Positions 1-63,889 of a stretch of DNA of 63,889 bases are shown piece after piece. Made by a program: the position numbers and the translations under genes. Location: assembly GCA_038087875.1 (NCBI GenBank), contig CM075991.1, forward strand, positions 5,332,112-5,396,000, in the 5' to 3' direction. The notes under the pieces were generated by a model, which saw nothing but the letters and a program-made list of their open reading frames with translations, ran no database searches and was not told the origin of the DNA. How positions within the stretch are numbered: the stretch's first letter is position 1; the number at the start of each line of letters is the position of its first letter. The stretch is from Malacoraja senta. Taxonomy: Eukaryota.

Positions 1-1409
1 TGCTGACTCAAAACTTGAGAATTTCTATCAACACCTCAGAAATACTTCATTCATTATATAATGGGCTTTGGGACGTTTTGAGGTTGGGAAAGTCATCTCA
101 TCAATCTTCTTCCTGCCTGATCTCATTTATAAAAATTCATCAAGTCGTAGCTGACAGGAAAGGTACAATTTGGATTACTTTAGCACCGAGTTTTTACAGG
201 GAGCAAAATCTCAACAACCACACAAAGAATTTTCTAATTTCCTGTCCCAATCTGGAATTGAAGAGCCAGGTGCAAAATGGATTGCTGCATTTAGTGGATT
301 CACAAAACAGAACACGGATTAGGTCTGCATTTTGAGTTTGCAACATTGTAGGAGGTTGAACAGGAAATACTATGTGGAGGCAGCAGAACCTTGGCTCAGA
401 GTCTCCAAAGGGAACTGCACCATTGCTTTAAGATGCACATTACAATTGGAACCACCATTATTGATCTTCAGGGAAATAAAGGCGGCAGCAATCAAAACTG
501 GAGACTGGAGCTGGCTAATAATTTAATCCAGGCTCAGGTGCAAAGGTTTTTTAATTGTATTGTTCCTGATAGAGCTGCATTGGACAAAGAGAGAGCATAA
601 TGACATTTCCAATTTACTGTGTAAAGACATTTCTCGTCTTCTTAGTCATAAATTACCGACTCGTTATGCTGAGATTCAGTATGCAGAAAGAACCTCTTAG
701 CATCTACCCACATTATCCCTCTTCATAATTTTGCTCCTCTCAACTAAATCATCTCTTATTCTTTTGAACGCCACCATTTAGTTCCCTGTATTTTGTCACT
801 GGAAACAATCGAGCAAAACATGTTAAACTGATTTCAGGATTATTTTCCCAGTGAGATTTCCTTACCTTTGTTCTCCGACACACTGAATAACGGTTATAAA
901 GTACAATTATCCATCAGTGCTTACTACACCAACCCGTTTACCTCCTGCAAGTTATGAAACAGTGCTTGAAAATCCATCTATTCACTTACAAAATATCACT
1001 TCCTCTCCATTTAAAAAATATTGATTTCTGCTTCTGTGAAATTCAATAACCTCACATTTTCCCACATCATATTCTATGTCCTACTTGCTCATTCATGCAA
1101 CATGCCCCTATCCCTTTAAACTCTTTGCGTCGTTACAGCTCACATTGACACCTAACTTTTGGCTACAGCACACAAGGTCCCTACGTTCATGTCACCAATA
1201 AAGACTGTAAATAATTGAGGCCCCAACACACAGACTCATTTAAGTTATTAATATATTATTTGGATGGCTTTGTGGTCAAAACTGATCTAATGGCAAACAC
1301 TGGCAATACACTGGCAAATCAAGACATTTAACCAATATATCCATTGTTCGATGCCACTCTATTTCTATGAGCACCTATTTTACTCGACAACCTTGTTTGG
1401 TACTTGTGT

Positions 1410-1724
1410 GGGGGTAACACAGTGATGCGGCTGGTACAGGTGGTGCCTTGCAGTATCAGAGACCCAGTTTGATCGTCATCTCGGGTGCTGTCTATGTGGA
1501 GTTCACACATTCACCCTGTGGCAGCGTGGGTTTCCTCCAGGTGCTCTAGTTTCCTCCCACATCTCAATGACATGTGGGTTTGTAGGTTCATTGGCCAGTG
1601 TAAAACTGCCCCTAAAGTGTTGGGAATGAATGAGAAAGTGGGTTAACTTAGAATTGGTGATCGATGGAAGCATGGACATGGGGGGCCGAGGGGTCTGTTT
1701 CGAAACTGTATCTCTAAACTAAAC
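1410..1724 (+). mobile_element. tRNA-derived V-domain SINE (HE1-like)
   Basis: tRNA-like head, V-domain gcgtgggtttcctccaggtgctctagtttcctccca, CR1-like tail ctgtatctctaaactaaac. Confidence 0.82.
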
Positions 1725-2032
1725 CTTATCAATTGCCTTTTGAAATTCAAGAGTCTTATTAATTTACTGGATGTGAGTATTTTAGCAGGGCTGCATTTAT
1801 TTATTGCCTGCACTTTTGTTTTACATGTACATGCAATGGTGAGCTGACCTCCTCAATCACTGCTGCCTTTGGTGAAAGTACTTAGACAGGGTTACTGTCC
1901 ACTCTATCCTGTTATCATCATTATTTGCATTGACCAGTTTGACCCGAGCTCCTTGATGCCACAATGAATTGACTGCAAAGCTGGTGTAAAGGGGCATACA
2001 ATCTCATCTGGAACAAAGGTGCCTCTGAATAG

Positions 2033-2220
2033 TTGTTTAAGAAGGAACTGCAGATTTTGAAAAACCGAAGGTAGACAAAAATGCTGGAGAAACTCAGCGG
2101 GTGTAGCAGCATCTATGGAGCGAAGGAAATAGGCAACGTTTCGGGCCAAAACGTTGCCTATTTCCTTCGCTCCATAGATGCTGCTGCACCCGCTGAGTTT
2201 CTCCAGCATTTTTGTCTACC
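2033..2220. mobile_element. Penelope pLTR-derived fold-back element
   Basis: About 75-bp near-perfect inverted arms (2069-2221) plus a one-sided ~35-nt extension. TSD TGCCTCTGAATAG at 2020-2032 and 2221-2233. Confidence 0.88.
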
Positions 2221-3289
2221 TGCCTCTGAATAGCATGGCTTAAGGAGTACAGAGAGTAAATTGAGTTGAATTGATTAACTTCTGTAATGGCATGGACCCC
2301 AGCAAGAGTCATAAATGGAACATTGGCTTTTGTGAATGAAAATGATCATAATCACTTTTGCCCACATACTGGAGTGGTTATAAGAGCAGATCAGAGGCCG
2401 GGCATCCTGGAGTTAGGGAGAGGAGTGCTCATTAAGACCAACCCTTGCTAATTGTTTGATCAACCACCAACTCTGGCAGGACTGCAATGATCTAATCCGA
2501 TCCACATGTAGTGCAAGTTGCTAAACTCGTTTCTTTTGGATACAAGTTTCACTGATTAGCATGTATAAAGTGAAGTTGAAGATTTCCCAAGATGGGAACT
2601 TATTTTTAGATTTTTTTGTTGCTTCTCTTGGCAAGCGACTCTACACTCCTCATTGAACGAGGGCTGTTCTCTCACTACATATTGAGTGAGAGATACGTCA
2701 ACCTATGAGCATATTCAGAGAGTACTACAATATAGCAACAGGCCTTTCAGCCCATCCTGTCCCTGCTAACAACCCATGCTAATCCCATTTACCAGCACTT
2801 GGTGCAACCTTCTATGCCTCAGCGATTCAAGGGTGCCTTCAGATTCTTTTCAAAAGTTGAGAGACTATTTCACTAAGTTCCAGATTGAAACCACCCTCTG
2901 GGTGAAAATATTCTTCCACAGATTCCCTTTAAACCACATTCCTCATCTTAGACCTCCGCCCTCTGGTCTTAAAGAGAGAATTATTCTGCTATGGCGCTGC
3001 TCCACTTAGCACAATGACAGATGCATCTACACCACACAAATAGGTGAAGGATAAGTTCACATCGGTTGATCACCAGGACTGGCTGCAGCTTTGACGTGCC
3101 GAATTCAATGCTCAGGTCAAGACTGATTAATCCATTTTGTGTTTTTATATTGGTTATAGCAGCTAATGTTTGTCATTCATCTCAGGTATCATCCCACTGA
3201 GTGTCTTAATCAGCCATTTTAGAATGAGTCATGCTACAGTGGGTCTGAAATCAATATAAGCCAGATAGTGGGCTGGAGGCTGGAATCTT

Positions 3290-3605
3290 CTGTGCTGGAG
3301 CAACTCAGTGGGTCAGTCAGCATCTGAGGAGGAGACCAACAGGTGACGTTTCAGGTCAGGACCCTTCATCAGACTTCTAAGTCAGGAGCTCTGCTGAAAC
3401 ATCACCTGCCCATTGCATCCCCACATGCTGCCTAACCTAGTAATTTCCTCCAGTCTAAAGAAGAGTCCAAACCCAAAACGTCACCTATCCATGTTCTCTT
3501 GGGAGGCTGCCTGACCCGCTGAGTTACTCCAGCACTCTGTGTCTTTCCTCGGTAAACCAGCATCTGCAGTTCCTTGTTTCAACATTTCCTCCAGCACTTT
3601 GTGTT
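3290..3605. mobile_element. Two nested or adjacent Penelope pLTR-derived elements
   Basis: tgctggagcaactcagtgggtcag...acccttcatcag arm, an inverted arm, and a second pLTR copy at 3450-3583; tttcctccag is repeated at about 3444 and 3585. Confidence 0.7.
3343..3374 (-). ncRNA. Minimal hammerhead motif, BIN3-sense orientation
   Basis: Minus strand reads GT-CTGATGA-A-GGGTC-CT-GACCT-GAAA-C-GTC-AC. Confidence 0.62.
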
Positions 3606-6442
3606 TAAGACAGACATTAGATTTTCTTTCCCAAAGGGAATTAAAATAGAGGGTTTTTTTAAAATGAAAATCTGGCAGTTTCTCGGTCACTATTACTGAA
3701 CTATAATCCAGAATTATTTATTTAATTAAATTTAAATCGATCTACTGATGTGGTGGGATTTGAATTCCTCTCCATATCATTAATCCAGGTCTCCAGATAC
3801 CAATACGGTAACAAAAAATCACTGTACTCTGAAGAAATAGACACACCTTCTCTTGACAAACATAACTGTGCCTCATGGTTATTCCATAAAAAGTGTAATT
3901 ATTATCAGAGCGATAAAATATTGAAATTCTGTTATCAGCTACACATGAACAGTTAGATTAACAATTGCAAAAGGAAGAATGTATCTTGCATTCTGTCACA
4001 CTGGGCGTTGATGTCCTAACATGCCACGCATCATGGAGGCATCATGGATTAAATGAGCCAAGAAACACTTTTTGAAGAGCAATGCGCCATCAATCCAATC
4101 TAGTTTAGATGAAGTGCAAGTGCTGGCAGTGTTACAGCTGGTGGCAGTGCAGCAATGGATTAAAGGGAACTCGTCAGTACAATGACAGCGCGAGGAGCCA
4201 TATTCATGACACATACAGAAGAGCTGAGAAACAGGCCATTGAATTTAATCATAGGCAATTATATTTATTCCAATTCCTGTGCTTTTTGATGCGAGTTGCT
4301 AATCAAATTAAGACAGTCTTCTTCCAATGTTTATCCAGTCCACTGGTGCTTTGTACGGCATTATTGCAATTTTATTTATTCCTCAACCCAAGGTCAAAAA
4401 TATGACTATTTCTTGTCTGGAACTAGGCAGTTGTTTTATGTACTCAGAGCTATCTATTAAGTTGGATTTTCTCTAAAATGACAAGTAGGAGCAATAGGAT
4501 GGCACATTCAAGTCTCACAAAGCTCCAAGCAATCAATGATGAACAACTTATCAGCTGCCTAAACTCTGGGTCATGTTTCAGGGCAACCCACATCAACACT
4601 GAAATGCTACTAACTCTAATTAGTACCATTTCTTGAGGTGGAAAAAAAATGGACAGATTTGTCTCTATATTCATTTTCTCAGCAAATTAATCCCTCCCTT
4701 CCCTGAAGACCTCCTTTCTGGGGCAGACTCAGTCACCAACTGTCTTTCTCTGTCTCGCATTAGTGGCCATCGGTTTTGGTGCTCACTTCACAAGGAGGAG
4801 AGGGCTGGATTGGGGAGAGGAGTGACATGGAGAGTAGTGGCATGCAGTAAAGTGTCCAGTGTATCCCGTCCCATCCAGTGCTCGACAGAAGCCACAGAGC
4901 ATGAAAGACGGGCAGGCAACAGAAGTGGAGGATGATGAGGAATGGGGAGATATGCCTCATGTCTCCTTCTCTCACTGCTTCGAGCATTACTGGCCGACAG
5001 CTGGTATCCTGCAAACTATATGCTGACCCGAAGATGCCGGCAAACTGTGTTGATCAGCAGATTGCAATCTTGCATTACACTGGAGGTTGCTGCAGGGAGG
5101 ATTGGGTTCCTTCACCCATTTGGTGACGTCACAGAATGTGTTAACAGTCACTTACTCCTTGCAGACCTCAATTGATCTGAGCAGTTCCCTGCAAGCAATG
5201 GTTCAACAGTGCTATTTTTTTCACAGGCACCACTGCGCAGTGAAAGTCTTTTCGCATATTTACATATGAAGGTGCCGCCATTTCCAAAGTCCAGTCCACC
5301 CATGTACTCGTTCTACTGGAGCGGTTCCCAACCTAGGTAAGCCCCAGGTTCCTGCAGAGCCTTCCTCAGTCGCCTTCGTCGGGATCGGCCAGTGAACCAA
5401 TGTCCCTCTCCTTGCCCGGCCGTCATTGTGTCCCAGGGTAAGCCGACCTTCAAGTCACGGGAGGCACTACCCCAGTTCACCCTCCTACTGGCCCCTGCTC
5501 CTCGCGTCCAACATCTCCCATGGCTCCCTCCCAGTTTAGCAGAACGCCGAGACTTCAGGTAGGTTCCTGGTTCCACGGTCGGCCGAGCCTTCAGGTCCTC
5601 GGCAGCGGTTCCAAAGTGGCGGCACCTCGGGAAGGCCTCTACCGCAGGGTGCACATGTGCCCACACACAAGTATACACACACACCCCAATTTTGAGTGCG
5701 CGAGAGTAAGAAGGTTCACTTGGAGAAGCTGCTACAATGTTGTCCCTCACTTTAAGAGCCTCATCATTCAGTACTTATCTGTGATTAAAAATGTTGCTTG
5801 CAGAGTATAAAACGTGTGAGGGACACTGAGGAAGTGATATATAAATTCAAGGGTTTGCACAGTACCCCAGTGGCTTACTTCACAGCAGAGTGGGGAACAC
5901 TGGAGCCAATACACAGCTGAAAGACCTTTGAGAGGATCTCCATGGGCAGATAGTGTTATAGCACGTCTTTTAGAAGCTGCTACAACGGTTCTGGCACCAG
6001 AGTGGCTTGTGATATCTCGTCTATTCTCCATAAGATTGCACTATGACACAGACTAGCATAGCCACTGATGGCACTGGCATCATAACGTATTTTCACTCAT
6101 TGAAACCTTTGCACAGATAACGCCTAGTTTTTGTGGTAAGTTAGGAATGTGCTAGTATGTTACTGCCATCCTCCCACCAGCTTTCACAAGCCAGAAAGGA
6201 TAATAATATCAGCCTGTCAATGCTGCAGTATAAGTGATACATCATGGCATATAGCCAGCTGAACTAGACCATTTCATTTCCTCAAGCCATATCCTAAACT
6301 GCAGCACAGGGCTAGACTTACAAGTTCAAATGGCACAATGATCAAAAAGGAACATTGGTTGAAAATTTAAAAAACTGATAGGACTAAAGCTGTTTTTGAT
6401 AAGGTTCGGAACTACTTTGGCTAAGACAGCACAAATAGGAAA

Positions 6443-7142
6443 TAGAGATACAGAGTGGAAACGGACCATTCGGCCCACCGAGTCCGCGCTGACCAGCGAT
6501 CACCCCGTACACTAGCACCATCTTACACACTGGGGACAATATACAATTTTAGCAAAGCCAATTAAACCTACAGACCTATAAGTCTTAGGAGGTAGACACA
6601 AAATGCTGGAGTCTTAGGAGAGTGGCAGGAAACCGGAGCACCCAGAGAAAAACCAAAGGACAAAGGACATTTATTGTCACATACACCAAATGGTGTAGTG
6701 AAATTTGTTCTTGCCACGCAGCACAAATAGACACAACATTAAAGAAATTTAACATAAAACATAAAAACATCCCCCCACAATGGATCCCACTGTGGGGGAA
6801 GGCACAAAGTCCAGTCCATATCCCCTTGTCCACCCATAGTCTGGCCTATATAGGCCTCCACAGTCGCCGCTACGGGGGCCGATGTTACAGGCCCTTCTTC
6901 GCCGGGTGATGGTGCTCCGGCGTCGGGAGAACCCGCTCAGCAGCTTGGGACACCTGGAACGGCCGTATCCCTACCGGAGTCCGCGGCTTCCGAAGCCGCG
7001 GACTCCGGTAGTCATACAAAGAATGTACACTTGTACACTCGTACACTCTTCCACGGCGTCATAGAAAGAATGTACACTCCGTACAGACAGGACTCTGGCG
7101 CTGTAAGGCAGTAACTCTACCGCTGCGTCACTGTGCCACCCC
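6443..7142 (-). mobile_element. HE1-like SINE, interrupted
   Basis: Minus-strand head ggggtggcacagtgacgcagcggtagagttactgccttacagcgccagag; V-domain split by 6654-7010; tail at 6443-6480. Confidence 0.78.
6654..7010 (-). mobile_element. 5'-truncated GC-rich retroposon inserted in a SINE
   Basis: Minus strand ...aaatttcactacaccatttggtgtatgtgacaataaaatgtcctttgtcctttg tail; interrupts the V-domain of the SINE at 6443-7142. Confidence 0.68.
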
Positions 7143-7699
7143 TGAATAAACATGTTGATGAGAAAGGATAAGAGATAAGTGCGGCCAAGAACTTTTAATA
7201 AAGTGGCTACATTTTGTAAACTATGTGGTCGAGTAACTCATACAATCTGTAACAACTATGTCGTCCTCTCTACTATTGGCATTAGAGTCATAGAATCATA
7301 CAGCGTGGATACAGGCCCTTTGGCCCAACTTACCACGCTGACCAACTTGCCCCATCTAGATTGTCCTACCTGCCTGTGTTTGGGACATATCCCCTCAAAC
7401 CTATCCTATGCACATAGCTATCCAAATGTTTCTTAAACATTGTGATAGTATCTGCCTCAACCACCTTTGGCAGCCTATTCCATATACCTACCACCCTTTG
7501 TGTAAAAAAAATTGTCTCTCAGGTTCCCCCCTCACCTTAAACCTATATCCTAATTCTGGATTCCATTGCATTAATTTTCAAATTGTACATTATTTTATCA
7601 AAGCTCTGGTGTTGCCTTCAGAGTCCAAGTAGTTTGTTGATTTTAGTATTTCTAGGATGAAAAAGCAGTGATATAAGCAAGGCTATTGCCCCAAATAAA

Positions 7700-7806
7700 A
7701 ATTAAAAAAAATAATAATAATAATAATAATGTTCGGCACGGACTTGAAGGGCCGAGATGGCCTGTTTCCGTGCTGTAATGGTGATATGGTTATATGGTTA
7801 TATGGT
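7700..7806 (+). mobile_element. Extreme 3' fragment of the same CR1 family as 40954-45036
   Basis: taatgttcggcacggacttgaagggccgagatggcctgtttccgtgctgtaatggt is identical to 44967-45022; (GGTTATAT)n tail. Confidence 0.88.
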
Positions 7807-7974
7807 GAGCAGGAAGGTCAGCGTAACAAAACTACGTGGCAACTGGAAAACAGATATCCACCTTGATAGGTTTTTATGGCGAGTTCTCTTCAGTCCGTAC
7901 CATAGTGGATAATTTATGGTGGAAATCCCAGTGACATGTAACATCCAAATTGGATTTATTCAGTTTACTTGATG

Positions 7975-8185
7975 TTAGTTTATTGTCACATGGACACTAA
8001 AAATCTTTTGTTGCTTGCTGACCAGTCAGCAGAAAGACTATACATGATTACAATCAAGCCATCCACAGTGTACAGATTCAGGATAAAGGAAATAACGGTT
8101 AGTGCAAGATAAAGTCCAGTAGAGTTTGATTAAAGATAGTCCGAGGGTCTCCAGTGAGATGGATGGTAGCTCAGGACTGCTCTCG
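7975..8185 (-). mobile_element. Rex1/Babar-type 3'UTR fragment
   Basis: Homologous to 13168-13320 (cagtcagcagaaagactatacatgattacaatc); another copy at about 23010-23160 on the plus strand. Confidence 0.72.
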
Positions 8186-8186
8186 A

Positions 8187-8260
8187 TGGAGCTTACTCCT
8201 GTGTCAGCGCGATCAAGGGACCAATTGAGGTTACTTGCGCTGACACAGGAGTAAGCTCCA
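8187..8260. repeat. Perfect 24-bp inverted repeat with 26-nt spacer
   Basis: TGGAGCTTACTCCTGTGTCAGCGC (8187-8210) and GCGCTGACACAGGAGTAAGCTCCA (8237-8260). Confidence 0.95.
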
Positions 8261-9007
8261 CCGCCCGCTGTCTTGTTATCCATCGCCCGCTGACCTGCTC
8301 TTGAACTGGTCCCCTCACTGTCTGGTCTACATTAAAAGACACAGACCAGGGCAGTGAATGCCATGCAGTGTCACCCAGCGCAGCAAGTGAAGCCATGTCC
8401 TGCTCCCGGCGGCAGTCGGAATTTAAGGATTTGTACGAAGCTGCTGACATGAGCGAGGCCGGCGAGTGGGAGGTGAGAGATGTTCAGACGGAAGGCACTG
8501 CCAGAGGTGAGCGAGCCGGCAGAAGGCGCTGAGGTGGCGGCCAGTTCCGTTGTCCGGTCCCGGCGGCCGCTCGCAGCCACCCGAGCTACTTCCCTCCCTG
8601 GCCACAACGAGTGAGTTGTTGGCATGATCCCCGACCCCCTCCTTCTCAACGCTCCTGCCCTCCCCGCAACTTTACCCCTGGTCAGACTCACCACAAGCTG
8701 TGAAAGGAACTCTCCCCCCAATTTGTCCCTTGAACTAGTATCGTCATTCAGTAAGATCACAACTGTTTCAACTTGTCCCGGTGTGCTCCCGTTTTCCTAC
8801 CACCTCTCCACCTGCCGGCACCCTCCACCCCCCACCCATTCAGTAATTCAGAATGAAGGAGATTTGGGCAAATTCTTTATTTTTATATTTTATTTTTTTG
8901 AGCGTGAGAAATTCTATGTCCCGCCAGCCTTCTTTCAAAATTTAGCAACTCAAAATGGGGGTGCGTCTTCGACGCAGGTGCGTCTTCATTGCCGGGAAAT
9001 ACGGTAC
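8237..9007. mobile_element. Truncated non-autonomous DNA transposon, Tc1/mariner (Tc2/pogo-like) terminus
   Basis: GC-rich body ending gggtgcgtcttcgacgcaggtgcgtcttcattgccgggaaatacgg-TA, i.e. a TA-CCGTATTTCC terminus on the minus strand; no matching left TIR seen. Confidence 0.5.
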
Positions 9008-11500
9008 TTTATTGAGAGATATGGCTTTTGAAGACTATATAAAAGTCGACTGACAGCTTACGGAGAGGAGAACAATCTGCGCACGCACGGTTTTTTAAAA
9101 GCCGACTGACTGCCTACCCTGAGTAATTACTCACGGCACGTGCCTGATATTTGTATATGAGAGAGAGTCCATGTGTGCATGGGAGTGTGCTTGAGAGTTT
9201 AAGAATAGCAAGGATTTGTTAATTTTTTTTTTTAAAGCACAAGAATTTCAAAGGATGGGCTGACCCATTGCAATTAAACGATGACCAACAAGAAAAGGGT
9301 TCCCTCTCAGCTGGAATAAACTTCCAAACTATATACTGATTATTTTTTCAGGGATTGGTGCAGTTACATTGAAGTTTTGAGTGCAGCATGAATGCGATCT
9401 GTTCAGAAATAGAGTCACCATTCACTGCTGGCATAATAGGTGGAACTTGTACAAGACAAACAAAACGTTGTTTCCTGGGGAGAATTCTTGTTCCTCTAAC
9501 CTAGTGTTGAGAACCAGCCACCGCCCTTTCACATAACAATGCTTTCTAAGAAACCTGGGAGGGTGCAAATTGTGGAAAGAGGATGTACTAACAGCATGAG
9601 GTAACTGCATTAACAACTTGAAAATGATGGAAGTTCCCTACAAAGCATACAAAATAACTGAAATTGTTTAGAATCATATCAGTTTCCAATCTTAGCCTTT
9701 TTTTAAACCAGCATCCAATTTCTTATTTCACATTAAAACACAAGTCACATTCAGATATCTGGACCATCAATCCCATAACACCAGAGAAACCTCATGGAGA
9801 AATGAGATGTCACACCCGATAGATCTAAATGGGCAGGCTGGCATAATATTTTCCAGAGTTTGCGATTCATAGCTACTGTTGTACCTAGGGGTTATCTGGC
9901 ATCTTCCACTCTTAAAGCAGAAGGCCACCTCACCTGCAAACGCTAAAACTGAGTGATTCACATTATTAAATTCATTCTGCAAATTAAGCATTGCGTCACT
10001 TGAATAATGTAGTCAGGCCGTGAATGTGGAAGTTGCTGCAAAACAAAAACCTCAAAAGGTTTAACTTTGTAGTACACATCCCACACAAAGTTAATTCACC
10101 ACATCTTTAGTATATCCAGCAGCCTTCCAAGTTTCATTTCAATATCGTGGTGCCATGTCCCTTCAGTCAGGCACTGAATAAGCTCTCCCTTCATTTAACT
10201 ATCAAATTAAAGATGTGTTCCAGAGCTTCGCAATCAAACCAAAGCTCATAATGTTTGCAGCTACATTTGGAGCAGGTTGAAAAGTGCCTATTTTGACATT
10301 TTATATATATACGATAGGATAACAAATGTATATATATGAGTCTTCCAAAGTTGTAAATTATATGTGAAATAACAGTGAGAAGGAGAGACAGAATGTGTAC
10401 GTGTGGCAGATAAGACCTAATGCAGAGAATTGCAAGAAAGAATAAGGAGAACCATTTTGACCCATTGATCCAACACTGAATGGGACAAAGGAACAGAGAC
10501 TTGGTTGTTTATACACAGACGTCTTTGAAAGTGGAAAGATAATCGGGACATGCATATCCCTAAAAAAAAGTAGAATAAGGGGCTGTATAATTTAAGATAT
10601 TGTATGAAAGAAAGAATTTATGCTAAATCTTTCGAACCTACTTATTAAGCCCTTGATGGAGCATTATGTCTCTTTTGAGACTTTGAAGGACGTCAAAGCT
10701 ATGGAGAGGGTGCAGTGTAGAGAATTTCAGGTCCAAGGAGAGACCAGAGAAACTGTAATTGCTCTGCTTAGAATGAAGATGATGATCAGATCATTCCTAA
10801 AAGTTTTTTACATGATGAGAAGATTTGATGGAATAATTAATAAATAAAGTTACATTGTCAGATGGGTCAGTAATCAGAGAACATTGATCGAAGGAAAATT
10901 GCAAAGAGCAGAAATTATTTTATCGTGGTAATTATGATGGTCTGGAATATGTTGCTTAAAAGGGAAATTGATACACAACTGAAGGGTGAGGAAAGAACAG
11001 GGGAATGGAACCTGTTAGACAGCTCCTTGCAAGAGGCTGCACAACCAAGGTGGACTGAATAGCCTCCTTTGTACTGTAAGATTCTATATGCCAGAGACAT
11101 CACGGACAGCTGGTTGTGTGTAGTCAGAAACTCTAAAAAGAGTGATACCAGCTCATCTGAGGATATACAATTCAAGTGATGATTTCATAAAAACATACGG
11201 CACAGGGAGGAATTCATAACAGCATATTTCTTGGGAAAGGCTAACAATTAGTCTCTTGTCCCATAGTCCTAAAGATTTTTTTGTTTTCAGGCATATATCT
11301 TTGGCTGACAACTAATTTTCACTAACAATATAAACACTAACAATACTTTCAGGCACATCCCACCAAATACGTCTCTCCTGTGGAACTTATGGCAATCTTG
11401 TGGCAGTCTTGCATCTCCCACAGTCCTAAAGGCAACTTCAAGCACCAACATTACTTGAACCAAACAACAGTGCAAACTTCAGCTGATCCCCCACAGCATT

Positions 11501-11693
11501 GACAAAAATGCTGGAGAAACTCAGCGGGTGAAGCAGCATCTACGGAGTGAAGGAAATAGGCGACGTTTCGGGGCGAGACCCTTCTTCAGACCTTCTTATT
11601 TCCTTCGCTCCATAGATGCTGCCTCACCCGCTGAGTTTCTCCAGCATTTTTGTCTACCTTCCATTTTCCAGCATCTGCAGTTCCTTCTTAAAC
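11501..11693. mobile_element. Penelope pLTR-derived fold-back element
   Basis: Inverted arms gacaaaaatgctggagaaactcagcggg.../...cccgctgagtttctccagcatttttgtc with the ccagcatctgcagttccttcttaaac end. No clear TSD. Confidence 0.85.
11558..11593 (-). ncRNA. Minimal hammerhead motif, BIN3-sense orientation
   Basis: Minus strand reads AGGT-CTGAAGA-A-GGGTCTCGCCCC-GAAA-C-GTC-GCCT; a 4-bp helix I (AGGT/GCCT) is possible. Confidence 0.62.
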
Positions 11694-13167
11694 CAACCAC
11701 ACGTGTGACTCCAAAGAAGTGTGGTTAATATGATGGTTTTACCTTGCCAAAAGTTGCCTTTTACAAATGTCAATAATTTCCTCCCATTTGCCAAAGAAAA
11801 ATACTTCCACGCAGGTAGGAAATAACCTTTCAAAGTAACCCAAATTTCCCAACCAAAGTGGGACCAACCTCTGAACTAAAAACAGGAATGATAAATACAG
11901 TGCACATGGGACTTTACTGACATACAAAAAAAAAACACAATTATGAATATGCAGATTTACAGCCGTTGCCACGGAATGCAAAAACTGCCAGCAATAGAGG
12001 GATTATACATCGATGGAATATATTTGTTCTTTTACAGGTGGGAAACTCCCAATATTGAACATTAAATTGGATCTACACTTGGATTGGTGTGTGGGAACTT
12101 TATGCATTTCATGCATGGTTGCAATATTTAACTTAAGACACATCTCCATACTTGTTCATTCAATATGCACAAGGTTGAAACTGTCTAAAATATGTAAGGA
12201 GGAAACACTTTGATATTTGCTTCATTATCACATTCCTAACATGGACAAGGGCCAAAACAACATAGTAGAAACAAACAATGCTGGTTAATGTACAAAAGGA
12301 CACAAAGTGCTGGAGTAACTCAACGGGTCATGCAGCATCCCTGGAGAACATGGATGGGCGACCTTTTGGTTCAGGATTTCTGATAAAATTCATGCATCTG
12401 TAGTTGCATTAGCTATCTTTTATTCCTCTGAATGTCTTAAACAGCTTAGTGTTTTTGTGCAAATTAACAGTAAGTAGTTGGGAAGACAGAGTATTTTGGC
12501 CTTTATTGCAAGAAGATTGGAATTTAGAAATCGGGACATAGTTACAGTTGAACAAGTTACTGGCAATGCCACGCCTCAACTACTCGGTCTAGTTTTGGGT
12601 GGACTCCTGTTTAAGAAAGAATAAATTGGCAATGGAGGCAGCCCAAAAGAGATTAGCTCGACAAGTTCCTGGGATTGGAGAGTGTGTTATCACGAGCAGC
12701 TAAAGAAATTAGATCCATATTTTTTGGAGTTTTGAAGAATTATATATAACCATACTGAAACATAAGATTCTAAGGGGATATAACAGGTAGATGTTCAGAC
12801 AAAGAGACAAGGCTCAGGCACATCAGTCACAATCATACTGAATGGTGGGGCAGGCATGTGATCTACTCCTTCCTGTTGGTAAGTGGCCTACTCCTGTTCC
12901 TATTTTCTTCTGTACCCACGTTTTTATGTTGGTTCCCATTATAGTAACTCATGTCTATCGTTGGTTTTCAGGGACCCCTCAAGTTCTTGAGCCAGAAGCC
13001 TATAGATTAATCCTGCACTCCAGAAATTTGAGCATGGAAAATCTATACTGACATTTTGTCCACAGTAAATGTTTACACTGTCGGAAGCGCCATCTTTTAT
13101 ATGAGACCTAAACCAAGGCTTCCTTTGCCGTCTCAACTCACCACAATACATTTTTTTGTTTTTTTTT

Positions 13168-13522
13168 AAAGTTTATTTTATTGTCATGTGTAGCGAGGTA
13201 CAATGTAAAGCTTTCTGTTGCGTGCTACACAGTCAGCAGAAAGACTATACATGATTACAATTGAGCTGTCCAATGTACAGATACAGGGTAAATGGTAGCT
13301 CAGGACCGCTCGCTAGTTGTTGATAATATGGTTCAGTTGCCTAATGACAGCTGGGAAAAACTGCCCATGAATCTTGAGGTAAGCGCTTTCACACTTCTGT
13401 ACCTCTTGCCTGATTGTAGAGGGGAGAAAAAGGAATGACTGGGGTGAGACTCGTCCTTGATTTTGCTGGTGGCCTTGGCGAGGCAGCGTAAAGTGTAGAT
13501 GGAGTCAATGGAAGGGAGGTTG
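13168..13522 (-). mobile_element. Rex1/Babar-type LINE 3' end
   Basis: Minus strand translates approximately LPSIDSIYTLRCLAKATSKIKDESHPSHSFFSPLQSGKRYRSVKALTSRFMGSFFPAVIRQL, followed by a 3'UTR ending tgacaataaa. Confidence 0.78.
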
Positions 13523-13613
13523 AAGAATGTTCATTCCAGGAATGAATAAAGAGTCTTTTTACCCAAGTGTCCTGTTTATTTGTCAGCCAACGTCAAAATA
13601 ATGAGATTAGTTG

Positions 13614-14562
13614 AAAAGGACACAAAATGCTGAAGTAATTCAGCATGTCAGGCAACATTTTTGGAGAATCAGAATCAGAATCACACTTTATTCGCCAAGT
13701 ATGTTTTGCAACATATGAGGAATTTCATTTGCCAGGTCAGTCCATACAAATAAAAAGCAACAGATCACTCAAAAACACATTTTAACATGAACATCCACCA
13801 CAGTGAATCCTACACATTCCTCACTGTGATGGAAGGCGAAATAAAGTTCAAGTCCCTTCCCTTAGTCCTTCCTCGGTCGTGGGTCTCGAGCCCCCGTTGA
13901 CGGGACGATCTTGACTCCGGTAGCCGGCGGCGTTCGGGCCCTCCGCGTCGAGGCGATCTGTTCCCGCATCGGAAGGATGTCAGCTCCCCCGCGCCGGGCG
14001 ATCGAACCTCGCGTCGGGGCTGGTCGAACCTTCCGCGACGTTGCAGCTCCCGACTAGCCTCTCCCGACTGCGAGCCTGATGGTAAATCCGCGGTGGGAGC
14101 GATCCCAGGCAAGGGATCAGCTCCGATGTTAAGTCCGCACCCTGCGATAGGGCTCAAAGTCAGTCCGAGGAGGCTTCCAGTCCATCTATGGAAGGCCGCA
14201 GGGTGACCGGAGAATGTGATTCAAAAATTAATCACATCTCCGGCAAGGTAAGAACTTGAAAAAAAGTTTCCCTCAATCCCCTCCCCCCTCCCCCACATAA
14301 AACAAACAGAAGAACATTAAAACAAACTTTTAATACACAAAAAAACCCAAAAAGAATGAAAAAACGAACAGACTGCCGGCAGGGCAGCCTTCGCCCCGGC
14401 CCCTGGTGATATAGATGGATAGATGCCATTTCGGGTCGAGACCCTTCTTCCTGAAACGTCGCCTGTCCATGTTTTCCAGAAATGCTGCCTGACCTGCTGA
14501 GTTACTCCAGCACATTGTGTCCTTTAGTATATTTTCCAGCATTTGCAGTTCTCCGTTCCCAC
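13614..14562. mobile_element. Penelope pLTR fold-back element interrupted by a GC-rich retroposon
   Basis: Left arm 13614-13667; resumes at about 14410 (atggatagatgccatttcgggtcgagacccttcttc...) with the inverted arm running to about 14560. Confidence 0.75.
13665..14406 (-). mobile_element. GC-rich non-coding retroposon with Rex1/Babar-like tail, apparently full length
   Basis: Same module order as 15524-16405 read on the minus strand; AATAAA + (GATTCT)n tail. Confidence 0.7.
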
Positions 14563-15523
14563 AATGAGATTATCTGCCCATAATCACATTGTGATTGTAT
14601 GCACTTTGACTGATATATATATATACCTAAAAGTTTCACATGACAATAATTCACCAATGAAGTCATCCTTTGCTTGTGCTGCGGAATGATCTAATATTGT
14701 GAAGGATGCTAGAAAAATGCCTGTTTTCTCCTTGTTTGACATTTGTTCAAGATCAAAACATCACAGGCTGGATCACTGCCAGATTTAGCCGTTTCTGTTT
14801 GTTCGCCTGTAGATCTTTAAATCCAAGTCTCTTCTGAGGAAGCGTTAAGATCAAACGAGTAGTTTCAGGAGCTCCCAAGGCAGAGTGCTGGTCTTCCATC
14901 CTTGACCATCAAGGGTTTGAATCCTAGCTGACCCTTCATTGGGAAGAGTTTTCCAGCTCTTGGCTGAGCAACTGGAAGGAATACCGCACTACATCACGCC
15001 ACTACACTTCAGAAAAGGCAGCACACCTTACAAGGCTCCGTCCTGCACCACAGATGCTGATCTTGCCTCAGCTGGTTGCAAAATGAGGGTCTTGACAGCC
15101 ACAGTTTAATTTCAGACCATGAATCATCAGCACATCAACAATAAACAAAGTGACTGCCATTTTTCTTCAAAACAGGTGAAAGTTGGGCCAATTAAAGATC
15201 TGAAATATTCTACTCTAATATTATCGGATTGATGTGAGAAAACCTGGTAGGATAAAAATACATTTGTTTTACAAAATATCTGGCAGAGCTTTTTCTTCGA
15301 TGACATGCAACATTTTGGAGTAAATAGAAACCTGTTTGATTTTGAACGTACAATTATTGTGGCTATCCTTCCTGGCAATGTCCCCCCAAAACATTTGTTG
15401 GTTTGTCCATCTAATTATGGAAGATTGAATACTGATCACACACCAAAAATGACCAATAAATTTGTTTTTTTAACCAATTGGCTCAACAGGTCAACATTTT
15501 TCCTGAGACGAAAGATTGTAAAT

Positions 15524-16405
15524 TCGGTGGGCGGCGCGACTTTCGTCTGCAGCGGCCTCTGCAGTCCGTCTGTCTTTTTATTATTTTTGTCTCGTTTTTA
15601 TGTAGTTTTTTATTCTTTTTTTTTGTCGGGGTATGTGTGTGTGGGGGGTGGGGGTGGGGGTGGGGTGGGGAAACTTTGAAATCTTTCCGCTGCACGGGAG
15701 ACCCGACCTTTTCTTTGTCGGGTCTCCGTTGTCGTTGGGGCTGGGCAACGTGGTGCGGCCTCCAGCAGGAACGACCTGGGGCTCCCGTGGAGCTGCGGAC
15801 TACTCATCGTCGCGGGGCTGGCCGAGTCCGGAGCGGGTGGAGCTGTGGTGGAGCGCTGCAGCTACCCGACCGCCGGAGATTCGGAGGCTACAACCGCGGG
15901 TCTGGCGGACGGCAACACTGGAAGCCCGCGGGTCCCCTGGTGGGAGACCGCTTTTCGGGGCTTCCGCAGTGGCGACTTCTCCCGCCCGAGTTGCGGGGTT
16001 GAAGAGCACCTGGAGCGGGGCTTTATCCCCCCGCGCGGCTTGGAATGGCCACTGAACTTTGCGGGTGCGCGCCGGGGCTCTAACACCAAGACCCGGTGCG
16101 CGACCTTGCATCACCCGGCGTGGCTTTAATGGCTGCGGGACAATCACCATCGCCCGCCGGGGGCTTTGACTTTGACTCTGACATCGGGGGGGAGTGCAGT
16201 GGAGAGATACGTTTTTTTGCCTTCCATCACAGCGCTGTGATGGATGTATGTGTAAATTGTGTTGTGTCTCGGGTCTTCTTCGTTTTGTATTGTATGGCTG
16301 CAGAAACGACATTTCGTTTGGACCTCAAGGGGTCCAAATGACAAATTTGTCCAAAAGACAAATAAATTGAATTGAATTGAATTGAATTGAATCCAATTAA
16401 ATTGA
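15524..16405 (+). mobile_element. GC-rich non-coding retroposon with Rex1/Babar-like tail, apparently full length
   Basis: GC head, T-rich tract, G-run, GC-rich body, hairpins, AATAAA and (ATTGA)n tail; no recognisable protein. Confidence 0.7.
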
Positions 16406-16544
16406 ATGGTTGCAAACATTAAACCAGAAAAAGATTGCAGCTTGAATTCTGATTTTAACATATTGATATCACAACATCCGAGAGCCACGGCGACATCTTA
16501 AATCCACAAATTTTGTTAGCACATCATTGTATGTTTAATCATTT

Positions 16545-16818
16545 TAATGTGAGGGGGCAAAGTTTAAGAGAGATGTATGGTACCTTTGTTTTTACACAGA
16601 GAGTGCCGAGTGCCTGGAACACGCTGCCAGGCCAGATGGTTGAGGCAGATACGATAGTGGCATTCAAGAGACTTTTGGATAGGCATGTGAATATGCGGGG
16701 CATGGAGGGATATGGATTATGTGCAGGTAGTTAAGAGAGGTCGTTGGCCTCATCTTCGGCACAGATATCGTGAGCCGAAGAGCCTTTTATTGTGCTGGAC
16801 TGTTCCATGTTCTATGTC
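16545..16818 (+). mobile_element. CR1 3' end fragment
   Basis: FTQRVPSAWNTLPGQMVEADTIVAFKRLLDRHVNMRGMEGYG plus ctgttccatgttctatg tail. Similar short CR1 3' pieces at about 21535-21967, 34798-34946, 35483-35662, 53133-53330, 54460-54728, 56140-56368, 59570-60112, 10560-11080 and 12490-12910 (plus), and 7285-7560, 2700-2935 and 62390-62730 (minus). Confidence 0.75.
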
Positions 16819-17529
16819 TGAGGACCACGAAGCAAATCAATATTCGCAGGTTCCATATGTAGCCTAGAAAGAACCCCAAAAGGTGTTTGCGTTTCACCTA
16901 TAGATCCACACACTACCAGTAGAAGACAGAGCAAATAATTTTATTTAATCGTCAATGACTAGCCAAATTTGTCCACGATCCTTCTTGTTAATCTAATAAT
17001 TTGCCAGACGCTACAACCACAGATCATTCTGCACAATTTTGATTGTGTAAATCAACATAAGCAAAGAAAACTTGCCTGCAAATAGTGCTGCGACATAGCA
17101 ATGACAAAGTGTTTGAGTCTTGTCCCCAATGTCTACAAGATGCAAGAACATAAGACACTGAACCAGTGGTAATCCATGTCTCCCTCTTTCCTACTCTGCC
17201 ATTCTATGAGATCATAGTTAATCATTTATCTCATTAACACTTTCCTGCATTGACCATAAAATCTCTTAATATGTAAAAGTGTATTGTCGTCTGTCTTGAA
17301 TATATCAAATGACCGAGTCTCCAAAGCTTTCCTGCATAAACAATTCTAAATATCTGCTTCTCTCAGGGTGAAGAAATTTCAGCGCATCCAAGTATAGAGA
17401 TAACTCTAAAGGAAGAAGATTTGTCGGTGTCACCTCTCCTTGTAGGACAATCGCACTCACGTCCTTGTCTCTTTACCTGGCTTATCTACAACCCCCGAAA
17501 CCTCTGCACCCTCCTCACATCACCCAGTT

Positions 17530-18775
17530 GTGAATGATCTAAAGTGGCCTGGCACAGAGGATTTAGTGGTGGTGATGTTTTTAATCTGACTGAAGTTCCG
17601 TTACCAGTGGTGTTCCACAGGGATTAGCGTCGGGACCTCTGTTGGCTGTGGTGTATATCATTGATTGGGACAAAAATGTAAATGGGCAGATTAGCAAGTT
17701 TGGAGACGACACAAAATTGGTGGAGTTGCAGAGAGTGCAGAGGTTGTCAAAGAATACAGCATGATTATAGGTCAATTGTAAATATGGGTGGAGAAATGGC
17801 AGATGGAATTTAATCTAAACAAGTTTCTATTTACTCCAAAATGTTGCACTTAAGGAGGTCAAATGCAAGAGGAAAATATACAGTCAATGACAGGAGCCTT
17901 GGGAGCAATGATGTACAGAGAGATTTTGGGGTATGTCCATTGCTCATTGAAAGCAGCAACACAAGTGTAAAAGGTGATTAAAGTGGTGTATGGCACGCTT
18001 GCCTTCATTGCTCGGGGCATTGAGTGTGAAGGTCAGGAAGTCATGTTGCAGCTGTATAAAACATTTGGAGTATTGCATGTAGGTTTAGTTGCCACATCAC
18101 AGAAAGGATACAGAGGCTTTGGAGAGTGTGCAAAAACAGATTCATGAGGTAGAGAGTGTAGAGAGTGCTAACCCTAAGGAGAGGGTGGATAAACTTGGGA
18201 TTGTTTTTGCTGGAACATCAGTAGTCAGAGACCTAAAGGAGTACACAATAATATGAGAGGCATGGATAAGGTAGAAGATTTTTCTCCCCACATGCAATTG
18301 GAGTTGTACCCCAAGATCGACAAAATGCTGGAGTAACTCGGCGGGACAGGCAGCATCTCTGCAGAGAAGGAATGGGTGACGCTCCCGGTCATCCCGGATG
18401 ACCCGAAACATCATCTATTGCTTCTCTCCAGAGATGCTGCCTGTCCTGCTGGGTTACTCCAGCATTTTGTGTCTATCTTCGGTATAAACCAGCATCTGCA
18501 GTTCCTTCCTACACACTGCACCTCAAGATCCTTCTGCATATCATGTTCCTAAGATTGCTGCTATTTACTGTCTATTTTTATCTTACATTTCACCTTTTCT
18601 CCCCCCATGATGGTAATGTCAAATACTAAAGGCATAGCTATAAGGCAAGAGGGGGAAATACTAAAGGAGATGTGCGAGGCAATTAAGAAAAAAACAATGT
18701 GGGAAGTGTCTGAAACGCACCACCTAGAGGTCGGCGGAAACAGATACAGCAGTGATGTTTGAAAGACATGTGGAA
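17530..18775 (+). mobile_element. Old degraded CR1 RT fragment
   Basis: gttaccagtggtgttccacagggattagcgtcgggacctctg (VTSGVPQG..GP) and agcaagtttggagacgacacaaaattgg (KFADDTK-like); interrupted by 18319-18516. Confidence 0.78.
18319..18516. mobile_element. Penelope pLTR-derived fold-back element
   Basis: Inverted arms; imperfect TSD TGTACCCCAAGATC (18305-18318) / TGCACCTCAAGATC (18517-18530). Confidence 0.8.
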
Positions 18776-19092
18776 GGGGTGGCAAAGTGATGCAGTTGGA
18801 TAGAGGCTGCTGCCTCACAGCACCAGAGGTCCAGGTTCAATCATGACCTCGAGTGCTAATTGTGTGGAGTTCTCACGTTCTCCCACGTGGGTTTCCTCCG
18901 GGTGCTCTAACTTTCTCCCACAACCCAAAGACTTGCAGGTCAGTAGGTTAATTGCCACTGTAAATTGCCCCTAGTAATTAGGAGTGGATGAGAGAGTAGG
19001 ATAACATAGAATAAGTGTGGACGGGTGATTATTGGTCGCCGTGGACTTGGTGGTCTAGAGGGCCTGTTTCCACGCTATATCTTTCAATTAAA
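18776..19092 (+). mobile_element. HE1-like SINE
   Basis: ggggtggcaaagtgatgcag...ggttcaatc head; gtgggtttcctccgggtgctctaactttctccca V-domain; gggcctgtttccacgct tail. Confidence 0.82.
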
Positions 19093-20724
19093 TCCAAAGA
19101 CACATGAACATGCAGAGAAGGGATAGGTACTATTCTATGTTCTATAAAAACAATATGCTGTCAGGGATGTGTGGGCAGCTGGAAAATCTGGGAGGGGGTG
19201 TACATTTAAAAAAAATGCTTGGGTACCTTTGATAGAGACTATAGTTGGAATACCAACATTAAATTACCAACATGGAAATTCAAGAGAGGAGTGAAATAAA
19301 TTTGACATTTTTGCAGCTTTTGTAAAAAGGCGATTGCAATTTTTGGAAAATCCCAACCTTCAGAAACCATGTGAAAATGATTACAAATTGCAGCAAAATC
19401 ACAGAACACACCAGATTGAACCAAAGGGGATGATGCACTTAAAACAGCGGAATTTTTAACTCTGCAAGGCAACACGCCCTCAAGGAACACGATGCCCCAA
19501 GAAATACTGTGAGGAGGAGAAATCAGGGGATCTATGAGGCTTACAGAATATTGAGTTAGTTCGGTTAGAAAGTGTATAGGAAAAGTAAAGGCAAAGTATT
19601 ATCACGAGGGAGACTAACATTCCCAGGAATCAATGGGAAAGCCTCAATCAGTTTAATCTCAAGTACAATTGATAGAGCAAAGGGAAAGATACCGAGTGCA
19701 GACTATAGTTTTATCAGTTCCATATCCTCAATGGGCAAGAGATGAATCAAATAGTATCCCAGCCTATTGAAGGACTGTTCAGACGCCTAATAATGGAGGG
19801 GAAGAAGCTGTTTCTGAATCTGGCGGTGCATGCTTTCAAGCTTCTGTCCTTTCTTCTCCAAATCTTCTCGAAAAAAATGTAATGACTCCACTCCACTGTG
19901 AGTCCCTGGCAGGAGTATGATGTCATTATCCATACACAGGAAGAACGCAGCAGTGGAGGGTAAAAGGTGGAAGGAACACACCATCTCCCAAACTAGCCAG
20001 TCGCCTGCCCTGTCTTGCCTTTTGCCTCTTCCATTGCCAAGGTTGTGAGTTCCACAATAACCACTTCAGAACCCACACACCTTGTTAGAAGCGCGTCATC
20101 CTTGATTTCCAAGGACTGTCGAAGAAGAAAAAAACACCAACAATGATTGCTGGGGTTGATAGCCCTTCACTTGGTTGTAATTATATGTTATGCCCCACAA
20201 CAATGATTTCTTGGGCAATGTTCCAAGGGAAAAGTGGTGCAGATCACACAAAAGAGGATGTTTAAAAGAGGAAGTCAGTGAGTGCACAATTAGCTTGTTA
20301 TGTTTACAATAACTTTAACCAGCATTACTCAGTGTGCTCCTGCTCTGAAGGGGATGATTAAAAAGGATCTGTGATCCTCATAGTCCTGGTCTCCACACAA
20401 ACCACGAGTCCCTTCTGTGTATAGTGGCACATATAGGTGCAACCAAAGCTGGGACATCACAACTGCTCTGAAACCTTGAATAACAACAGCAGCAAGATTC
20501 ACCATTACTGCCCTTATTATATAGGAGGGGCATTGGCACAGTGCTGCCAGACAAGAGTAATAGAGCATCCCACTGTAATGCCTACCTATGTGTTTTTGCC
20601 TCACAGTTGCCTGCGACTTTATACAGCAGGCACTAAAACAGGGTTCAATCAACACTTGAAAAATGATCCCCATCAAATTTATCTCTAAATGAACAGGAAC
20701 AAACCTGTGTGTCTGAAAACCATT

Positions 20725-20922
20725 GTAGAAACAAGGAACTGCAGATGCTGGTTTACAAAAAAAAAACACAAAGTGCTGGACTAACTCAGCGGTTCGGGCA
20801 GTATCTCCATAGAACATGGATAGGTGACGTTTCAGGTTGGGACCTGACCCGAAACATCGCCCATCCATGTTCTCCAAAGATGCAGCCTGGTCCGCTGAGT
20901 TACTCCAGCACATTGTGTCTTC
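20725..20922. mobile_element. Penelope pLTR-derived fold-back element (older)
   Basis: gtagaaacaaggaactgcagatgctgg end plus inverted arms; degenerate flanks tgtctgaaaaccatt / tgtctggaggccatt. Confidence 0.78.
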
Positions 20923-21027
20923 TGTCTGGAGGCCATTATTGAGTTACCTGGGCCATTCAATTGAGTTTGAGGCATGTGTGCTCGACACAGCCTGCCCATC
21001 TGAATCAACCAAGCACAGATATAACTA

Positions 21028-21188
21028 AGGTACACAAAAATGCTGGAGAAACTCAGCGGGTGCAGCAGCATCTATGGAGCGAAGGAAAAGCCTATTTCCT
21101 TCGCTCCATAGATGCTGCTGCACCCGCTGAGTTTCTCCAGCATTTTTGTGTACCTTCGATTTTCCAGCATCTGCAGTTCCTTCTTTAA
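21028..21188. mobile_element. Penelope pLTR-derived fold-back element (young)
   Basis: About 60-bp perfect inverted arms; TSD CACAGATATAACTA at 21014-21027 and 21189-21202. Confidence 0.9.
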
Positions 21189-21239
21189 CACAGATATAAC
21201 TAGTTCTTCAGCACTGGCGATGTTATTGCAGGAGGGATT

Positions 21240-21500
21240 GCACATATTGATTCACTTAACGTGCCAGGTTTTCAGCTGAACACTTGTGCTTGGGCCTCAA
21301 AGGCCTGTTGGATCTCCTGGTTGCTAACCATTTTAACTCCCCTTCCCATTCCCACACTGACCTTACTATCCTGGGGCTCCTTCACTGCCAGAGTGATGCC
21401 ACACGCAAACTGGAGGAACAGCACCTCATATTCCACTTGGGTAGCTTACAACCCAACGGTATGAACATTGATTTTGCCAATATTAGGTAACTAACCTACA
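21240..21500 (+). mobile_element. Penelope-like GIY-YIG C-terminal fragment
   Basis: ORF 21284-21490 LVANHFNSPSHSHTDLTILGLLHCQSDATRKLEEQHLIFHLGSLQPNGMNIDFANIR*, homologous to the 25630 and 40560 copies. Confidence 0.82.
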
Positions 21501-22281
21501 AGCAATAGCTACCGGGGGTCATAGCTACAGCGAGCAGTTGTACAGATGGATTGCTTTCTCTGGAACGCCTGAGATTACAGGGTTACAGGAAGACCTGATG
21601 GAGGTATATAAAATTATGAATGGCATAGATAGGGTAGACAGTCAGAACCTTTTTCCCAGGACGGAAAAAGCACATACCAGAGGACATCGCTTTAAGGTGA
21701 CAGAGGCAAAGTTTAAAGGAGATATGCAGGGCAATTTGTTTTAACACAGAGGGCGGTGAGTGCCAGGAACGTGCTGCTGGGGGTAGAGCCTGAAGCAGAT
21801 ACTTTAATAGCATTTAAAAGCCTTTTGGATAGGCATATGGATATGCAGGGAATGGAGGGATATTGGTTATGTGCAGGAAGATAAGTAATGATCCTGGCAT
21901 CATGTTCGGCACAGCAATTGTGGGCCAAAGGGCCTGCTCTTGTGCTGCACTGTTCTAGGGGTTCTATAAATCTAAATTACAATTACAGGCAGAGGAAATA
22001 AGGTGTCCATAAAAAGGACAAAGATTTCAGAATAATTTTCTCAATCAATGTTATATTCTGATGAAATGTTTGTCCTCCAGACATGAATAAAAATCCACAA
22101 GTTTCAAAAACTTGTGAAATGCAGCAAACTGCACATTAATGCTAATCACTCTAACCTTCTGAAACACACATTCCATAGAACAAGCACCTGTCAATGACTC
22201 TGACAAGCTATCAAAAGAACCCGTTCTTCTGCTGCAAATAACTGGCAATAAAGGGCAACTGGTAACGGTTGAAATATAAGA

Positions 22282-22374
22282 AGGTAGACAAAAATGCTGT
22301 AGAGACTCAGTGGGTGAGGCAGCATCTATGGAGCGAAGGAAACAGGCGACCTTTTGGGCCGAGACCCTTCCTCA
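22282..22374 (-). mobile_element. Single-arm Penelope pLTR copy about 55 nt from the BIN3 exon donor
   Basis: aggtagacaaaaatgctg...gagacccttcctcag; TSD GAAATATAAGA at 22271-22281 and 22375-22385. Hammerhead GAAA box mutated to AAAA. Confidence 0.85.
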
Positions 22375-22428
22375 GAAATATAAGATGTGTGCGGAAATGA
22401 AGAAAAGTTAATTCTGCTCATCGCCTAC

Positions 22429-22563
22429 CTGGGCACGAATCAGAGCTTCAAAGCTTGGTTGAAAGTAGTCGATGCGACTGTTGTAAAACTTTGGCATCTC
22501 ATCGAGAAGCTGCTTGTTTTTGGCTTCAAAATCTTCTCGAACTGGCCTTAGCTCCTCCTTTAC
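22429..22563 (-). CDS. BIN3: BIN3 internal coding exon (135 nt)
   Basis: tattttgtag|GTA AAG...GCC CAG|gtaggc. Translates VKEELRPVREDFEAKNKQLLDEMPKFYNSRIDYFQPSFEALIRAQ, matching the penultimate BIN3 exon; phase 0/0. Confidence 0.96.
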
Positions 22564-23335
22564 CTACAAAATACAAACAGCATGAGAGTTGTGATGTTTG
22601 TGTCCTGCACGGCTTTGAACTCAGTAATGAGGAATGCGAATGAGAAGTAGCAGGAAAGAAGGTTTGGAACAGCACTGGGCAAAGAAATACATTTGCAAGT
22701 GCCAAGTTCAAATGGTTCAGATTAAAGTTTGCCAGTAATTCACTGATAACACAGTGGAGCGAGATTCACTCTGCTGTGGAACCAACATCAGAGATTTAAG
22801 TAAAAAATTGAGGTGCAAACCAAGTGCTAAACAACAGACATCAAAAAAGCTTAGTCATCTTATAACGAGCAGAAAGGTTCTGCAATCCTTTCACATCCAG
22901 TTGTGATTAATGGTGGAGAACTAAACAACTAAGAAGCCAGGTGACTCTCTGAATGCTGGTCCCAGAAACAGATTTGAAATTGTTCATAACAATCGCTCCA
23001 CTCTTTTAAACCTCTACTCCAACAGCAGTTTATCTTGTATCTGTACACTGTGGATGGCTTGATTGTAATCATTTATAGTCATTCTGCTGAATGGATAGCA
23101 CGCAACAAACAAAAAGCTTTTCACTGTACCTGGATACATGTGACAATAAACTAAACTAAATTTGGAGCAGGCTCCAAGACTATCTTTGTCCTAAATGATG
23201 TTGGGACGCAGAATATGAGCGTTAAAGTCAACGATGATGCATTTGGAGCCAAGTTCATGCAGAAATGCCCTATGAACTATCTATTTTGGCTTCTTCCCAT
23301 GACCCCCACCATTACAGAAGCAATTCTTCAGCCAA

Positions 23336-23532
23336 GGTAGACAAAATTGCTGGAGAAACTCAGCGGGTGCAGCAGCATCTATGGAGCGAAGGAAATAGGC
23401 AACATTTCGGGCCAAAACCCTTCTTCAGACGTTGCCTATTTCCTTCGCTCCATAGATGCTGCTTCACCCGCTGAGTTTCTCCAGCATTTTTGTCTACCTT
23501 TGATTTTCCAGCATCTGCAGTTCCTTCTTAAA
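23336..23532. mobile_element. Penelope pLTR-derived fold-back element (young)
   Basis: Inverted arms; TSD CAATTCTTCAGCCAA at 23321-23335 and 23533-23547. Confidence 0.9.
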
Positions 23533-23863
23533 CAATTCTTCAGCCAATTCTATTCACTCCACGATACATAAGTAAAAACAGGTGGCATTTGTTTACAGCA
23601 AAGGCTATGGGTGCAAAAAAAAAACAACTGGCAGTGGTACTGAAGATCTGTGCTCAACAACTAACCATACTTCTGGCAACCTGTTCCCCGTTGTAGTATA
23701 ATTACAACGCTAGCTTCTAACTGACAGTGAGAATTGTCTAGGTATGTCCTGTTTACCAGATTGCCTAATTATCACCAATCACCAATGTGACTCACCCCCT
23801 GACACCCCAAATCCTTTCCACCATCTCAAAGACATATATGAGGACTGTCATGGAGTTCTCTCT

Positions 23864-24082
23864 GTAGAAACAAGGAACTGCAGATGCTGGGTTACACAGA
23901 GGGACACAAAGTGCTGGGGTAACACACTACTTCAGGCAGTATCACTGGCGAACGTGGATCGGTGACGTTTCGGGTCAGGACCCTTTTTCAGTCTGAAGAA
24001 GGGTCCTGACCCGAAACATCACCTATTCACATTCTCCAGAGATACTGCTTGAGCTGCTGAGTAACTCCAGCATTCTGTGTGC
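23864..24082. mobile_element. Penelope pLTR fold-back element with two head-to-head hammerhead-like motifs
   Basis: ggtgacgtttcgggtcaggaccctttttcag|tctgaagaagggtcctgacccgaaacatcacc at 23961-24023; each motif carries one core or helix III mutation. Confidence 0.8.
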
Positions 24083-24853
24083 TATTATAGGATTCTCGCT
24101 GCTGGTTTCAGTGCAGCTCTGGCAAAACTCAGCAAGCTTAATAGCATCCAGGACAAAGCAGCCCAGCTGATTGAGAGCACCTCCAACATCCCGAACCTGC
24201 CCCTGCAAACCGTAATTCTAAAGATGGGTGACCCTTCCGAAGAGTGGTCAATCTCTGGTTCAGTTCCAACTTTGCGCTTAGTCTGTTCACCATGATGGGA
24301 TAGCTGGGGGCAATCTCGTAAGCCAGGGTGAAAAAAAAGACTCCAATGCAGCAATTCAAGAAACGTTGACAGCAGAACCAAGCTCTTCCATGACCATGAC
24401 CAAATATCCTGACATCACTGGTGGTCAAAGCCACTTTGCTTTATCTGATTCATCTTGTAGGGGGGAGGGACGAAGAAGGGAGAAACATCTGCAATAGATT
24501 ATTTTTCTTTCCCACATTTGGAACAAATAAAACTGTTTGCAGTTTACAATTACCTTGTGCCTCAACCTGCATTGGGGAATATGATTCAAACCAACCATGA
24601 TGCACATTTAAGATCCTACCAACCACTCTGTAACTTTAAGAAAAGCCACGCAAAAACACATACTGCATCTAGATCTCAATGGGTCAAGCAATGGGATGGT
24701 CAATGTTTTCAGCCAAACCCTATGGTCTCAACCTGAAATGTCAACCATCCTTTTACCTTCACAGATGCTGCTTGACTTGCTGAGTTCTCCAGATACCATT
24801 TGCAATCTCTCGTGTCTCCAAAGAAAATCAAGGATCATCTTGCTCCTACTTAC

Positions 24854-24995
24854 CTGGTGAAGCTTCACCAGCACAGGTCCAGATTTCTCCTTCTCTTCAT
24901 ACTTTTCCACTTTGGATTGTAATCTTTTGTAATCTTGTAAAGTCTGTTCTCGTCTCTTTACTGCCATATTGAGACTTGGGAAAACATTGCTGAAC
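24854..24995 (-). CDS. BIN3: BIN3 internal coding exon (142 nt)
   Basis: ttttttgttag|G TTC AGC...CAC CAG|gtaagt. Translates (K)FSNVFPSLNMAVKRREQTLQDYKRLQSKVEKYEEKEKSGPVLVKLHQ; its first base completes the AA-G Lys codon of the preceding exon. Confidence 0.96.
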
Positions 24996-25600
24996 CTAAC
25001 AAAAAATAAAATGAGGAAACACTAGTAAAATGTTACAGTTATGAACCTAAATAGAATTCAAAAGCCTTACAGTTAGAAATTGGAGCACGGAATCCAATGA
25101 ACAGGTTGAAATTTGAGTAATTTGCAATCAAAAATGGGCAATAGCTATTTTGCAAGTTATATTTCAAAGGCACATAGGACTAATCAGAGATGACCAGTAG
25201 GGCTTTGTTAATCTGATTGAATTTTTTGAGTAGGTATCGCGATGTATTGACGAGAGTTTTATACAGTGGGACTCGGTGACTCGAAGACTTTATTATCTTT
25301 CACAAAAATATAAATCAAGTTTTTCAGTGTATATATGTAGATGCTGATGATCTGAAGCATCACGCAGAACGGTTTAGGTGGTTCTTCCCCTTCCTCTGCG
25401 TTGATGTACTTACTCAAAAAACAGAAAACATTGGAAACACTCAGCAGGTCAGGAAAAAGAAAGAGTTAACATCTCAAGTTAAAGTGCCTTCGTCAGAAAT
25501 GTGTAACAATTCTGTCCAAAGGTCTTTGACCCGAGATGTTAATGCTGTTTCTCTCTGCACAGATGCTGCCTGACTTGCTGAATGACTCCAGTATTTTCTG

Positions 25601-26031
25601 TATATATATCCCTATATACCTCCGTATCCCTCCGCTCGGTTCGCACTAACCAACCTGATCTCCCGGTGGCTCAGCACTTCAACTCCCCCTCCCATTCTGA
25701 ATCCGACCTTTCTGTCCTGGGCCTCCTCCATGGCCAGAGTGAGTCCTACCGCTAATTGGAGGAGCAGCACCTCATATTTCACTTGGGTAGTTTACACCCC
25801 AGTGGTATGAACATTTACTTCTCCAATTTCAGGTAGCCCTTGCTTTCTCCCTCCTTCCCTCCCCTACCCAGCTCTCCCACAGCCCACTGTCTCTGCCTCT
25901 TCCTTTCTTCTTCCTGCCCCACCCACCCCCACATCAGTCTGAAGAAGGGTCTCGACCCGAAACGTCACCTATTCCTTCGCTCCATAGATGCTGCCTCACC
26001 CGCTGAGTTTCTCCAGCATTTTTGTCTACCT
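25601..26031 (+). mobile_element. Penelope-like 3' fragment: GIY-YIG C-terminus + pyrimidine tract + hammerhead-bearing pLTR
   Basis: LRSVRTNQPDLPVAQHFNSPSHSESDLSVLGLLHGQSESYR*LEEQHLIFHLGSLHPSGMNIYFSNFR* (stop at 25834-25836), followed by the pLTR. 14-bp TSD TCCAGTATTTTCTG at 25587-25600 and 26032-26045. Confidence 0.88.
25937..25970 (+). ncRNA. Minimal type I hammerhead ribozyme motif in a Penelope pLTR
   Basis: CTGAAGA-A-GGGTC-TC-GACCC-GAAA-C-GTC: CUGANGA box, helix II, GAAA box, palindromic ACGT helix III, GUC cleavage triplet. Helix I is only about 2 bp. Confidence 0.72.
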
Positions 26032-26611
26032 TCCAGTATTTTCTGGCTTGTTCCAGATGTTAAATATGTGGACACTTCTTGTGGATCATCATTTAATGAC
26101 GTACATAATGTCCTATTTGCCTGCTACCAACCTTCAAAGCACATCCCTGGATAGGAGGCACTTTAGCAACATTCCAAGGATGTTAAGATATTTTGTAAAT
26201 CTAAGATATTAAATGTACACCAACATCATGCATGAAAATCAAACACGAGAGAATGAAAATGGGCACAGTAGCCCATTTTAAATACGTCCAACTATTTTTC
26301 CTAAACATATGCGTACCACAGACCTTTTGTCAGATGTTAATTGCTACGTGTTGAGTAGTTTTTCTCTCTCCATCATTCCCAAGTCACTAGCAGGAGCAGA
26401 GCATCACTACTACAAAAATGCATCTTAATGATAATATGGGCAGGATTCCCTTCCAGTGACGTTGTGACAAGACTGCTTTGGAACATTCAGTCATTAGAAG
26501 GGCTCTTGCAGATTAACAGTAACATGCTGTAATTCAAAGTAATTGAACGATCAACAGGCGAGGAACACTGGAGAAACACAGAGGAGTCAAACAGCCTAAT
26601 CCTGCCTCAAA

Positions 26612-26936
26612 TGTAGAAAGGAACTGAAGATGCTGGCTCATACCAAACATATTCACAAAGTGCTGGAGTAACTCAGTGGGTAAGACTGCATCCCTGAAGA
26701 AATAGGTTTGGGTAACGTCCTGACCCAAAATGTCACCCATCCTTTTTCTCCAGAAATGCTGCCTGAGTTATTCCAGCTCAATTCACCTATAATTCTGCTA
26801 AGAAATTGAACTGAAGGGTCCCGACCCGAAATGTCATCTATCCATGTTCTCCGGCGATGCTGCCTGAGCCGCTGAGTTAGTCCCGTACTTTATGCCCTTT
26901 GTTTTGTAAACCAGCACCTGCAGTTCCGTGTTTCCA
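26612..26936. mobile_element. Two degraded Penelope pLTR-derived copies
   Basis: gtagaaaggaactgaagatgctgg...gagttattccagc and ctgaagggtcccgacccgaaatgtc...ccagcacctgcagttcc. Confidence 0.72.
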
Positions 26937-29900
26937 CATTTATGTTCAACAGATGCAGTGCATAAGCATAACTTCACTGCAACACAGACTGTGCGATGCT
27001 AACTGTGTCGACAGGAATAAAACTAGCCATGGTTCTGAAACCTCCCAAGTCAAGCTTCAGAGTGAATGCTTTGACTGCTGTCATGGTTTTAGCCCACACT
27101 GACCTCCATCATTTGTATTGACTTTGAACCTAGGTGGAGCACCTTCATTAGATTTGCTTCATTAGATTGCTGGCAGCACGTTATTGGAAGAAAGGTTTAG
27201 CCACAATGACTGAAGTTGAAAAGTTTTTGTGCAATTCTGAATAACCTTGTGGCGTGAAAGTACATATCAGACATGCATACAGAGAGGGGTCAAGGAGATT
27301 TTCTGTCACTGAACGTAGATACAGATTTGTTGCATTACAATCAACAGGAAATAAAAAAGAACAACAAACAAAATCACAGCACACAGGGATACATGTTTAA
27401 GATGTTTCAGAATCCATTAATCTCCAAATTCAAGGTAAGATAGTGACAGGAAACAAGGCAGCAAGTGAACTACAAGAAGTTGCGGGGGTTTCAATACAAT
27501 AACATTCCTTTCAAGGTGATGACAATAGGTCATTTTCACGTAGAAGCAAAAATGAATTTGCATTCTACTGCACAATAGAAGAATCATGTGATTGGTCAAA
27601 CGTCAACTGAAAAGCCAAGATTGTAGGCAGTCCGAGACTTGAAAAAAACAAGAACACAATAAAAAACCAAGAAGTGTGGAGAGAAAATGCAACATACGCC
27701 TGAAATATTGCAGCATGAAAAAACAATGAACGGCTTTAACAGAACTACCAAAATATTTCATTTTTAACATCAAAGCTGATAGAAATCAAGTGGAGAGGTA
27801 AGTTGAAGAAAATATGTCTTGAAGCAACCAGATGAAATTCAAACACCACACAAGTACAGCCTTTTCAGTCGGCTGGGCCCACTCCACACTGAATTATCTC
27901 AAGGCTGATATGTTGATCATTTAACAAACTGCATTTGAAATGGGTGAAAAGCAGCACTGGATCTCAATGTCCTGTGCACTGGAGGACTGACAGGTGACTG
28001 CATCATTACAAGAGTCAGGTTTTATTAACGTTTGCAGAAATTTTACAGCATTCAAAGAAGGCTTCTATTCATTAAGTTTGGGCGCGTTCTTTGGTCAAAG
28101 ACCAGGATAAATGAAAAAAGTGGTTTGCATCCAGTTCCACCGATTCCCAAATCTGAAACAAACACACGATGCCAGGAATTCACGAAAAGGGATGGAATCA
28201 CGATTTTGAAGCAACTTGATTTAAACATCATCTTTGTAATATATTCCAATCTCATGCAAACAGTACCTCGTATACATTTTTTTCAGAAAAGCTAACTGCA
28301 CTTATGTGAGAGAAATCTGTCCTTAGTCACTCCAAACCATATGTAACTCCAAAACGATACCAATCTAGAATGAAGAATGAAGGGGGACCTGGTAGGGGGT
28401 CGCCAAGAATGAAGGAGGACCCAGTGAAGGGAGGGGGCCACCAAATACAAAGAAGGACCTGGCGGGGGGGCTTGTTGCCACGTGCGGCAGCAGGCAATAA
28501 ATAGATAGGACAGCTCGGTGACAGTTGTATGACTGTCGGCGCCAAAACGTGGCAACACTTGTACTGCCAAGGTGAGGTCTGCTACATGATTTTACCGGGT
28601 TGCATGCAAAACAAAGCATTTCACTGTACCTATGTACATGCGACAATAAAGTATCATTGAATCTACAAATGCAAAATATTGCAGATATTAGAATAACATT
28701 AAAAAAAAACAAGAAAACAGCAATGCGGGTAAAAGGTAATGCCATATGTATTAGTGAAGAATTTAAAGCAACAAGAGTAACGCAGTGCTAAGGACGACCT
28801 TGCATCTTGCACATTTCAAAAACTCAAGATCTCTCTAAATGTTTTAATGCCACCAAGAACATCTGAAGTTTTGCAATGCTAGAACCAAAGTACCCACTTC
28901 ATGCACAAGATCCTTCAAACACCAAATGATAAGTTTGTTTTACTGATGCTGTCTGAGGAGGTAACACTATGTCACACACCTGAATGAATTTCTATCATCT
29001 TTTTCAAGAGTGCAATGTAAACTTTTGAATCAAATTCCAAGAGGGGAAAAATAAATTTAAGGCCATGTATTTTAACAGAGCAACCGAGAACAACTTGGCT
29101 AAATTATGCACATCGCAGAATTATTTAATCTCGCAACTCAGGATCCATCAGTAGGGGGTTAATGAGAATGAAAAATACGCCATATCTTCCAAGTGAAAAT
29201 GCACTTATCTATTGCAATGCAATAAAAATTAGACATCATACCCTACTGTATTATGTATCTTGCAATTGATATCTGAAATGTTGCTCCTCAAATTCTTGGT
29301 AAACAGAACTAAAACTTCCCGCTCAAATTTAACCTTGCATGCTGCTAGGAAAACAGCGTAACCAGAACCTGTTCAGTGGTACAGATTTTTTTTTTGCATA
29401 AAGTGCAAGCAGCTTTATCAGCACTTTATATTCCAGTAGAAAATCAGTAGTGGCTGACCACACAACTATTTTAGCTGAAATGGACAACACACCAGACACT
29501 GCTGGATTGAATCAACTCATTTTGAGTCACCAAAAGTCAACACTTGGATATGTTTCTTTTGCTGAAATTTTCCAGTAGATGCATGTGCGAAATAAAAACA
29601 AATCAGTAACAGTAAATGACGCGTTTAATTTTCAAATACATTTTGGAAAAAGTGTGGATGTTAAAAAATACATAAATCATACACCTTATCCCATGACACT
29701 TCCAAGTAGAATTTACCAATAGTAGCAAAAGATAGGTCAAGAATCCTCTGGCCTTGCAGTCAGGGAACAAATAATAGTAATTCTGAGGAGCAGAGTTAAC
29801 ATTTCAGGTGATCCAAAAGAGCCTGAATTTCAATGACAATCTCTGGAAATGAATGATAGAGGATAATCTTCTTTAGACTCAAGGTTTAAAATATTTAACT

Positions 29901-30074
29901 GTGAATATTATACACAGTATTTTTCATTGTCATTACATAGTTCTTGTTAAAGTGCAAACTTAAGGCCATTATGTAAAAGACTAAACATGATCTACTTTCT
30001 TCAAAAATTAAGCATTTTTAAACTTGCTTTGCAGGTTATGTGCCAGCTATGTCACAATTCTTGGAGTGTAGTTA

Positions 30075-31730
30075 CATAGAAACATAGAAAATATGTGCAG
30101 GAGGAGGCCATTCGGCCCTTCGAGCCAGCACCGCCATTCATTTTGATCATGGCTGATCATCCCCTATCAATAACCCGTGCCTGCCTTCTCCCCATATCCC
30201 TTGACTCCACTAGCCCCTAGAGCTCTATCTAACTCTCTCTTAAATCCATCCAGTGATTTGGCCTCCACTGCCCTCTGTGGCAGGGAATTCCATAAATTCA
30301 CAACTCTCTGGGTGAAAAAGTTTTTTCTCACCTCAGTCTTAAATGACCTCCCCTTTATTCTAAGACTGTGGCCCCTGGTTCTGGACTCGCCCAACATTGG
30401 GAACATTTTTCCTGCATCTAGCTTGTCCAGTCCTTTTATAATTTTATATGTTTCTATAAGATCCCCCTCATCCTTCTAAACTCCAGTGAATACAAGCCTA
30501 GTCTTTTCAATCTTTCCTCATACGACAGTCCCGCCATCCCAGGGATCAATCTCGTGAACCTACGCTGCACTGCCTCAATCACAAGGATGTCCTTCCTCAA
30601 ATTAGGAGACCAAAACTGTACACAATACTCCAGATGTGGTCTCACCAGAGCCCTATACAACTGCAGAAGAACCTCTTTACCCCTATACTGAAATCCTCTT
30701 GTTATGAAGGCCAACATTCCATTAGCTTTCTTCACTGCCTGCTGTACCTGCACGCCAACTTTCAGTGACCGGTGTACAAGGACACCCAGGTCTCGCTGTA
30801 CCTCCCCCTTACCTAACCCCATTGAGATAATAATCTGCCCCCTTGTTTTTGCCGCCAAAGTGGATAACCTCACCTTTATCTATATTATACTGCATCTGCC
30901 AGGCATCTGCCCACTCACTCAACCTGTCCAGGTCACCCTGCAACCACCTAACATCCTCTTCACAGTTCACACTGCCACCCAACTTTGTGTCATCCGCAAA
31001 CTTGCTAGTGTTGCTCCTAATTCCCTCTTCCAAATCATTAATATATATGGTAAACAGTTGCGGCCCCAACACCGAGCCTTGCGGCACTCCACTCGCGATT
31101 CTGAAAAGTACCCGTTCACTCCTACTCTTTGCCAACCAATTTTCTATCCATGTCAACACCCTACCCCCAATACCATGTGCTCTAATTTTAGTCACCAGTC
31201 TCCCGTGCGGGACCTTATCAAAGGCTTTCTGAAAGTCTAGATACACTACATCCACTGGCACCCCTTCATCCATTTTACTTGTCACATCCTCAAAAAATTC
31301 CAGAAGATTAGTCAAGCATGATATCCCTTTCATAAATCCATGTTGACTTGGACTAATCCTTTTACTGCTATCCAAATGCCCCATTATTACCTCTTTAATA
31401 ATTGACTCCAGCATCTTTCCCACCGCCGAAGTCAGGCTAACTGATCTGTAATTCCCCGTTTTCTCTCTCGCTCCTTTCTTGAAAAGTGGGATAACATTAG
31501 CTATCCTCCAATCCACAGTAACTGATCCTGAATCTATTGAACATTGGAAAATGATCACCAATGCGTCCACTATTTCTAGAGCCACCTCCCCGAGGACCCT
31601 GGGATGCAGACCATCAGGCCCAGGGGATTTATCATCCTTCAGTCCCATTAGCCTACCCAATACTATTTCTCGCCTAATGAAAATTTATTTCAATTCCTCT
31701 ACCTCCTTAGATCCTCTGTGCTCCAGTACA
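30075..31730 (-). mobile_element. 5'-truncated CR1 LINE (RT and C-terminus, (TTTCTATG)n tail)
   Basis: ORFs 30809-31660, 30454-30873 and 30167-30406 give KSPGPDGLHP, QHGF, DFQKAFDKV, GVPQGSVLGP, FADD, HLEYCVQFW, TRGHSL. Tail acatagaaacatagaaa at 30074-30090. Confidence 0.93.
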
Positions 31731-31849
31731 TCTTGGAGATAGTTAGAAGTTGAAATAAAATTAGAAAAAAAACGGAATCAGGAAGGATTACAACCAAAAC
31801 ACGATGACGGCACTTGTTTTATTTTCCCAGCCCCAGTAAACTGAGTATT

Positions 31850-32510
31850 AAGGAACAGAAGGATCTGGGTGTAGATCCAGATCTGGGTGTAAGTTCATAG
31901 ATCTCCAAAGGTGGCAGCATGGGTGGACAAAATGGCGAAGAAAGCATTGCAAGATACTGAACTTCATTAGCCTGGGCAGAGGAGCATGGAGATCATGGTA
32001 CAACTTTATAAACTGGTTCAGCCACAGTTGGAATACTGTGCAGCTTTGGCTGCAACGCTACTAGAGGATGCAGGGCAGGTTTACCAGGATGTTGCTTGGA
32101 TGAAACGTTTCTCATGAGACTGGATAGGCCTTCTTTGGAGCTGAGGAGGCCGAGGGGAAACCCAGGAGTGGAATATGGAATTATAAGAAGCACAGGGAGC
32201 GTGGACGGTGAGAAACCATTTCCCATAACAGATACATCAAAAACCAGAGGGCAAAGTATTAAGCTGAAGGGTTCAGGGGAGCTGAGGGAAGGTTTTTTCA
32301 CCTCGAGGGTGGGTGTAAACAACTGGAATGCACTGCCCGAGAAGGTGGCGGAAGGAGAGATTCTTGCAGCATTCAAAAAGCATCGGGATAAGCACTAGAA
32401 CTGGCACGGTACGGAAAGGTTAGGGGCCAACTGCTCATAAATGAGTTTAATTAAGATGGAGACCAGATGGTTGACATGGAGATGATGGCTTGTTTGTGCT
32501 CTATAAGTCT
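31850..32510 (+). mobile_element. Old CR1 3' fragment
   Basis: ORF 32096-32398 ...KTRGQSIKLKG...FFTSRVGVNNWNALPEKVAE, preceded by an LEYCVQLW-like segment. Confidence 0.75.
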
Positions 32511-35500
32511 AGAGAAAAGGTTCATTGAAATTGCATTAATACATCTGTCAGTTCTTTCCCTGAAGCACATCAATAAACCAGATGCTTTTATGACAATCCA
32601 GTAGTTTCATGATCATAATTAATGATTTTAACTTTATTTAATTAGTTAATTGAATTGAAATTGTCTTCCTGACTTTTGGGGATTTTTGCTCCAGTTTGGA
32701 TTTTAATGGATTAATAATCAGTAGTGTCATAACTATGCTCCAATACACCTACACCTAACTATATTAGTAAATATAAACACAATTTAATAGACCTTTTGAT
32801 GTATACTACTTTTGGCAAATATGGACTGTGGCAAGGTCAGTGTATTGAAAAGTCAAAGCCAGTCTCAAGCTGAAATGTCTTGGTACTAGATTGCACAATT
32901 CCATGACAAATAAAAATTGCTTTGTATATAACATGTTTCTTCACCTGAAATCATTATTTCTTGCCATTTTTGAAGTAAAGTATATAGAGCAGTGGAATGC
33001 AATACACATCATGTCCAGGCAAGTATCTGGTACATCCATCACTGATTTTCCAGCACCCTTGGTTCAAGAGCCTTTCTGAATTATCCATTTTGCCAGACTA
33101 ACAGACGTCACGGCCTCCGAGAGGAGTCCAGCGATACCAGAACGGTCTGCCTAGGCCGCCGGGGTGTCAAGATACCGGCCCGCTAAGTCAGCCTCGGAAA
33201 TCGGCTATTGGAACAGATCTGCTGGATCCGGCCGGGCTGGAGTTCCAACCCCCCAGCCACAGGAGGCAAATACGACCCGCTGATCAATGAGGAAGTCCCG
33301 GTGAGGTGAAGATTGGCCACCTCAACCGGCCTAGGTGCCATATGTTCAAGGGAACCTTCGGGGGGGGGGGGGGATTGAAGTGCGCTCTCGTAACTTTGTC
33401 CGGATTAAAGGAGGTGCCGGACCACCAGTTGCTGGAAAAATCGGTGGTGGATCTATATTTGGTGTTGGGGAAAGTGTCACGAGGTTTAGCTGTGCGAAAT
33501 GGAGTTTGTCCCATTCTTTGGTAACACCAGGAAGTTCAAGCAGCTCAGAAATGGCCGTGGGTGTATACCTGGTCCATTAATCTGGTGTTTGTCGAGTGAC
33601 TTCAAGTTGTATTTGTTGTAAAAAGAAAACAATGGCACTGATGTTTCAAAAATTCAACTAAAATTTTAAGGTATTAAATTGAAATGAATATGGAAGAAAG
33701 ATATCTATTAGTAATTAAAGTCTCCGCAAAGGCACCATTTTCTTTTCTTCCAAATATATTTGTATTTCAATCTCAATACAAACTGCTTAAAAATGCGAAC
33801 AAAAATATTCTGATAAGTTCAGAAAATGAATCAATGCTATCTGGCATCTCTGCTGTACACTGTCCATTCATGCAAGCATGGAGTGAGTTTGGCACCAATA
33901 TAATGTATCTTTACCTTGGTCTTTGGGCCGATTCTTCTTCATTCATACACTTTACCTCTCAGTGTTCACGAGCAGAGCTGGCTTTTTCTGTCCTGTAGTT
34001 GACTTTTTATCAACGTGGACTGATCTTGTGAGAGTGCTGCCAAGGTATGTGAGCGTATCCATTACCGAAAGCCTCTGACCATTCCCAAAGATGTTTGGTT
34101 CTATGTTTGGAGTGTGCATTCCAACTGATGAACAGACTGATGAACATCAGGCTGGACAATTTGTACTGATGTACTGTGGGCAATTATCTGAATAGCAGAA
34201 AAATGACTAATCAATCGATATTCCTGTCTCTGAGATTCATCTTAGAAGATAGAGCTGCCAGTACAGTGTTCTTGAAGAGGATCGTTGCACAGCTTGTTAA
34301 AGAGGCTTTGGTTAATGTGTAATGTGAGGTAGTTGCCGCGCTCTTCGAATAAACACTGATGACTCTGATGGTGGTGATCATCCCGTCAGGCTCAAACCTG
34401 GGCACATTTAGACACTTCATGCTCTTTTCTCAACCTATGTAATTTTAATCAGCTTGTCATGTACGGACTCTTGGACAAAGCCTTATACTTTACAACTCAG
34501 ACCCTCCCTTTTCTGCCCAGGAGCAATACATCAGTCATTAATAACTATCTTTGAAAGATGCAGGAGATGACAAGTATTCTAAATTTTGAGAATTACTCAT
34601 CTTTGACCTGTTCCTCCAACAACCTGAGCACTTACTTCATGCTGACATAAATCATAATAAGATGTCATCTACACAGTAAATAATATCTGCATTAAGATTG
34701 ATATGGTGTTGCCAATATTAACTTTGTAATATGATAGACAAACCAATGATCAGAGAAAAACTAGAACAAATCACAAAGAAACATTACTATTGCAACGGTT
34801 AAGAAACATTTAGACAGGTACATGGATAGGATAGGTTTAGAGGAATATGGGTCAAACACAGGCAGAAGGAACTAGTATAGATGGGACATGTTTGTCGGTG
34901 TGGGTAAGGTAGGCCAAAGGGCCTGTTTCCATGTTGTATGACTCTACAGCAAAACAATGGCTGCATTTGCAACTAATCTCGCAGCAAAAAACCCTTGCCT
35001 GTGAACTAAGGCAGACTTTAACTGCATTGACTGGCTCACATCATTTTCAGTGGCAACTGGTGCCAAAGCAAAATGAGTCAATGAATATCATACTTGTATC
35101 TAACAATGCTTTCATCACGCAAGCCCACTTTACAGAGGATTAATATGACCTTTCGTCATGAGCAGCACAAGCAGTTACTTGTGCAAGCAACAAGCTCTAA
35201 CAAAAACAGGCATTGTGGAGGCTGTGTATTTAGGCCCTTCAGGATATTATTATAGAATTACGCTATTAATGACTAAGAGATGTTGCACACCTTTTCTAGA
35301 GGGGAAAAAGTCACTTCTATGTATTATTTACTTTGATGTTTTAACCAAATTGTTTTATTCTGGAAAAACAAAACAATAAAACAAAAGAAATTCAACGTAC
35401 CATTCTTGGTGCTTAAACTTCATGTCATTTAAAGGAGTAAATTGCATTCATACTCTGTCACAAAATTGCATTCATACTCAATTCTCTACCACAGAAGGCT

Positions 35501-36002
35501 GTGGAGGCCAAGTCAATGAATATTTTTAAGCAGAGATGGATAGATAGATTCTTGATTAGTAAGGGTGTCCGGAGTTATGGGGAGAAGGCAGGAGAATGGG
35601 ATTCGGAGGGAGAGATAGATCAGCCATGATTGAATGGTGGAGTAGACTTGATGGGCCGAATGGGGATATCCAATATTCCGCACCATTTTAAAGTCAGAGT
35701 TGCAATGCTGGAAGCACAGCAACCAGTTTGCCCGTGACTAATTCCCACAAAGACAATGATGACCCAGCTGATGTTTCTAATTCATGTTGAGTGAGTGTTT
35801 AATGTTGACCCCAACGAGGGTTAGTGCCAGGGAATCTTTTGCATCCATGCTGGTAAGATGATAAGAGCTCCAGTTTAAAACCTAATTCCAAAGGCATCAC
35901 CTCTAATACCACAGCATTCTTTTGAACCATATTTGTGTGCAGCAGCCTAGAGTTTTGCACTGCTTCTACAGCAGAACTTGAACCAATAATGTTATGAGGC
36001 GA

Positions 36003-36189
36003 CAAAAGTATACAAAGTGCTGGAGTAACTCAGCAGGTCAGACAGCTCGGGAGAATATGGATAGGTGAAGTTTCAGGTCGAGACCCTTCTTCAGACTGAT
36101 TATAGGTGGGCGGGGGGGGGGGGGGAGGTACTCCAGCACTTTGTGTCCTTTTATGTATTAACCAACATCTGCAGTTCTTTGTTTCTACA
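36003..36189. mobile_element. Penelope pLTR element with poly-G spacer and short inverted arm
   Basis: TSD AATGTTATGAGGCGA at 35988-36002 and 36190-36204. Confidence 0.85.
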
Positions 36190-39100
36190 AATGTTATGAG
36201 GCGAGGGCGATACTGATAATACTGTGGCTTTTTGGCACTGTTGACTTCTAACCCTCCCAAAAATTGCACCCTAATTTAGTTGCGAATGCACTCTTCAACA
36301 AAGTGTTACTCAACAAGCTACACTACGCTTGCCTTCACTTGCCCAACTAACTCCTTAGATTTCTACAGATTCCACTTGTAGCGACATGCTTTCATGTGTC
36401 ATACTATTTGCATATTTAAAGGCCACTGCTCCACACAGATACGCCGCCTGTGTAGGGAAAAATACTTAATTGTCCTTATCTAAATACAATCTGAAGTCAA
36501 TTAGCTCAGTAGTTCAAGATTATAGAGAATTTAACATCAGCTTCCGGTTACAGAAAAATTAACATTAACTTCAATGAACGTTCTTTGATGGGGCCAAAAT
36601 AATCATGCATTCGAAAACGGACTTTCTGGGAAACTGGGCATACATTATCATTGGTAAAGATTGTAAATTGTGAAAGAGGTAATTGATTACCTCCGAGAGA
36701 TTCTTATGGCTTTTAGGGTGTTTAATGTGTTGTTAAAAGGGCAATAACCTAAGAATAAGTTTTGACCTCTGACTATGCTCACAATGAAAAATTACCTGTT
36801 AACATGGAGCCGGAATGATGAGGAAATCTTAGAGCAGACCGATCCAAATTATTAACGATACTATTGAAATGCCACAAAACCAAAATTGATTGAAGTGAAT
36901 TTATTCTGAATTTGATGGTTTAAAAATAGAGCAGCTGCCAATGGTTATATGGCAATTATTTATTTGAGTGACGTAGAAACTATGGAACGTAACACTTTGT
37001 TGTTGGGTCAGTGGTTAGTAATGGTGCCCCAGAGCCAGACATTTGTAGTTTAACTCCAGAACCTTGCACCCAGTCAGCATTCATGAGGAACATATTGATA
37101 TTCAACCAAGACTCTATCTGGCTTCCAAGATGGATCTGAAATATCTAATGGCATTCATTCAACAAAGAGCACAGGGGTGGCCACAGTTCCCAAGTTAAAA
37201 TGTACTCATACCATACATAAAACAGATTTCTGGTCATTTTTTCACCATTATTTACACTTTTCCTGTATTACAAGTGAAAACAACACAAATGCTGTAAAGC
37301 ATTATGTAATATCCTGAGATCTTAAAAAGTGCTATATAAGCCCGTCTCAATTTATTCAGTAAATGCAGAGAAGTGATTAAATATTCCACACTTGATCAAT
37401 ATTTTAAATTTGTTTTTTTCAGAAATGGTTTTATCCCAATTCCATTTCATTTTATCTTTTGTGGCCAGGGTAAGCCACTGCATAGTTGGTGGGTAACTAA
37501 AAATCACAGGTTGGTCTTTGAAGATGGTTACTATAGAAAAACAATATAATGCAGAAATAAGTTGAACTTCATGTTTGCAATCGGATACAATGCTGGGAGG
37601 GGAGGTAATTGCCAACTCGAAGTACTTCTCAAAGCCCAATAGAAAGACCACGAACCCCTCCGAAAAAAGAAAAAAATTATCTACTGTAAGTGAAAATACT
37701 TCCACTGAGCCTTAACTCTCCAAGACAAATTATGCCCAGAGGGAATGTTCCACCAGCCTGTCTTAAACTGAAAGCTGTCACAGTTAATAGGCATCAGCAT
37801 CTTCTTCAAGTTTATCGGCCCCACACAACAAGAGCGTTATAATGTCTATACCAACAAGGACATGAGCTGTAATGGTACTTGATATCAACATTGAGACTGC
37901 AATTACAATCAGATTTGAGAGTTAATGCAAACCCTAGCCTGCTTGATGTGTTTCTTTTCAATAAAGAGCCACCAAGAACAGGCAGGGTGTGTGCGTAATG
38001 GATGCAATAGAAACCTATTGCTCCTGTGGAGAAGACAGTAAATATAATTGTCTCCGTTTTTTACAAAAGCTGGTCTCTGCCAAACTGAGTTTACAGCCCA
38101 TGCAAGAGTAATCCTGGATAGAAGCCACATGTGAACATGAACTGAGCTGTTACGCAGCTTTCTCAAAGGGCACAAGAGCCCGAATAAAAGATTTTCCCTG
38201 CTTTATGAAATAAACTTTCCTAGAAATCAACACCAACATTGCTTTCTCTTTTTCATTTGAAGAGTTCCTCTGTTATACCCACTTTTGAATTATGAAGCGT
38301 TGAGACCACCAACTGCTGAATATTACACAGAACAATGCTAAAGCAAGGGAATAGAAGTGTTTCTTTATCTCCAAGGGTGCAAATTCAATACTTGTCCAAT
38401 AATTACAGACCTTCGTTCACCTCTTAATATATAAACTGCCACATTACACTAATTATAGAATTGTTAATCCACAGCGGTGAAAAAGCTTTGCAAACCCCTA
38501 CTTAAGGATTAAGAGAGAGACTAATTTGCCAGGCACACTTGCAATGTTCTCCATGAATTGTAAGTGGGAGGACTCTCTCAGGAATATCCATTCACTGGCT
38601 CCAGCTGGCTGAACTCAAGACCAGTCCTCCCACACTCACGTACATGGAGATCAAATACCACAAAGGCCACACTGGACTATTTGGTAAAAGAGAGAGAGAG
38701 AGAGAATACGAGTGTCGCAAACCCTTAGCTGTTTAAACATGAGGTATACTCTGCCCCACTGTATCAGAAACATGTATTTAATAAGCAATGAGCTGTCACA
38801 AACCAAGCCAATGCACACACTCATTATTTTGTTTCCAGGTAAACACTTGTGGCATCTAATCTAATCTAGATTTTTCCAATAACGTATTAAGCACCAAATT
38901 GCCAGTTCTACGAAACATAAACTCTGCTCATCTCACTGTAGCCACCGCCTGAACCACTGAGCAAGATTTGAGTTTATAAAAATGTCAGGTAAAAAAAAGC
39001 AATCAGTAATTGTATCTTTGATACATTACAACACATTTACCCTTCTCGATTTATGGCAAAGAAAAGAATTATTGGACATTTTGTGTCTTCCTCTACAAAG

Positions 39101-41106
39101 ATAAACAGAAAGTATATGTATAAATCCACTGCCATTTCCTTATACCCCATTACAAATTTTCCATCTGATTCATACCATATGTGTCCCTCATTTTTTACAC
39201 TCTTATTTTTTTTATTTATCTAGAGAAGTTCTTATTGATGCTTTTAACTATTTCATTGTTTACCCTCCATTACTACAAATCACTTAATCATCCATTCATC
39301 ATAAATTCAAAATGTACTCAATCCCAGGCATTTCTTTTTTTGACATTTTTAAGATTTTTCCGTAAATTTTATTTCTCGGTAACCTATTGTTGGATCAATA
39401 AAACTGCTGCATTTTGTGCCTTGCATGAGTGAACATTTGTTACAACTCATTTGGTTTTTTTTTTTAATTGCACCCATTTCCTGTCTTCCATCTTAAGACG
39501 TTAATGTGGTTTCTCAATCAACCACAGCCACACCTTCATAGTTTCTTTTGTTTAAATTGCAAACCTGCTTTCAATTTGAACAATATCACTTGCAAAATGT
39601 TATTGCTTTACTATGACGCTTTGCAACGAAATTATGAATCAGCCCTCTTTTGTGTATGAACTAAAAGCTCTGTTCCTAGTTCCTTGACATGCTGATCTGG
39701 ACATCTGCCTCATACTTGTTGCAGAAAATCATTCTCTAAATTGTTAATGTTAATTTAATTCACATTTTCAGTATGTAGATTAAAATCCCTCGAGCGAACT
39801 ATATTGCCCCTGTTAAAGGCATCTCTAATTGCCTTGCATCCCTACATCACAACTACTATTCAGCAGCCTATAAACAATCCCACCAAATCTTCCCTGCCCT
39901 CTGCTGCTTTTTAACTCAACCCAAACTGATTCTATTTTATACAATAATCTGCTGAACCAAAATCTTTTCCAAGGACAGTATCAATGCCAATGCTTCCATA
40001 TTTGCCAGGCCTTCTGAAATGTTGAATAATGTGAATATCAACAAGCAGCATAAAGCACGAGATTAAACAAACACTATGAGATCAGACAACCTTCTAGTTG
40101 TAGTACTATTACTTCAGAACGAGGTAAGATCCTAAAGGACACAAAGTGTTGGAGTAACTCAGCAGGTCATTCTACCATTATCAAGAACATAAATAGCTGA
40201 CATTTTGGGTTGAGACCCCTTCTTCAGGCTGATTGGGGGGAGCGGGGGGTGGGGGGGTGGAAGAGAGCAAAGCTGGAAAAGGGGAGAGGCAGATCAAAGC
40301 ATGGCAAGTAACAAGTTGACAAAGGCGAATAAGGTTTTGACAGCCAGATGGTTGGAACAAAGGCCCGAGATAAGAACAGAAGGTGTGAGACAGATTTGAA
40401 AAGTTACAGCCAGTGGGATAAATGTACCTGGAGGAGGGTGGGGATTGGGGAAATAGGTGAGAGTTGATGTTGGGCGACAGGGAAAGAAAGGGGGGGGGGG
40501 GAAGGGGAGAAAAGATGGGGTGGGGAAAGAAGTTTGGGGGCAGGGGAGTTAGTTAGAGGTTATCTAAAATTAGAGAATTCAACGTTCATACTGTTGGATT
40601 TTAAGCTATCCAAGCAGAACGTGAGTTCTTCTTGTTTGCGGAAGGCCTCACTCTGGCAATGAAGGATGCCCAGGACAGACAGATCAGTATGGGAATGGAA
40701 GGGGAGTGAAAATGGTTAGCAACCGGGAGATCCAGTAGGCCTTGGTGTACCGAGTGCATCTGTTCAGCAAACTGTCGTCGAGTCTACGCTTGGTCTCGCC
40801 AATGTACAGGAGCCCGGATGCAGTGGATGAGGTTAGAGGAGATACACACGAACCTCTGTCTCTCTTGAAAGGACTGACGGGGTCCCTGAATGGAGGCAAG
40901 GGAGGAGATATAGGGACAGGTATTGCATCTCTTGTGATTGCAGGGGGAAGTAATTCAAGTTTCCTATAAGTGAGGAAGCCGCTGATTGGTGGAAGAGGGC
41001 CAAGAGGAAGCAGCTGATTGGGAGTCAGATCCCTGCTGATTTCCTCTACCAGTTTGTATTATATCCAGGGTAAGGCTTTGTATTGTATCCAGGGTAAGGG
41101 GGGACA

Positions 41107-41978
41107 ATGAGGGCCAGGGCAGTTTACTGTTCTGGATGTCAGATGTGGGAGGTCATGGAGTCTGATACCCCTCCAGACGTCCACATCTGTGTCAGGTGCG
41201 TCGAGATGGGGTTCCTAAGGGACCGTGTTAGGAACCTGGAGCAGCAGCTCGATGACCTCTGTCTGATCAGGGAGAGTGAGGTCATAGAAAGGAGTTATAG
41301 GCAAGGGGCAGAGGCAGGGACTAGTGAGTACCCCGGTCCACCTTGAAAATAAGTACTCCTGTTTGAGTACTGATGGGGGGGGACAGCCTTCCTGGGGGTA
41401 GCGACAGCGGCCGGGCCTCCGGCACAGAGACCGGCCCTATTGCTCAGAAGGATAGGGAAAAGAAGAGGAGGGCAATAGTAATAAGGGACTCTATGGTTAG
41501 GGGGTCGGATAGGCGATTCTGTGGACGCAGTCAGGAGACCCGGATGGTAGTTTGCCTCCCTGCTGCCAGGGTCAGCGATGTGTCTGAACGCGTCCAAGAT
41601 ATCCTGAAATCGGAGGGAGAGGAGCCTGAGGTTGTGGTACATATAGATACCAATGACATAGGCAGAAAAAGAGAAGAGGTCCTGAAAGGAGAATTTAGGG
41701 AGTTGGGAGGAGAGTTAAGGAGAAGGTCCGCAAAGGTAACAATCTCAGGATTACTACCTGTGCCACGCGACAGTGAGAGTAGGAATGAAATGAGGTGGAG
41801 GATAAATGCGTGGCTGAGGAACTGGTGCAGCGGGCAGGGATTCAAATTTCTGGATCATTGGGACCTCTTTTGGGGAAGGTGTGACCTGTACAGAAAGGAC
41901 GGGTTGCACTTGAACCCGAGGGGAACCAATATCCTGGCGGGGAGATTTGCAAAGGCTACTGGGGAGACTTTAAACTAG
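41107..41978 (+). pseudogene. CR1 ORF1 (CxxC..CxxC zinc finger, coiled coil, SGNH/GDSL esterase), frameshifted
   Basis: MRARAVYCSGC...HICVRC then LRDRVRNLEQQLDDL; frame break near 41300-41370. Esterase blocks IVIRDSMVRG (GDS changed to RDS), HIDTND (GTND changed to DTND) and DGLH. Confidence 0.85.
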
Positions 41979-44918
41979 AACAGTTGGGGGGAGGGACTCA
42001 AATAGAGAAAGATAGTAGAAAATGTGGGAGGCAGGAGGCAGAGAAGGGAAGCACTCGGACCCAAAATGTAGGGGAGAAAGAAGAAAAAGATAATAAATAG
42101 AGAATAAGTGGTGGTGGATTTCTTAAATGTGTATATTTTAATGCTAGGAGCATTGTAAGAAAGGTGGATGAGCTTAGAGTCTGGATTGACACCTGGAAGT
42201 ATGATGTTGTGGCGATCAGTGAAACATGGTTGCAGGAGGGCTGTGATTGGAAACTAAATATTCCAGGATTTCGTTGCTTCAGGGGTGATAGAATTGGAGG
42301 GGCAAGAGGTGGGGGTGTTGCATTGCTTGTCAATGAAGATATTACAGCACTGCTTTGGCAGGATAGATTAGAGGGCTCGTCTAGGGAGGCTATTTGGGTG
42401 GAGCTGAGAAATGGGAAAGGTGTAGCAACACTTATAGGGGTGTATTATAGACCGCCAAATGGGGAGCGAGAATTGGAAGAGCAAATATGTAAGGAGATAG
42501 CAGATATTAGTAGTAAGCACAAGGTAGTGATTGTGGGAGATTTCAATTTTCCACACATAGACTGGGAAACACATTCTGTAAAAGGGCTGGATGGTGTGGA
42601 GTTTGTAAAATGTGTCCAGGATAGTTTTTTGCAGCAATACATAGAGGTACCTACTAGAGAAGGGGCAGTGCTGGACCTCCTGTTAGGAAATGAGACAGGG
42701 CAGGTGGCGGAGGTAAGTGTTGGGGAGCACTTCGGGTCCAGTGATCACAATACCATTAGTTTCAATATAATTATGGAGAGGGTCAGAACTGGACCTAGGG
42801 TTGAGATTTTTGATTGGAGAAAGGCTAACTTTGAGGAGATGCGAAAGGATTTAAAAGGAGTGAATTGGGACATGATGTTTTATGGGAAGGATGTAGAAGA
42901 GAAATGGAGGACATTTAAGGGTGAAATTTTAAGAGTACAGAATCTTTATGTCCCTGTTCGGTTGAAAGGAAATAGTAAAAATTGGAAAGAGCCATGGTTT
43001 TCAAGGGAAATTGGACACTTGGTTCGGAAAAAGAGAGAGATCTACAATAATTATAGGCAGCATGGAGTAAATGAGGTGCTTGAGGAGTATAAAGAATGTA
43101 AAAAGAATATTAAGAAAGAAATTATAAAAGCTAAAAGAAGATATGAGGTTGCTTTGGCAAGTAAGGTGAAAGTAAATCCAAAGGGTTTCTACAGCTATAT
43201 TAATAGCAAAAGGATAACAAGGAATAAAATTGGTCCATTAGAGAGTCAGAGTGGACAGCTATCTGCAGAGCCAAAAGAGATGGGGGAGATATTGAACAAT
43301 TTCTTTTCTTCGGTATTCACCAAGGAGAAGGATATGGAATTATGTGAGGTAAGGGAAACAAGCAGAGTAGCAATGAAAACTATGAGATTCAAAGAAGAGG
43401 AGGTGCGGACACTTTTGAAAAATATGAAAACGGATAAGTCTCCATGTCCTGACAGGATATTCCCGAGGACATTGAGGGAAGTTAGTGTAGAAATAGCAGG
43501 GGCTATGACAGAAATATTTCAAATGTCATTAGAAACGGGAATAGTGCCGGAGAATTGGCGTACAGCGCATGTTGTTCCGTTGTTTAAAAAGGGTTCTAAG
43601 TGTAAACCTAGCAATTATAGACCTGTTAGTTTGACGTCAGTTGTGGGCAAATTAATGGAAAGGATACTTAGAGATAATATATATAAGCATCTGGATAAGC
43701 AGGGTCTGATTAGGAACAGTCAACATGGATTTGTGTCTGGAAGGTCATGTTTGACTAATCTTCTAGAATTTTTCGAAGAGGTTACTAGGGAAATTGATGA
43801 GGGTAAAGCAGTGGATGTTGTCTATATGGACTTCAGTAAGGCCTTTTACAAGGTTCCTCATGGAAGGTTGGTTAAGAAGATTAAATTGTTGGGTATTAAT
43901 AGTGGAGTAGCAAGATGGATTCAACAGTGGCTAAATGGGAGATGCCAGAGATGGCTGTTTGTCAGGTTGGAGGCCGGTGACTAGTGGGGTGCCTCAGGGG
44001 TCTGTGTTGGGTCCTCTGTTGTTTGTCATGTACATCAATGATCTGGATGATGGTGTGGAAAATTGGATTAGTAAGTATGCAGATGATACTAAGATAGGTG
44101 GTGTGGTGGATAATGAAGTAGATTTTCAAAGTCTACAGAGAGATTTAGGCCATTTGGAAGAGTGGGCTGAAAGATGGCAGATGGAGTTTAATGCTGATAA
44201 ATGTGAGGTACTACATCTCGGCAGGACAAATCAAAATAGGACGTACATGGTAAATGGTAGCGAATTGAGGAATGCAGTTGAACAGAGGGATCTAGGAATA
44301 ACTGTGCATAGTTCCCTGAAGGTGGAATCTCATGTAGATAGGGTGGTAAAGAAAGCTTTTGGTGTGCTGGCCTTTATAAATCAGAGCATTGAATATAGAA
44401 GTTGGGATGTAATGTTAAAATTGTACAAGGCATTGGTGAGGCCAATTCTGGAGTATGGAGTACAATTTTGGTCGCCTAATTATAGGAAGGATGTCAACAA
44501 AATAGAGAGAGTACAGAGGAGATTTACTAGAATGTTGCCTGGGTTTCAGCAACTAAGTTACAGAGAAAGGTTGAACAAGTTAGGTCTTTATTCTTTGGAG
44601 CGCAGAAGGTTAAGAGGGGACTTGATAGAGGTCTTTAAAATTATGAGCGGGATAGACAGAGTTGACATGGATAAGCTTTTTCCATTGAGAGTAGGGAAGA
44701 TTCAAACAAGAGGACATGACTTGAGAATTAAGGGACAGAGGTTTAGGGGTAACATTAGGGGGAACTTATGTACTCAGAGAGTGGTAGCTGTGTGGAATGA
44801 GCTTCCAGTGGAAGTGGTGGAGGCTGGTTCGATTTTATCCTTTAAAAATAGATTGGATGGGTATATGGACGGGAAAGGAATGGAGGGTTATGGTCTGAGT
44901 GCAGGTAGATGGGACTAG
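41979..44918 (+). pseudogene. CR1 ORF2 (APE endonuclease + reverse transcriptase), one frameshift near 43950
   Basis: NARS, ISETWL, YYRPP, VGDFN, SSDH (APE); YRPVSLTS, QHGF, DFSKAFYKV, then in the next frame GVPQGSVLGP, YADD, ERRRLRGDLIE, TRGH. ORF track pieces are 42164-43984 and 43935-44918. Confidence 0.93.
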
Positions 44919-45631
44919 GGGGAAGTATTTTTTTTTTTTTTTTTAATTAAAAAAAAAAAATTTTTTTAATGTTCGGCACGGACTTGAAGGGCCGAGATGG
45001 CCTGTTTCCGTGCTGTAATGGTTATATGGTTATATGGTAACTGGGGAGGGAGTGGTTTGGGTGGGAAGGGACAAGTGAACCAAGGAGTTGCGGAAGGAGC
45101 GGTCACTGCAAAAGGCGGAAAGAGGTGGAGATGAGAAAATGCGACTAGTGGCGGGATCACCTACTTCTGTTCTCCAGACAATCATTGATCCATGTTCTCC
45201 AAAGGTGCTGCCTGACCTGCTGAGTTACTCCAGCACTTTGTGTCCTTTTGTATATTAACCAGCATCTGCAGTTCTTTGTTTCCAGATAGGATCCCAGCCA
45301 AGCTGTTCCAGTTCTATTACAACACTAGTATTGGCCTGAAAATTGCCTCAGTGTGTTCCGTGCATAAAAAGCAGGGGAAATCAATTCAGCTAATTATCAT
45401 CCAATAAAATCTATTCTCAAATATCGGCAACGTAACAGAGGCTATTATCCAAAGGACTGCAAATCAACATTTACTCTGGATTTACTAAACACCAACATCC
45501 AACTTGGGCTTTGCCAAAACCATTCTGCTCCAAACTCATCACAGCTTGGGTCCAAGGTGAGACAAGCTGAGAATGATTGCTTGACGTCAAGTCAACATTT
45601 GACTAAATATGGCAAAGAGGGGCCATAGTAA

Positions 45632-45983
45632 ATGGCCTGTCCCACTGTACGAGGTAATTCAAGAGTTCTCCCGAGTTTTCCCCTGATTCAAACTCAGAGA
45701 ATGTCCGTAGCGGGTCTGTAGGAGTTCGTGGATGTCTCGTAGCGGCTCGTAATGCTAACGGTAGGTACTTGGGAAATCCGGTAACTCGTGACGCTTTTTC
45801 AACACTGTGAAAAATGTCCACGAGTAAAAAAACGTGATGAAAAAAATTGTTACTTTTTACTCGTACGAGCCGCTACGAGACATCCACAAATTCCTACGGA
45901 CCCGCTACGGACATTCTCCGAGTCCGAATCAGGGGAAAACTCGGGAGAACTCTTGAATTACCTCGTACAGTGGGACAGGCCCT
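45632..45983. mobile_element. MITE, PIF/Harbinger-like
   Basis: Long TIRs beginning A(T/G)GGCCTGTCCCACTGTACGAGGTAATTCAAGAGTTCTCCCGAG (more than 110 bp inverted); TAA on both flanks (45629-45631, 45984-45986). Confidence 0.85.
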
Positions 45984-46059
45984 TAAAACAGAAATTAATT
46001 GGCATCAAGGAGGAAAAAACTCCAGCAATTGAAGTCACACTATAAACAAAGGAACACAG

Positions 46060-46270
46060 ATAGACAAAAGTGCTGGAGAAACTCAGCGGGTGCAGCAGCA
46101 TCTATGGAGCGAAGGAAATAGGCAACATTTCGGGCCGAAACCCTGAAGAAGGGTTTCGGCCCGAAACGTTGCCTATTTCCTTCACTCCATAGATGCTGCT
46201 GCACCCGCTGAGTTTCTCCAGCACTTTTGTCTACCTTCGATTTTCCAGCATCTGCAGTTCCTTCTTAAAT
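46060..46270. mobile_element. Penelope pLTR-derived fold-back element (young)
   Basis: About 83-bp inverted arms; TSD ACAAAGGAACACAG at 46046-46059 and 46271-46284. Confidence 0.9.
46143..46173 (+). ncRNA. Minimal hammerhead motif with UUCG-capped helix II
   Basis: CTGAAGA-A-GGGT-TTCG-GCCC-GAAA-C-GTT, at the centre of a fold-back element. Confidence 0.58.
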
Positions 46271-47721
46271 ACAAAGGAACACAGGTCATTGGAGGTTGAT
46301 CATTCATGCTATACAGTATCGTTGTGCGAGTTACTTAGAGCGGTGTCCCAGGCCAAAACTATCTTCACTGTTTCATTAATAATCTTCATTATATCTCAAG
46401 ATCAAAAGTGAGAATATTCACTGATGATTGCACAACATTCAATTTCACTTACAATTCCTCAGGATATGGAGCAGCCTATGCCGAAATGCAACTAGAACTA
46501 AACAACATTCAGTTGAGGGCTGTTAAGAGGTGACATCAATGGCAGTTACAGCCAAAGGGGCTGGAGAATGGTCTCAACCCGAAGTTCCGTCTGTCCATTC
46601 CCTGCTCGGATGCTGCCAGACCTGCTGAGTTCCTCCAACACTTTCCGGCAAGAGGGAGTTTCAGCACCACTCCTGACACTCAATGGCAATATCACTACGT
46701 CTCCCCCACCGTGAATATCCAGGAGTCTCCACTGAACAGACACTCAATGGAATGAGCTGGAAGGAACAGCAGATGCTGGTTTACACTGGAGATAGACACA
46801 AAAAGCTGGAGTAACTCAGCGGGTCAGGCAGCATCTCTGGAGAAAAGGAATAGGTGATGGATGTTTTGGGTCGAGACGCTTCTTGAGACCATGACCTGAA
46901 TGAGTTGCAAACACTGTGGCTATAAACAGCTGTCGAGAAGTTGGCCATCCTATGCCAAATGACTCACCTCCTGACATCCCAAAGGCTTTTCATCATTGCC
47001 AAGGAGCAAGTCGTGAGTCAAATGGAAAACTCTCTGCCTGGTCAAGTGCAACTACCATGAAGCTCAACAATATCCACCACATATAGGGATGGGCAATAAA
47101 CAGAAATCCTAAAAAAAACAAATAAATTCCAAACAAACTTTGTTCCCAGACTGTCACCCTGCAGCTGTGTTAATTGAAGGCAATTAAATAATTCATATTT
47201 ACTATTTATGGGGGTAATTCAATCATTAACAGAAAAATAACTTTCATATCACTTGACTGGGCAGAGCTTTCTATTTCTATGCTGATGTGATTGTATTTAC
47301 TGTCAGCCAACAAAATAATTTCAATACTTATGAGGACCCCTGTCTCATCAGTTCAGTGCTGTGATTACAGATTTAAGCCTGTTGTGGATAAGTAAGTTTA
47401 TTGGCCAAGTAGTCACATACAAGGAATTTGCCTTGGTGCTCCGCCCACAAGTAACAACATGACATCCAGTGACAGTTACGAATGACTCAGAAACCACTAA
47501 ACATTAATAATAATAAGACATTAATTATATACATGGATACATTAACGTATCCAAAGAGTTCTGTGGACCGAGGAAGTACGAACTTGAATTTCAACCACAC
47601 CTTTCCTGACCTTGGGGCATCCCTATGAGCTTTATAACCAACTAGGTAATGCCAAATGCAGGGTGTGTTAAATCAGCTTGCCAGCACTCTTGCATGCGAA
47701 CACAATGGAAGTGAACTAAAG

Positions 47722-48000
47722 AAGGTAACGCAGCGGCAGAGTTGTTGCCTTACAGCGCCAGAGACCCGGGTTTGATCCTGTCTGCGGGCGCTGTCTGTAT
47801 GAAGTTTATACGTTCTACCCGGGTTTTCTGCAGGATCTCCAGCTTTCTCCTACACTCCAAAGAGGTTTGTAGGCTAATTAGCTTTGTAAAATTGTTGCTA
47901 GTGTGCAGGGTAGTGCTTGTGTGGGATGGGGGGGGAGAGAGGAATCGCTGGTCGGCGTGGACCCAGTTGGCCAAAGGGCCTGTTTCCCTGCTGTATCTCA
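47722..48000 (+). mobile_element. HE1-like SINE
   Basis: cgcagcggcagagttgttgccttacagcgccagagacccgggtttgatcc head and aagggcctgtttccctgctgtatctc tail. Confidence 0.8.
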
Positions 48001-49884
48001 AAAAAATATATATTTTTAAAGGTGTGCAATTATATGACTTCATGTTATGAGAGCCTTTTGAGTCTGCAGCCCTATCAGGACAATAAATAATTTTGTCACC
48101 CTCAAAAATGAACGTGCCTTACACTGTCAATGTAAATTCATACAGTCACGTGATGGGAGGATGCCATGCAATTCGCCACTGACTTTGCACTAGCTCCGTT
48201 AAACAGCAATCCAGTTAGTCCCACTCCCCCGCTTTATTCCCCATCATAAGAGCATTAGAAATAAAAAGAGTCGTGGGCCATATGGCACCTCAAGTCTGCA
48301 CTGCTCTTCAATACGATTATGACTGATCTGATCACTGGCCTCAACTCCACTTTCCTGCCTGTTCCACAAAACCTGCAAATGTTTTCAAGCCTTTGAGAAA
48401 CGTGAACACAATGCCTGCTCTCATCCATCAGCTGCCTTCAACTCAAGAAGTAAAACCTGGAACCACCAATTGCAAAAAAACTGTTCTGTGCTCCCTGGCT
48501 CATTTCACTCAGTGAGCTGTGATTGGTGTTTTGCTGACTGACATCCTCATTTGATTTCACAAAAGGTTAAAAAAAAAATCCTCTCAGTGGTACTAAAATA
48601 CACAGATGGAGTGAGTAGCTGCCAATTAACTGTTTACTTGTTGCTTAGTGACATAGCACCCGTAGTAGCAACATAACTGAACTCATTTCAAAATTGTAGG
48701 CAGCCCCAAATATCAAAATGAAGCGATTGCTGGCTTTCCGAGCCACTGATCAAAGCCCAAATTCGTCTTTCTGACAGTTTTACCATCACTGACTCGGATA
48801 ATAGCGAAGGTGCAGGAAAAGAAATCAGAGGCTGTCACAGCGAAGCGCGGAGATTGAGGCAACAAGCTTCAACTATTTTTTTAAATCCTAAGCAAACCAG
48901 TTGCATTGAACATTAGAGCAGCACATTCGCACAATGGATGTGGATCCTCACAAGGTAAGCTTCCATATCCCTCAGAAATATAAAGTGGAATGAAGAAAAA
49001 GTCCACGGTTGTGGCATCTATTTCAATCAAAAATTCTCTTTATTAATTTTTCATAATTTCTTTGCTCGGGTTAGTGGCTTGTGTTTAATGGTACCAGTAC
49101 TGTGTAATCAAGTAATTCCTCTCTACCAAGGTAGTGATTGTTGGCAAGATTCCTCATAGCAGACGCGTTCTCTATTATGTCCACTCCAAAATCTAGCACA
49201 GCGTTAACGAGCACCTCACAACAAGCATAGTCTTCACCAAGAATTCATACCTCAGCACCCAGCTGCTTGTTTGCCAAGTAGCACAAAAATCCCTGTCCAC
49301 TTGTACATTTTAAAATCATGGATAACCCATTGAAATCACATCAAGGCACTGGAGAAATTTCAACAACGACGCCTCTGCTAAATCCTCTGAAGCAGTTTGC
49401 AGGATGGGCACACAATGTCAATGTCCTCTTTCAGACCACCATCCCCAGTAGCAAGGTTCTGATACCAGTCAACCAGATCCAATGAGCAATCAAATCACTA
49501 CCATGCCAACACCCGACTTACCGCTCAGAAACTCTCCTCCGAACTTTGCCACAAGAATGGATTTCCAGAAGGACAAAGAAAATGCTTCACAGAGATTTTG
49601 TAGAAAGGTAATATCCTTTATTGAAATGGGAATTTTCTGCCAGTAAACTACTCAAATTGCCCACGGATGATGTTGCAGAACCTGCCTAGACTGACCCAGC
49701 CACCACGGAACAAATAGAAGTGAACGAGAAGCAAATCCTCGGAGGCATGAAAGATGAAAAACACACACACACACACACCCCAGCGCTAATGCAACGTTGC
49801 TCGGCTGTGCCCCATTAGGGATTGGATCTCAAACTATACTTGAAACTATTTTTTGGACTCTGATCCATTTAAGCTTCAAAGACA

Positions 49885-50073
49885 GAGACACAGTGCTGGA
49901 GTAGCTCAGCGTGTCAGGCAGCATCTCTGGAAAACTTAGATAGGCGACGTTTTGGGAAAAGGGTCCAGACTGAAAATGTCACCTATCCATGTTCTCCAGA
50001 GATGCTGTCTAGCCCGCTGAGTTACTCTAGCACCGTCTCTTTTTGTATATACCAGCGCCTGCAGTTTTTTGTA
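49885..50073. mobile_element. Penelope pLTR-derived fold-back element
   Basis: Inverted arms; TSD TAAGC(T/C)TCAAAGACA at 49870-49884 and 50074-50088. Confidence 0.83.
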
Positions 50074-51686
50074 TAAGCCTCAAAGACATTCACTTTCTGC
50101 CCCACTGTGGAAATTCTTGGGGAGTGAAATATATATTCCCCATCAAGACCAGTAGGTTCAATTAGATTTATTGCTTTTATATCCTATCTTCTTCATGCCA
50201 ATTTAATACATTTTGTTCCTATCATTCATGTCTTGCACTGAGCAGACAATAGACAATAGGTGCAGGAGTAGGCCATTCGGCCTTTCGAGCCAGCTGTGAA
50301 AATGTGCAGAACCACAAAATACTGTTGGCACCACAACCTCAGAATGGAAACTTTTTTTTCCTTAAATACATGGCTTTGATTTGAGAGTGAAAAAGCCACT
50401 GTAGGGTTAAACGGTATGACACTACTTGGAAAAAAATCAAGCTGATATCTGGAAAGTTGAATAAACTGGGCAACTGTATAAACCATTATTCACAGAGCTA
50501 TTCAGGTTGAAGGCATGCAGAGAGGTTTTGCAAAGCCATTATGTTAAAATGCACAATATGATTGTAGAATGCATGATGACATCATGCCTTGCGCAGCCAA
50601 CGTCACTGGAAGAATTCTTCCTCGGTTTGTCAGGTGTGCAATTCAAGCCATGAATCAAGTGAATGCAACAGAGAGAAGAAGCAACATCGGATATTTAAAC
50701 AGCCTTCAGGAATGCTTGCTTCCCCAATGTGATCCTACACGTCCGTCCATCCACCCACCAGGAAGTGAAATGGAAACCAGTCTGCTTCAGCCAAGTGGTT
50801 TAAAATGTAAGGCAGTGTTAGCAGTATTTTTTTTTTATGGCTTAATGAAAGGGAAATATGAATCCATTCATTGAACCACAGGCATGATCTAAGTCGATGA
50901 ATGAGCAAAGAACACTCGCCCCAGAGACAGGAAAGATTTGCATGAGGTGCTAATCAGTAAATCTCCACAATTATAAATAGATAAATGCCTAACTTTCCCA
51001 CCACACTAGATCAATTGCCTGTGAAAGAAAAAGTGCAGAAATATGAGATTTATACTACATTCACAAGCATGGACCACTGAATAAATCCTAAGCTTCAATG
51101 GACAGTACAGACAGGAGTGTTACAACTGCTTTCTTGATATATAACTGCTGTTCAGTGAAGTTTTTCCCTGGGTCTGTAATCTACTGCGAAGCACAGCATA
51201 ACAATAACAGAACCTGCAGCAGACGTCTTAAATTTTACAAGTTAACTGCTACATTCTCAGAAATGGTGTCGATGATGTTATCACAACTTTGGAATTGTAA
51301 AACCAGGACAAAGTAAAAGCGGCACTCAATGTCAGTAACAAAGTTGGAGACTATGACAAAAGAACGAAACATGGGCCAAATATAACAGTCTGTGATCAGA
51401 AATCCATGGCTTCCGTCAGCTTGTGCACTTTAACATCGAAAGGCATCAGAATATGGATGAGTTTATTTCCACCATGAGCAATTCCTCACCGGAATGTGTC
51501 TCCAAGACAAAACAAACATTGTATGCAGGGCTGCAGGGCTGCATGGCAAGATCACAATGCTTATTCCTGGAATGCGAACAGTCCAGCCCAGATTACCATT
51601 GTACAAAACATGAAACCAAAGGAAACATTCATGATCTCAAGAAAGCGAAGAGAGGCTGAAGACAAAAGTACTGAATTTAAGAGTTG

Positions 51687-51787
51687 TTTAAGAAAGAACT
51701 GCAGGTGCTGGAAAAAATCAAAGGTAGACAAAAATGCTGGAGAAACTCAGTGGGTGAGGCAGCAATTATGGAGCGAAGGGAACGACG
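51687..51787 (-). mobile_element. Single-arm Penelope pLTR copy
   Basis: tttaagaaagaactgcaggtgctgg...ggagcgaagg, flanked by TTAAGAGTTG repeats (51677-51686, 51788-51797). Confidence 0.78.
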
Positions 51788-53514
51788 TTAAGAGTTGGAT
51801 TATCATTTTAAGTTCTTGCAGGTGTTATGGGGAAACAAGGAATAAGGGAATAGTGCAAGAAAGTATTTAATGTTCAAGATTAGTCACAAGCCTATGGAAT
51901 GGAAGCAGCACCTGAATGACCTGCTCCTGCTTCTCTTTCTTACGTTCCATGTTCCACAAACTACCGCCATCATTCCCCATCGCCACCGATTTCCAATTAG
52001 TGCAGTAAGATGTTGCACCGGAAACGCTCTCAAACTTACCTTGGTTTCCTCGACTGATTTAGCACAATGCTAGTATATTGGTCAAACAGTGGTCAAAATG
52101 TTGTAGCCTGCACAACTTCCAACAGAATCTCAATAAAACGGAGAAACCACCTGTTTTTATGTTTCACCTGCTCCTTCAGCAAAGTCTCTGAGCCCACCTG
52201 CCTGTCAAAGACAGAACTTGCTTCAAGTTCACTTGCTCTCTACCACTTGTACACAACGTTGTCATACATAGATCAACAAGAATCAATAACCTCAACCCTA
52301 GTCTTTTCCTTGTGCTTTCTAGTTAATTCTGAGTGATTTAGAATGTTGCATTTTTAATAGTTGTGACAAAGGTTACTGGCATCACATAATTCCTTGTGGC
52401 TTGGGAATGGTATGTGACACTTAACTTCTAAGAAGGCCTTCAGAATTAGATGTGAAAGAAAATAGGATGAGGGAATACTGATAACACATTTAGCTGTTTT
52501 ATATCCTGCCACCAAAATACTGTGCCCAGTATGACTATAATTCCTTTGCTTTGGAACAAATGGCCTGAATGGCTTCACTTAACCAACATGCGCACAAGAA
52601 TCAAAGATGAAAACATTATTTCACAGATCCTGAAAACTTAAAAACACCTTGCTTTATAGCCACCAAATATTTATCTACTGAAAAACAAACTGCTTGAGGA
52701 ACTAAGCAGGTCAAACAGCATCTGTGAAGGGAAATGGACAGATGACGTTTTGGATCGAGTCCTTCTTCAGACTGAAGGGTTGTTTGTTGTTCCTCCTCCA
52801 GCAGTTTATTTTTTGCACATCCTCCAGGAGTATGTTTTTGCTCAAGATTTCAGCATCTATAGTCTCTTGTGTCTCCATTTATCTGGTAAACTCACACTGA
52901 AACCTAACAGCAACATGATGTAAACGTTTTAAGATTCTTTCAAAGCTTTCTCTTCAGTCATCTGTTCTTACTCTGGTCTCCTTAACTCATGAAAGGTTGA
53001 ATGTGTTCATATTTCCTTCTGTTGGACTTCTTGGCACTTTGCTGGTATTACTATTTTTGTTACAGCTTGATAATTCATTGCCTTTTTTACCTCAAAGATA
53101 AATATGAACAACTTAAAATATGCCTATCACCTCAGAGGGTGGTGGAGGCCGGTTCTCTGGAATACTTTCAAGAGTGCTAGATAGGGCTCTTAAAGATAGC
53201 GGAGTCAGGGGATATGGGGAGAAGGAACAGGGTACTGATTGTGGATGATCAGCCATGATCACATTGAATGGCGATGCTGGCTCGAAGGGCCGAACGGCCT
53301 ACTCCTGCACCTATTGTCAACTGTCTATTGTATCACCATGAAACGACTCGAATGATAAAGTCAAGGAGTTGTACAATATAGAAACTGGTCCTTCGGCCCA
53401 CTGCATCAAAACTTACCATAATGCACATCTACGCTATTCCCACTTGCTTGCATTAATTCCATATCACTCTATGCTTGCTCTTTCAAGTACTTGCCCAGAT
53501 GCTTCCTAAATGTT

Positions 53515-53701
53515 TAAGAAGGAACTGCAGATGCTGGTTTAAACCGAAGATAGACACAAAAAGCTGGAGTAACTCAGCGGGACAGGCAGCATCTCTGAGA
53601 GAAGGAATGGATGGCGTTTCGGGTCTGAAGAAGGGTCTCGATCCGAAATGTCACCCATTCCTTCTCTCCAGAGAAACTGCCTGTCCTGCTGAGTTACTCC
53701 A
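53515..53701. mobile_element. Penelope pLTR-derived fold-back element inserted in a CR1 3' fragment
   Basis: Inverted arms with central ctgaagaagggtctcgatccgaaatgtc; TSD GCTTCCTAAATGTT at 53501-53514 and 53702-53715. Confidence 0.87.
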
Positions 53702-54995
53702 GCTTCCTAAATGTTGTTACTGTTCCTGCCTCCACCACCTCATTTAGCAGCTCATTTAAAATACCAACCTGCAAAACCGAGTATCAAATTTAATGTATCC
53801 CTCAGTACTCCTTTCATCCTCTACCCTCCAGACACTGACTATCCACCCGATCTATGCCTCTCATAATTTTATACACATATTAATTTGTACATAAGCAATA
53901 AATTAAGCATCATTATACTGAAGAAAAATAATCAAAAGCAAATTAGCGGGTCATTTTTTTCTATTACTAATTGCGGGATCTTGCTGTGCAGAAATTGTCT
54001 GACAGTACCTTCCAAAACGACAGTTTTAAGTAATTAGCATTTTGGGACACACTGATAAAATTAAAAATCGTAAAATACAACTGCACACTTTCTCAAGTCG
54101 CAGCTGGAATATAGAACACACTTAATATTAAACTTTGGAATGTACAGTTGCCAAATTTGTATGTGTGGTTAATGCAGCAGTCTTCACAACTTACCAACAT
54201 CAATCAACATTAGGTTGGGTCAGAGAGTGCGATGAAGCACACAATACCTACATTTATTTTTAAATAATCTAGAATCACCTGTGATAGATGAGGATTCTGT
54301 AGCATTTAACTGTGCAAAAATCCTAAGGCACATAATAAGATGTGACCATACAAAACTGACATCAAACTACAAAAAAGGTATAGAATAACATCTGTGATCC
54401 ACTAAACATATCTGAAAGCTAGTTTCCAAATTTCCTTAAAGACAAGTTGGCAAAGGTGCAAGTTTAAGAATAAGGGGTAAGCCATTTAGAACGGAGACGA
54501 GGATACACTTTTTCTCACAGAGAGTTGTGAGTCTGTGGAATTCTCTGCCTCAGTGGACGGTGGAGGCCGGTTTTCTGGATACTTTCAAGAGAGAGCTAGA
54601 TAGGGCTCTTAAAGATAGGGGATATGGGGAGAACGGGGTACTGATTGGGGATGATCAGTCATGATCACATTGAATGGTGGTGCTGGCTCGAAGGGCCGAA
54701 TGGCCTACTGCTGCACCTATTATCTATTGAAATGTTAATTTTTAAATCATTCAATATTTAGACTGAAGATTTAGAGACTGAAGAGGCTTCAAATTTCACT
54801 GTGTATGAAGGAACGGCAGATGCTGGTTTATACTGAAGATACACAAATTGCTGAAGTAACTCAGCGGGTCAGGCAGCATCTCTGCAGAAAAGGAATAGGT
54901 GACATTTCGTGTCAGAACCCTTCTTCAGACCCTTCAGAAGAAGGATTCAGACCCGAAACATCACCTATTCCTTTTCTCCAGAGTTGCTGCCTGAC

Positions 54996-55570
54996 TGCGG
55001 AGACTGCAGGACCTGGAGCTGGTGCGGCGGGGTCCGGAGCGGAGACTGCGGGACCTGGAGCTGGTACAGCGGGGTCCGGAGCGGAGACTGCGGGACCTGG
55101 AGCTGGTGCGGCAGGGTCCGGAGCGGAGACTGCGGGACCTGGAGCTGATGCAGCGGGGTCCGGAGCGGAGACTGCGGGGCCTGGAGCTGGGGCGGTGGCC
55201 CGGAGCGGAAACTGCGGGACCCGGGGCTGATGCTGTGGTGGGCCGTCTCGGAGCGGAGACGGCGTTCCGGCTTTCGGCGGCGGCGACATCACCACGGAGG
55301 TCCGCTGGACTGGAGGGCGGCATCTTCGGCCTGGATCGATCGCCTCAGCGCAGAGGGAGAACAAGGAGGGAAGAGACGGAGACTAAGACTTTGCCTCCAT
55401 CACAGTGAGGGTGTGCTTGGTGAACTCACTGTGGTGGATGTTTAATTTGTGTTTATTGTATGTTTTGTTATTATTGGTTCTGTGTATGACTGCAGGCATC
55501 ACAATTTCGTTCAGACCGAAAGGTCTGAATGACAATAAAGGAAACTTGATTCTTGATTCTTGATTCTTGA
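54996..55570 (+). mobile_element. 5'-truncated GC-rich retroposon with internal minisatellite
   Basis: Tail aatttcgttcagaccgaaaggtctgaatgacaataaag + (CTTGATT)n; carries the shared TCCATCACAG hairpin. Confidence 0.7.
54997..55260 (+). repeat. 42-bp GC-rich minisatellite, about 6 units
   Basis: Unit gcggagactgcgggacctggagctggtgcggcggggtccgga starts at 54997, 55039, 55081, 55123 and 55165, then degenerates. Confidence 0.95.
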
Positions 55571-58500
55571 CCTGCTGAGTTACTCTAGCATTTTGTGACT
55601 CTAGCATTCGCTGCCATTGATGTTGGGTGGCATGAATTAGTATTTATCACATCACTAAAAGAGCACCTGTAAGATATAATTTTTTTTAGATAAGATATAA
55701 TTTGTTTTATCGCACAATTAGTTTGCCTATACCATCTAAGCCCAGTATTTTCATGTTATTTTATATTGGATTAATAGTGAGGCAATCGGTAAAATGCCCG
55801 TCTACCAAAGCTAAAGGTGTGGAGATGCAGCTCACACCATCAACCTTTGTACATTTAAGAATCTGACCCCCACCTCAATATATAATGCTGAGCACCATCA
55901 AACTCAAATTTATTTTGATGGCAAATTATGGGTTATTGATAAATTCACCAATGCTGCAATAAAAATCAGGATTGTAAAAGAGGGTCAGAAGTAAAGGAGC
56001 CGAGACCTTGGACAGCTGTTGAACTGAAGACAAAATGGAGCGGCATGAGCATAGAGTGATCTGTAGTTGGTTTATTTTATCCACTTGATGCCTTTAAAAA
56101 CTCTTCACCGGGCAATCAAACATATGAACTAACTTCGTTCACCCAGAGAGTTGTGAATTTGTGGAATTCTTTGCCACAGAAGGCAGTAGAGGCCAATTCA
56201 CTGGATGAATTTAAAAGATGTTTAGCTAGAACTCTGGGGCTAGCGGAATCAAGGGATGTGGGGGGAAGGCAGGCACAGGTTACTGATTGTGGATGATCAG
56301 TCATGATCACAATGAATTCAAAGGGCCGAATGGCCTCCCCTCCACCTATTTTCTATGTTTTTATGTTTATATTTCCCTGCACAAGCACTCTGAGAATAAT
56401 TTAGATTTTCTTTTTCTTTATGACTTGGTTTCAGCTGTGAGAGGTGGGAAATCTGTAGATAAGAAGCAGTAAAAACCCTTGACTAAGTGTTCAACCCTCA
56501 TCAAGAAATTAATTAAACAATAGCTATGTCAGCTGTTTTAACGGCAATCCTTTGTGTGTGATTCACCATTATATCTTTGATTTGACCCGATCAAAAGCTT
56601 GTTATATTGAGGTCTAATGCTGGCTTTGTATGCAAGATAGCTATTATTCTGATCCAGTACACGTGTTTCTAAGGCAACATGCAAGGTCTACAGGGTAGGC
56701 AAGCGCATTAACTCATCCAGGTACAAACACTTCAGTAAGCTAATAAAAGACAGCATCCGCCAACAGACTTGTGTATTGGACTGTGAAAACATGCTCATGA
56801 TGAAGGCATTTTCCAAGTGTTTAAGACAAACTCTGTGTTAGTTTAAAATCTATCTGCACTTATATTTTCCCAAGTTTCCTTACTTCCATATAATCTTAAT
56901 ACATAAATAAATTCACATTATAATTTTTAGCATAAATTTGGCATTAAAACACTTTCCAACATTCGCAAGTCTATAAAAGACATATAAAACGCAGGCTCTC
57001 TGCTGCTGCAAGCTATTGGTGTTCACGATATGCGTGTGGCTTTAATACTCAGTATTGCAGGTTTGCCAATGGGAGCTGAATTCAAGTTGCATTAGAAAGG
57101 CCATTTAATAATCTTTGTCAATTATTTTCACTTTGAATTAGATATTTATTTTATTTTGGACTGTTCCAATTATCATTATTTTGTCCTCTTAACTTCGTAA
57201 ACATATGTGGTTTTATTTTTCTCATAAATCAGAGAAGAAAAAAACTTCTATTTTTATGCCACTGGGCATCCAAAGAGATTAAAAAATAATGAAATGCACT
57301 GTCACTATTTGAAATTACAGTATTTGACCACACTTTCAAATCACTAGAGAAAAACAAAAAAACTCAAATGCTGCAAATTTAATATAAAAATTAAAAATGC
57401 TGGAAATACTTAAGTCAGGGGAGAGAAACAAGGTTAACATTTCCGTTTGAAAAGATTTTCATCAGAAATAGTAAAAATTAGAAATTGAACCGAGAAAGGA
57501 GAGAAGAGAGTAAAAAGTAAATGTCTGTGATAGTACCAGATTAATTGATACACATTTTGTGTAATGTTAGCTAAGAGGTGATGAAGGCATGTCACGCGCA
57601 GCTGGTCTGTCTGGCGAAGTATTGGGAACTGAACAAGAATGGAGAAAATAAATGTGCTGGAACTGCCTCATACAAAACCCTGTGGTTGTCGGGAATATGA
57701 GATGCACAAGAGTCAGGTGATGATCGTGGTGTCGTTTGGCAATTGACCTACTTCACAGAAGTTGAACACCAGTTCTCTGGCACCTTCTGGAGCATGGCCC
57801 GCAGCAGTGAACGTCTGGCCAGTGTCTCACAGTCCTCAATTCCTCTGAAGGTCCTTCAAACATGCACAGCCCACTTCTACCTCCTCCCCATGATTCACAA
57901 CTACCTGATCTACTGAGTGCTTCCAGCAGTCTTCTTTATTTTAGAGTTTCAACAACCACAGTGTTCCAATAACTCAAAGTTCTGGCACTTTATTCCTCTT
58001 GTTCTCATTCACTCTCTTCTGGTTGCATCTCTTGAAGTCAGTTCAACATTCCGCACTTTGTCAACCAGCATGCCTGCCATTTGTCTCATTCAAACTCTGT
58101 CGGTTCCACCTCTGCAAAGACCTTTTTCCATCACCCCTCTCCTTTCTCTACAACTTTAAACAGTTTCATTTCCAACTTTTCCTCGTCCTGATGAAAAATC
58201 ATTGACTTAAAAGGCTAACACAGACACTGCCTATTCTCCTGACTATTTCTTTTTTTAAACTTAGGAATTATTTTATTGGCTGTGAAATCAGAAATTATAA
58301 AATAAATCGGGCTTCTTCCCTACTTCCCTTCTTCAATACTGCACTTAAATATCAGCTTGAATTGCCTATTCAAGTTCGAGAAGGTTATCCCAATGGTATT
58401 AATATCATGTTGCCTGTTGTAATGGTCCAACACAGGTATGAGCCGTTCCTTTCAAGTATCATTTCCCTTACTTGGCAGGTTGATGGCAGCAGTGCACCAA

Positions 58501-60323
58501 CCTGCAATAGTGTGTGTGCGAGAAAGCCATGGGGTGAAAACAATATTTTTGAGGGAGCGAGGCTGTGTGTTTGCAAGAGCATATGTTGGTCAGAATCTCT
58601 CAGATTCTTGTTTAGCCTAACTCCATCATGTCATTACTGATTATATCCTAATTCCTGTGTCAAGGCAAACTTCAGTTTGTGAAATGAAAATGGTAGGCAA
58701 TACGATGGCATTTTTGAACGGTGTCCACAATTGAAAGTGGTCTCCGATGATGGAAATTATTATCTAGTCAATTCAAATCAAATGTGAACCAGCTTGCTAC
58801 AATTGGCAGAGGGATGCAATGAAGAACTGCATGCGATTGGCTTCCAAAACAGATTTCTACTGGACTCCAGGATATTATTCTGCTGTATCTATCCCACAGA
58901 TCCCTAGGCAGCAGGCTAAAAAAAGAGCAGCACTCAAGCAAGAGTAGAATCAGTAATTCATTGAGTGGAACAGAAAGTCCCTCGGGGCTAAAACAAAATA
59001 ATAATTCAGGCCCTCTAGTTTTAATTCCGTTCCCAAATCATCTGTTGATGCTTTTACAAAAATCTGTGTTTCTTTACAAAATGATAAATGCATGGGCTAA
59101 TAATCGAACATCATGTTCAAGTATCTGAGTTGCCCTCAACTGGTAATCCACACCTGCTTCACTTCTGAGAAGGCCTATTTAATACCATAACCAGGATCAA
59201 ACTGGTCATGGATAAAACTAGGGAATAATGGGAGATGGAAAGGATGGGATTCACTGTCATGAATTTAAAGTCACCTCTACCGACTTCACAGCTGACAAAC
59301 ATGTGCTGTTGAATAGGTTTTTACGTTGGAGTTTTTATTCAGTGGGAATAGACAGTGATCCTTGTGACTCAGATTTGCTTGGCTTGTGACTCTCGCTTAG
59401 TGGCTGATTCATCTTCCAGAAACTTCTCAATCTACCCCCTCATCAACCCCCCCAAGGTCTTTATGCAATCCCTAAAGTTCAACTAACGATTCTGTGTGAA
59501 GGGACTAACATTGTGATGTTCAAGTCTGAACGTTCCTTGAACCTATTCTGATGCAGAAAGAGGAAATAAAGAGATTATGGTTGATCTTTATATAACACTG
59601 GTTTGGCCACAATCAGAGCATGGAGCTAAATTCCGGCCACTATGTGAAGGATCTGCAGGCAAGTCGGATGCACGAACTGTTGGAAAGGGAATAACTCCAG
59701 GACTAGGGGATTTAAATGATAAAGAGAGTAGGGAAGCTAAGATTTTTCTCCATGGAGCATAGGTTATAAATACATTTATTTAATCAAAGTGTACAAAATC
59801 TTGACAGGTTTAGATAAGGAAATAGAGCACGTTGTTTGCTTGGTGGAAGGGTTAAAGAACAAGTGGGGATACAGATTTAATAAGCAGGTGGTTTAGGGAA
59901 AATGAAAGGAAGTCCTTTCTTTTATGCAGTATGATCTGGAAGGCGATCCTTAATCTGTGTTGATGGTAGACTCAATTATACTTTTTAGAAAATAACTGAA
60001 TAAAAATGTGAAGGTAAATATGAAGAGGGCTGTGGAGAAAGAACACTGAATAATAACTGGATTGCTCTACATTCAGCACAAACCCATTGGATTGAATGGC
60101 CTCCTCTGTGTATCGCCCATTGGATTTGCTCATTTGTCAAGTTCTTTGGCCTCAATTTCCGATTTAACTTAAAGACTGGTTTAGCTGCGGCATTAATAGG
60201 AAATACAGACAATACTTTCATTGCCACTATTGAATACATACATCAATCCCTTCTTTCAAACAAATATGCCACACATAGGTCAATATTCCAACAAGAACTT
60301 ACAGTCAAAGATTTTGAACTTAC

Positions 60324-60364
60324 TTTTTCAAGGGTTCAATGGTTGTTTTCTGAATCTGATTGAC
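60324..60364 (-). CDS. BIN3: BIN3 internal coding exon (41 nt)
   Basis: tttatcag|GTC AAT CAG...TTG AAA AA|gtaagt. Translates VNQIQKTTIEPLK(K); phase 0 in and phase 2 out, compatible with both neighbouring exons. Confidence 0.95.
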
Positions 60365-61679
60365 CTGATAAAGAAACATTTTGCATAAATATGCTGAGCA
60401 CTGAAAGGAAGTATAAGTTAAGAGCGAAGGCTGCATGCAAAAACGAAGATAACAAAAGCATGTGAGCAGTTCCACTGTTCCAAGATGCAAGTAATTTTCA
60501 TACAATTTACACAGGGTTCCATTTTTAATTTCTAATTTTCACTAGTTCTGCAGGACTCCATTACGTTCTGGGATTCACATCCAACATCTTTTCAACAGAA
60601 ATAAAAGCCTTTAATTGATAGACAAATGCAGACACTAGATATCTCTACTTATGTTGGAATGCGGGGTGGGGAATAGATTTTGCCATTGCTCGGCATGCAA
60701 ATAAAATGTCATTCTTTCCATATTATTAATAAAATGCCTATCAAAAGCTACGAATTACACAATGGAATCTTACACCAGAGGTGGCATTCGGCATGCTGTG
60801 CCTCTACCAGTTCTTTGACTAGGCATGCAAATCATTCTTGTTCCATTGCACTCTCTTGTCTGCAACTCTTCCTTAGTTATCCAATTTCACTTTGAAAGTT
60901 GAACTACATCCATTTCCATTACCCTTTCAGGAAGTCTTGATTCTTGATTCAATCAACTTGTTGCATCAAAGGATTCTTATCTGATTATCTTGGCCTTTTT
61001 TTTGCAAATCCTATGGTGAGTCTAACGTAACCAACTCTTCTACCAGTGTCCCTCTACCCAAATCCAAGGACATCTCTACTGTCTCTCTCCATGGGGTTTC
61101 CACACTGTAAGAAAGATGTTGGCAAACAGAGACACAATAGCCCAATCTACTGCTTGGAATGAAAAAACACAACTAAAAAGACTTGAACTGTGACACAAAG
61201 GGGATTGTAATAAAGGAGTTTATAATTATGAAAAAATAGAATATTAAATAATGTCACAAGATTTAGCCCAGAGCAAACATATTAAAGCAAAAAAAATAAA
61301 AAATGTAAGGACTGTGAAGCCACGCAATATTCCACAATAGGATCGGAGACCAAAACTCCCATCATTTTTTTCATAATCAAAGTGCATGGCTACTTCATGG
61401 GGCATTAGAATTCACCTATTGTTCGACTCAAGTTACATGTTGTTAAACTCCAGAGTATTGATGATTCACTTGTACATTTACAATAATTTTCACCTGTGTA
61501 AACTCATTGATTGCCCAGTTTTGGATTTCCCAAATTCCTCAAGTAGTATTATCAACTTCGAGTTGCCAATCCAGCACCATCACGTTTGATTTCCACTCCG
61601 CACGATAGTGAAGGTGTAATCTCTGTTACTTCATCATTTAAATAATATCCTATCTTAAAGCAAAAAAGAATGTACACAC

Positions 61680-61816
61680 CTTCTCCTGATTGAAGGCATC
61701 CATTCTGCGCATTGCAGTGTCCAAAGCAGTCACTGTCTCCATAAACGTTTGGTCTTGATCACACAAAGGGTTGGCCAACAGATCTGATGAAATTTTCACT
61801 GCGGATTTTGACATTG
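61680..61816 (-). CDS. BIN3: BIN3 internal coding exon (137 nt; probably equivalent to human exon 5)
   Basis: Minus strand: ttcttctccgcag|CA ATG TCA...GAG AAG|gtgtgt. Translates (A)MSKSAVKISSDLLANPLCDQDQTFMETVTALDTAMRRMDAFNQEK, matching BIN3 as I recall it (AMSKSAVKISLDLLSNPLCEQDQ...MDAFNQEK). Ends in phase 0. Confidence 0.95.
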
Positions 61817-62053
61817 CTGCGGAGAAGAATGTTACAGTCCTTGCTTAAAATAAATTAATTGCCAATGAAATATAACAGCTTCATGAGTGCTAAGTAGACC
61901 GTGAGTTTTTTTTCTCCAGAGACTGGAAATTAAACATACCAATGCCTCAATCAGTCAATAGGCTTGTTTTAAAGCCACCATTAAAACTGTAGGTGGACAC
62001 AAAATGCTGGAGTAACTCAGCGGGACAGGCAGCATCTCTGGAGAGAAGGAATG

Positions 62054-62086
62054 GGTAACGTTTCGGGTCGAGACCCTTCTTCAGAC
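62054..62086 (-). ncRNA. Minimal hammerhead motif, BIN3-sense orientation
   Basis: Minus strand reads GT-CTGAAGA-A-GGGTC-TC-GACCC-GAAA-C-GTT-ACC (GUU triplet). Lies in a single-arm pLTR copy at 61994-62084 flanked by ACTGTAGG repeats. Confidence 0.6.
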
Positions 62087-63480
62087 TGTAGGGCCTGTTT
62101 CCACGCTATCTGACTCTATTATCTTATTGCTGTTTGTGGGAATTTGGTTACCTGGATGTTCATTTCATTGCTGTAGATGGGATTCGGCTACACTCAAATT
62201 TAACACTTCATTTCCCACAAGAATGACTACATTTTCCTTCTCCGGCTGCAAAGACTTTGGAATGCAGAAGTCAGTGATGGAATTAATATGCAACTTCTTT
62301 CTTCTAATTCAAAGATGCATAAAATAATCATTATATTTTCTACTGCTGACTGCAACAACTCTTCAAATTTCTATATAGTTATATAGTTATAGATTCATAG
62401 AGTCTTACAGCGTGGAAACAGGCCCTTTGGCCCAACTTGCCGACCAACATGTCCCATCTACCCTGGTCTCACCTGCCTGCGTTTGCCCCATATCCCTCCA
62501 AACCTATCCTATTCATGTACCTGTGTTAATGTTTCTTAAACGTTGCGCTAACACCTGCCTTAACTACCTCCTCCAGCAACTTGTCCATACACTCATCACC
62601 CTTTGTGTAAAAAAGGTAACCCTCATGTTCCTATTAAATCTTTCCCCCCTCACCTTATATCTATGGTTCTTGATTCCCCTACTCTGGGCAAGAGATTCTG
62701 TGCGTTTACCAAATTTATTCCTCTCATGATTTTACTTTGGGATTTCCTGTGGTCACAGAAGACAGATTTAAAAAGCATGTCTTTCTGTTTTACTAGATTC
62801 AATGGATACAAAATGGAAGGTTAAAAAAATAAAATAGAAATTTAGGCAGTACAATCCAAAGTGTTTCAAGTTGCCTTTTACAAAAATCATGCTTTTCTCC
62901 AAAGGCAGCTACATAATTCTGAAGATAAGTAATACATTAGTTGCTTTATTTCCAGCATTCAGCTTAACAAAATTCTCAACATCCAGCTTGTAGAATGTCA
63001 ATTATCACTTCAGTGTGAGTCATGCAACATTCACTTTTTCTTTGTCAGTGACCATTTAGCTACATTACATAACATACATCTAAATCTCTCATGTTATTTT
63101 TAAAGTATAATGGGTGCAAGAGCTTGTGCAAGCAAAAGCACATCTTGAGGTTCTAATGCACTGCAATTGTTGTTCAGTTCCAATATGTAATCATATACTC
63201 ATGTTGCACTGTCATTGTGGATAGTTCAAGGCTTAGTATTCACTGTATAAATTGACTAGCTCATGCAACAATGATCGTTCTCTCTGATAGGCTACAAACT
63301 GTTAATGTACTCTGTTTGTTTCAGTTGCCATAATCAAGTCTTAAATTAGTTTGCCATGAGCAAATAATCTGTCTCCTCGAAAATAATTTGCCAATGATGA
63401 GGGATTCATATTGTGAACATTTCTATTGTTAGATGGCTCTTTCCCTATGGGCATATTTTAAGATTTTATAGGTAATGTTA

Positions 63481-63777
63481 AGCCCCTGTCCCACGATGCG
63501 AGTTTACCCAAGAGCTCTCCCGCGTAAAAAAAAAATCAAACTCGTGGTACTTCATCACGAGTATTTTTTTACTCTTGGAAATTTTTCACAAACTGTTGAA
63601 AAAACTTCACGAGTTACCGCGTTTCCCGAGTACCTGCCGTTAGCATTACGAGCCGCTACGGGACATCCACGAGCTCCGACGTACCCGCTATGTACATTCT
63701 ACGTACCTACCGCGAGTTTGATTTTTTTTAAAACTCGGGAGAGTTCTTGGGTAAAGTCGTATCGTGGGACAGGCCCT
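63481..63777. mobile_element. MITE, PIF/Harbinger-like (related to 45632-45983)
   Basis: TIRs AGCCCCTGTCCCACGAT... / ...ATCGTGGGACAGGCCCT; TTA on both flanks; internal segment homologous, in opposite orientation, to the 45632 copy. Confidence 0.85.
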
Positions 63778-63889
63778 TTATCCCTTCAGTAAGAAAAGGA
63801 TTTTTTCAGTGAATCAGGAACGATGCAGCCAGCTGACAGGCACAAAGGTCACTGGTAGTAAGCATAATGTTTCCTCAACCATATGTTTA

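Follow-up and report, generated by a model that had tools for sequence, protein, structure and literature searches.

A 63,889-nucleotide stretch of the Malacoraja senta genome (the window) is rich in short insertions with inverted arms, which raises the question of what element they belong to and how a head-to-head pair of arms comes to lie at a single insertion site. A first-pass annotation had counted about 20 fold-back Penelope pLTR insertions of 90-220 bp and called the class very abundant, at roughly one copy per 3 kb. Using a profile search for pLTR arms in the window, a 1.84-Mb genome sample and a second sample, we found the abundance borne out, with 58-106 fold-backs per Mb by contig class in the genome sample, a total of the order of 10^5 per genome by extrapolation, and about 4% of sampled bases in pLTR pieces. 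Count, rate and size needed revision: the profile finds 15 head-to-head fold-backs in the window (16 counting the old one at 25453-25606, of which it missed the left arm) and 15 single arms, i.e. about 30 loci or one per 2.1 kb, half of them fold-backs, and the fold-backs measure 146-291 bp (median 193 bp in the genome sample, with a narrow size range). Adjacent arms at most 120 bp apart are head-to-head in 161 cases, direct in 47 and tail-to-tail in 21; the majority of copies are dispersed. The features of the window are as follows.

2020-2233: fold-back, subfamily A2 (youngest); left arm tailed; junction in a 15-nt palindrome, model 13-27; 13-bp target site duplication (TSD) 2020/2221
3294-3584: old fold-back or two adjoining arms, 75 nt between arms; minus-strand core 3372-3345; TSD not found
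11501-11693: fold-back A2; short left arm to model 1, tailed right arm from 34; arms non-nested; TSD not clear
12278-12376, minus: single pLTR arm, subfamily C
13614-13675, minus: single pLTR arm fragment
14419-14564: fold-back; left arm truncated, right arm tailed
18310-18515: fold-back B; right arm tailed; degraded 14-bp TSD, 2 mismatches
20723-20921: fold-back C; left arm tailed; possible degraded TSD, 3/15 mismatches
21014-21202: fold-back A2 lacking the core; tailed arm from model 31 (predicted cut site); 14-bp TSD 21014/21189; private variant in both arms
21280-21489, plus: GIY-YIG C-terminal fragment of the same element; left end approximate
22271-22386, minus: single arm, model 2 to short end; 11-bp TSD
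23321-23547: fold-back A2; short left arm 1-97 with minus-strand core 23428-23401; right arm with tail, covering 26-131; joined by 2 nt of microhomology; TSD 23321/23533; site unoccupied in two other organisms
23863-24080: fold-back C, joined in a TCAGTCTGA palindrome just 5' of the core; left arm tailed; core 23993-24020, helix III decayed
24724-24792, plus: single arm fragment
25453-25606: old-subfamily fold-back; arms 70% complementary, only the right one found by the profile
25629-25836, plus: C-terminal part of the GIY-YIG endonuclease with a single internal stop; ORF ends with the stop codon 25834-25836
25837-25938, plus: pyrimidine-rich pLTR segment; 3' end CAGT
25937-25968, plus: hammerhead motif of the minimal type I, with a 2-bp helix I, CUGAAGA, an additional A, a 4-bp helix II capped by a 4-nt loop, GAAA and an ACGU palindrome; cleavage predicted 3' of 25966
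25969-26033, plus: pLTR 3' part to short end, untailed
26612-26766: old fold-back; left arm tailed, right arm truncated
26812-26934, plus: single tailed arm, subfamily C
35988-36204: fold-back C; short left arm continues past the core and enters the pyrimidine tract; right arm with tail, from 69; 15-bp TSD 35988/36190
40135-40732, minus: second GIY-YIG end joined to pLTR, subfamily C; core decayed
45182-45282, plus: single tailed arm
46046-46284: fold-back A2; core 46143-46170 carrying U17; right arm tailed; 14-bp TSD 46046/46271; private variant common to both arms
46561-46644, plus: old single arm
46760-46888, minus: single tailed arm
49870-50088: fold-back C; right arm tailed; 15-bp TSD 49870/50074, 1 mismatch
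51686-51788, minus: single tailed arm; 10-bp TSD
52684-52772, minus: old single arm; inverted remnant upstream
53501-53715: fold-back B; left arm tailed; core 53625-53652; 3-nt microhomology; 14-bp TSD 53501/53702
54800-54995: fold-back B; right arm interrupted by a GC-rich tandem repeat
55566-55602, plus: short piece of an arm, perhaps the end of the 54800 element after displacement
61984-62089, minus: single arm starting at the core 5' edge; core 62084-62057

Identity of the element

Translated long copies that are continuous with the pLTR carry, upstream of the repeat, LSRGLTF, IKPADKG, FYLLPKIHKP..GRPIVS, DVQSLY, GLAMG and YIDD, the reverse transcriptase (RT) motifs of a Penelope-like element (PLE); Pfam returned no RT match on two element fragments. 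The GIY-YIG domain (PF01541) is found in copy L017 with E=2.4e-4 and 21.8 bits, slightly below the 22.6 cut-off, and window positions 25629-25836 match its C-terminal part. Three long copies (L012, L017 and L025) have a CX4CX2C linker, CNRRKCYTC; a CX2-5CxxC linker between RT and endonuclease (EN) is given as a Neptune-clade feature that Nematis also has (PMC8557442). With RT motifs, linker and GIY-YIG domain present in long copies, the Penelope origin proposed earlier holds: judged from its encoded motifs the element is an EN-bearing PLE with a Neptune-type linker, and the fold-backs and single arms are its 3' ends. The copy described as joining the hammerhead motif to a GIY-YIG C-terminus at 25601-26031 does so, but it truly starts near 25629, and 25519-25606 belongs to a separate older arm. 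No full-length 5' end, where a partial tandem would show a directly oriented pLTR ahead of the complete ORF, was recovered from the long copies, and 303 long ends share no sequence past the tail that defines the element.

An inverted pLTR with a one-sided tail is an already described architecture, and the fold-backs are of a known kind. Pen2a_Av of Adineta vaga (PMC3846280) and the general PLE scheme (PMC8557442) share with our copies the head-to-head inverted 5'-truncated copy, a 30-40-bp tail at one end, the TSD, junction palindromes or microhomology, and the C-terminal GIY-YIG. The skate units differ in being mostly about 190 bp without an ORF, in their extrapolated number and in their 13-14-bp TSDs, and they are numerous enough for the one-tail rule and the arm geometry to be measured. 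In the parts of them consulted, the published accounts attribute inverted pLTR and tail to self-priming or endonuclease resolution and offer no test (PMC3846280, PMC8557442).

Target sites

All six TSDs named in the first-pass annotation are present, at 2020/2221 (13 bp), 21014/21189, 46046/46271 and 53501/53702 (14 bp each), 35988/36190 (15 bp) and 23321/23533 (15 bp exact, extending to 18 bp with 1 mismatch from 23318/23530). A seventh lies at 49870/50074 (15 bp, 1 mismatch) and degraded ones surround 18310-18515 and 20723-20921, so that a clean TSD is seen in only 7 of the 15 window fold-backs. Genome-wide, a TSD score of at least 9 was reached by 58 of 158 fold-backs, compared with 3 of 158 with shuffled flanks; lengths range from 9 to 18 bp with a mode of 13-14 bp, the composition is 63% A+T, and no strong target motif emerged across 51 sites. 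Contigs of two other organisms lack the insert 23321-23532 and have a single target copy, i.e. the empty site. A preference for CR1 targets was rejected, as CR1 flanks 8 of 157 fold-backs and 74 of 600 random sites when probed with the window's two CR1 copies only. A second cDNA is not a prerequisite for a TSD, since many long single-arm copies have one too (13 of 25 with a score of at least 8, by a loose search lacking a null).

One tail per insertion

The 3' ends of pLTR arms are of two kinds, short (about model 97-101) and long (about 129-133), the latter carrying a tail of about 33 nt. Classes rest on local alignment ends and leave 48 of 161 fold-backs unclassed; the other 113 comprise 95 long+short, 8 long+long and 10 short+short (56.5 mixed expected, p=4e-14), and the second sample by itself gives 25:2:2 (p=5e-5). 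Among the 58 TSD-bounded fold-backs, the tail is on exactly one arm in all 48 that could be classed (48:0:0), and none of the 18 same-class fold-backs (of 113) has a TSD at threshold; these may be chance neighbours. Single arms (n=528) are about evenly short and long (230 and 210, with 88 other). The short+long pairing recurs in kb-long ORF-bearing copies (L007, L171, L182, L186/L237), and small inverted remnants next to single arms are of the opposite end class in 10 of 12 cases, a count made without a downstream control. In L002, a short sense arm is preceded, within the TSD, by three inverted tail-only pieces, each ending at about the short site.

This geometry bears on a single cDNA that snaps back by self-priming, or copies an antisense template, after which the endonuclease resolves the palindrome and leaves a tail on one end. 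Published accounts take palindromes at inverted junctions as a sign of self-priming from an antisense template (PMC3846280) and explain the tail by EN-mediated resolution (PMC8557442). Palindromes are likewise where junctions concentrate in our copies (7 have an overlap of 15), and T>C-scarred arms show that nucleic acid of the antisense strand is at times a source for copies. However, snap-back would make one arm a sub-copy of the other, whereas among 67 clean mixed fold-backs 35 have a short arm that extends at least 8 nt beyond its partner in the 5' direction, 12 have a tailed arm that does so, and in 20 the two reach similarly far (p=0.001), so that in those 35 neither arm contains the other. 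Many junctions, moreover, have 0-4 nt of overlap or inserted bases, not a hairpin loop, and the tail ends match RT start sites seen in vitro (PMC11167929). We consider snap-back unlikely.

Junctions and arm relatedness

If instead the fold-backs were a non-autonomous SINE- or MITE-like mini-element, copied as a whole hairpin unit from RNA released by the hammerhead, their high copy number, own TSDs and narrow size range would be natural, as would the presence of fold-back joints in RNA of a related organism and the recurrence of two junctions (one 4 times, another 3 times) among 73 young fold-backs of the 1.84-Mb sample. Yet these 73 comprise 68 junction types, and the central base of the recurrent class is contributed by the tailed arm in part of the copies and by the short one in the rest. 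Unlike the terminal repeats of a MITE, the two ends are not equal, TSD length varies from 9 to 18 bp, and a motif-compatible core is left in only 22 of 161 fold-backs (4 of 15 in the window), with five window hairpins predicted to sequester the motif. Such a unit is very improbable and already largely refuted. The distinct ribozyme-bearing mini-retroelement class of the first-pass annotation is likewise not supported, given the junction diversity, an architecture found also in kb-long ORF-bearing copies and a core mostly lost or buried.

The two arms belong to the same subfamily group in 120 of 138 fold-backs and to different groups in 18; they differ by 12.8%, compared with 14.3% for shuffled pairs, and have thus not been homogenised. 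Arms diverging nearly as much as unrelated copies, the 18 cross-group pairs and a T>C scar on one arm only of L136 would suit two independent insertions, or two RNAs at one cut site, the one-tail rule then stemming from asymmetry of an enzyme dimer and not from a common RNA. Against this stands an excess of private non-CpG variants common to both arms (55 in 3929 sites, 2.6x the permutation mean and above all 2000 permutations), and the L002 tail-only pieces ending at the short site suggest collision on one template. We judge separate origins of the arms quite improbable, more so than snap-back; the common variants could alternatively come from co-active source loci or limited conversion.

Proposed priming from both ends of a staggered cut

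The one-sided tail, the often non-nested arms and the common private variants fit priming from both nicks at two start sites. We favour, with reasonable but far from full confidence, the reading that fold-backs are extremely short PLE insertions, each made afresh by reverse transcription primed from both 3' ends of one staggered cut. The GIY-YIG domain would nick both strands about 13-14 bp apart; one of these nicks would start synthesis from the short site and its partner from the tail site, some 33 nt further downstream, both probably on the same RNA. Both cDNAs would mostly stop near the hammerhead 5' edge, be it the RNA 5' end or an RT stop, and their 3' ends would join via microhomology or small palindromes at model -2..6 and 13-27 before repair fills in. 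Single arms would be events where one side failed. The Anolis PLE protein cuts and extends both strands in vitro without needing ribozyme cleavage, starts at two adjacent internal sites matching the tail and is a predicted dimer (PMC11167929). A stricter version, to which we give an even chance, makes two-ended priming obligate: a dimeric RT-endonuclease would grip a single RNA at two start sites with a spacing of 33 nt and extend both nicks. One reaction would then account for the inverted pLTR, the tail on one side and the 50:50 single copies, with the roughly 10^5 fold-backs as its fossil record and the pile-up at the ribozyme 5' edge as a mark of the RNA start. From the fold-backs follows a quantitative expectation, namely that each insertion has one short and one long start, which the existing in vitro system can test. 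No intermediate of two-ended priming was seen.

In L1 twin priming, both target nicks prime on the RNA and leave an inverted 5' segment inside the TSD; there, the annealing site of the second primer is internal, and the segments do not overlap. The arms described here, in contrast, both cover one and the same stretch, starting from two fixed sites separated by 33 nt. The Poseidon element PAc of Anolis carolinensis is alike in its two RT start sites defining the tail, AC-rich ends and uncleaved RNA template; it belongs to the Penelope/Poseidon clade, whereas our element has the Neptune-type Cys linker, and the consulted part of the PAc study reports single-strand products without explaining inverted pLTRs (PMC11167929). 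Non-LTR retrozymes are likewise non-coding, hammerhead-bearing, PLE-derived vertebrate repeats, but form head-to-tail tandem arrays with a hammerhead per unit, whereas our copies are dispersed head-to-head pairs or single arms (bioRxiv 10.64898/2026.07.22.740005); retrozyme identity was rejected on the 161 head-to-head against 47 direct adjacent arms. A literature search that took in few subscription journals and neither Repbase/Dfam nor bioRxiv supplements gave no report of two-ended priming in PLEs, nor of this repeat in cartilaginous fish.

The hammerhead motif

The motif at 25939-25966, with C17 at 25966, reads exactly as first annotated, but this exact form occurs once, in a single-arm copy and not in a fold-back, and cores sit inside an arm, not in the loop. 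As a putative minimal type I hammerhead with a palindromic helix III it agrees with those of metazoan PLEs (PMC4209133) in its U-rich 5' flank, CUGANGA-H, G10.1-C11.1 helix II, GAAA, palindromic 15.2-16.2 and NUH; fugu and Xenopus examples in Fig. S3 of that study, where the consulted text names no cartilaginous fish, share its GAAACGUC/U, and its helix I of only 2 bp is like that of D. virilis, Culex and Oikopleura. The viroid precedent once invoked for the extra A is unneeded, as this A is an ordinary feature of PLE minimal hammerheads (PMC4209133). The youngest subfamily differs from the published examples in having U17 and a stronger competing hairpin over GAAA.

All young subfamily consensuses keep CUGANGA-H, GAAA, a UH core and the palindromic helix III. 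Across 12 consensuses, 9 of 11 core positions are invariant, compared with 50 of 92 downstream positions (p=0.11), the variable ones being N7, loop II and position 17. In 24 copies, 93.8% of helix I/II cells are paired and two-sided changes occur in 0 of 6 pairs, not above shuffles. A lower core decay within copies (6.0% vs 8.8%) was discounted as an alignment-selection artefact. In a secondary-structure model, a tandem dimer of 25920-25990 has its active form at -2.2 kcal/mol, against a minimum free energy of -23.8; five window hairpins are predicted to fold at -120 to -168 kcal/mol, burying the motif, and most fold-backs either have no intact core or have it within a very stable hairpin.

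Among young arms, 188 of 456 start at model -6..+6, the hammerhead 5' edge. Ribozyme-cut templates were rejected as a general source: model 31 is the start of 6 of 456, where positions 20-60 average 1.9 each (uncorrected p=0.015; counts elsewhere run as high as 7, and 29-32 jointly give p=0.10). RNA templates thus appear mostly uncleaved, and a small fraction may be cleaved. In RNA of a related organism, 27,364 of 12.9 million records match the stretch; neither starts nor ends pile up and depth shows no step at 25966, an insensitive comparison as reads come from many paralogous copies. Among the matching sequence records listed, none was annotated as RNA. An intron from the ORF stop to the core (GTAG...CAG, by analogy with D. 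virilis) was also rejected, the spliced join being absent from the genome (one exact pattern), from the sample and from the RNA joints listed. The hammerhead is most likely inherited from the master pLTR and a passenger in fold-backs.

In an Rfam scan, hammerhead families gave no match at E<=10, with only hairpin look-alikes below cut-offs, and the best matches are miRNA families. pLTR pieces can be mislabelled as miRNA hairpins, and also as MITEs or SINEs, and they place very stable hairpins in host transcripts.

Fold-back copies in the window and in the genome

Using a pLTR profile built from 20 seed copies to search the window, we identified 45 arms (each a copy of the pLTR 3' end), consisting of 15 head-to-head pairs, or fold-backs, and 15 single arms. 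Inverted-repeat detection gave one extra old fold-back:

25453-25606, old fold-back

The first-pass observation is partly confirmed. All six target-site duplication (TSD) pairs that it lists are present at their given coordinates. Its hammerhead string occurs in exact form just once (25939-25966), with motif-compatible cores in four window fold-backs and two single arms. We found a seventh TSD pair at 49870/50074 and degraded TSDs at two further fold-backs, while the inspected flanks of six others have none. In contigs from two other organisms 23320 is followed immediately by 23533, which shows that 23321-23532 was genuinely inserted and its target duplicated. The right arm of the 54800 fold-back is interrupted by a GC-rich tandem repeat of ~42-bp units (54995-55230).

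The genome was sampled at set positions on contigs C1-C24 as 180 stretches of 9.5-10 kb (140 first, 40 second; 1.78 Mb in total), with small contigs over-weighted and four stretches adjoining the window. Together with the window, these yielded 850 arms, comprising 161 fold-backs of two arms each and 528 single arms. Outside the window the density of fold-backs is 82 per Mb, which extrapolates to a genome total of order 10^5. The largest contig has 58 per Mb, contigs C9-C24 have a higher 106, and the window reaches 235. Pieces of pLTR make up 4.3% of sampled bases, and mean divergence of subfamilies ranges from 3% to 21%. Repeat content points tentatively to a ray or skate lineage. Preferential insertion into CR1 was not borne out by fold-back flanks in the sample. 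Four sampled loci (L004, L016, L021 and L028, at ~1800-2030) have the same tail-to-tail arrangement with common flanks, and are probably segmental or tandem duplications, not new insertions.

Identity of the source element

Thousands of genomic candidates match the 25629-26033 copy (5745 at first look, 40 of them scored). Longer copies extend upstream into an ORF with Penelope-like element (PLE)-type RT motifs, a CX4CX2C linker and a GIY-YIG domain, supporting the proposed Penelope origin; no full 5' end was recovered among long copies in the sample. A CX2-5CxxC-type linker is described as a mark of Neptune/Nematis in PMC8557442, and the element's predicted CX4CX2C linker bears that mark. Related DNA is present in sequencing runs of several other organisms. 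One chondrichthyan is among the species sampled in a preprint (bioRxiv 10.64898/2026.07.22.740005). A separate class of ribozyme-bearing mini-elements is unsupported; the stumps belong to an already known kind of element, with a strong, testable mechanistic signal.

Fold-backs pair one short and one tailed end

In profile alignments, arm ends cluster at model positions ~97-101 (short) or ~129-133 (long), and the stretch between them is the PLE tail. Among single arms the two ends are about equally frequent, whereas fold-backs comprise 95 mixed, 8 long+long, 10 short+short and 48 unclassed cases (p=4e-14). The corresponding ratio of mixed to long+long to short+short is 25:2:2 in the second sample alone and 48:0:0 among TSD-bounded fold-backs (n=58), and the four kb-long inverted copies inspected (L007, L171, L182 and L186/L237) follow the same rule. 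For arms at least 90% identical to the reference, TSDs flank 38 of 71 fold-backs versus 39 of 213 short single arms; TSD length peaks at 13-14 bp, and long single copies are also often flanked.

The sequence TCCAGCAT occurs twice in the pLTR (model 77-86 and 107-116), ~30 nt apart and once before each 3' end, as at window 46217-46256. In the predicted fold its second copy pairs with an invariant AGATGCTG block, and the two copies are candidate binding sites, one per protomer.

Junctions are distinct in 68 of 73 young fold-backs, and mostly consist of few-base overlaps, short inserts or two palindromic hot spots: TCAGTCTGA at model -2..6, and a 15-mer at model 13-27 in the youngest subfamily. 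The TCAGTCTGA zone is the main 5' stop zone across all copies. At window 25934-25941, preceding the core, this palindrome is initiator-like, and the pyrimidine tract just ahead of it gives it the look of a 3' splice site.

Both arms fall in the same subfamily group in 120 of 138 fold-backs, and across 71 usable fold-backs they have 55 private variants in common in 3929 sites (p=0.0005), though the arms of one fold-back are not homogenised. Of 67 mixed fold-backs, 35 have a short arm that extends past the 5' start of the tailed arm by 8 nt or more, and 12 show the reverse (median starts are 5 for short arms and 14 for tailed arms). A single cDNA folded back as its own template cannot account for these 35. 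One sampled stretch (L002) holds three inverted tail-only pieces, every one ending near the short site.

Target priming from both nicks is the simplest account of this geometry, the reaction itself being what we infer. Each nick would prime reverse transcription at one of the two start sites, probably on one RNA, and the cDNAs would then be linked through their 3' ends. The Anolis PLE protein lends support to two-nick priming: PMC11167929 reports that it extends both strands in vitro, uses two start sites and is predicted to be a dimer. The architecture itself is already in print; in the literature searched, with most subscription journals and repeat databases outside its scope, we found no paper deriving the inverted pLTR plus tail from two-ended priming.

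The hammerhead motif

The hammerhead-motif reading is supported, and the motif matches the minimal-hammerhead consensus of PMC4209133, including the extra base after A9. Across 12 subfamily consensuses the core is fixed at 9 of 11 positions, with N7, loop II and position 17 variable, and downstream blocks are as fixed as the core (p=0.11). Comparing pairs across copies, we saw no two-sided change at any motif helix pair. Helix I consists of 2 bp, and a competing hairpin is the preferred fold in 5 of 6 references. Cut-site junctions, a proposed lead, failed among the young arms: of 456 such arms, 188 have their start at model -6..+6 and only 6 at the cut site, which argues that templates were mostly uncleaved, in agreement with the Anolis data of PMC11167929. 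RNA reads of a related organism show heavy pLTR coverage, and their ends do not pile up at the cut site, though this test is insensitive. It is plausible that a ribozyme acts at the level of the master element, perhaps with help from protein; fold-backs are unlikely to be active ribozymes because in them the motif has either been truncated or lies base-paired to its complement.

T>C scars

Significant T>C hypermutation in the element sense was detected in 4 of the 850 arms, and A>G in none:

L206:2026-2120, T>C-scarred arm
L136:226-356, T>C-scarred arm
L105:294, T>C-scarred arm
L156:4307, T>C-scarred arm

The 5' neighbours on the antisense strand are U (7/10), A (14/31), C (11/29) and G (6/50), a pattern we take to be ADAR-like from that enzyme's neighbour preference. 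At L136 only the tailed arm is scarred, and it lacks a close sibling (92% at best). The L206 scar seems to continue into the tail-to-tail neighbour, as might be seen if an edited hairpin RNA were written back. Across the genome, a fully changed T-run was counted 4 times, against ~50,000 (extrapolated) for the unchanged run; sense-strand controls gave 0. Window arms carry no T>C scars; the editing-like scars are only partly reproduced, outside the window.

Other repeats in the window

Two LINE copies, CR1-like by their motifs, are present:

41367-44918, + strand, CR1-like LINE copy with long open frames (esterase-like ORF1, endonuclease-RT ORF2) and one frameshift near 43950
30167-31684, - strand, CR1-like LINE copy

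Two related MITE-like elements (45623-45992 and 63480-63778), with no relation to the pLTR family, have long terminal inverted repeats starting GGCCTGTCCCAC / GCCCCTGTCCCAC. Further inverted repeats lie outside the pLTR family:

8172-8275, inverted repeat
6965-7017, inverted repeat
62090-62426, inverted repeat

Follow-up and report, generated by a model that had tools for sequence, protein, structure and literature searches.

Four ORF-less retroposons of Malacoraja senta and their probable dependence on Rex1/Babar LINEs

Within a window of 63,889 nucleotides from Malacoraja senta (the whole stretch analysed here), four protein-free, GC-rich elements, E1–E4, raise three questions: (i) whether they belong together; (ii) whether they are parts of LINEs, SINEs or something else; and (iii) what mobilises them. 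A sequence-only reading had proposed a family of structured, non-autonomous RNAs, without a recognisable tRNA-like head, that conserve structure rather than sequence. All four elements and their hairpins were confirmed at their positions (Table 1), and their description as non-coding, 3'-anchored retroposons is supported. A structured-RNA family that lacks any head and is held together by structure is not: the Rex1 5'-terminal motif stands at the start of E3, and hairpin A keeps its sequence. We consider it probable (roughly 0.66) that E1–E4 represent several subfamilies of a non-LTR retroposon that has no ORF, is non-autonomous and lives as a parasite of Rex1/Babar LINEs; they are best read as ORF-less Rex1 satellites, in which a Rex1 5' end and Rex1 tails surround a common cassette that is not LINE-like.

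Anatomy, junctions and coding capacity

Table 1. Positions of the elements, their modules and a neighbouring coding fragment in the window
Feature	Positions	Strand	Description	Basis
E1	6654..7011	-	5'-truncated; nested in SINE-like host repeat
E1 hairpin B	6670..6703	-	class TTTCAC..TGTGACAATAAA, like tails of Rex1-type fragments of the window
E1 hairpin A	6771..6800	-	sole copy with both-sided changes
E1 5' fold-back	6971..7011	-	19 bp, perfect, at truncated 5' end	folding z -5.6
Coding Rex1/Babar-type LINE, 3' fragment	13170..13527	-	C-terminus, short 3'UTR without hairpin A, hairpin-B tail
E2	13665..14403	-	apparently full-length, ~740 nt; nested in palindromic host repeat
E2 hairpin B	13687..13724	-	class ATTCCTC..TTGGCGAATAAA, then (GATTCT)n
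E2 hairpin A	13794..13833	-	14 pairs	folding, nhmmer profile
E2 hairpin H	14207..14243	-	outer GGAGA/TCTCC pairs as in E3, inner stem wholly different
E2 head	14265..14403	-	GC-rich start with GGCTGCC, T-rich tract, G run, GGGAAACTTT	aligns with E3 head
E3	15526..16405	+	apparently full-length, ~880 nt	anatomy, tail by TRF, read-run contigs
E3 Rex1 5'-terminal motif	15530..15556	+	GGCGGCGC-N11-GCAGCGGC, without upstream ATG context, then T-rich tract
E3 hairpin H	15697..15727	+	11-bp stem, just 3' of G run and GGGAAACTTT	newly recognised
E3 hairpin A	16223..16244	+		motif, folding, nhmmer profile
E3 hairpin B	16312..16366	+	class TTTCG..TGACAA, short fold-back duplication before AATAAA
E4	54996..55570	+	5'-truncated; in same palindromic host repeat family as E2
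E4 tandem array	54997..55233	+	42-bp GC-rich unit in body, 5.7 copies, 88% matches
E4 hairpin A	55396..55438	+	14 pairs	folding, nhmmer profile
E4 hairpin B	55505..55539	+	same class as E3, and TGACAATAAA, then (CTTGATT)n

Each element holds one hairpin-A motif and the window contains no others; an nhmmer profile of the four 3' ends found no fifth member there: besides the members it gave weak reverse-strand matches on the hairpins of E2 and E1 themselves, and the best other matches had E values of 3.6–6.2. In E3 the modules run in the order Rex1-type head, T-rich tract, G run, hairpin H, GC-rich body, hairpin A, hairpin B and (AATTG)n. Two details of the tails had to be revised: AATAAA does not directly follow hairpin B in E3, where the short fold-back duplication (16346-16366) intervenes, and E2 ends in TTGGCGAATAAA, not TGACAATAAA. 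The microsatellite tails, four according to the sequence-only reading, were called by TRF for E3 and E4, but consist of only two to three units, recognised by eye, in E1 and E2.

At its 3' side E1 lacks a target duplication and at its 5' side carries ~40 nt of re-copied target sequence; the fold-back at its truncated end is presumably an integration scar. The 5' junction of E2 has ~11 extra bases (14404-14414), and TTCT is common to its tail and the target, with no clear duplication. TGAC lies at both sides of E4, as a 4-nt duplication or microhomology, and the 5' start of this copy falls inside its tandem array; E2 has just a 22-bp doublet rather than a clear array.

A profile of the C-terminal part of the Rex1 reverse transcriptase (30 relatives) matched the window at 13357-13521 and 19756-19854 only, with no match in, and no coding trace adjoining, E1–E4; the open frames over E2–E4 are short, GC-rich stop-to-stop frames. 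The elements therefore do not carry the single ORF for AP endonuclease and reverse transcriptase that defines an autonomous Rex1/Babar LINE. Nor was any tRNA or Rfam family found in them, which bears out the earlier statement that no tRNA-like head or protein is recognisable. In a pattern scan with the generally known A- and B-box consensus, an A-box-like match was obtained in two of the four elements and a B box in none, so that small-RNA head, paired internal boxes and T-run-free interior, all expected of a Pol III SINE, are alike without support. The first 200 nt contain seven T runs of at least 4 in E2 and six in E3, and runs of 4–9 in these heads would stop Pol III.

It is accordingly very improbable that E1–E4 are SINEs headed by a degenerate small RNA or by GC-rich sequence from an unknown source, even though they are non-coding, high-copy and GC-rich with a LINE-type tail, and such heads are on record, in the available text, as preceding bipartite RTE sequence in two families of birds (PMC7245038; PMC5786205): tRNA, Rfam match and B box are lacking, the T runs are many, and the head of E3 has a LINE source. 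SINEs with a Rex1 tail (SINE2-5_NV with Rex1-24_NV; PMC3747384, available text) do provide a precedent for non-autonomous use of Rex1 tails, and tail exchange is known among SINEs; however, these SINEs, and the elasmobranch HE1/SacSINE1 that we group with them, are tRNA-headed Pol III units, whereas E2 and E3 lack a head of this kind and include Pol III terminators.

Conserved hairpins, a common head and divergent bodies

The four 3' modules are more stable than shuffled sequences (z -3.3, -3.6, -3.6 and -4.8; 1, 0, 1 and 0 of 200 shuffles equally stable). That structure is conserved and sequence is not holds for hairpins B and H, but not for hairpin A, the arms of which are identical at 22–23 of 23 columns among E2, E3 and E4, those of E1 being identical to the others at 14–15 of 23, partly through a one-base register shift. 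Six of the 14 consensus pairs of hairpin A are invariant, one differs from the commonest pair on both sides, and one further column pair reads UA, UG and CG. The compensatory change previously noted belongs to E1, the sole source of these both-sided changes, and covariation cannot be established from four copies. The formerly quoted hairpin-B stems were confirmed, with both-sided changes in seven of eight consensus pairs; more simply, these divergent stems are tails from different Rex1 lineages with differing 3' stem-loops.

E2 and E3 have a 150-nt head in common (local alignment score 94.5 vs 42.6±6.1, 0/200 shuffles as good), and their 5' junctions lie at similar distances, ~130 and 142 nt, before a common GGGAAACT. 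They also share a third hairpin, H, in which the outer pairs are kept and the inner stem is replaced. The bodies had been judged impossible to align, and BLASTN indeed found no similarity among E1–E4. When all six pairs were scored by local alignment against 200 dinucleotide shuffles, three were no better than shuffles (E2-E3, 74/200 as good; E2-E4, 22/200; E1-E3, 11/200), but the other three beat them all (E3-E4, 118 vs 83±8; E1-E2, 66 vs 41±5; E1-E4, 65.5 vs 47±6).

These comparisons bear on the view that E1–E4 are four unrelated families sharing a short acquired hairpin-A module and generic Rex1 tails, with no single superfamily, the compensatory changes reflecting template-switch homogenisation of inverted repeats rather than selection on RNA structure. 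The three unalignable body pairs, the three differing tail classes, the fold-back events in these copies (E1 5' end, E3 tail) and the origin of the both-sided changes in a single copy would all suit it. Yet head, G run, GGGAAACTTT, hairpin H and hairpin A are collinear in E2 and E3 despite unalignable bodies, the other three body pairs exceed every shuffle, hairpin H keeps its outer pairs around a replaced inner stem, and contig indels of hairpin A are confined to the loop (deletions at 13809 and 13811 in E2); we regard separate origins as improbable.

Rex1-type ends, copy number and the candidate helper

The Rex1 5'-terminal motif of E3 is a single match in the window (0/100 shuffles) and, with a spacer of 8–11, opens 7 of 19 little-skate Rex1 consensuses (counted by eye) in the available part of a published supplement (PMC13343379). 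In the first 400 nt of each of the ~1,000 rows of that consensus table, GCAGCGGCC has eight matches, six of which are Rex1 5' ends, five of these with the exact upstream motif; its L2 and CR1 matches there are without it. The head of E2 weakly resembles a second class of Rex1 5' end, three of the four ATGGCTGCC matches in the same 400 nt being Rex1 5' ends. A head other than a tRNA-like one is recognisable: E3 opens with a LINE-derived terminus and shares its head with E2; the match itself is a 16-base gapped motif in one element, that of E2 being loose and E1 and E4 being 5'-truncated.

At the 3' end, the E1 tail resembles each of three Rex1-type tails of the window (0/300 shuffles as good for each) and the E3 and E4 tails resemble them partially (0–49 of 300), but the E2 tail shows no significant similarity to them (28, 132 and 216 of 300). 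One of the window's coding fragments (13170..13527) has 1109 relatives at E<=0.001, and among ten of these that were scanned, eight contain PF09004 and five RVT_1 as well, a pair that we take to mark Rex1/Babar. This fragment shows the kind of helper that may be involved. A Rex1/Babar helper for E1–E4 is likely from sequence comparison, the better evidence being a Rex1-type coding fragment with an E1-like tail and the Rex1 5'-terminal motif in E3. The proposed mobilisation by such a LINE is in this measure upheld, with the reservation that the E2 tail is unlike those of the window and those of E3 and E4 match in part. As heads were compared with the 5' 400 nt of consensuses and tails with window fragments, no single autonomous element is matched by both; the E3 5'-terminal motif recurs in the seven consensuses, and the hairpin-A and G-run-end motifs had no match in the first 400 nt of the published set. 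In the available texts, the Rex1 coverage of rays ranks among the highest and intact ORFs persist in several Rex1 families of skates (PMC13343379), and in stringent LINEs ORF2 recognises the 3' stem-loop (PMC4176376).

E2 and E3, the two elements compared with contigs of four public sequencing runs (X1, X3, X14, X22), belong to very high-copy families amplified as units without an ORF. Contig depth over them is mostly thousands-fold above the flanks in three of the four runs, reaching 1e5–2e6 against 31–87 in flank bins in X1 and X3, although depth summed over contigs cannot be read as copy number. In X14, the match of two contigs to E2 begins at 14377 and 14398, at most 30 nt from the E2 5' end, with 777 and 117 unlike bases upstream. 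Observed/expected CpG, counted as a sign of youth, is 0.80–0.97 in the elements (0.97 in E3) and 0.42 in the whole window. In X1, a contig that differs at a single position over 1018 bases extends 234 bases beyond 15514 without fitting E3, as would an empty site; its fit ends 11 bases before E3, and the right flank lies in a skipped repeat. Joints at 13835>13977 (X3) and 15985>16109 (X22) indicate a labile GC-rich body, and one at 13782>14230 (X1, depth 211) drops body and hairpin A entirely.

An alternative that we hold to be unlikely, though less so than those above, makes body and hairpin A the long 3'UTR of one or several autonomous Rex1 families. E1 and E4 would then be LINE copies with the ordinary loss of the 5' end, and E2 and E3 either plain bipartite derivatives that arose by internal deletion or truncated copies of such LINEs. 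An X3 contig (contig 27, 840 nt, depth 1665, ~36x flank) fits the E2 body only (13897-14066) and has 649 further bases upstream, so that a longer or autonomous relative exists in that organism; E1 and E4 have no head, and 5' truncation, together with a conserved 3'UTR that ends in variable tandem tails, is a known trait of Rex1 (PMC6274825, available text). Against this, E3 opens at a Rex1 5' terminus and so is no mere 3' fragment, the window's coding fragments have short UTRs without hairpin A, and no coding trace lies beside any of the four. According to the available part of PMC13343379, the non-ORF sequence of little-skate Rex1-7 comes to ~1,000 nt and the family has GC-rich tandem repeats, but the repeats sit near its 5' end, and among the eight skate Rex1 families that keep one or more intact ORFs the sequence outside the ORF is 14–250 nt in six, ~545 in one and ~1,000 in one, in consensuses that may be trimmed.

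As satellites, E1–E4 share with Rex1/Babar LINEs the 5'-terminal motif followed by a T-rich tract (E3), frequent 5' truncation and abundance in rays (PMC6274825; PMC13343379), and a 3'UTR followed by variable oligonucleotide repeats (PMC6274825), as far as the available texts describe them; however, they have neither endonuclease nor reverse transcriptase, are a quarter of the length, and carry hairpins H and A, which were not seen in the Rex1 sequence compared. Bipartite non-autonomous LINEs (RIME/Ingi, NARTc/L1Tc, Bov-A, RTE-N2_Lch, Vingi/R2 derivatives) are likewise ORF-less, combine LINE 5' and 3' ends and are moved in trans by the cognate LINE (PMC5786205, available text). Such a 5' end was found in E3 and loosely in E2, and a LINE 3' end in E1 and partly in E3 and E4, but not in E2. 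Unlike bipartite LINEs as described there, E1–E4 have 600–700 nt of hairpin-bearing sequence with no identified source between the ends, and one cassette is combined with several tail classes.

SVA elements of hominoids depend on L1 and end in poly(A). SVA/LAVA are also composite, GC-rich and non-coding with a tandem array, here clear in one copy of four (E4), but this is an analogy only, as the tails of E1–E4 are Rex1-type stem-loops with microsatellites, and 0–4 nt duplications or microhomology take the place of poly(A) and long L1-type duplications.

A possible mode of amplification and its implications

From these features we infer how the elements may be transcribed, mobilised in trans and passed between partners, and what hairpins A and H may do. 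A full element of 0.75–0.9 kb would have three parts: (i) a Rex1-derived 5' terminus, the putative source of an internal Pol II promoter; (ii) a middle cassette, its source not found, of G run, GGGAAACTTT, hairpin H, a GC-rich body that appears labile and expandable by tandem repetition, a purine-rich stretch and hairpin A; and (iii) a Rex1-type tail of T-rich tract, hairpin B, AATAAA and microsatellite. Acting in trans, the Rex1 ORF protein would bind hairpin B and, at the microsatellite, prime reverse transcription on nicked DNA; the resulting copies would be 3'-anchored and often 5'-truncated, with microhomology or 0–4 nt duplications. Hairpin A would most likely be a cis element under selection, as a second protein contact or for RNA stability. 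Since three tail classes and two head variants surround one hairpin A, the cassette has probably changed its Rex1 partner, perhaps by template switching or recombination.

More speculatively, one ancient non-coding RNA cassette might parasitise the entire Rex1 radiation of rays by switching hosts, with tens of thousands of copies and insertion still going on. It is equally tentative that promoter and reverse-transcriptase handle would both come from whichever Rex1 lineage is active.

The combination of Rex1 ends with a hairpin-bearing GC-rich middle was not found described in the literature searched, so that the suggestion of a possibly undescribed family stands for that literature only, Dfam and Repbase being outside the comparison. 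As sources of ORF-less derivatives, only RTE, Ingi, Vingi and R2 are named in the available text of Kojima 2018 (PMC5786205), and Rex1 is not among them. If our reading is true, Rex1 would be one more LINE clade on this short list, and its derivatives would arise by addition of a conserved core rather than by simple deletion. No new replication mechanism is indicated, and swapped tails on one cassette would be a natural test series for RNA recognition by the Rex1 protein. Under the host-switching reading, the family would be a Pol II counterpart of the conserved-core SINE superfamilies, defined by a structured core and not by a small-RNA head. Of the repeats still unclassified in the genomes of batoids, such elements might explain a sizeable share, and their recent insertions could act as presence/absence markers.

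Hairpins, heads and bodies of the four elements

The four GC-rich non-coding elements E1–E4 (see table) are real, and their sequences, hairpins and tails are present in the window as claimed in the sequence-only reading. The motif of hairpin A, located toward the 3' end, occurs four times in the whole window, once in each element, and searching the window with a profile built from all four 3' ends revealed no fifth member. All four 3' modules exceed their dinucleotide shuffles in stability (z -3.3 to -4.8), and RNAalifold recovered from the four copies both hairpin A and hairpin B, the latter lying in the tail before AATAAA and the microsatellite.

The earlier proposal that structure is conserved rather than sequence holds for hairpin B and fails for hairpin A, because in E2–E4 22–23 of 23 arm columns of hairpin A agree, whereas the stems of hairpin B have 2–8 of 12 in common. 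Both-sided changes affect seven of the eight pairs of hairpin B; in hairpin A, 6 of 14 pairs are invariant and such changes come from E1 alone. Since five other tails gave z values of 0.0, -3.5, 1.0, -0.6 and -0.5 when folded, hairpin B by itself carries no strong energy signal. The hairpin-A pattern had no matches in viral contigs, and its seven loci in metagenome contigs were attributed to chance, none (0/7) being followed by a T-rich tract and tail.

Overlooked in the sequence-only reading were a head of about 150 nt common to E2 and E3 (GC-rich start, T-rich tract, G run and GGGAAACTTT) and a third hairpin, H, which follows it in both elements. In H the inner stems of the two are unrelated and the outer pairs (GGAGA/TCTCC) are the same. 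The alignment score of the two heads, 94.5 versus 42.6±6.1, was reached by none of 200 shuffles. The heads show no folding advantage over shuffles (z -0.6 and +0.6), and that of the hairpin-H regions is modest (z -2.0 and -2.1). The claim that no tRNA-like head is recognisable stands insofar as E1–E4 contain neither a tRNA or Rfam match nor a B box, but it passes over the head shared by E2 and E3, which in E3 carries a Rex1 motif. A hammerhead or HDV-like ribozyme, and a likeness of the E2 hairpin-H region to the U1 snRNA 5' end, were considered by eye and rejected: at E<=10, Rfam returned six matches, each far under the gathering threshold, and none corresponded to these. The bodies, described earlier as unalignable, indeed gave no BLASTN match among E1–E4, and three of the six pairs score within the shuffles, but the other three beat all 200.

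In our main reading, E1–E4 are ORF-less Rex1/Babar satellites, in which a cassette of other sequence (G run, hairpin H, GC-rich body and hairpin A) lies between a Rex1 head and a Rex1-type tail. Within this cassette, hairpins A and H probably serve as cis elements, although fold-back homogenisation, like selection on RNA structure, could give rise to matched changes, and a set of four copies is too small to tell them apart.

Features of the window discussed in the text
Feature	Position	Strand	Remarks
E1	6654-7011	-	Host: SINE-like repeat
E2	13665-14403	-	Host: palindromic repeat
E3	15526-16405	+	
E4	54996-55570	+	Host: palindromic repeat
Rex1-type coding fragment	13336-13527		1109 relatives (exhaustive protein search); short 3'UTR without hairpin A
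Repeats of its short 3'UTR	23029-23157; 7975-8200		Without hairpin A
Second Rex1-type C-terminal coding fragment	19690-19860	-	iE 8e-9; different 3'UTR, hairpin-B tail not recognisable
Fifth non-coding element, purine/GC-rich	28365-28660	+	Without hairpin A; tail much like Rex1-type (0/300 shuffles)
Sixth GC-rich element	~5215-5720	-	TTTCAC-type stem-loop at end, no hairpin A; body aligns with E2 body, above all 200 shuffles
GC-rich stretch	~8260-9010	-	Short palindrome inside near 8200-8260; by eye, resembles a DNA-transposon derivative
CR1-type LINE, near-complete	41367-45040	+	Esterase ORF1; endonuclease-RT ORF2 frameshifted
CR1-type LINE copy, partial RT	30438-31684	-	
Palindromic repeat, 100-230 nt	13614-14569; 53507-53705; 54800-55597		About 25 further sites in the window

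Rex1-type heads and tails

The first 30 bases of E3 hold GGCGGCGC-N11-GCAGCGGC, a motif missed in the earlier reading, with one occurrence in the window and none in 100 shuffles. As a reference we used the first 400 nt of each of ~1,000 CR1-group consensuses from an excerpt of the PMC13343379 supplement. In this excerpt, inspection by eye placed the motif (spacer 8–11) at the start of seven little-skate Rex1 consensuses out of 19, a set in which six appear 5'-truncated, and of 2 of 13 stingray rows among those listed, a third having it partly; none of five sawfish rows contained it. Over the whole excerpted table GCAGCGGCC has eight matches, six of which are Rex1 5' ends and two of which are without the upstream half. 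The E2 head has a looser likeness to a second Rex1 class: three of four matches of ATGGCTGCC in the excerpt are Rex1 5' ends, and E2's own GGCTGCCCT has three matches there, all in L2 rows. Behind the head motif, the T-rich tract may be coding in some skate Rex1 families, because their ORFs must begin at the extreme 5' end, as in Rex1-12 of the same excerpt (3230 nt, 1072-aa ORF). E3 has lost the start context.

Ten relatives of the coding fragment nearest E2 were scanned; eight contain PF09004 and five of them RVT_1 as well, and those bearing organism names are from fishes. We take the pair PF09004 and RVT_1 to be a Rex1/Babar marker. For this 64-aa fragment a word-indexed protein search gave no relatives and Pfam no match to the fragment itself, and no link between DUF1891 and Rex1 appeared in the literature among the matches listed. 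The suggested likeness of the tails to Rex1/Babar proved uneven: compared with three copies of the Rex1-type 3'UTR, the E1 tail matches each (0/300 shuffles) and those of E3 and E4 match partially (0–49/300), but that of E2 does not match (28–216/300). The fifth non-coding element probably represents a further Rex1-dependent family.

The main rival to the satellite reading is that the cassette is the long 3'UTR of an autonomous Rex1. Two of the eight intact-ORF skate Rex1 families in the excerpted supplement would offer room for it, with ~545 and ~1,000 nt outside the ORF, whereas the other six have 14–250 nt and are short of room, unless these consensuses are trimmed. No full Rex1 element DNA was found in viral contigs or plasmids; among prokaryote genomes, a Rex1-type coding fragment (939–1226 of L008, a 1.2-kb contig filed under a bacterial metagenome-assembled genome) is likely host contamination, and the contig stops 70 nt past the coding match, short of any tail.

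Insertion junctions, abundance and variants

The window is eukaryotic DNA rich in repeats. CR1-type LINEs have left remains in it that include endonuclease, reverse transcriptase and an esterase ORF1, and it also contains a palindromic repeat of very high abundance and another that is SINE-like. To judge from this set of repeats and from the Rex1 matches, the host is probably a skate or ray. E4 is flanked by TGAC at both ends; in E2, TTCT is common to tail and target and the 5' junction has ~11 additional bases; at the 5' junction of E1 the target sequence is copied again, with a 19-bp fold-back. These junctions fit LINE-type integration, since similar short duplications and two types of 5' joining are described for a zebrafish LINE in the excerpt of PMC4245944.

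Contigs from 4 of 24 listed public sequencing runs (X1, X3, X14 and X22, the last probably a DNA run) were aligned to 13640–16430, which covers E2 and E3 only. No RNA run is among those listed for this stretch, a result without bearing on expression. Contig depth, which gives no copy number, cannot rank parts and supports high-copy status only, was 31–43 (X1), 39–87 (X3) and 24–42 (X14) in flank bins, 1e5–1.4e6 (X1, X3) and 8e4–7e5 (X14) in E2 bins, and 2.4e5–2.1e6 (X1, X3) but only 3e2–4e4 (X14) in E3 bins. Relative to the flanks, E2 depth is raised by a factor of thousands to tens of thousands; the same holds for E3 in X1 and X3, whereas in X14 the factor for E3 is 11–1,400. Depth also declines towards the 5' end of E2, an observation given no weight here since depth does not rank parts. 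More than one organism carries E2 and E3 as high-copy families. CpG o/e values of 0.80–0.97, versus 0.42 for the window, indicate little decay.

Two of the X14 contigs have 777 and 117 unlike bases upstream of the points where their fit begins, 14377 and 14398 respectively, which would be expected of independent full-length E2-type copies. An empty E3 site in X1 is suggested, indirectly, by a contig with one difference over 1018 bases, which extends 234 bases past 15514 without fit to E3. Joints with shortened or replaced bodies occur at 13835>13977 (X3) and 15985>16109 (X22). Counting against the satellite reading are an X1 joint, 13782>14230, which deletes the body and hairpin A, and an 840-nt X3 contig at ~36x flank depth, which fits the E2 body at 13897–14066 and then continues upstream for 649 bases without fit.

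The palindromic repeat itself reaches contig depths as high as 1.3e7. Its copy around E2 seems absent from the X3 organism, since an X3 contig continues 248 bases beyond 14565 without fit to it, and present in X1, X14 and X22. At 14783, ~90–95 bases of both X3 and X14 contigs are missing from the window.

Comparison with known elements and a possible cycle

E1–E4 work like bipartite non-autonomous LINEs, a likeness rather than established membership, the middle having been matched to no source. They differ from SINEs, lacking the tRNA or Rfam head and the B box, and fail the ORF test for autonomous Rex1. According to Kojima 2018 (PMC5786205), ORF-less derivatives had been reported for RTE, Ingi, Vingi and R2 only, and the batoid repeat papers, in the parts covered, give totals per class only. 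The literature searched, to which Dfam, Repbase, subscription journals and bioRxiv supplements did not belong, holds no description of such elements; repeats of this type are very likely contained in automated libraries under some label.

We consider the following cycle most likely. Transcription would be by Pol II from the Rex1-derived head, Pol III being disfavoured because of the T runs in the heads. A Rex1 protein would bind hairpin B in trans, by analogy with zebrafish L2 elements (excerpt of PMC4176376), target-primed reverse transcription would start at the microsatellite, and frequent truncation would yield copies like E1 and E4. SINEs are known to exchange tails (PMC5786205, in excerpt). 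In E1–E4, one hairpin A is combined with tails of three classes and with two variants of the head, which suggests partner switching among Rex1 lineages.
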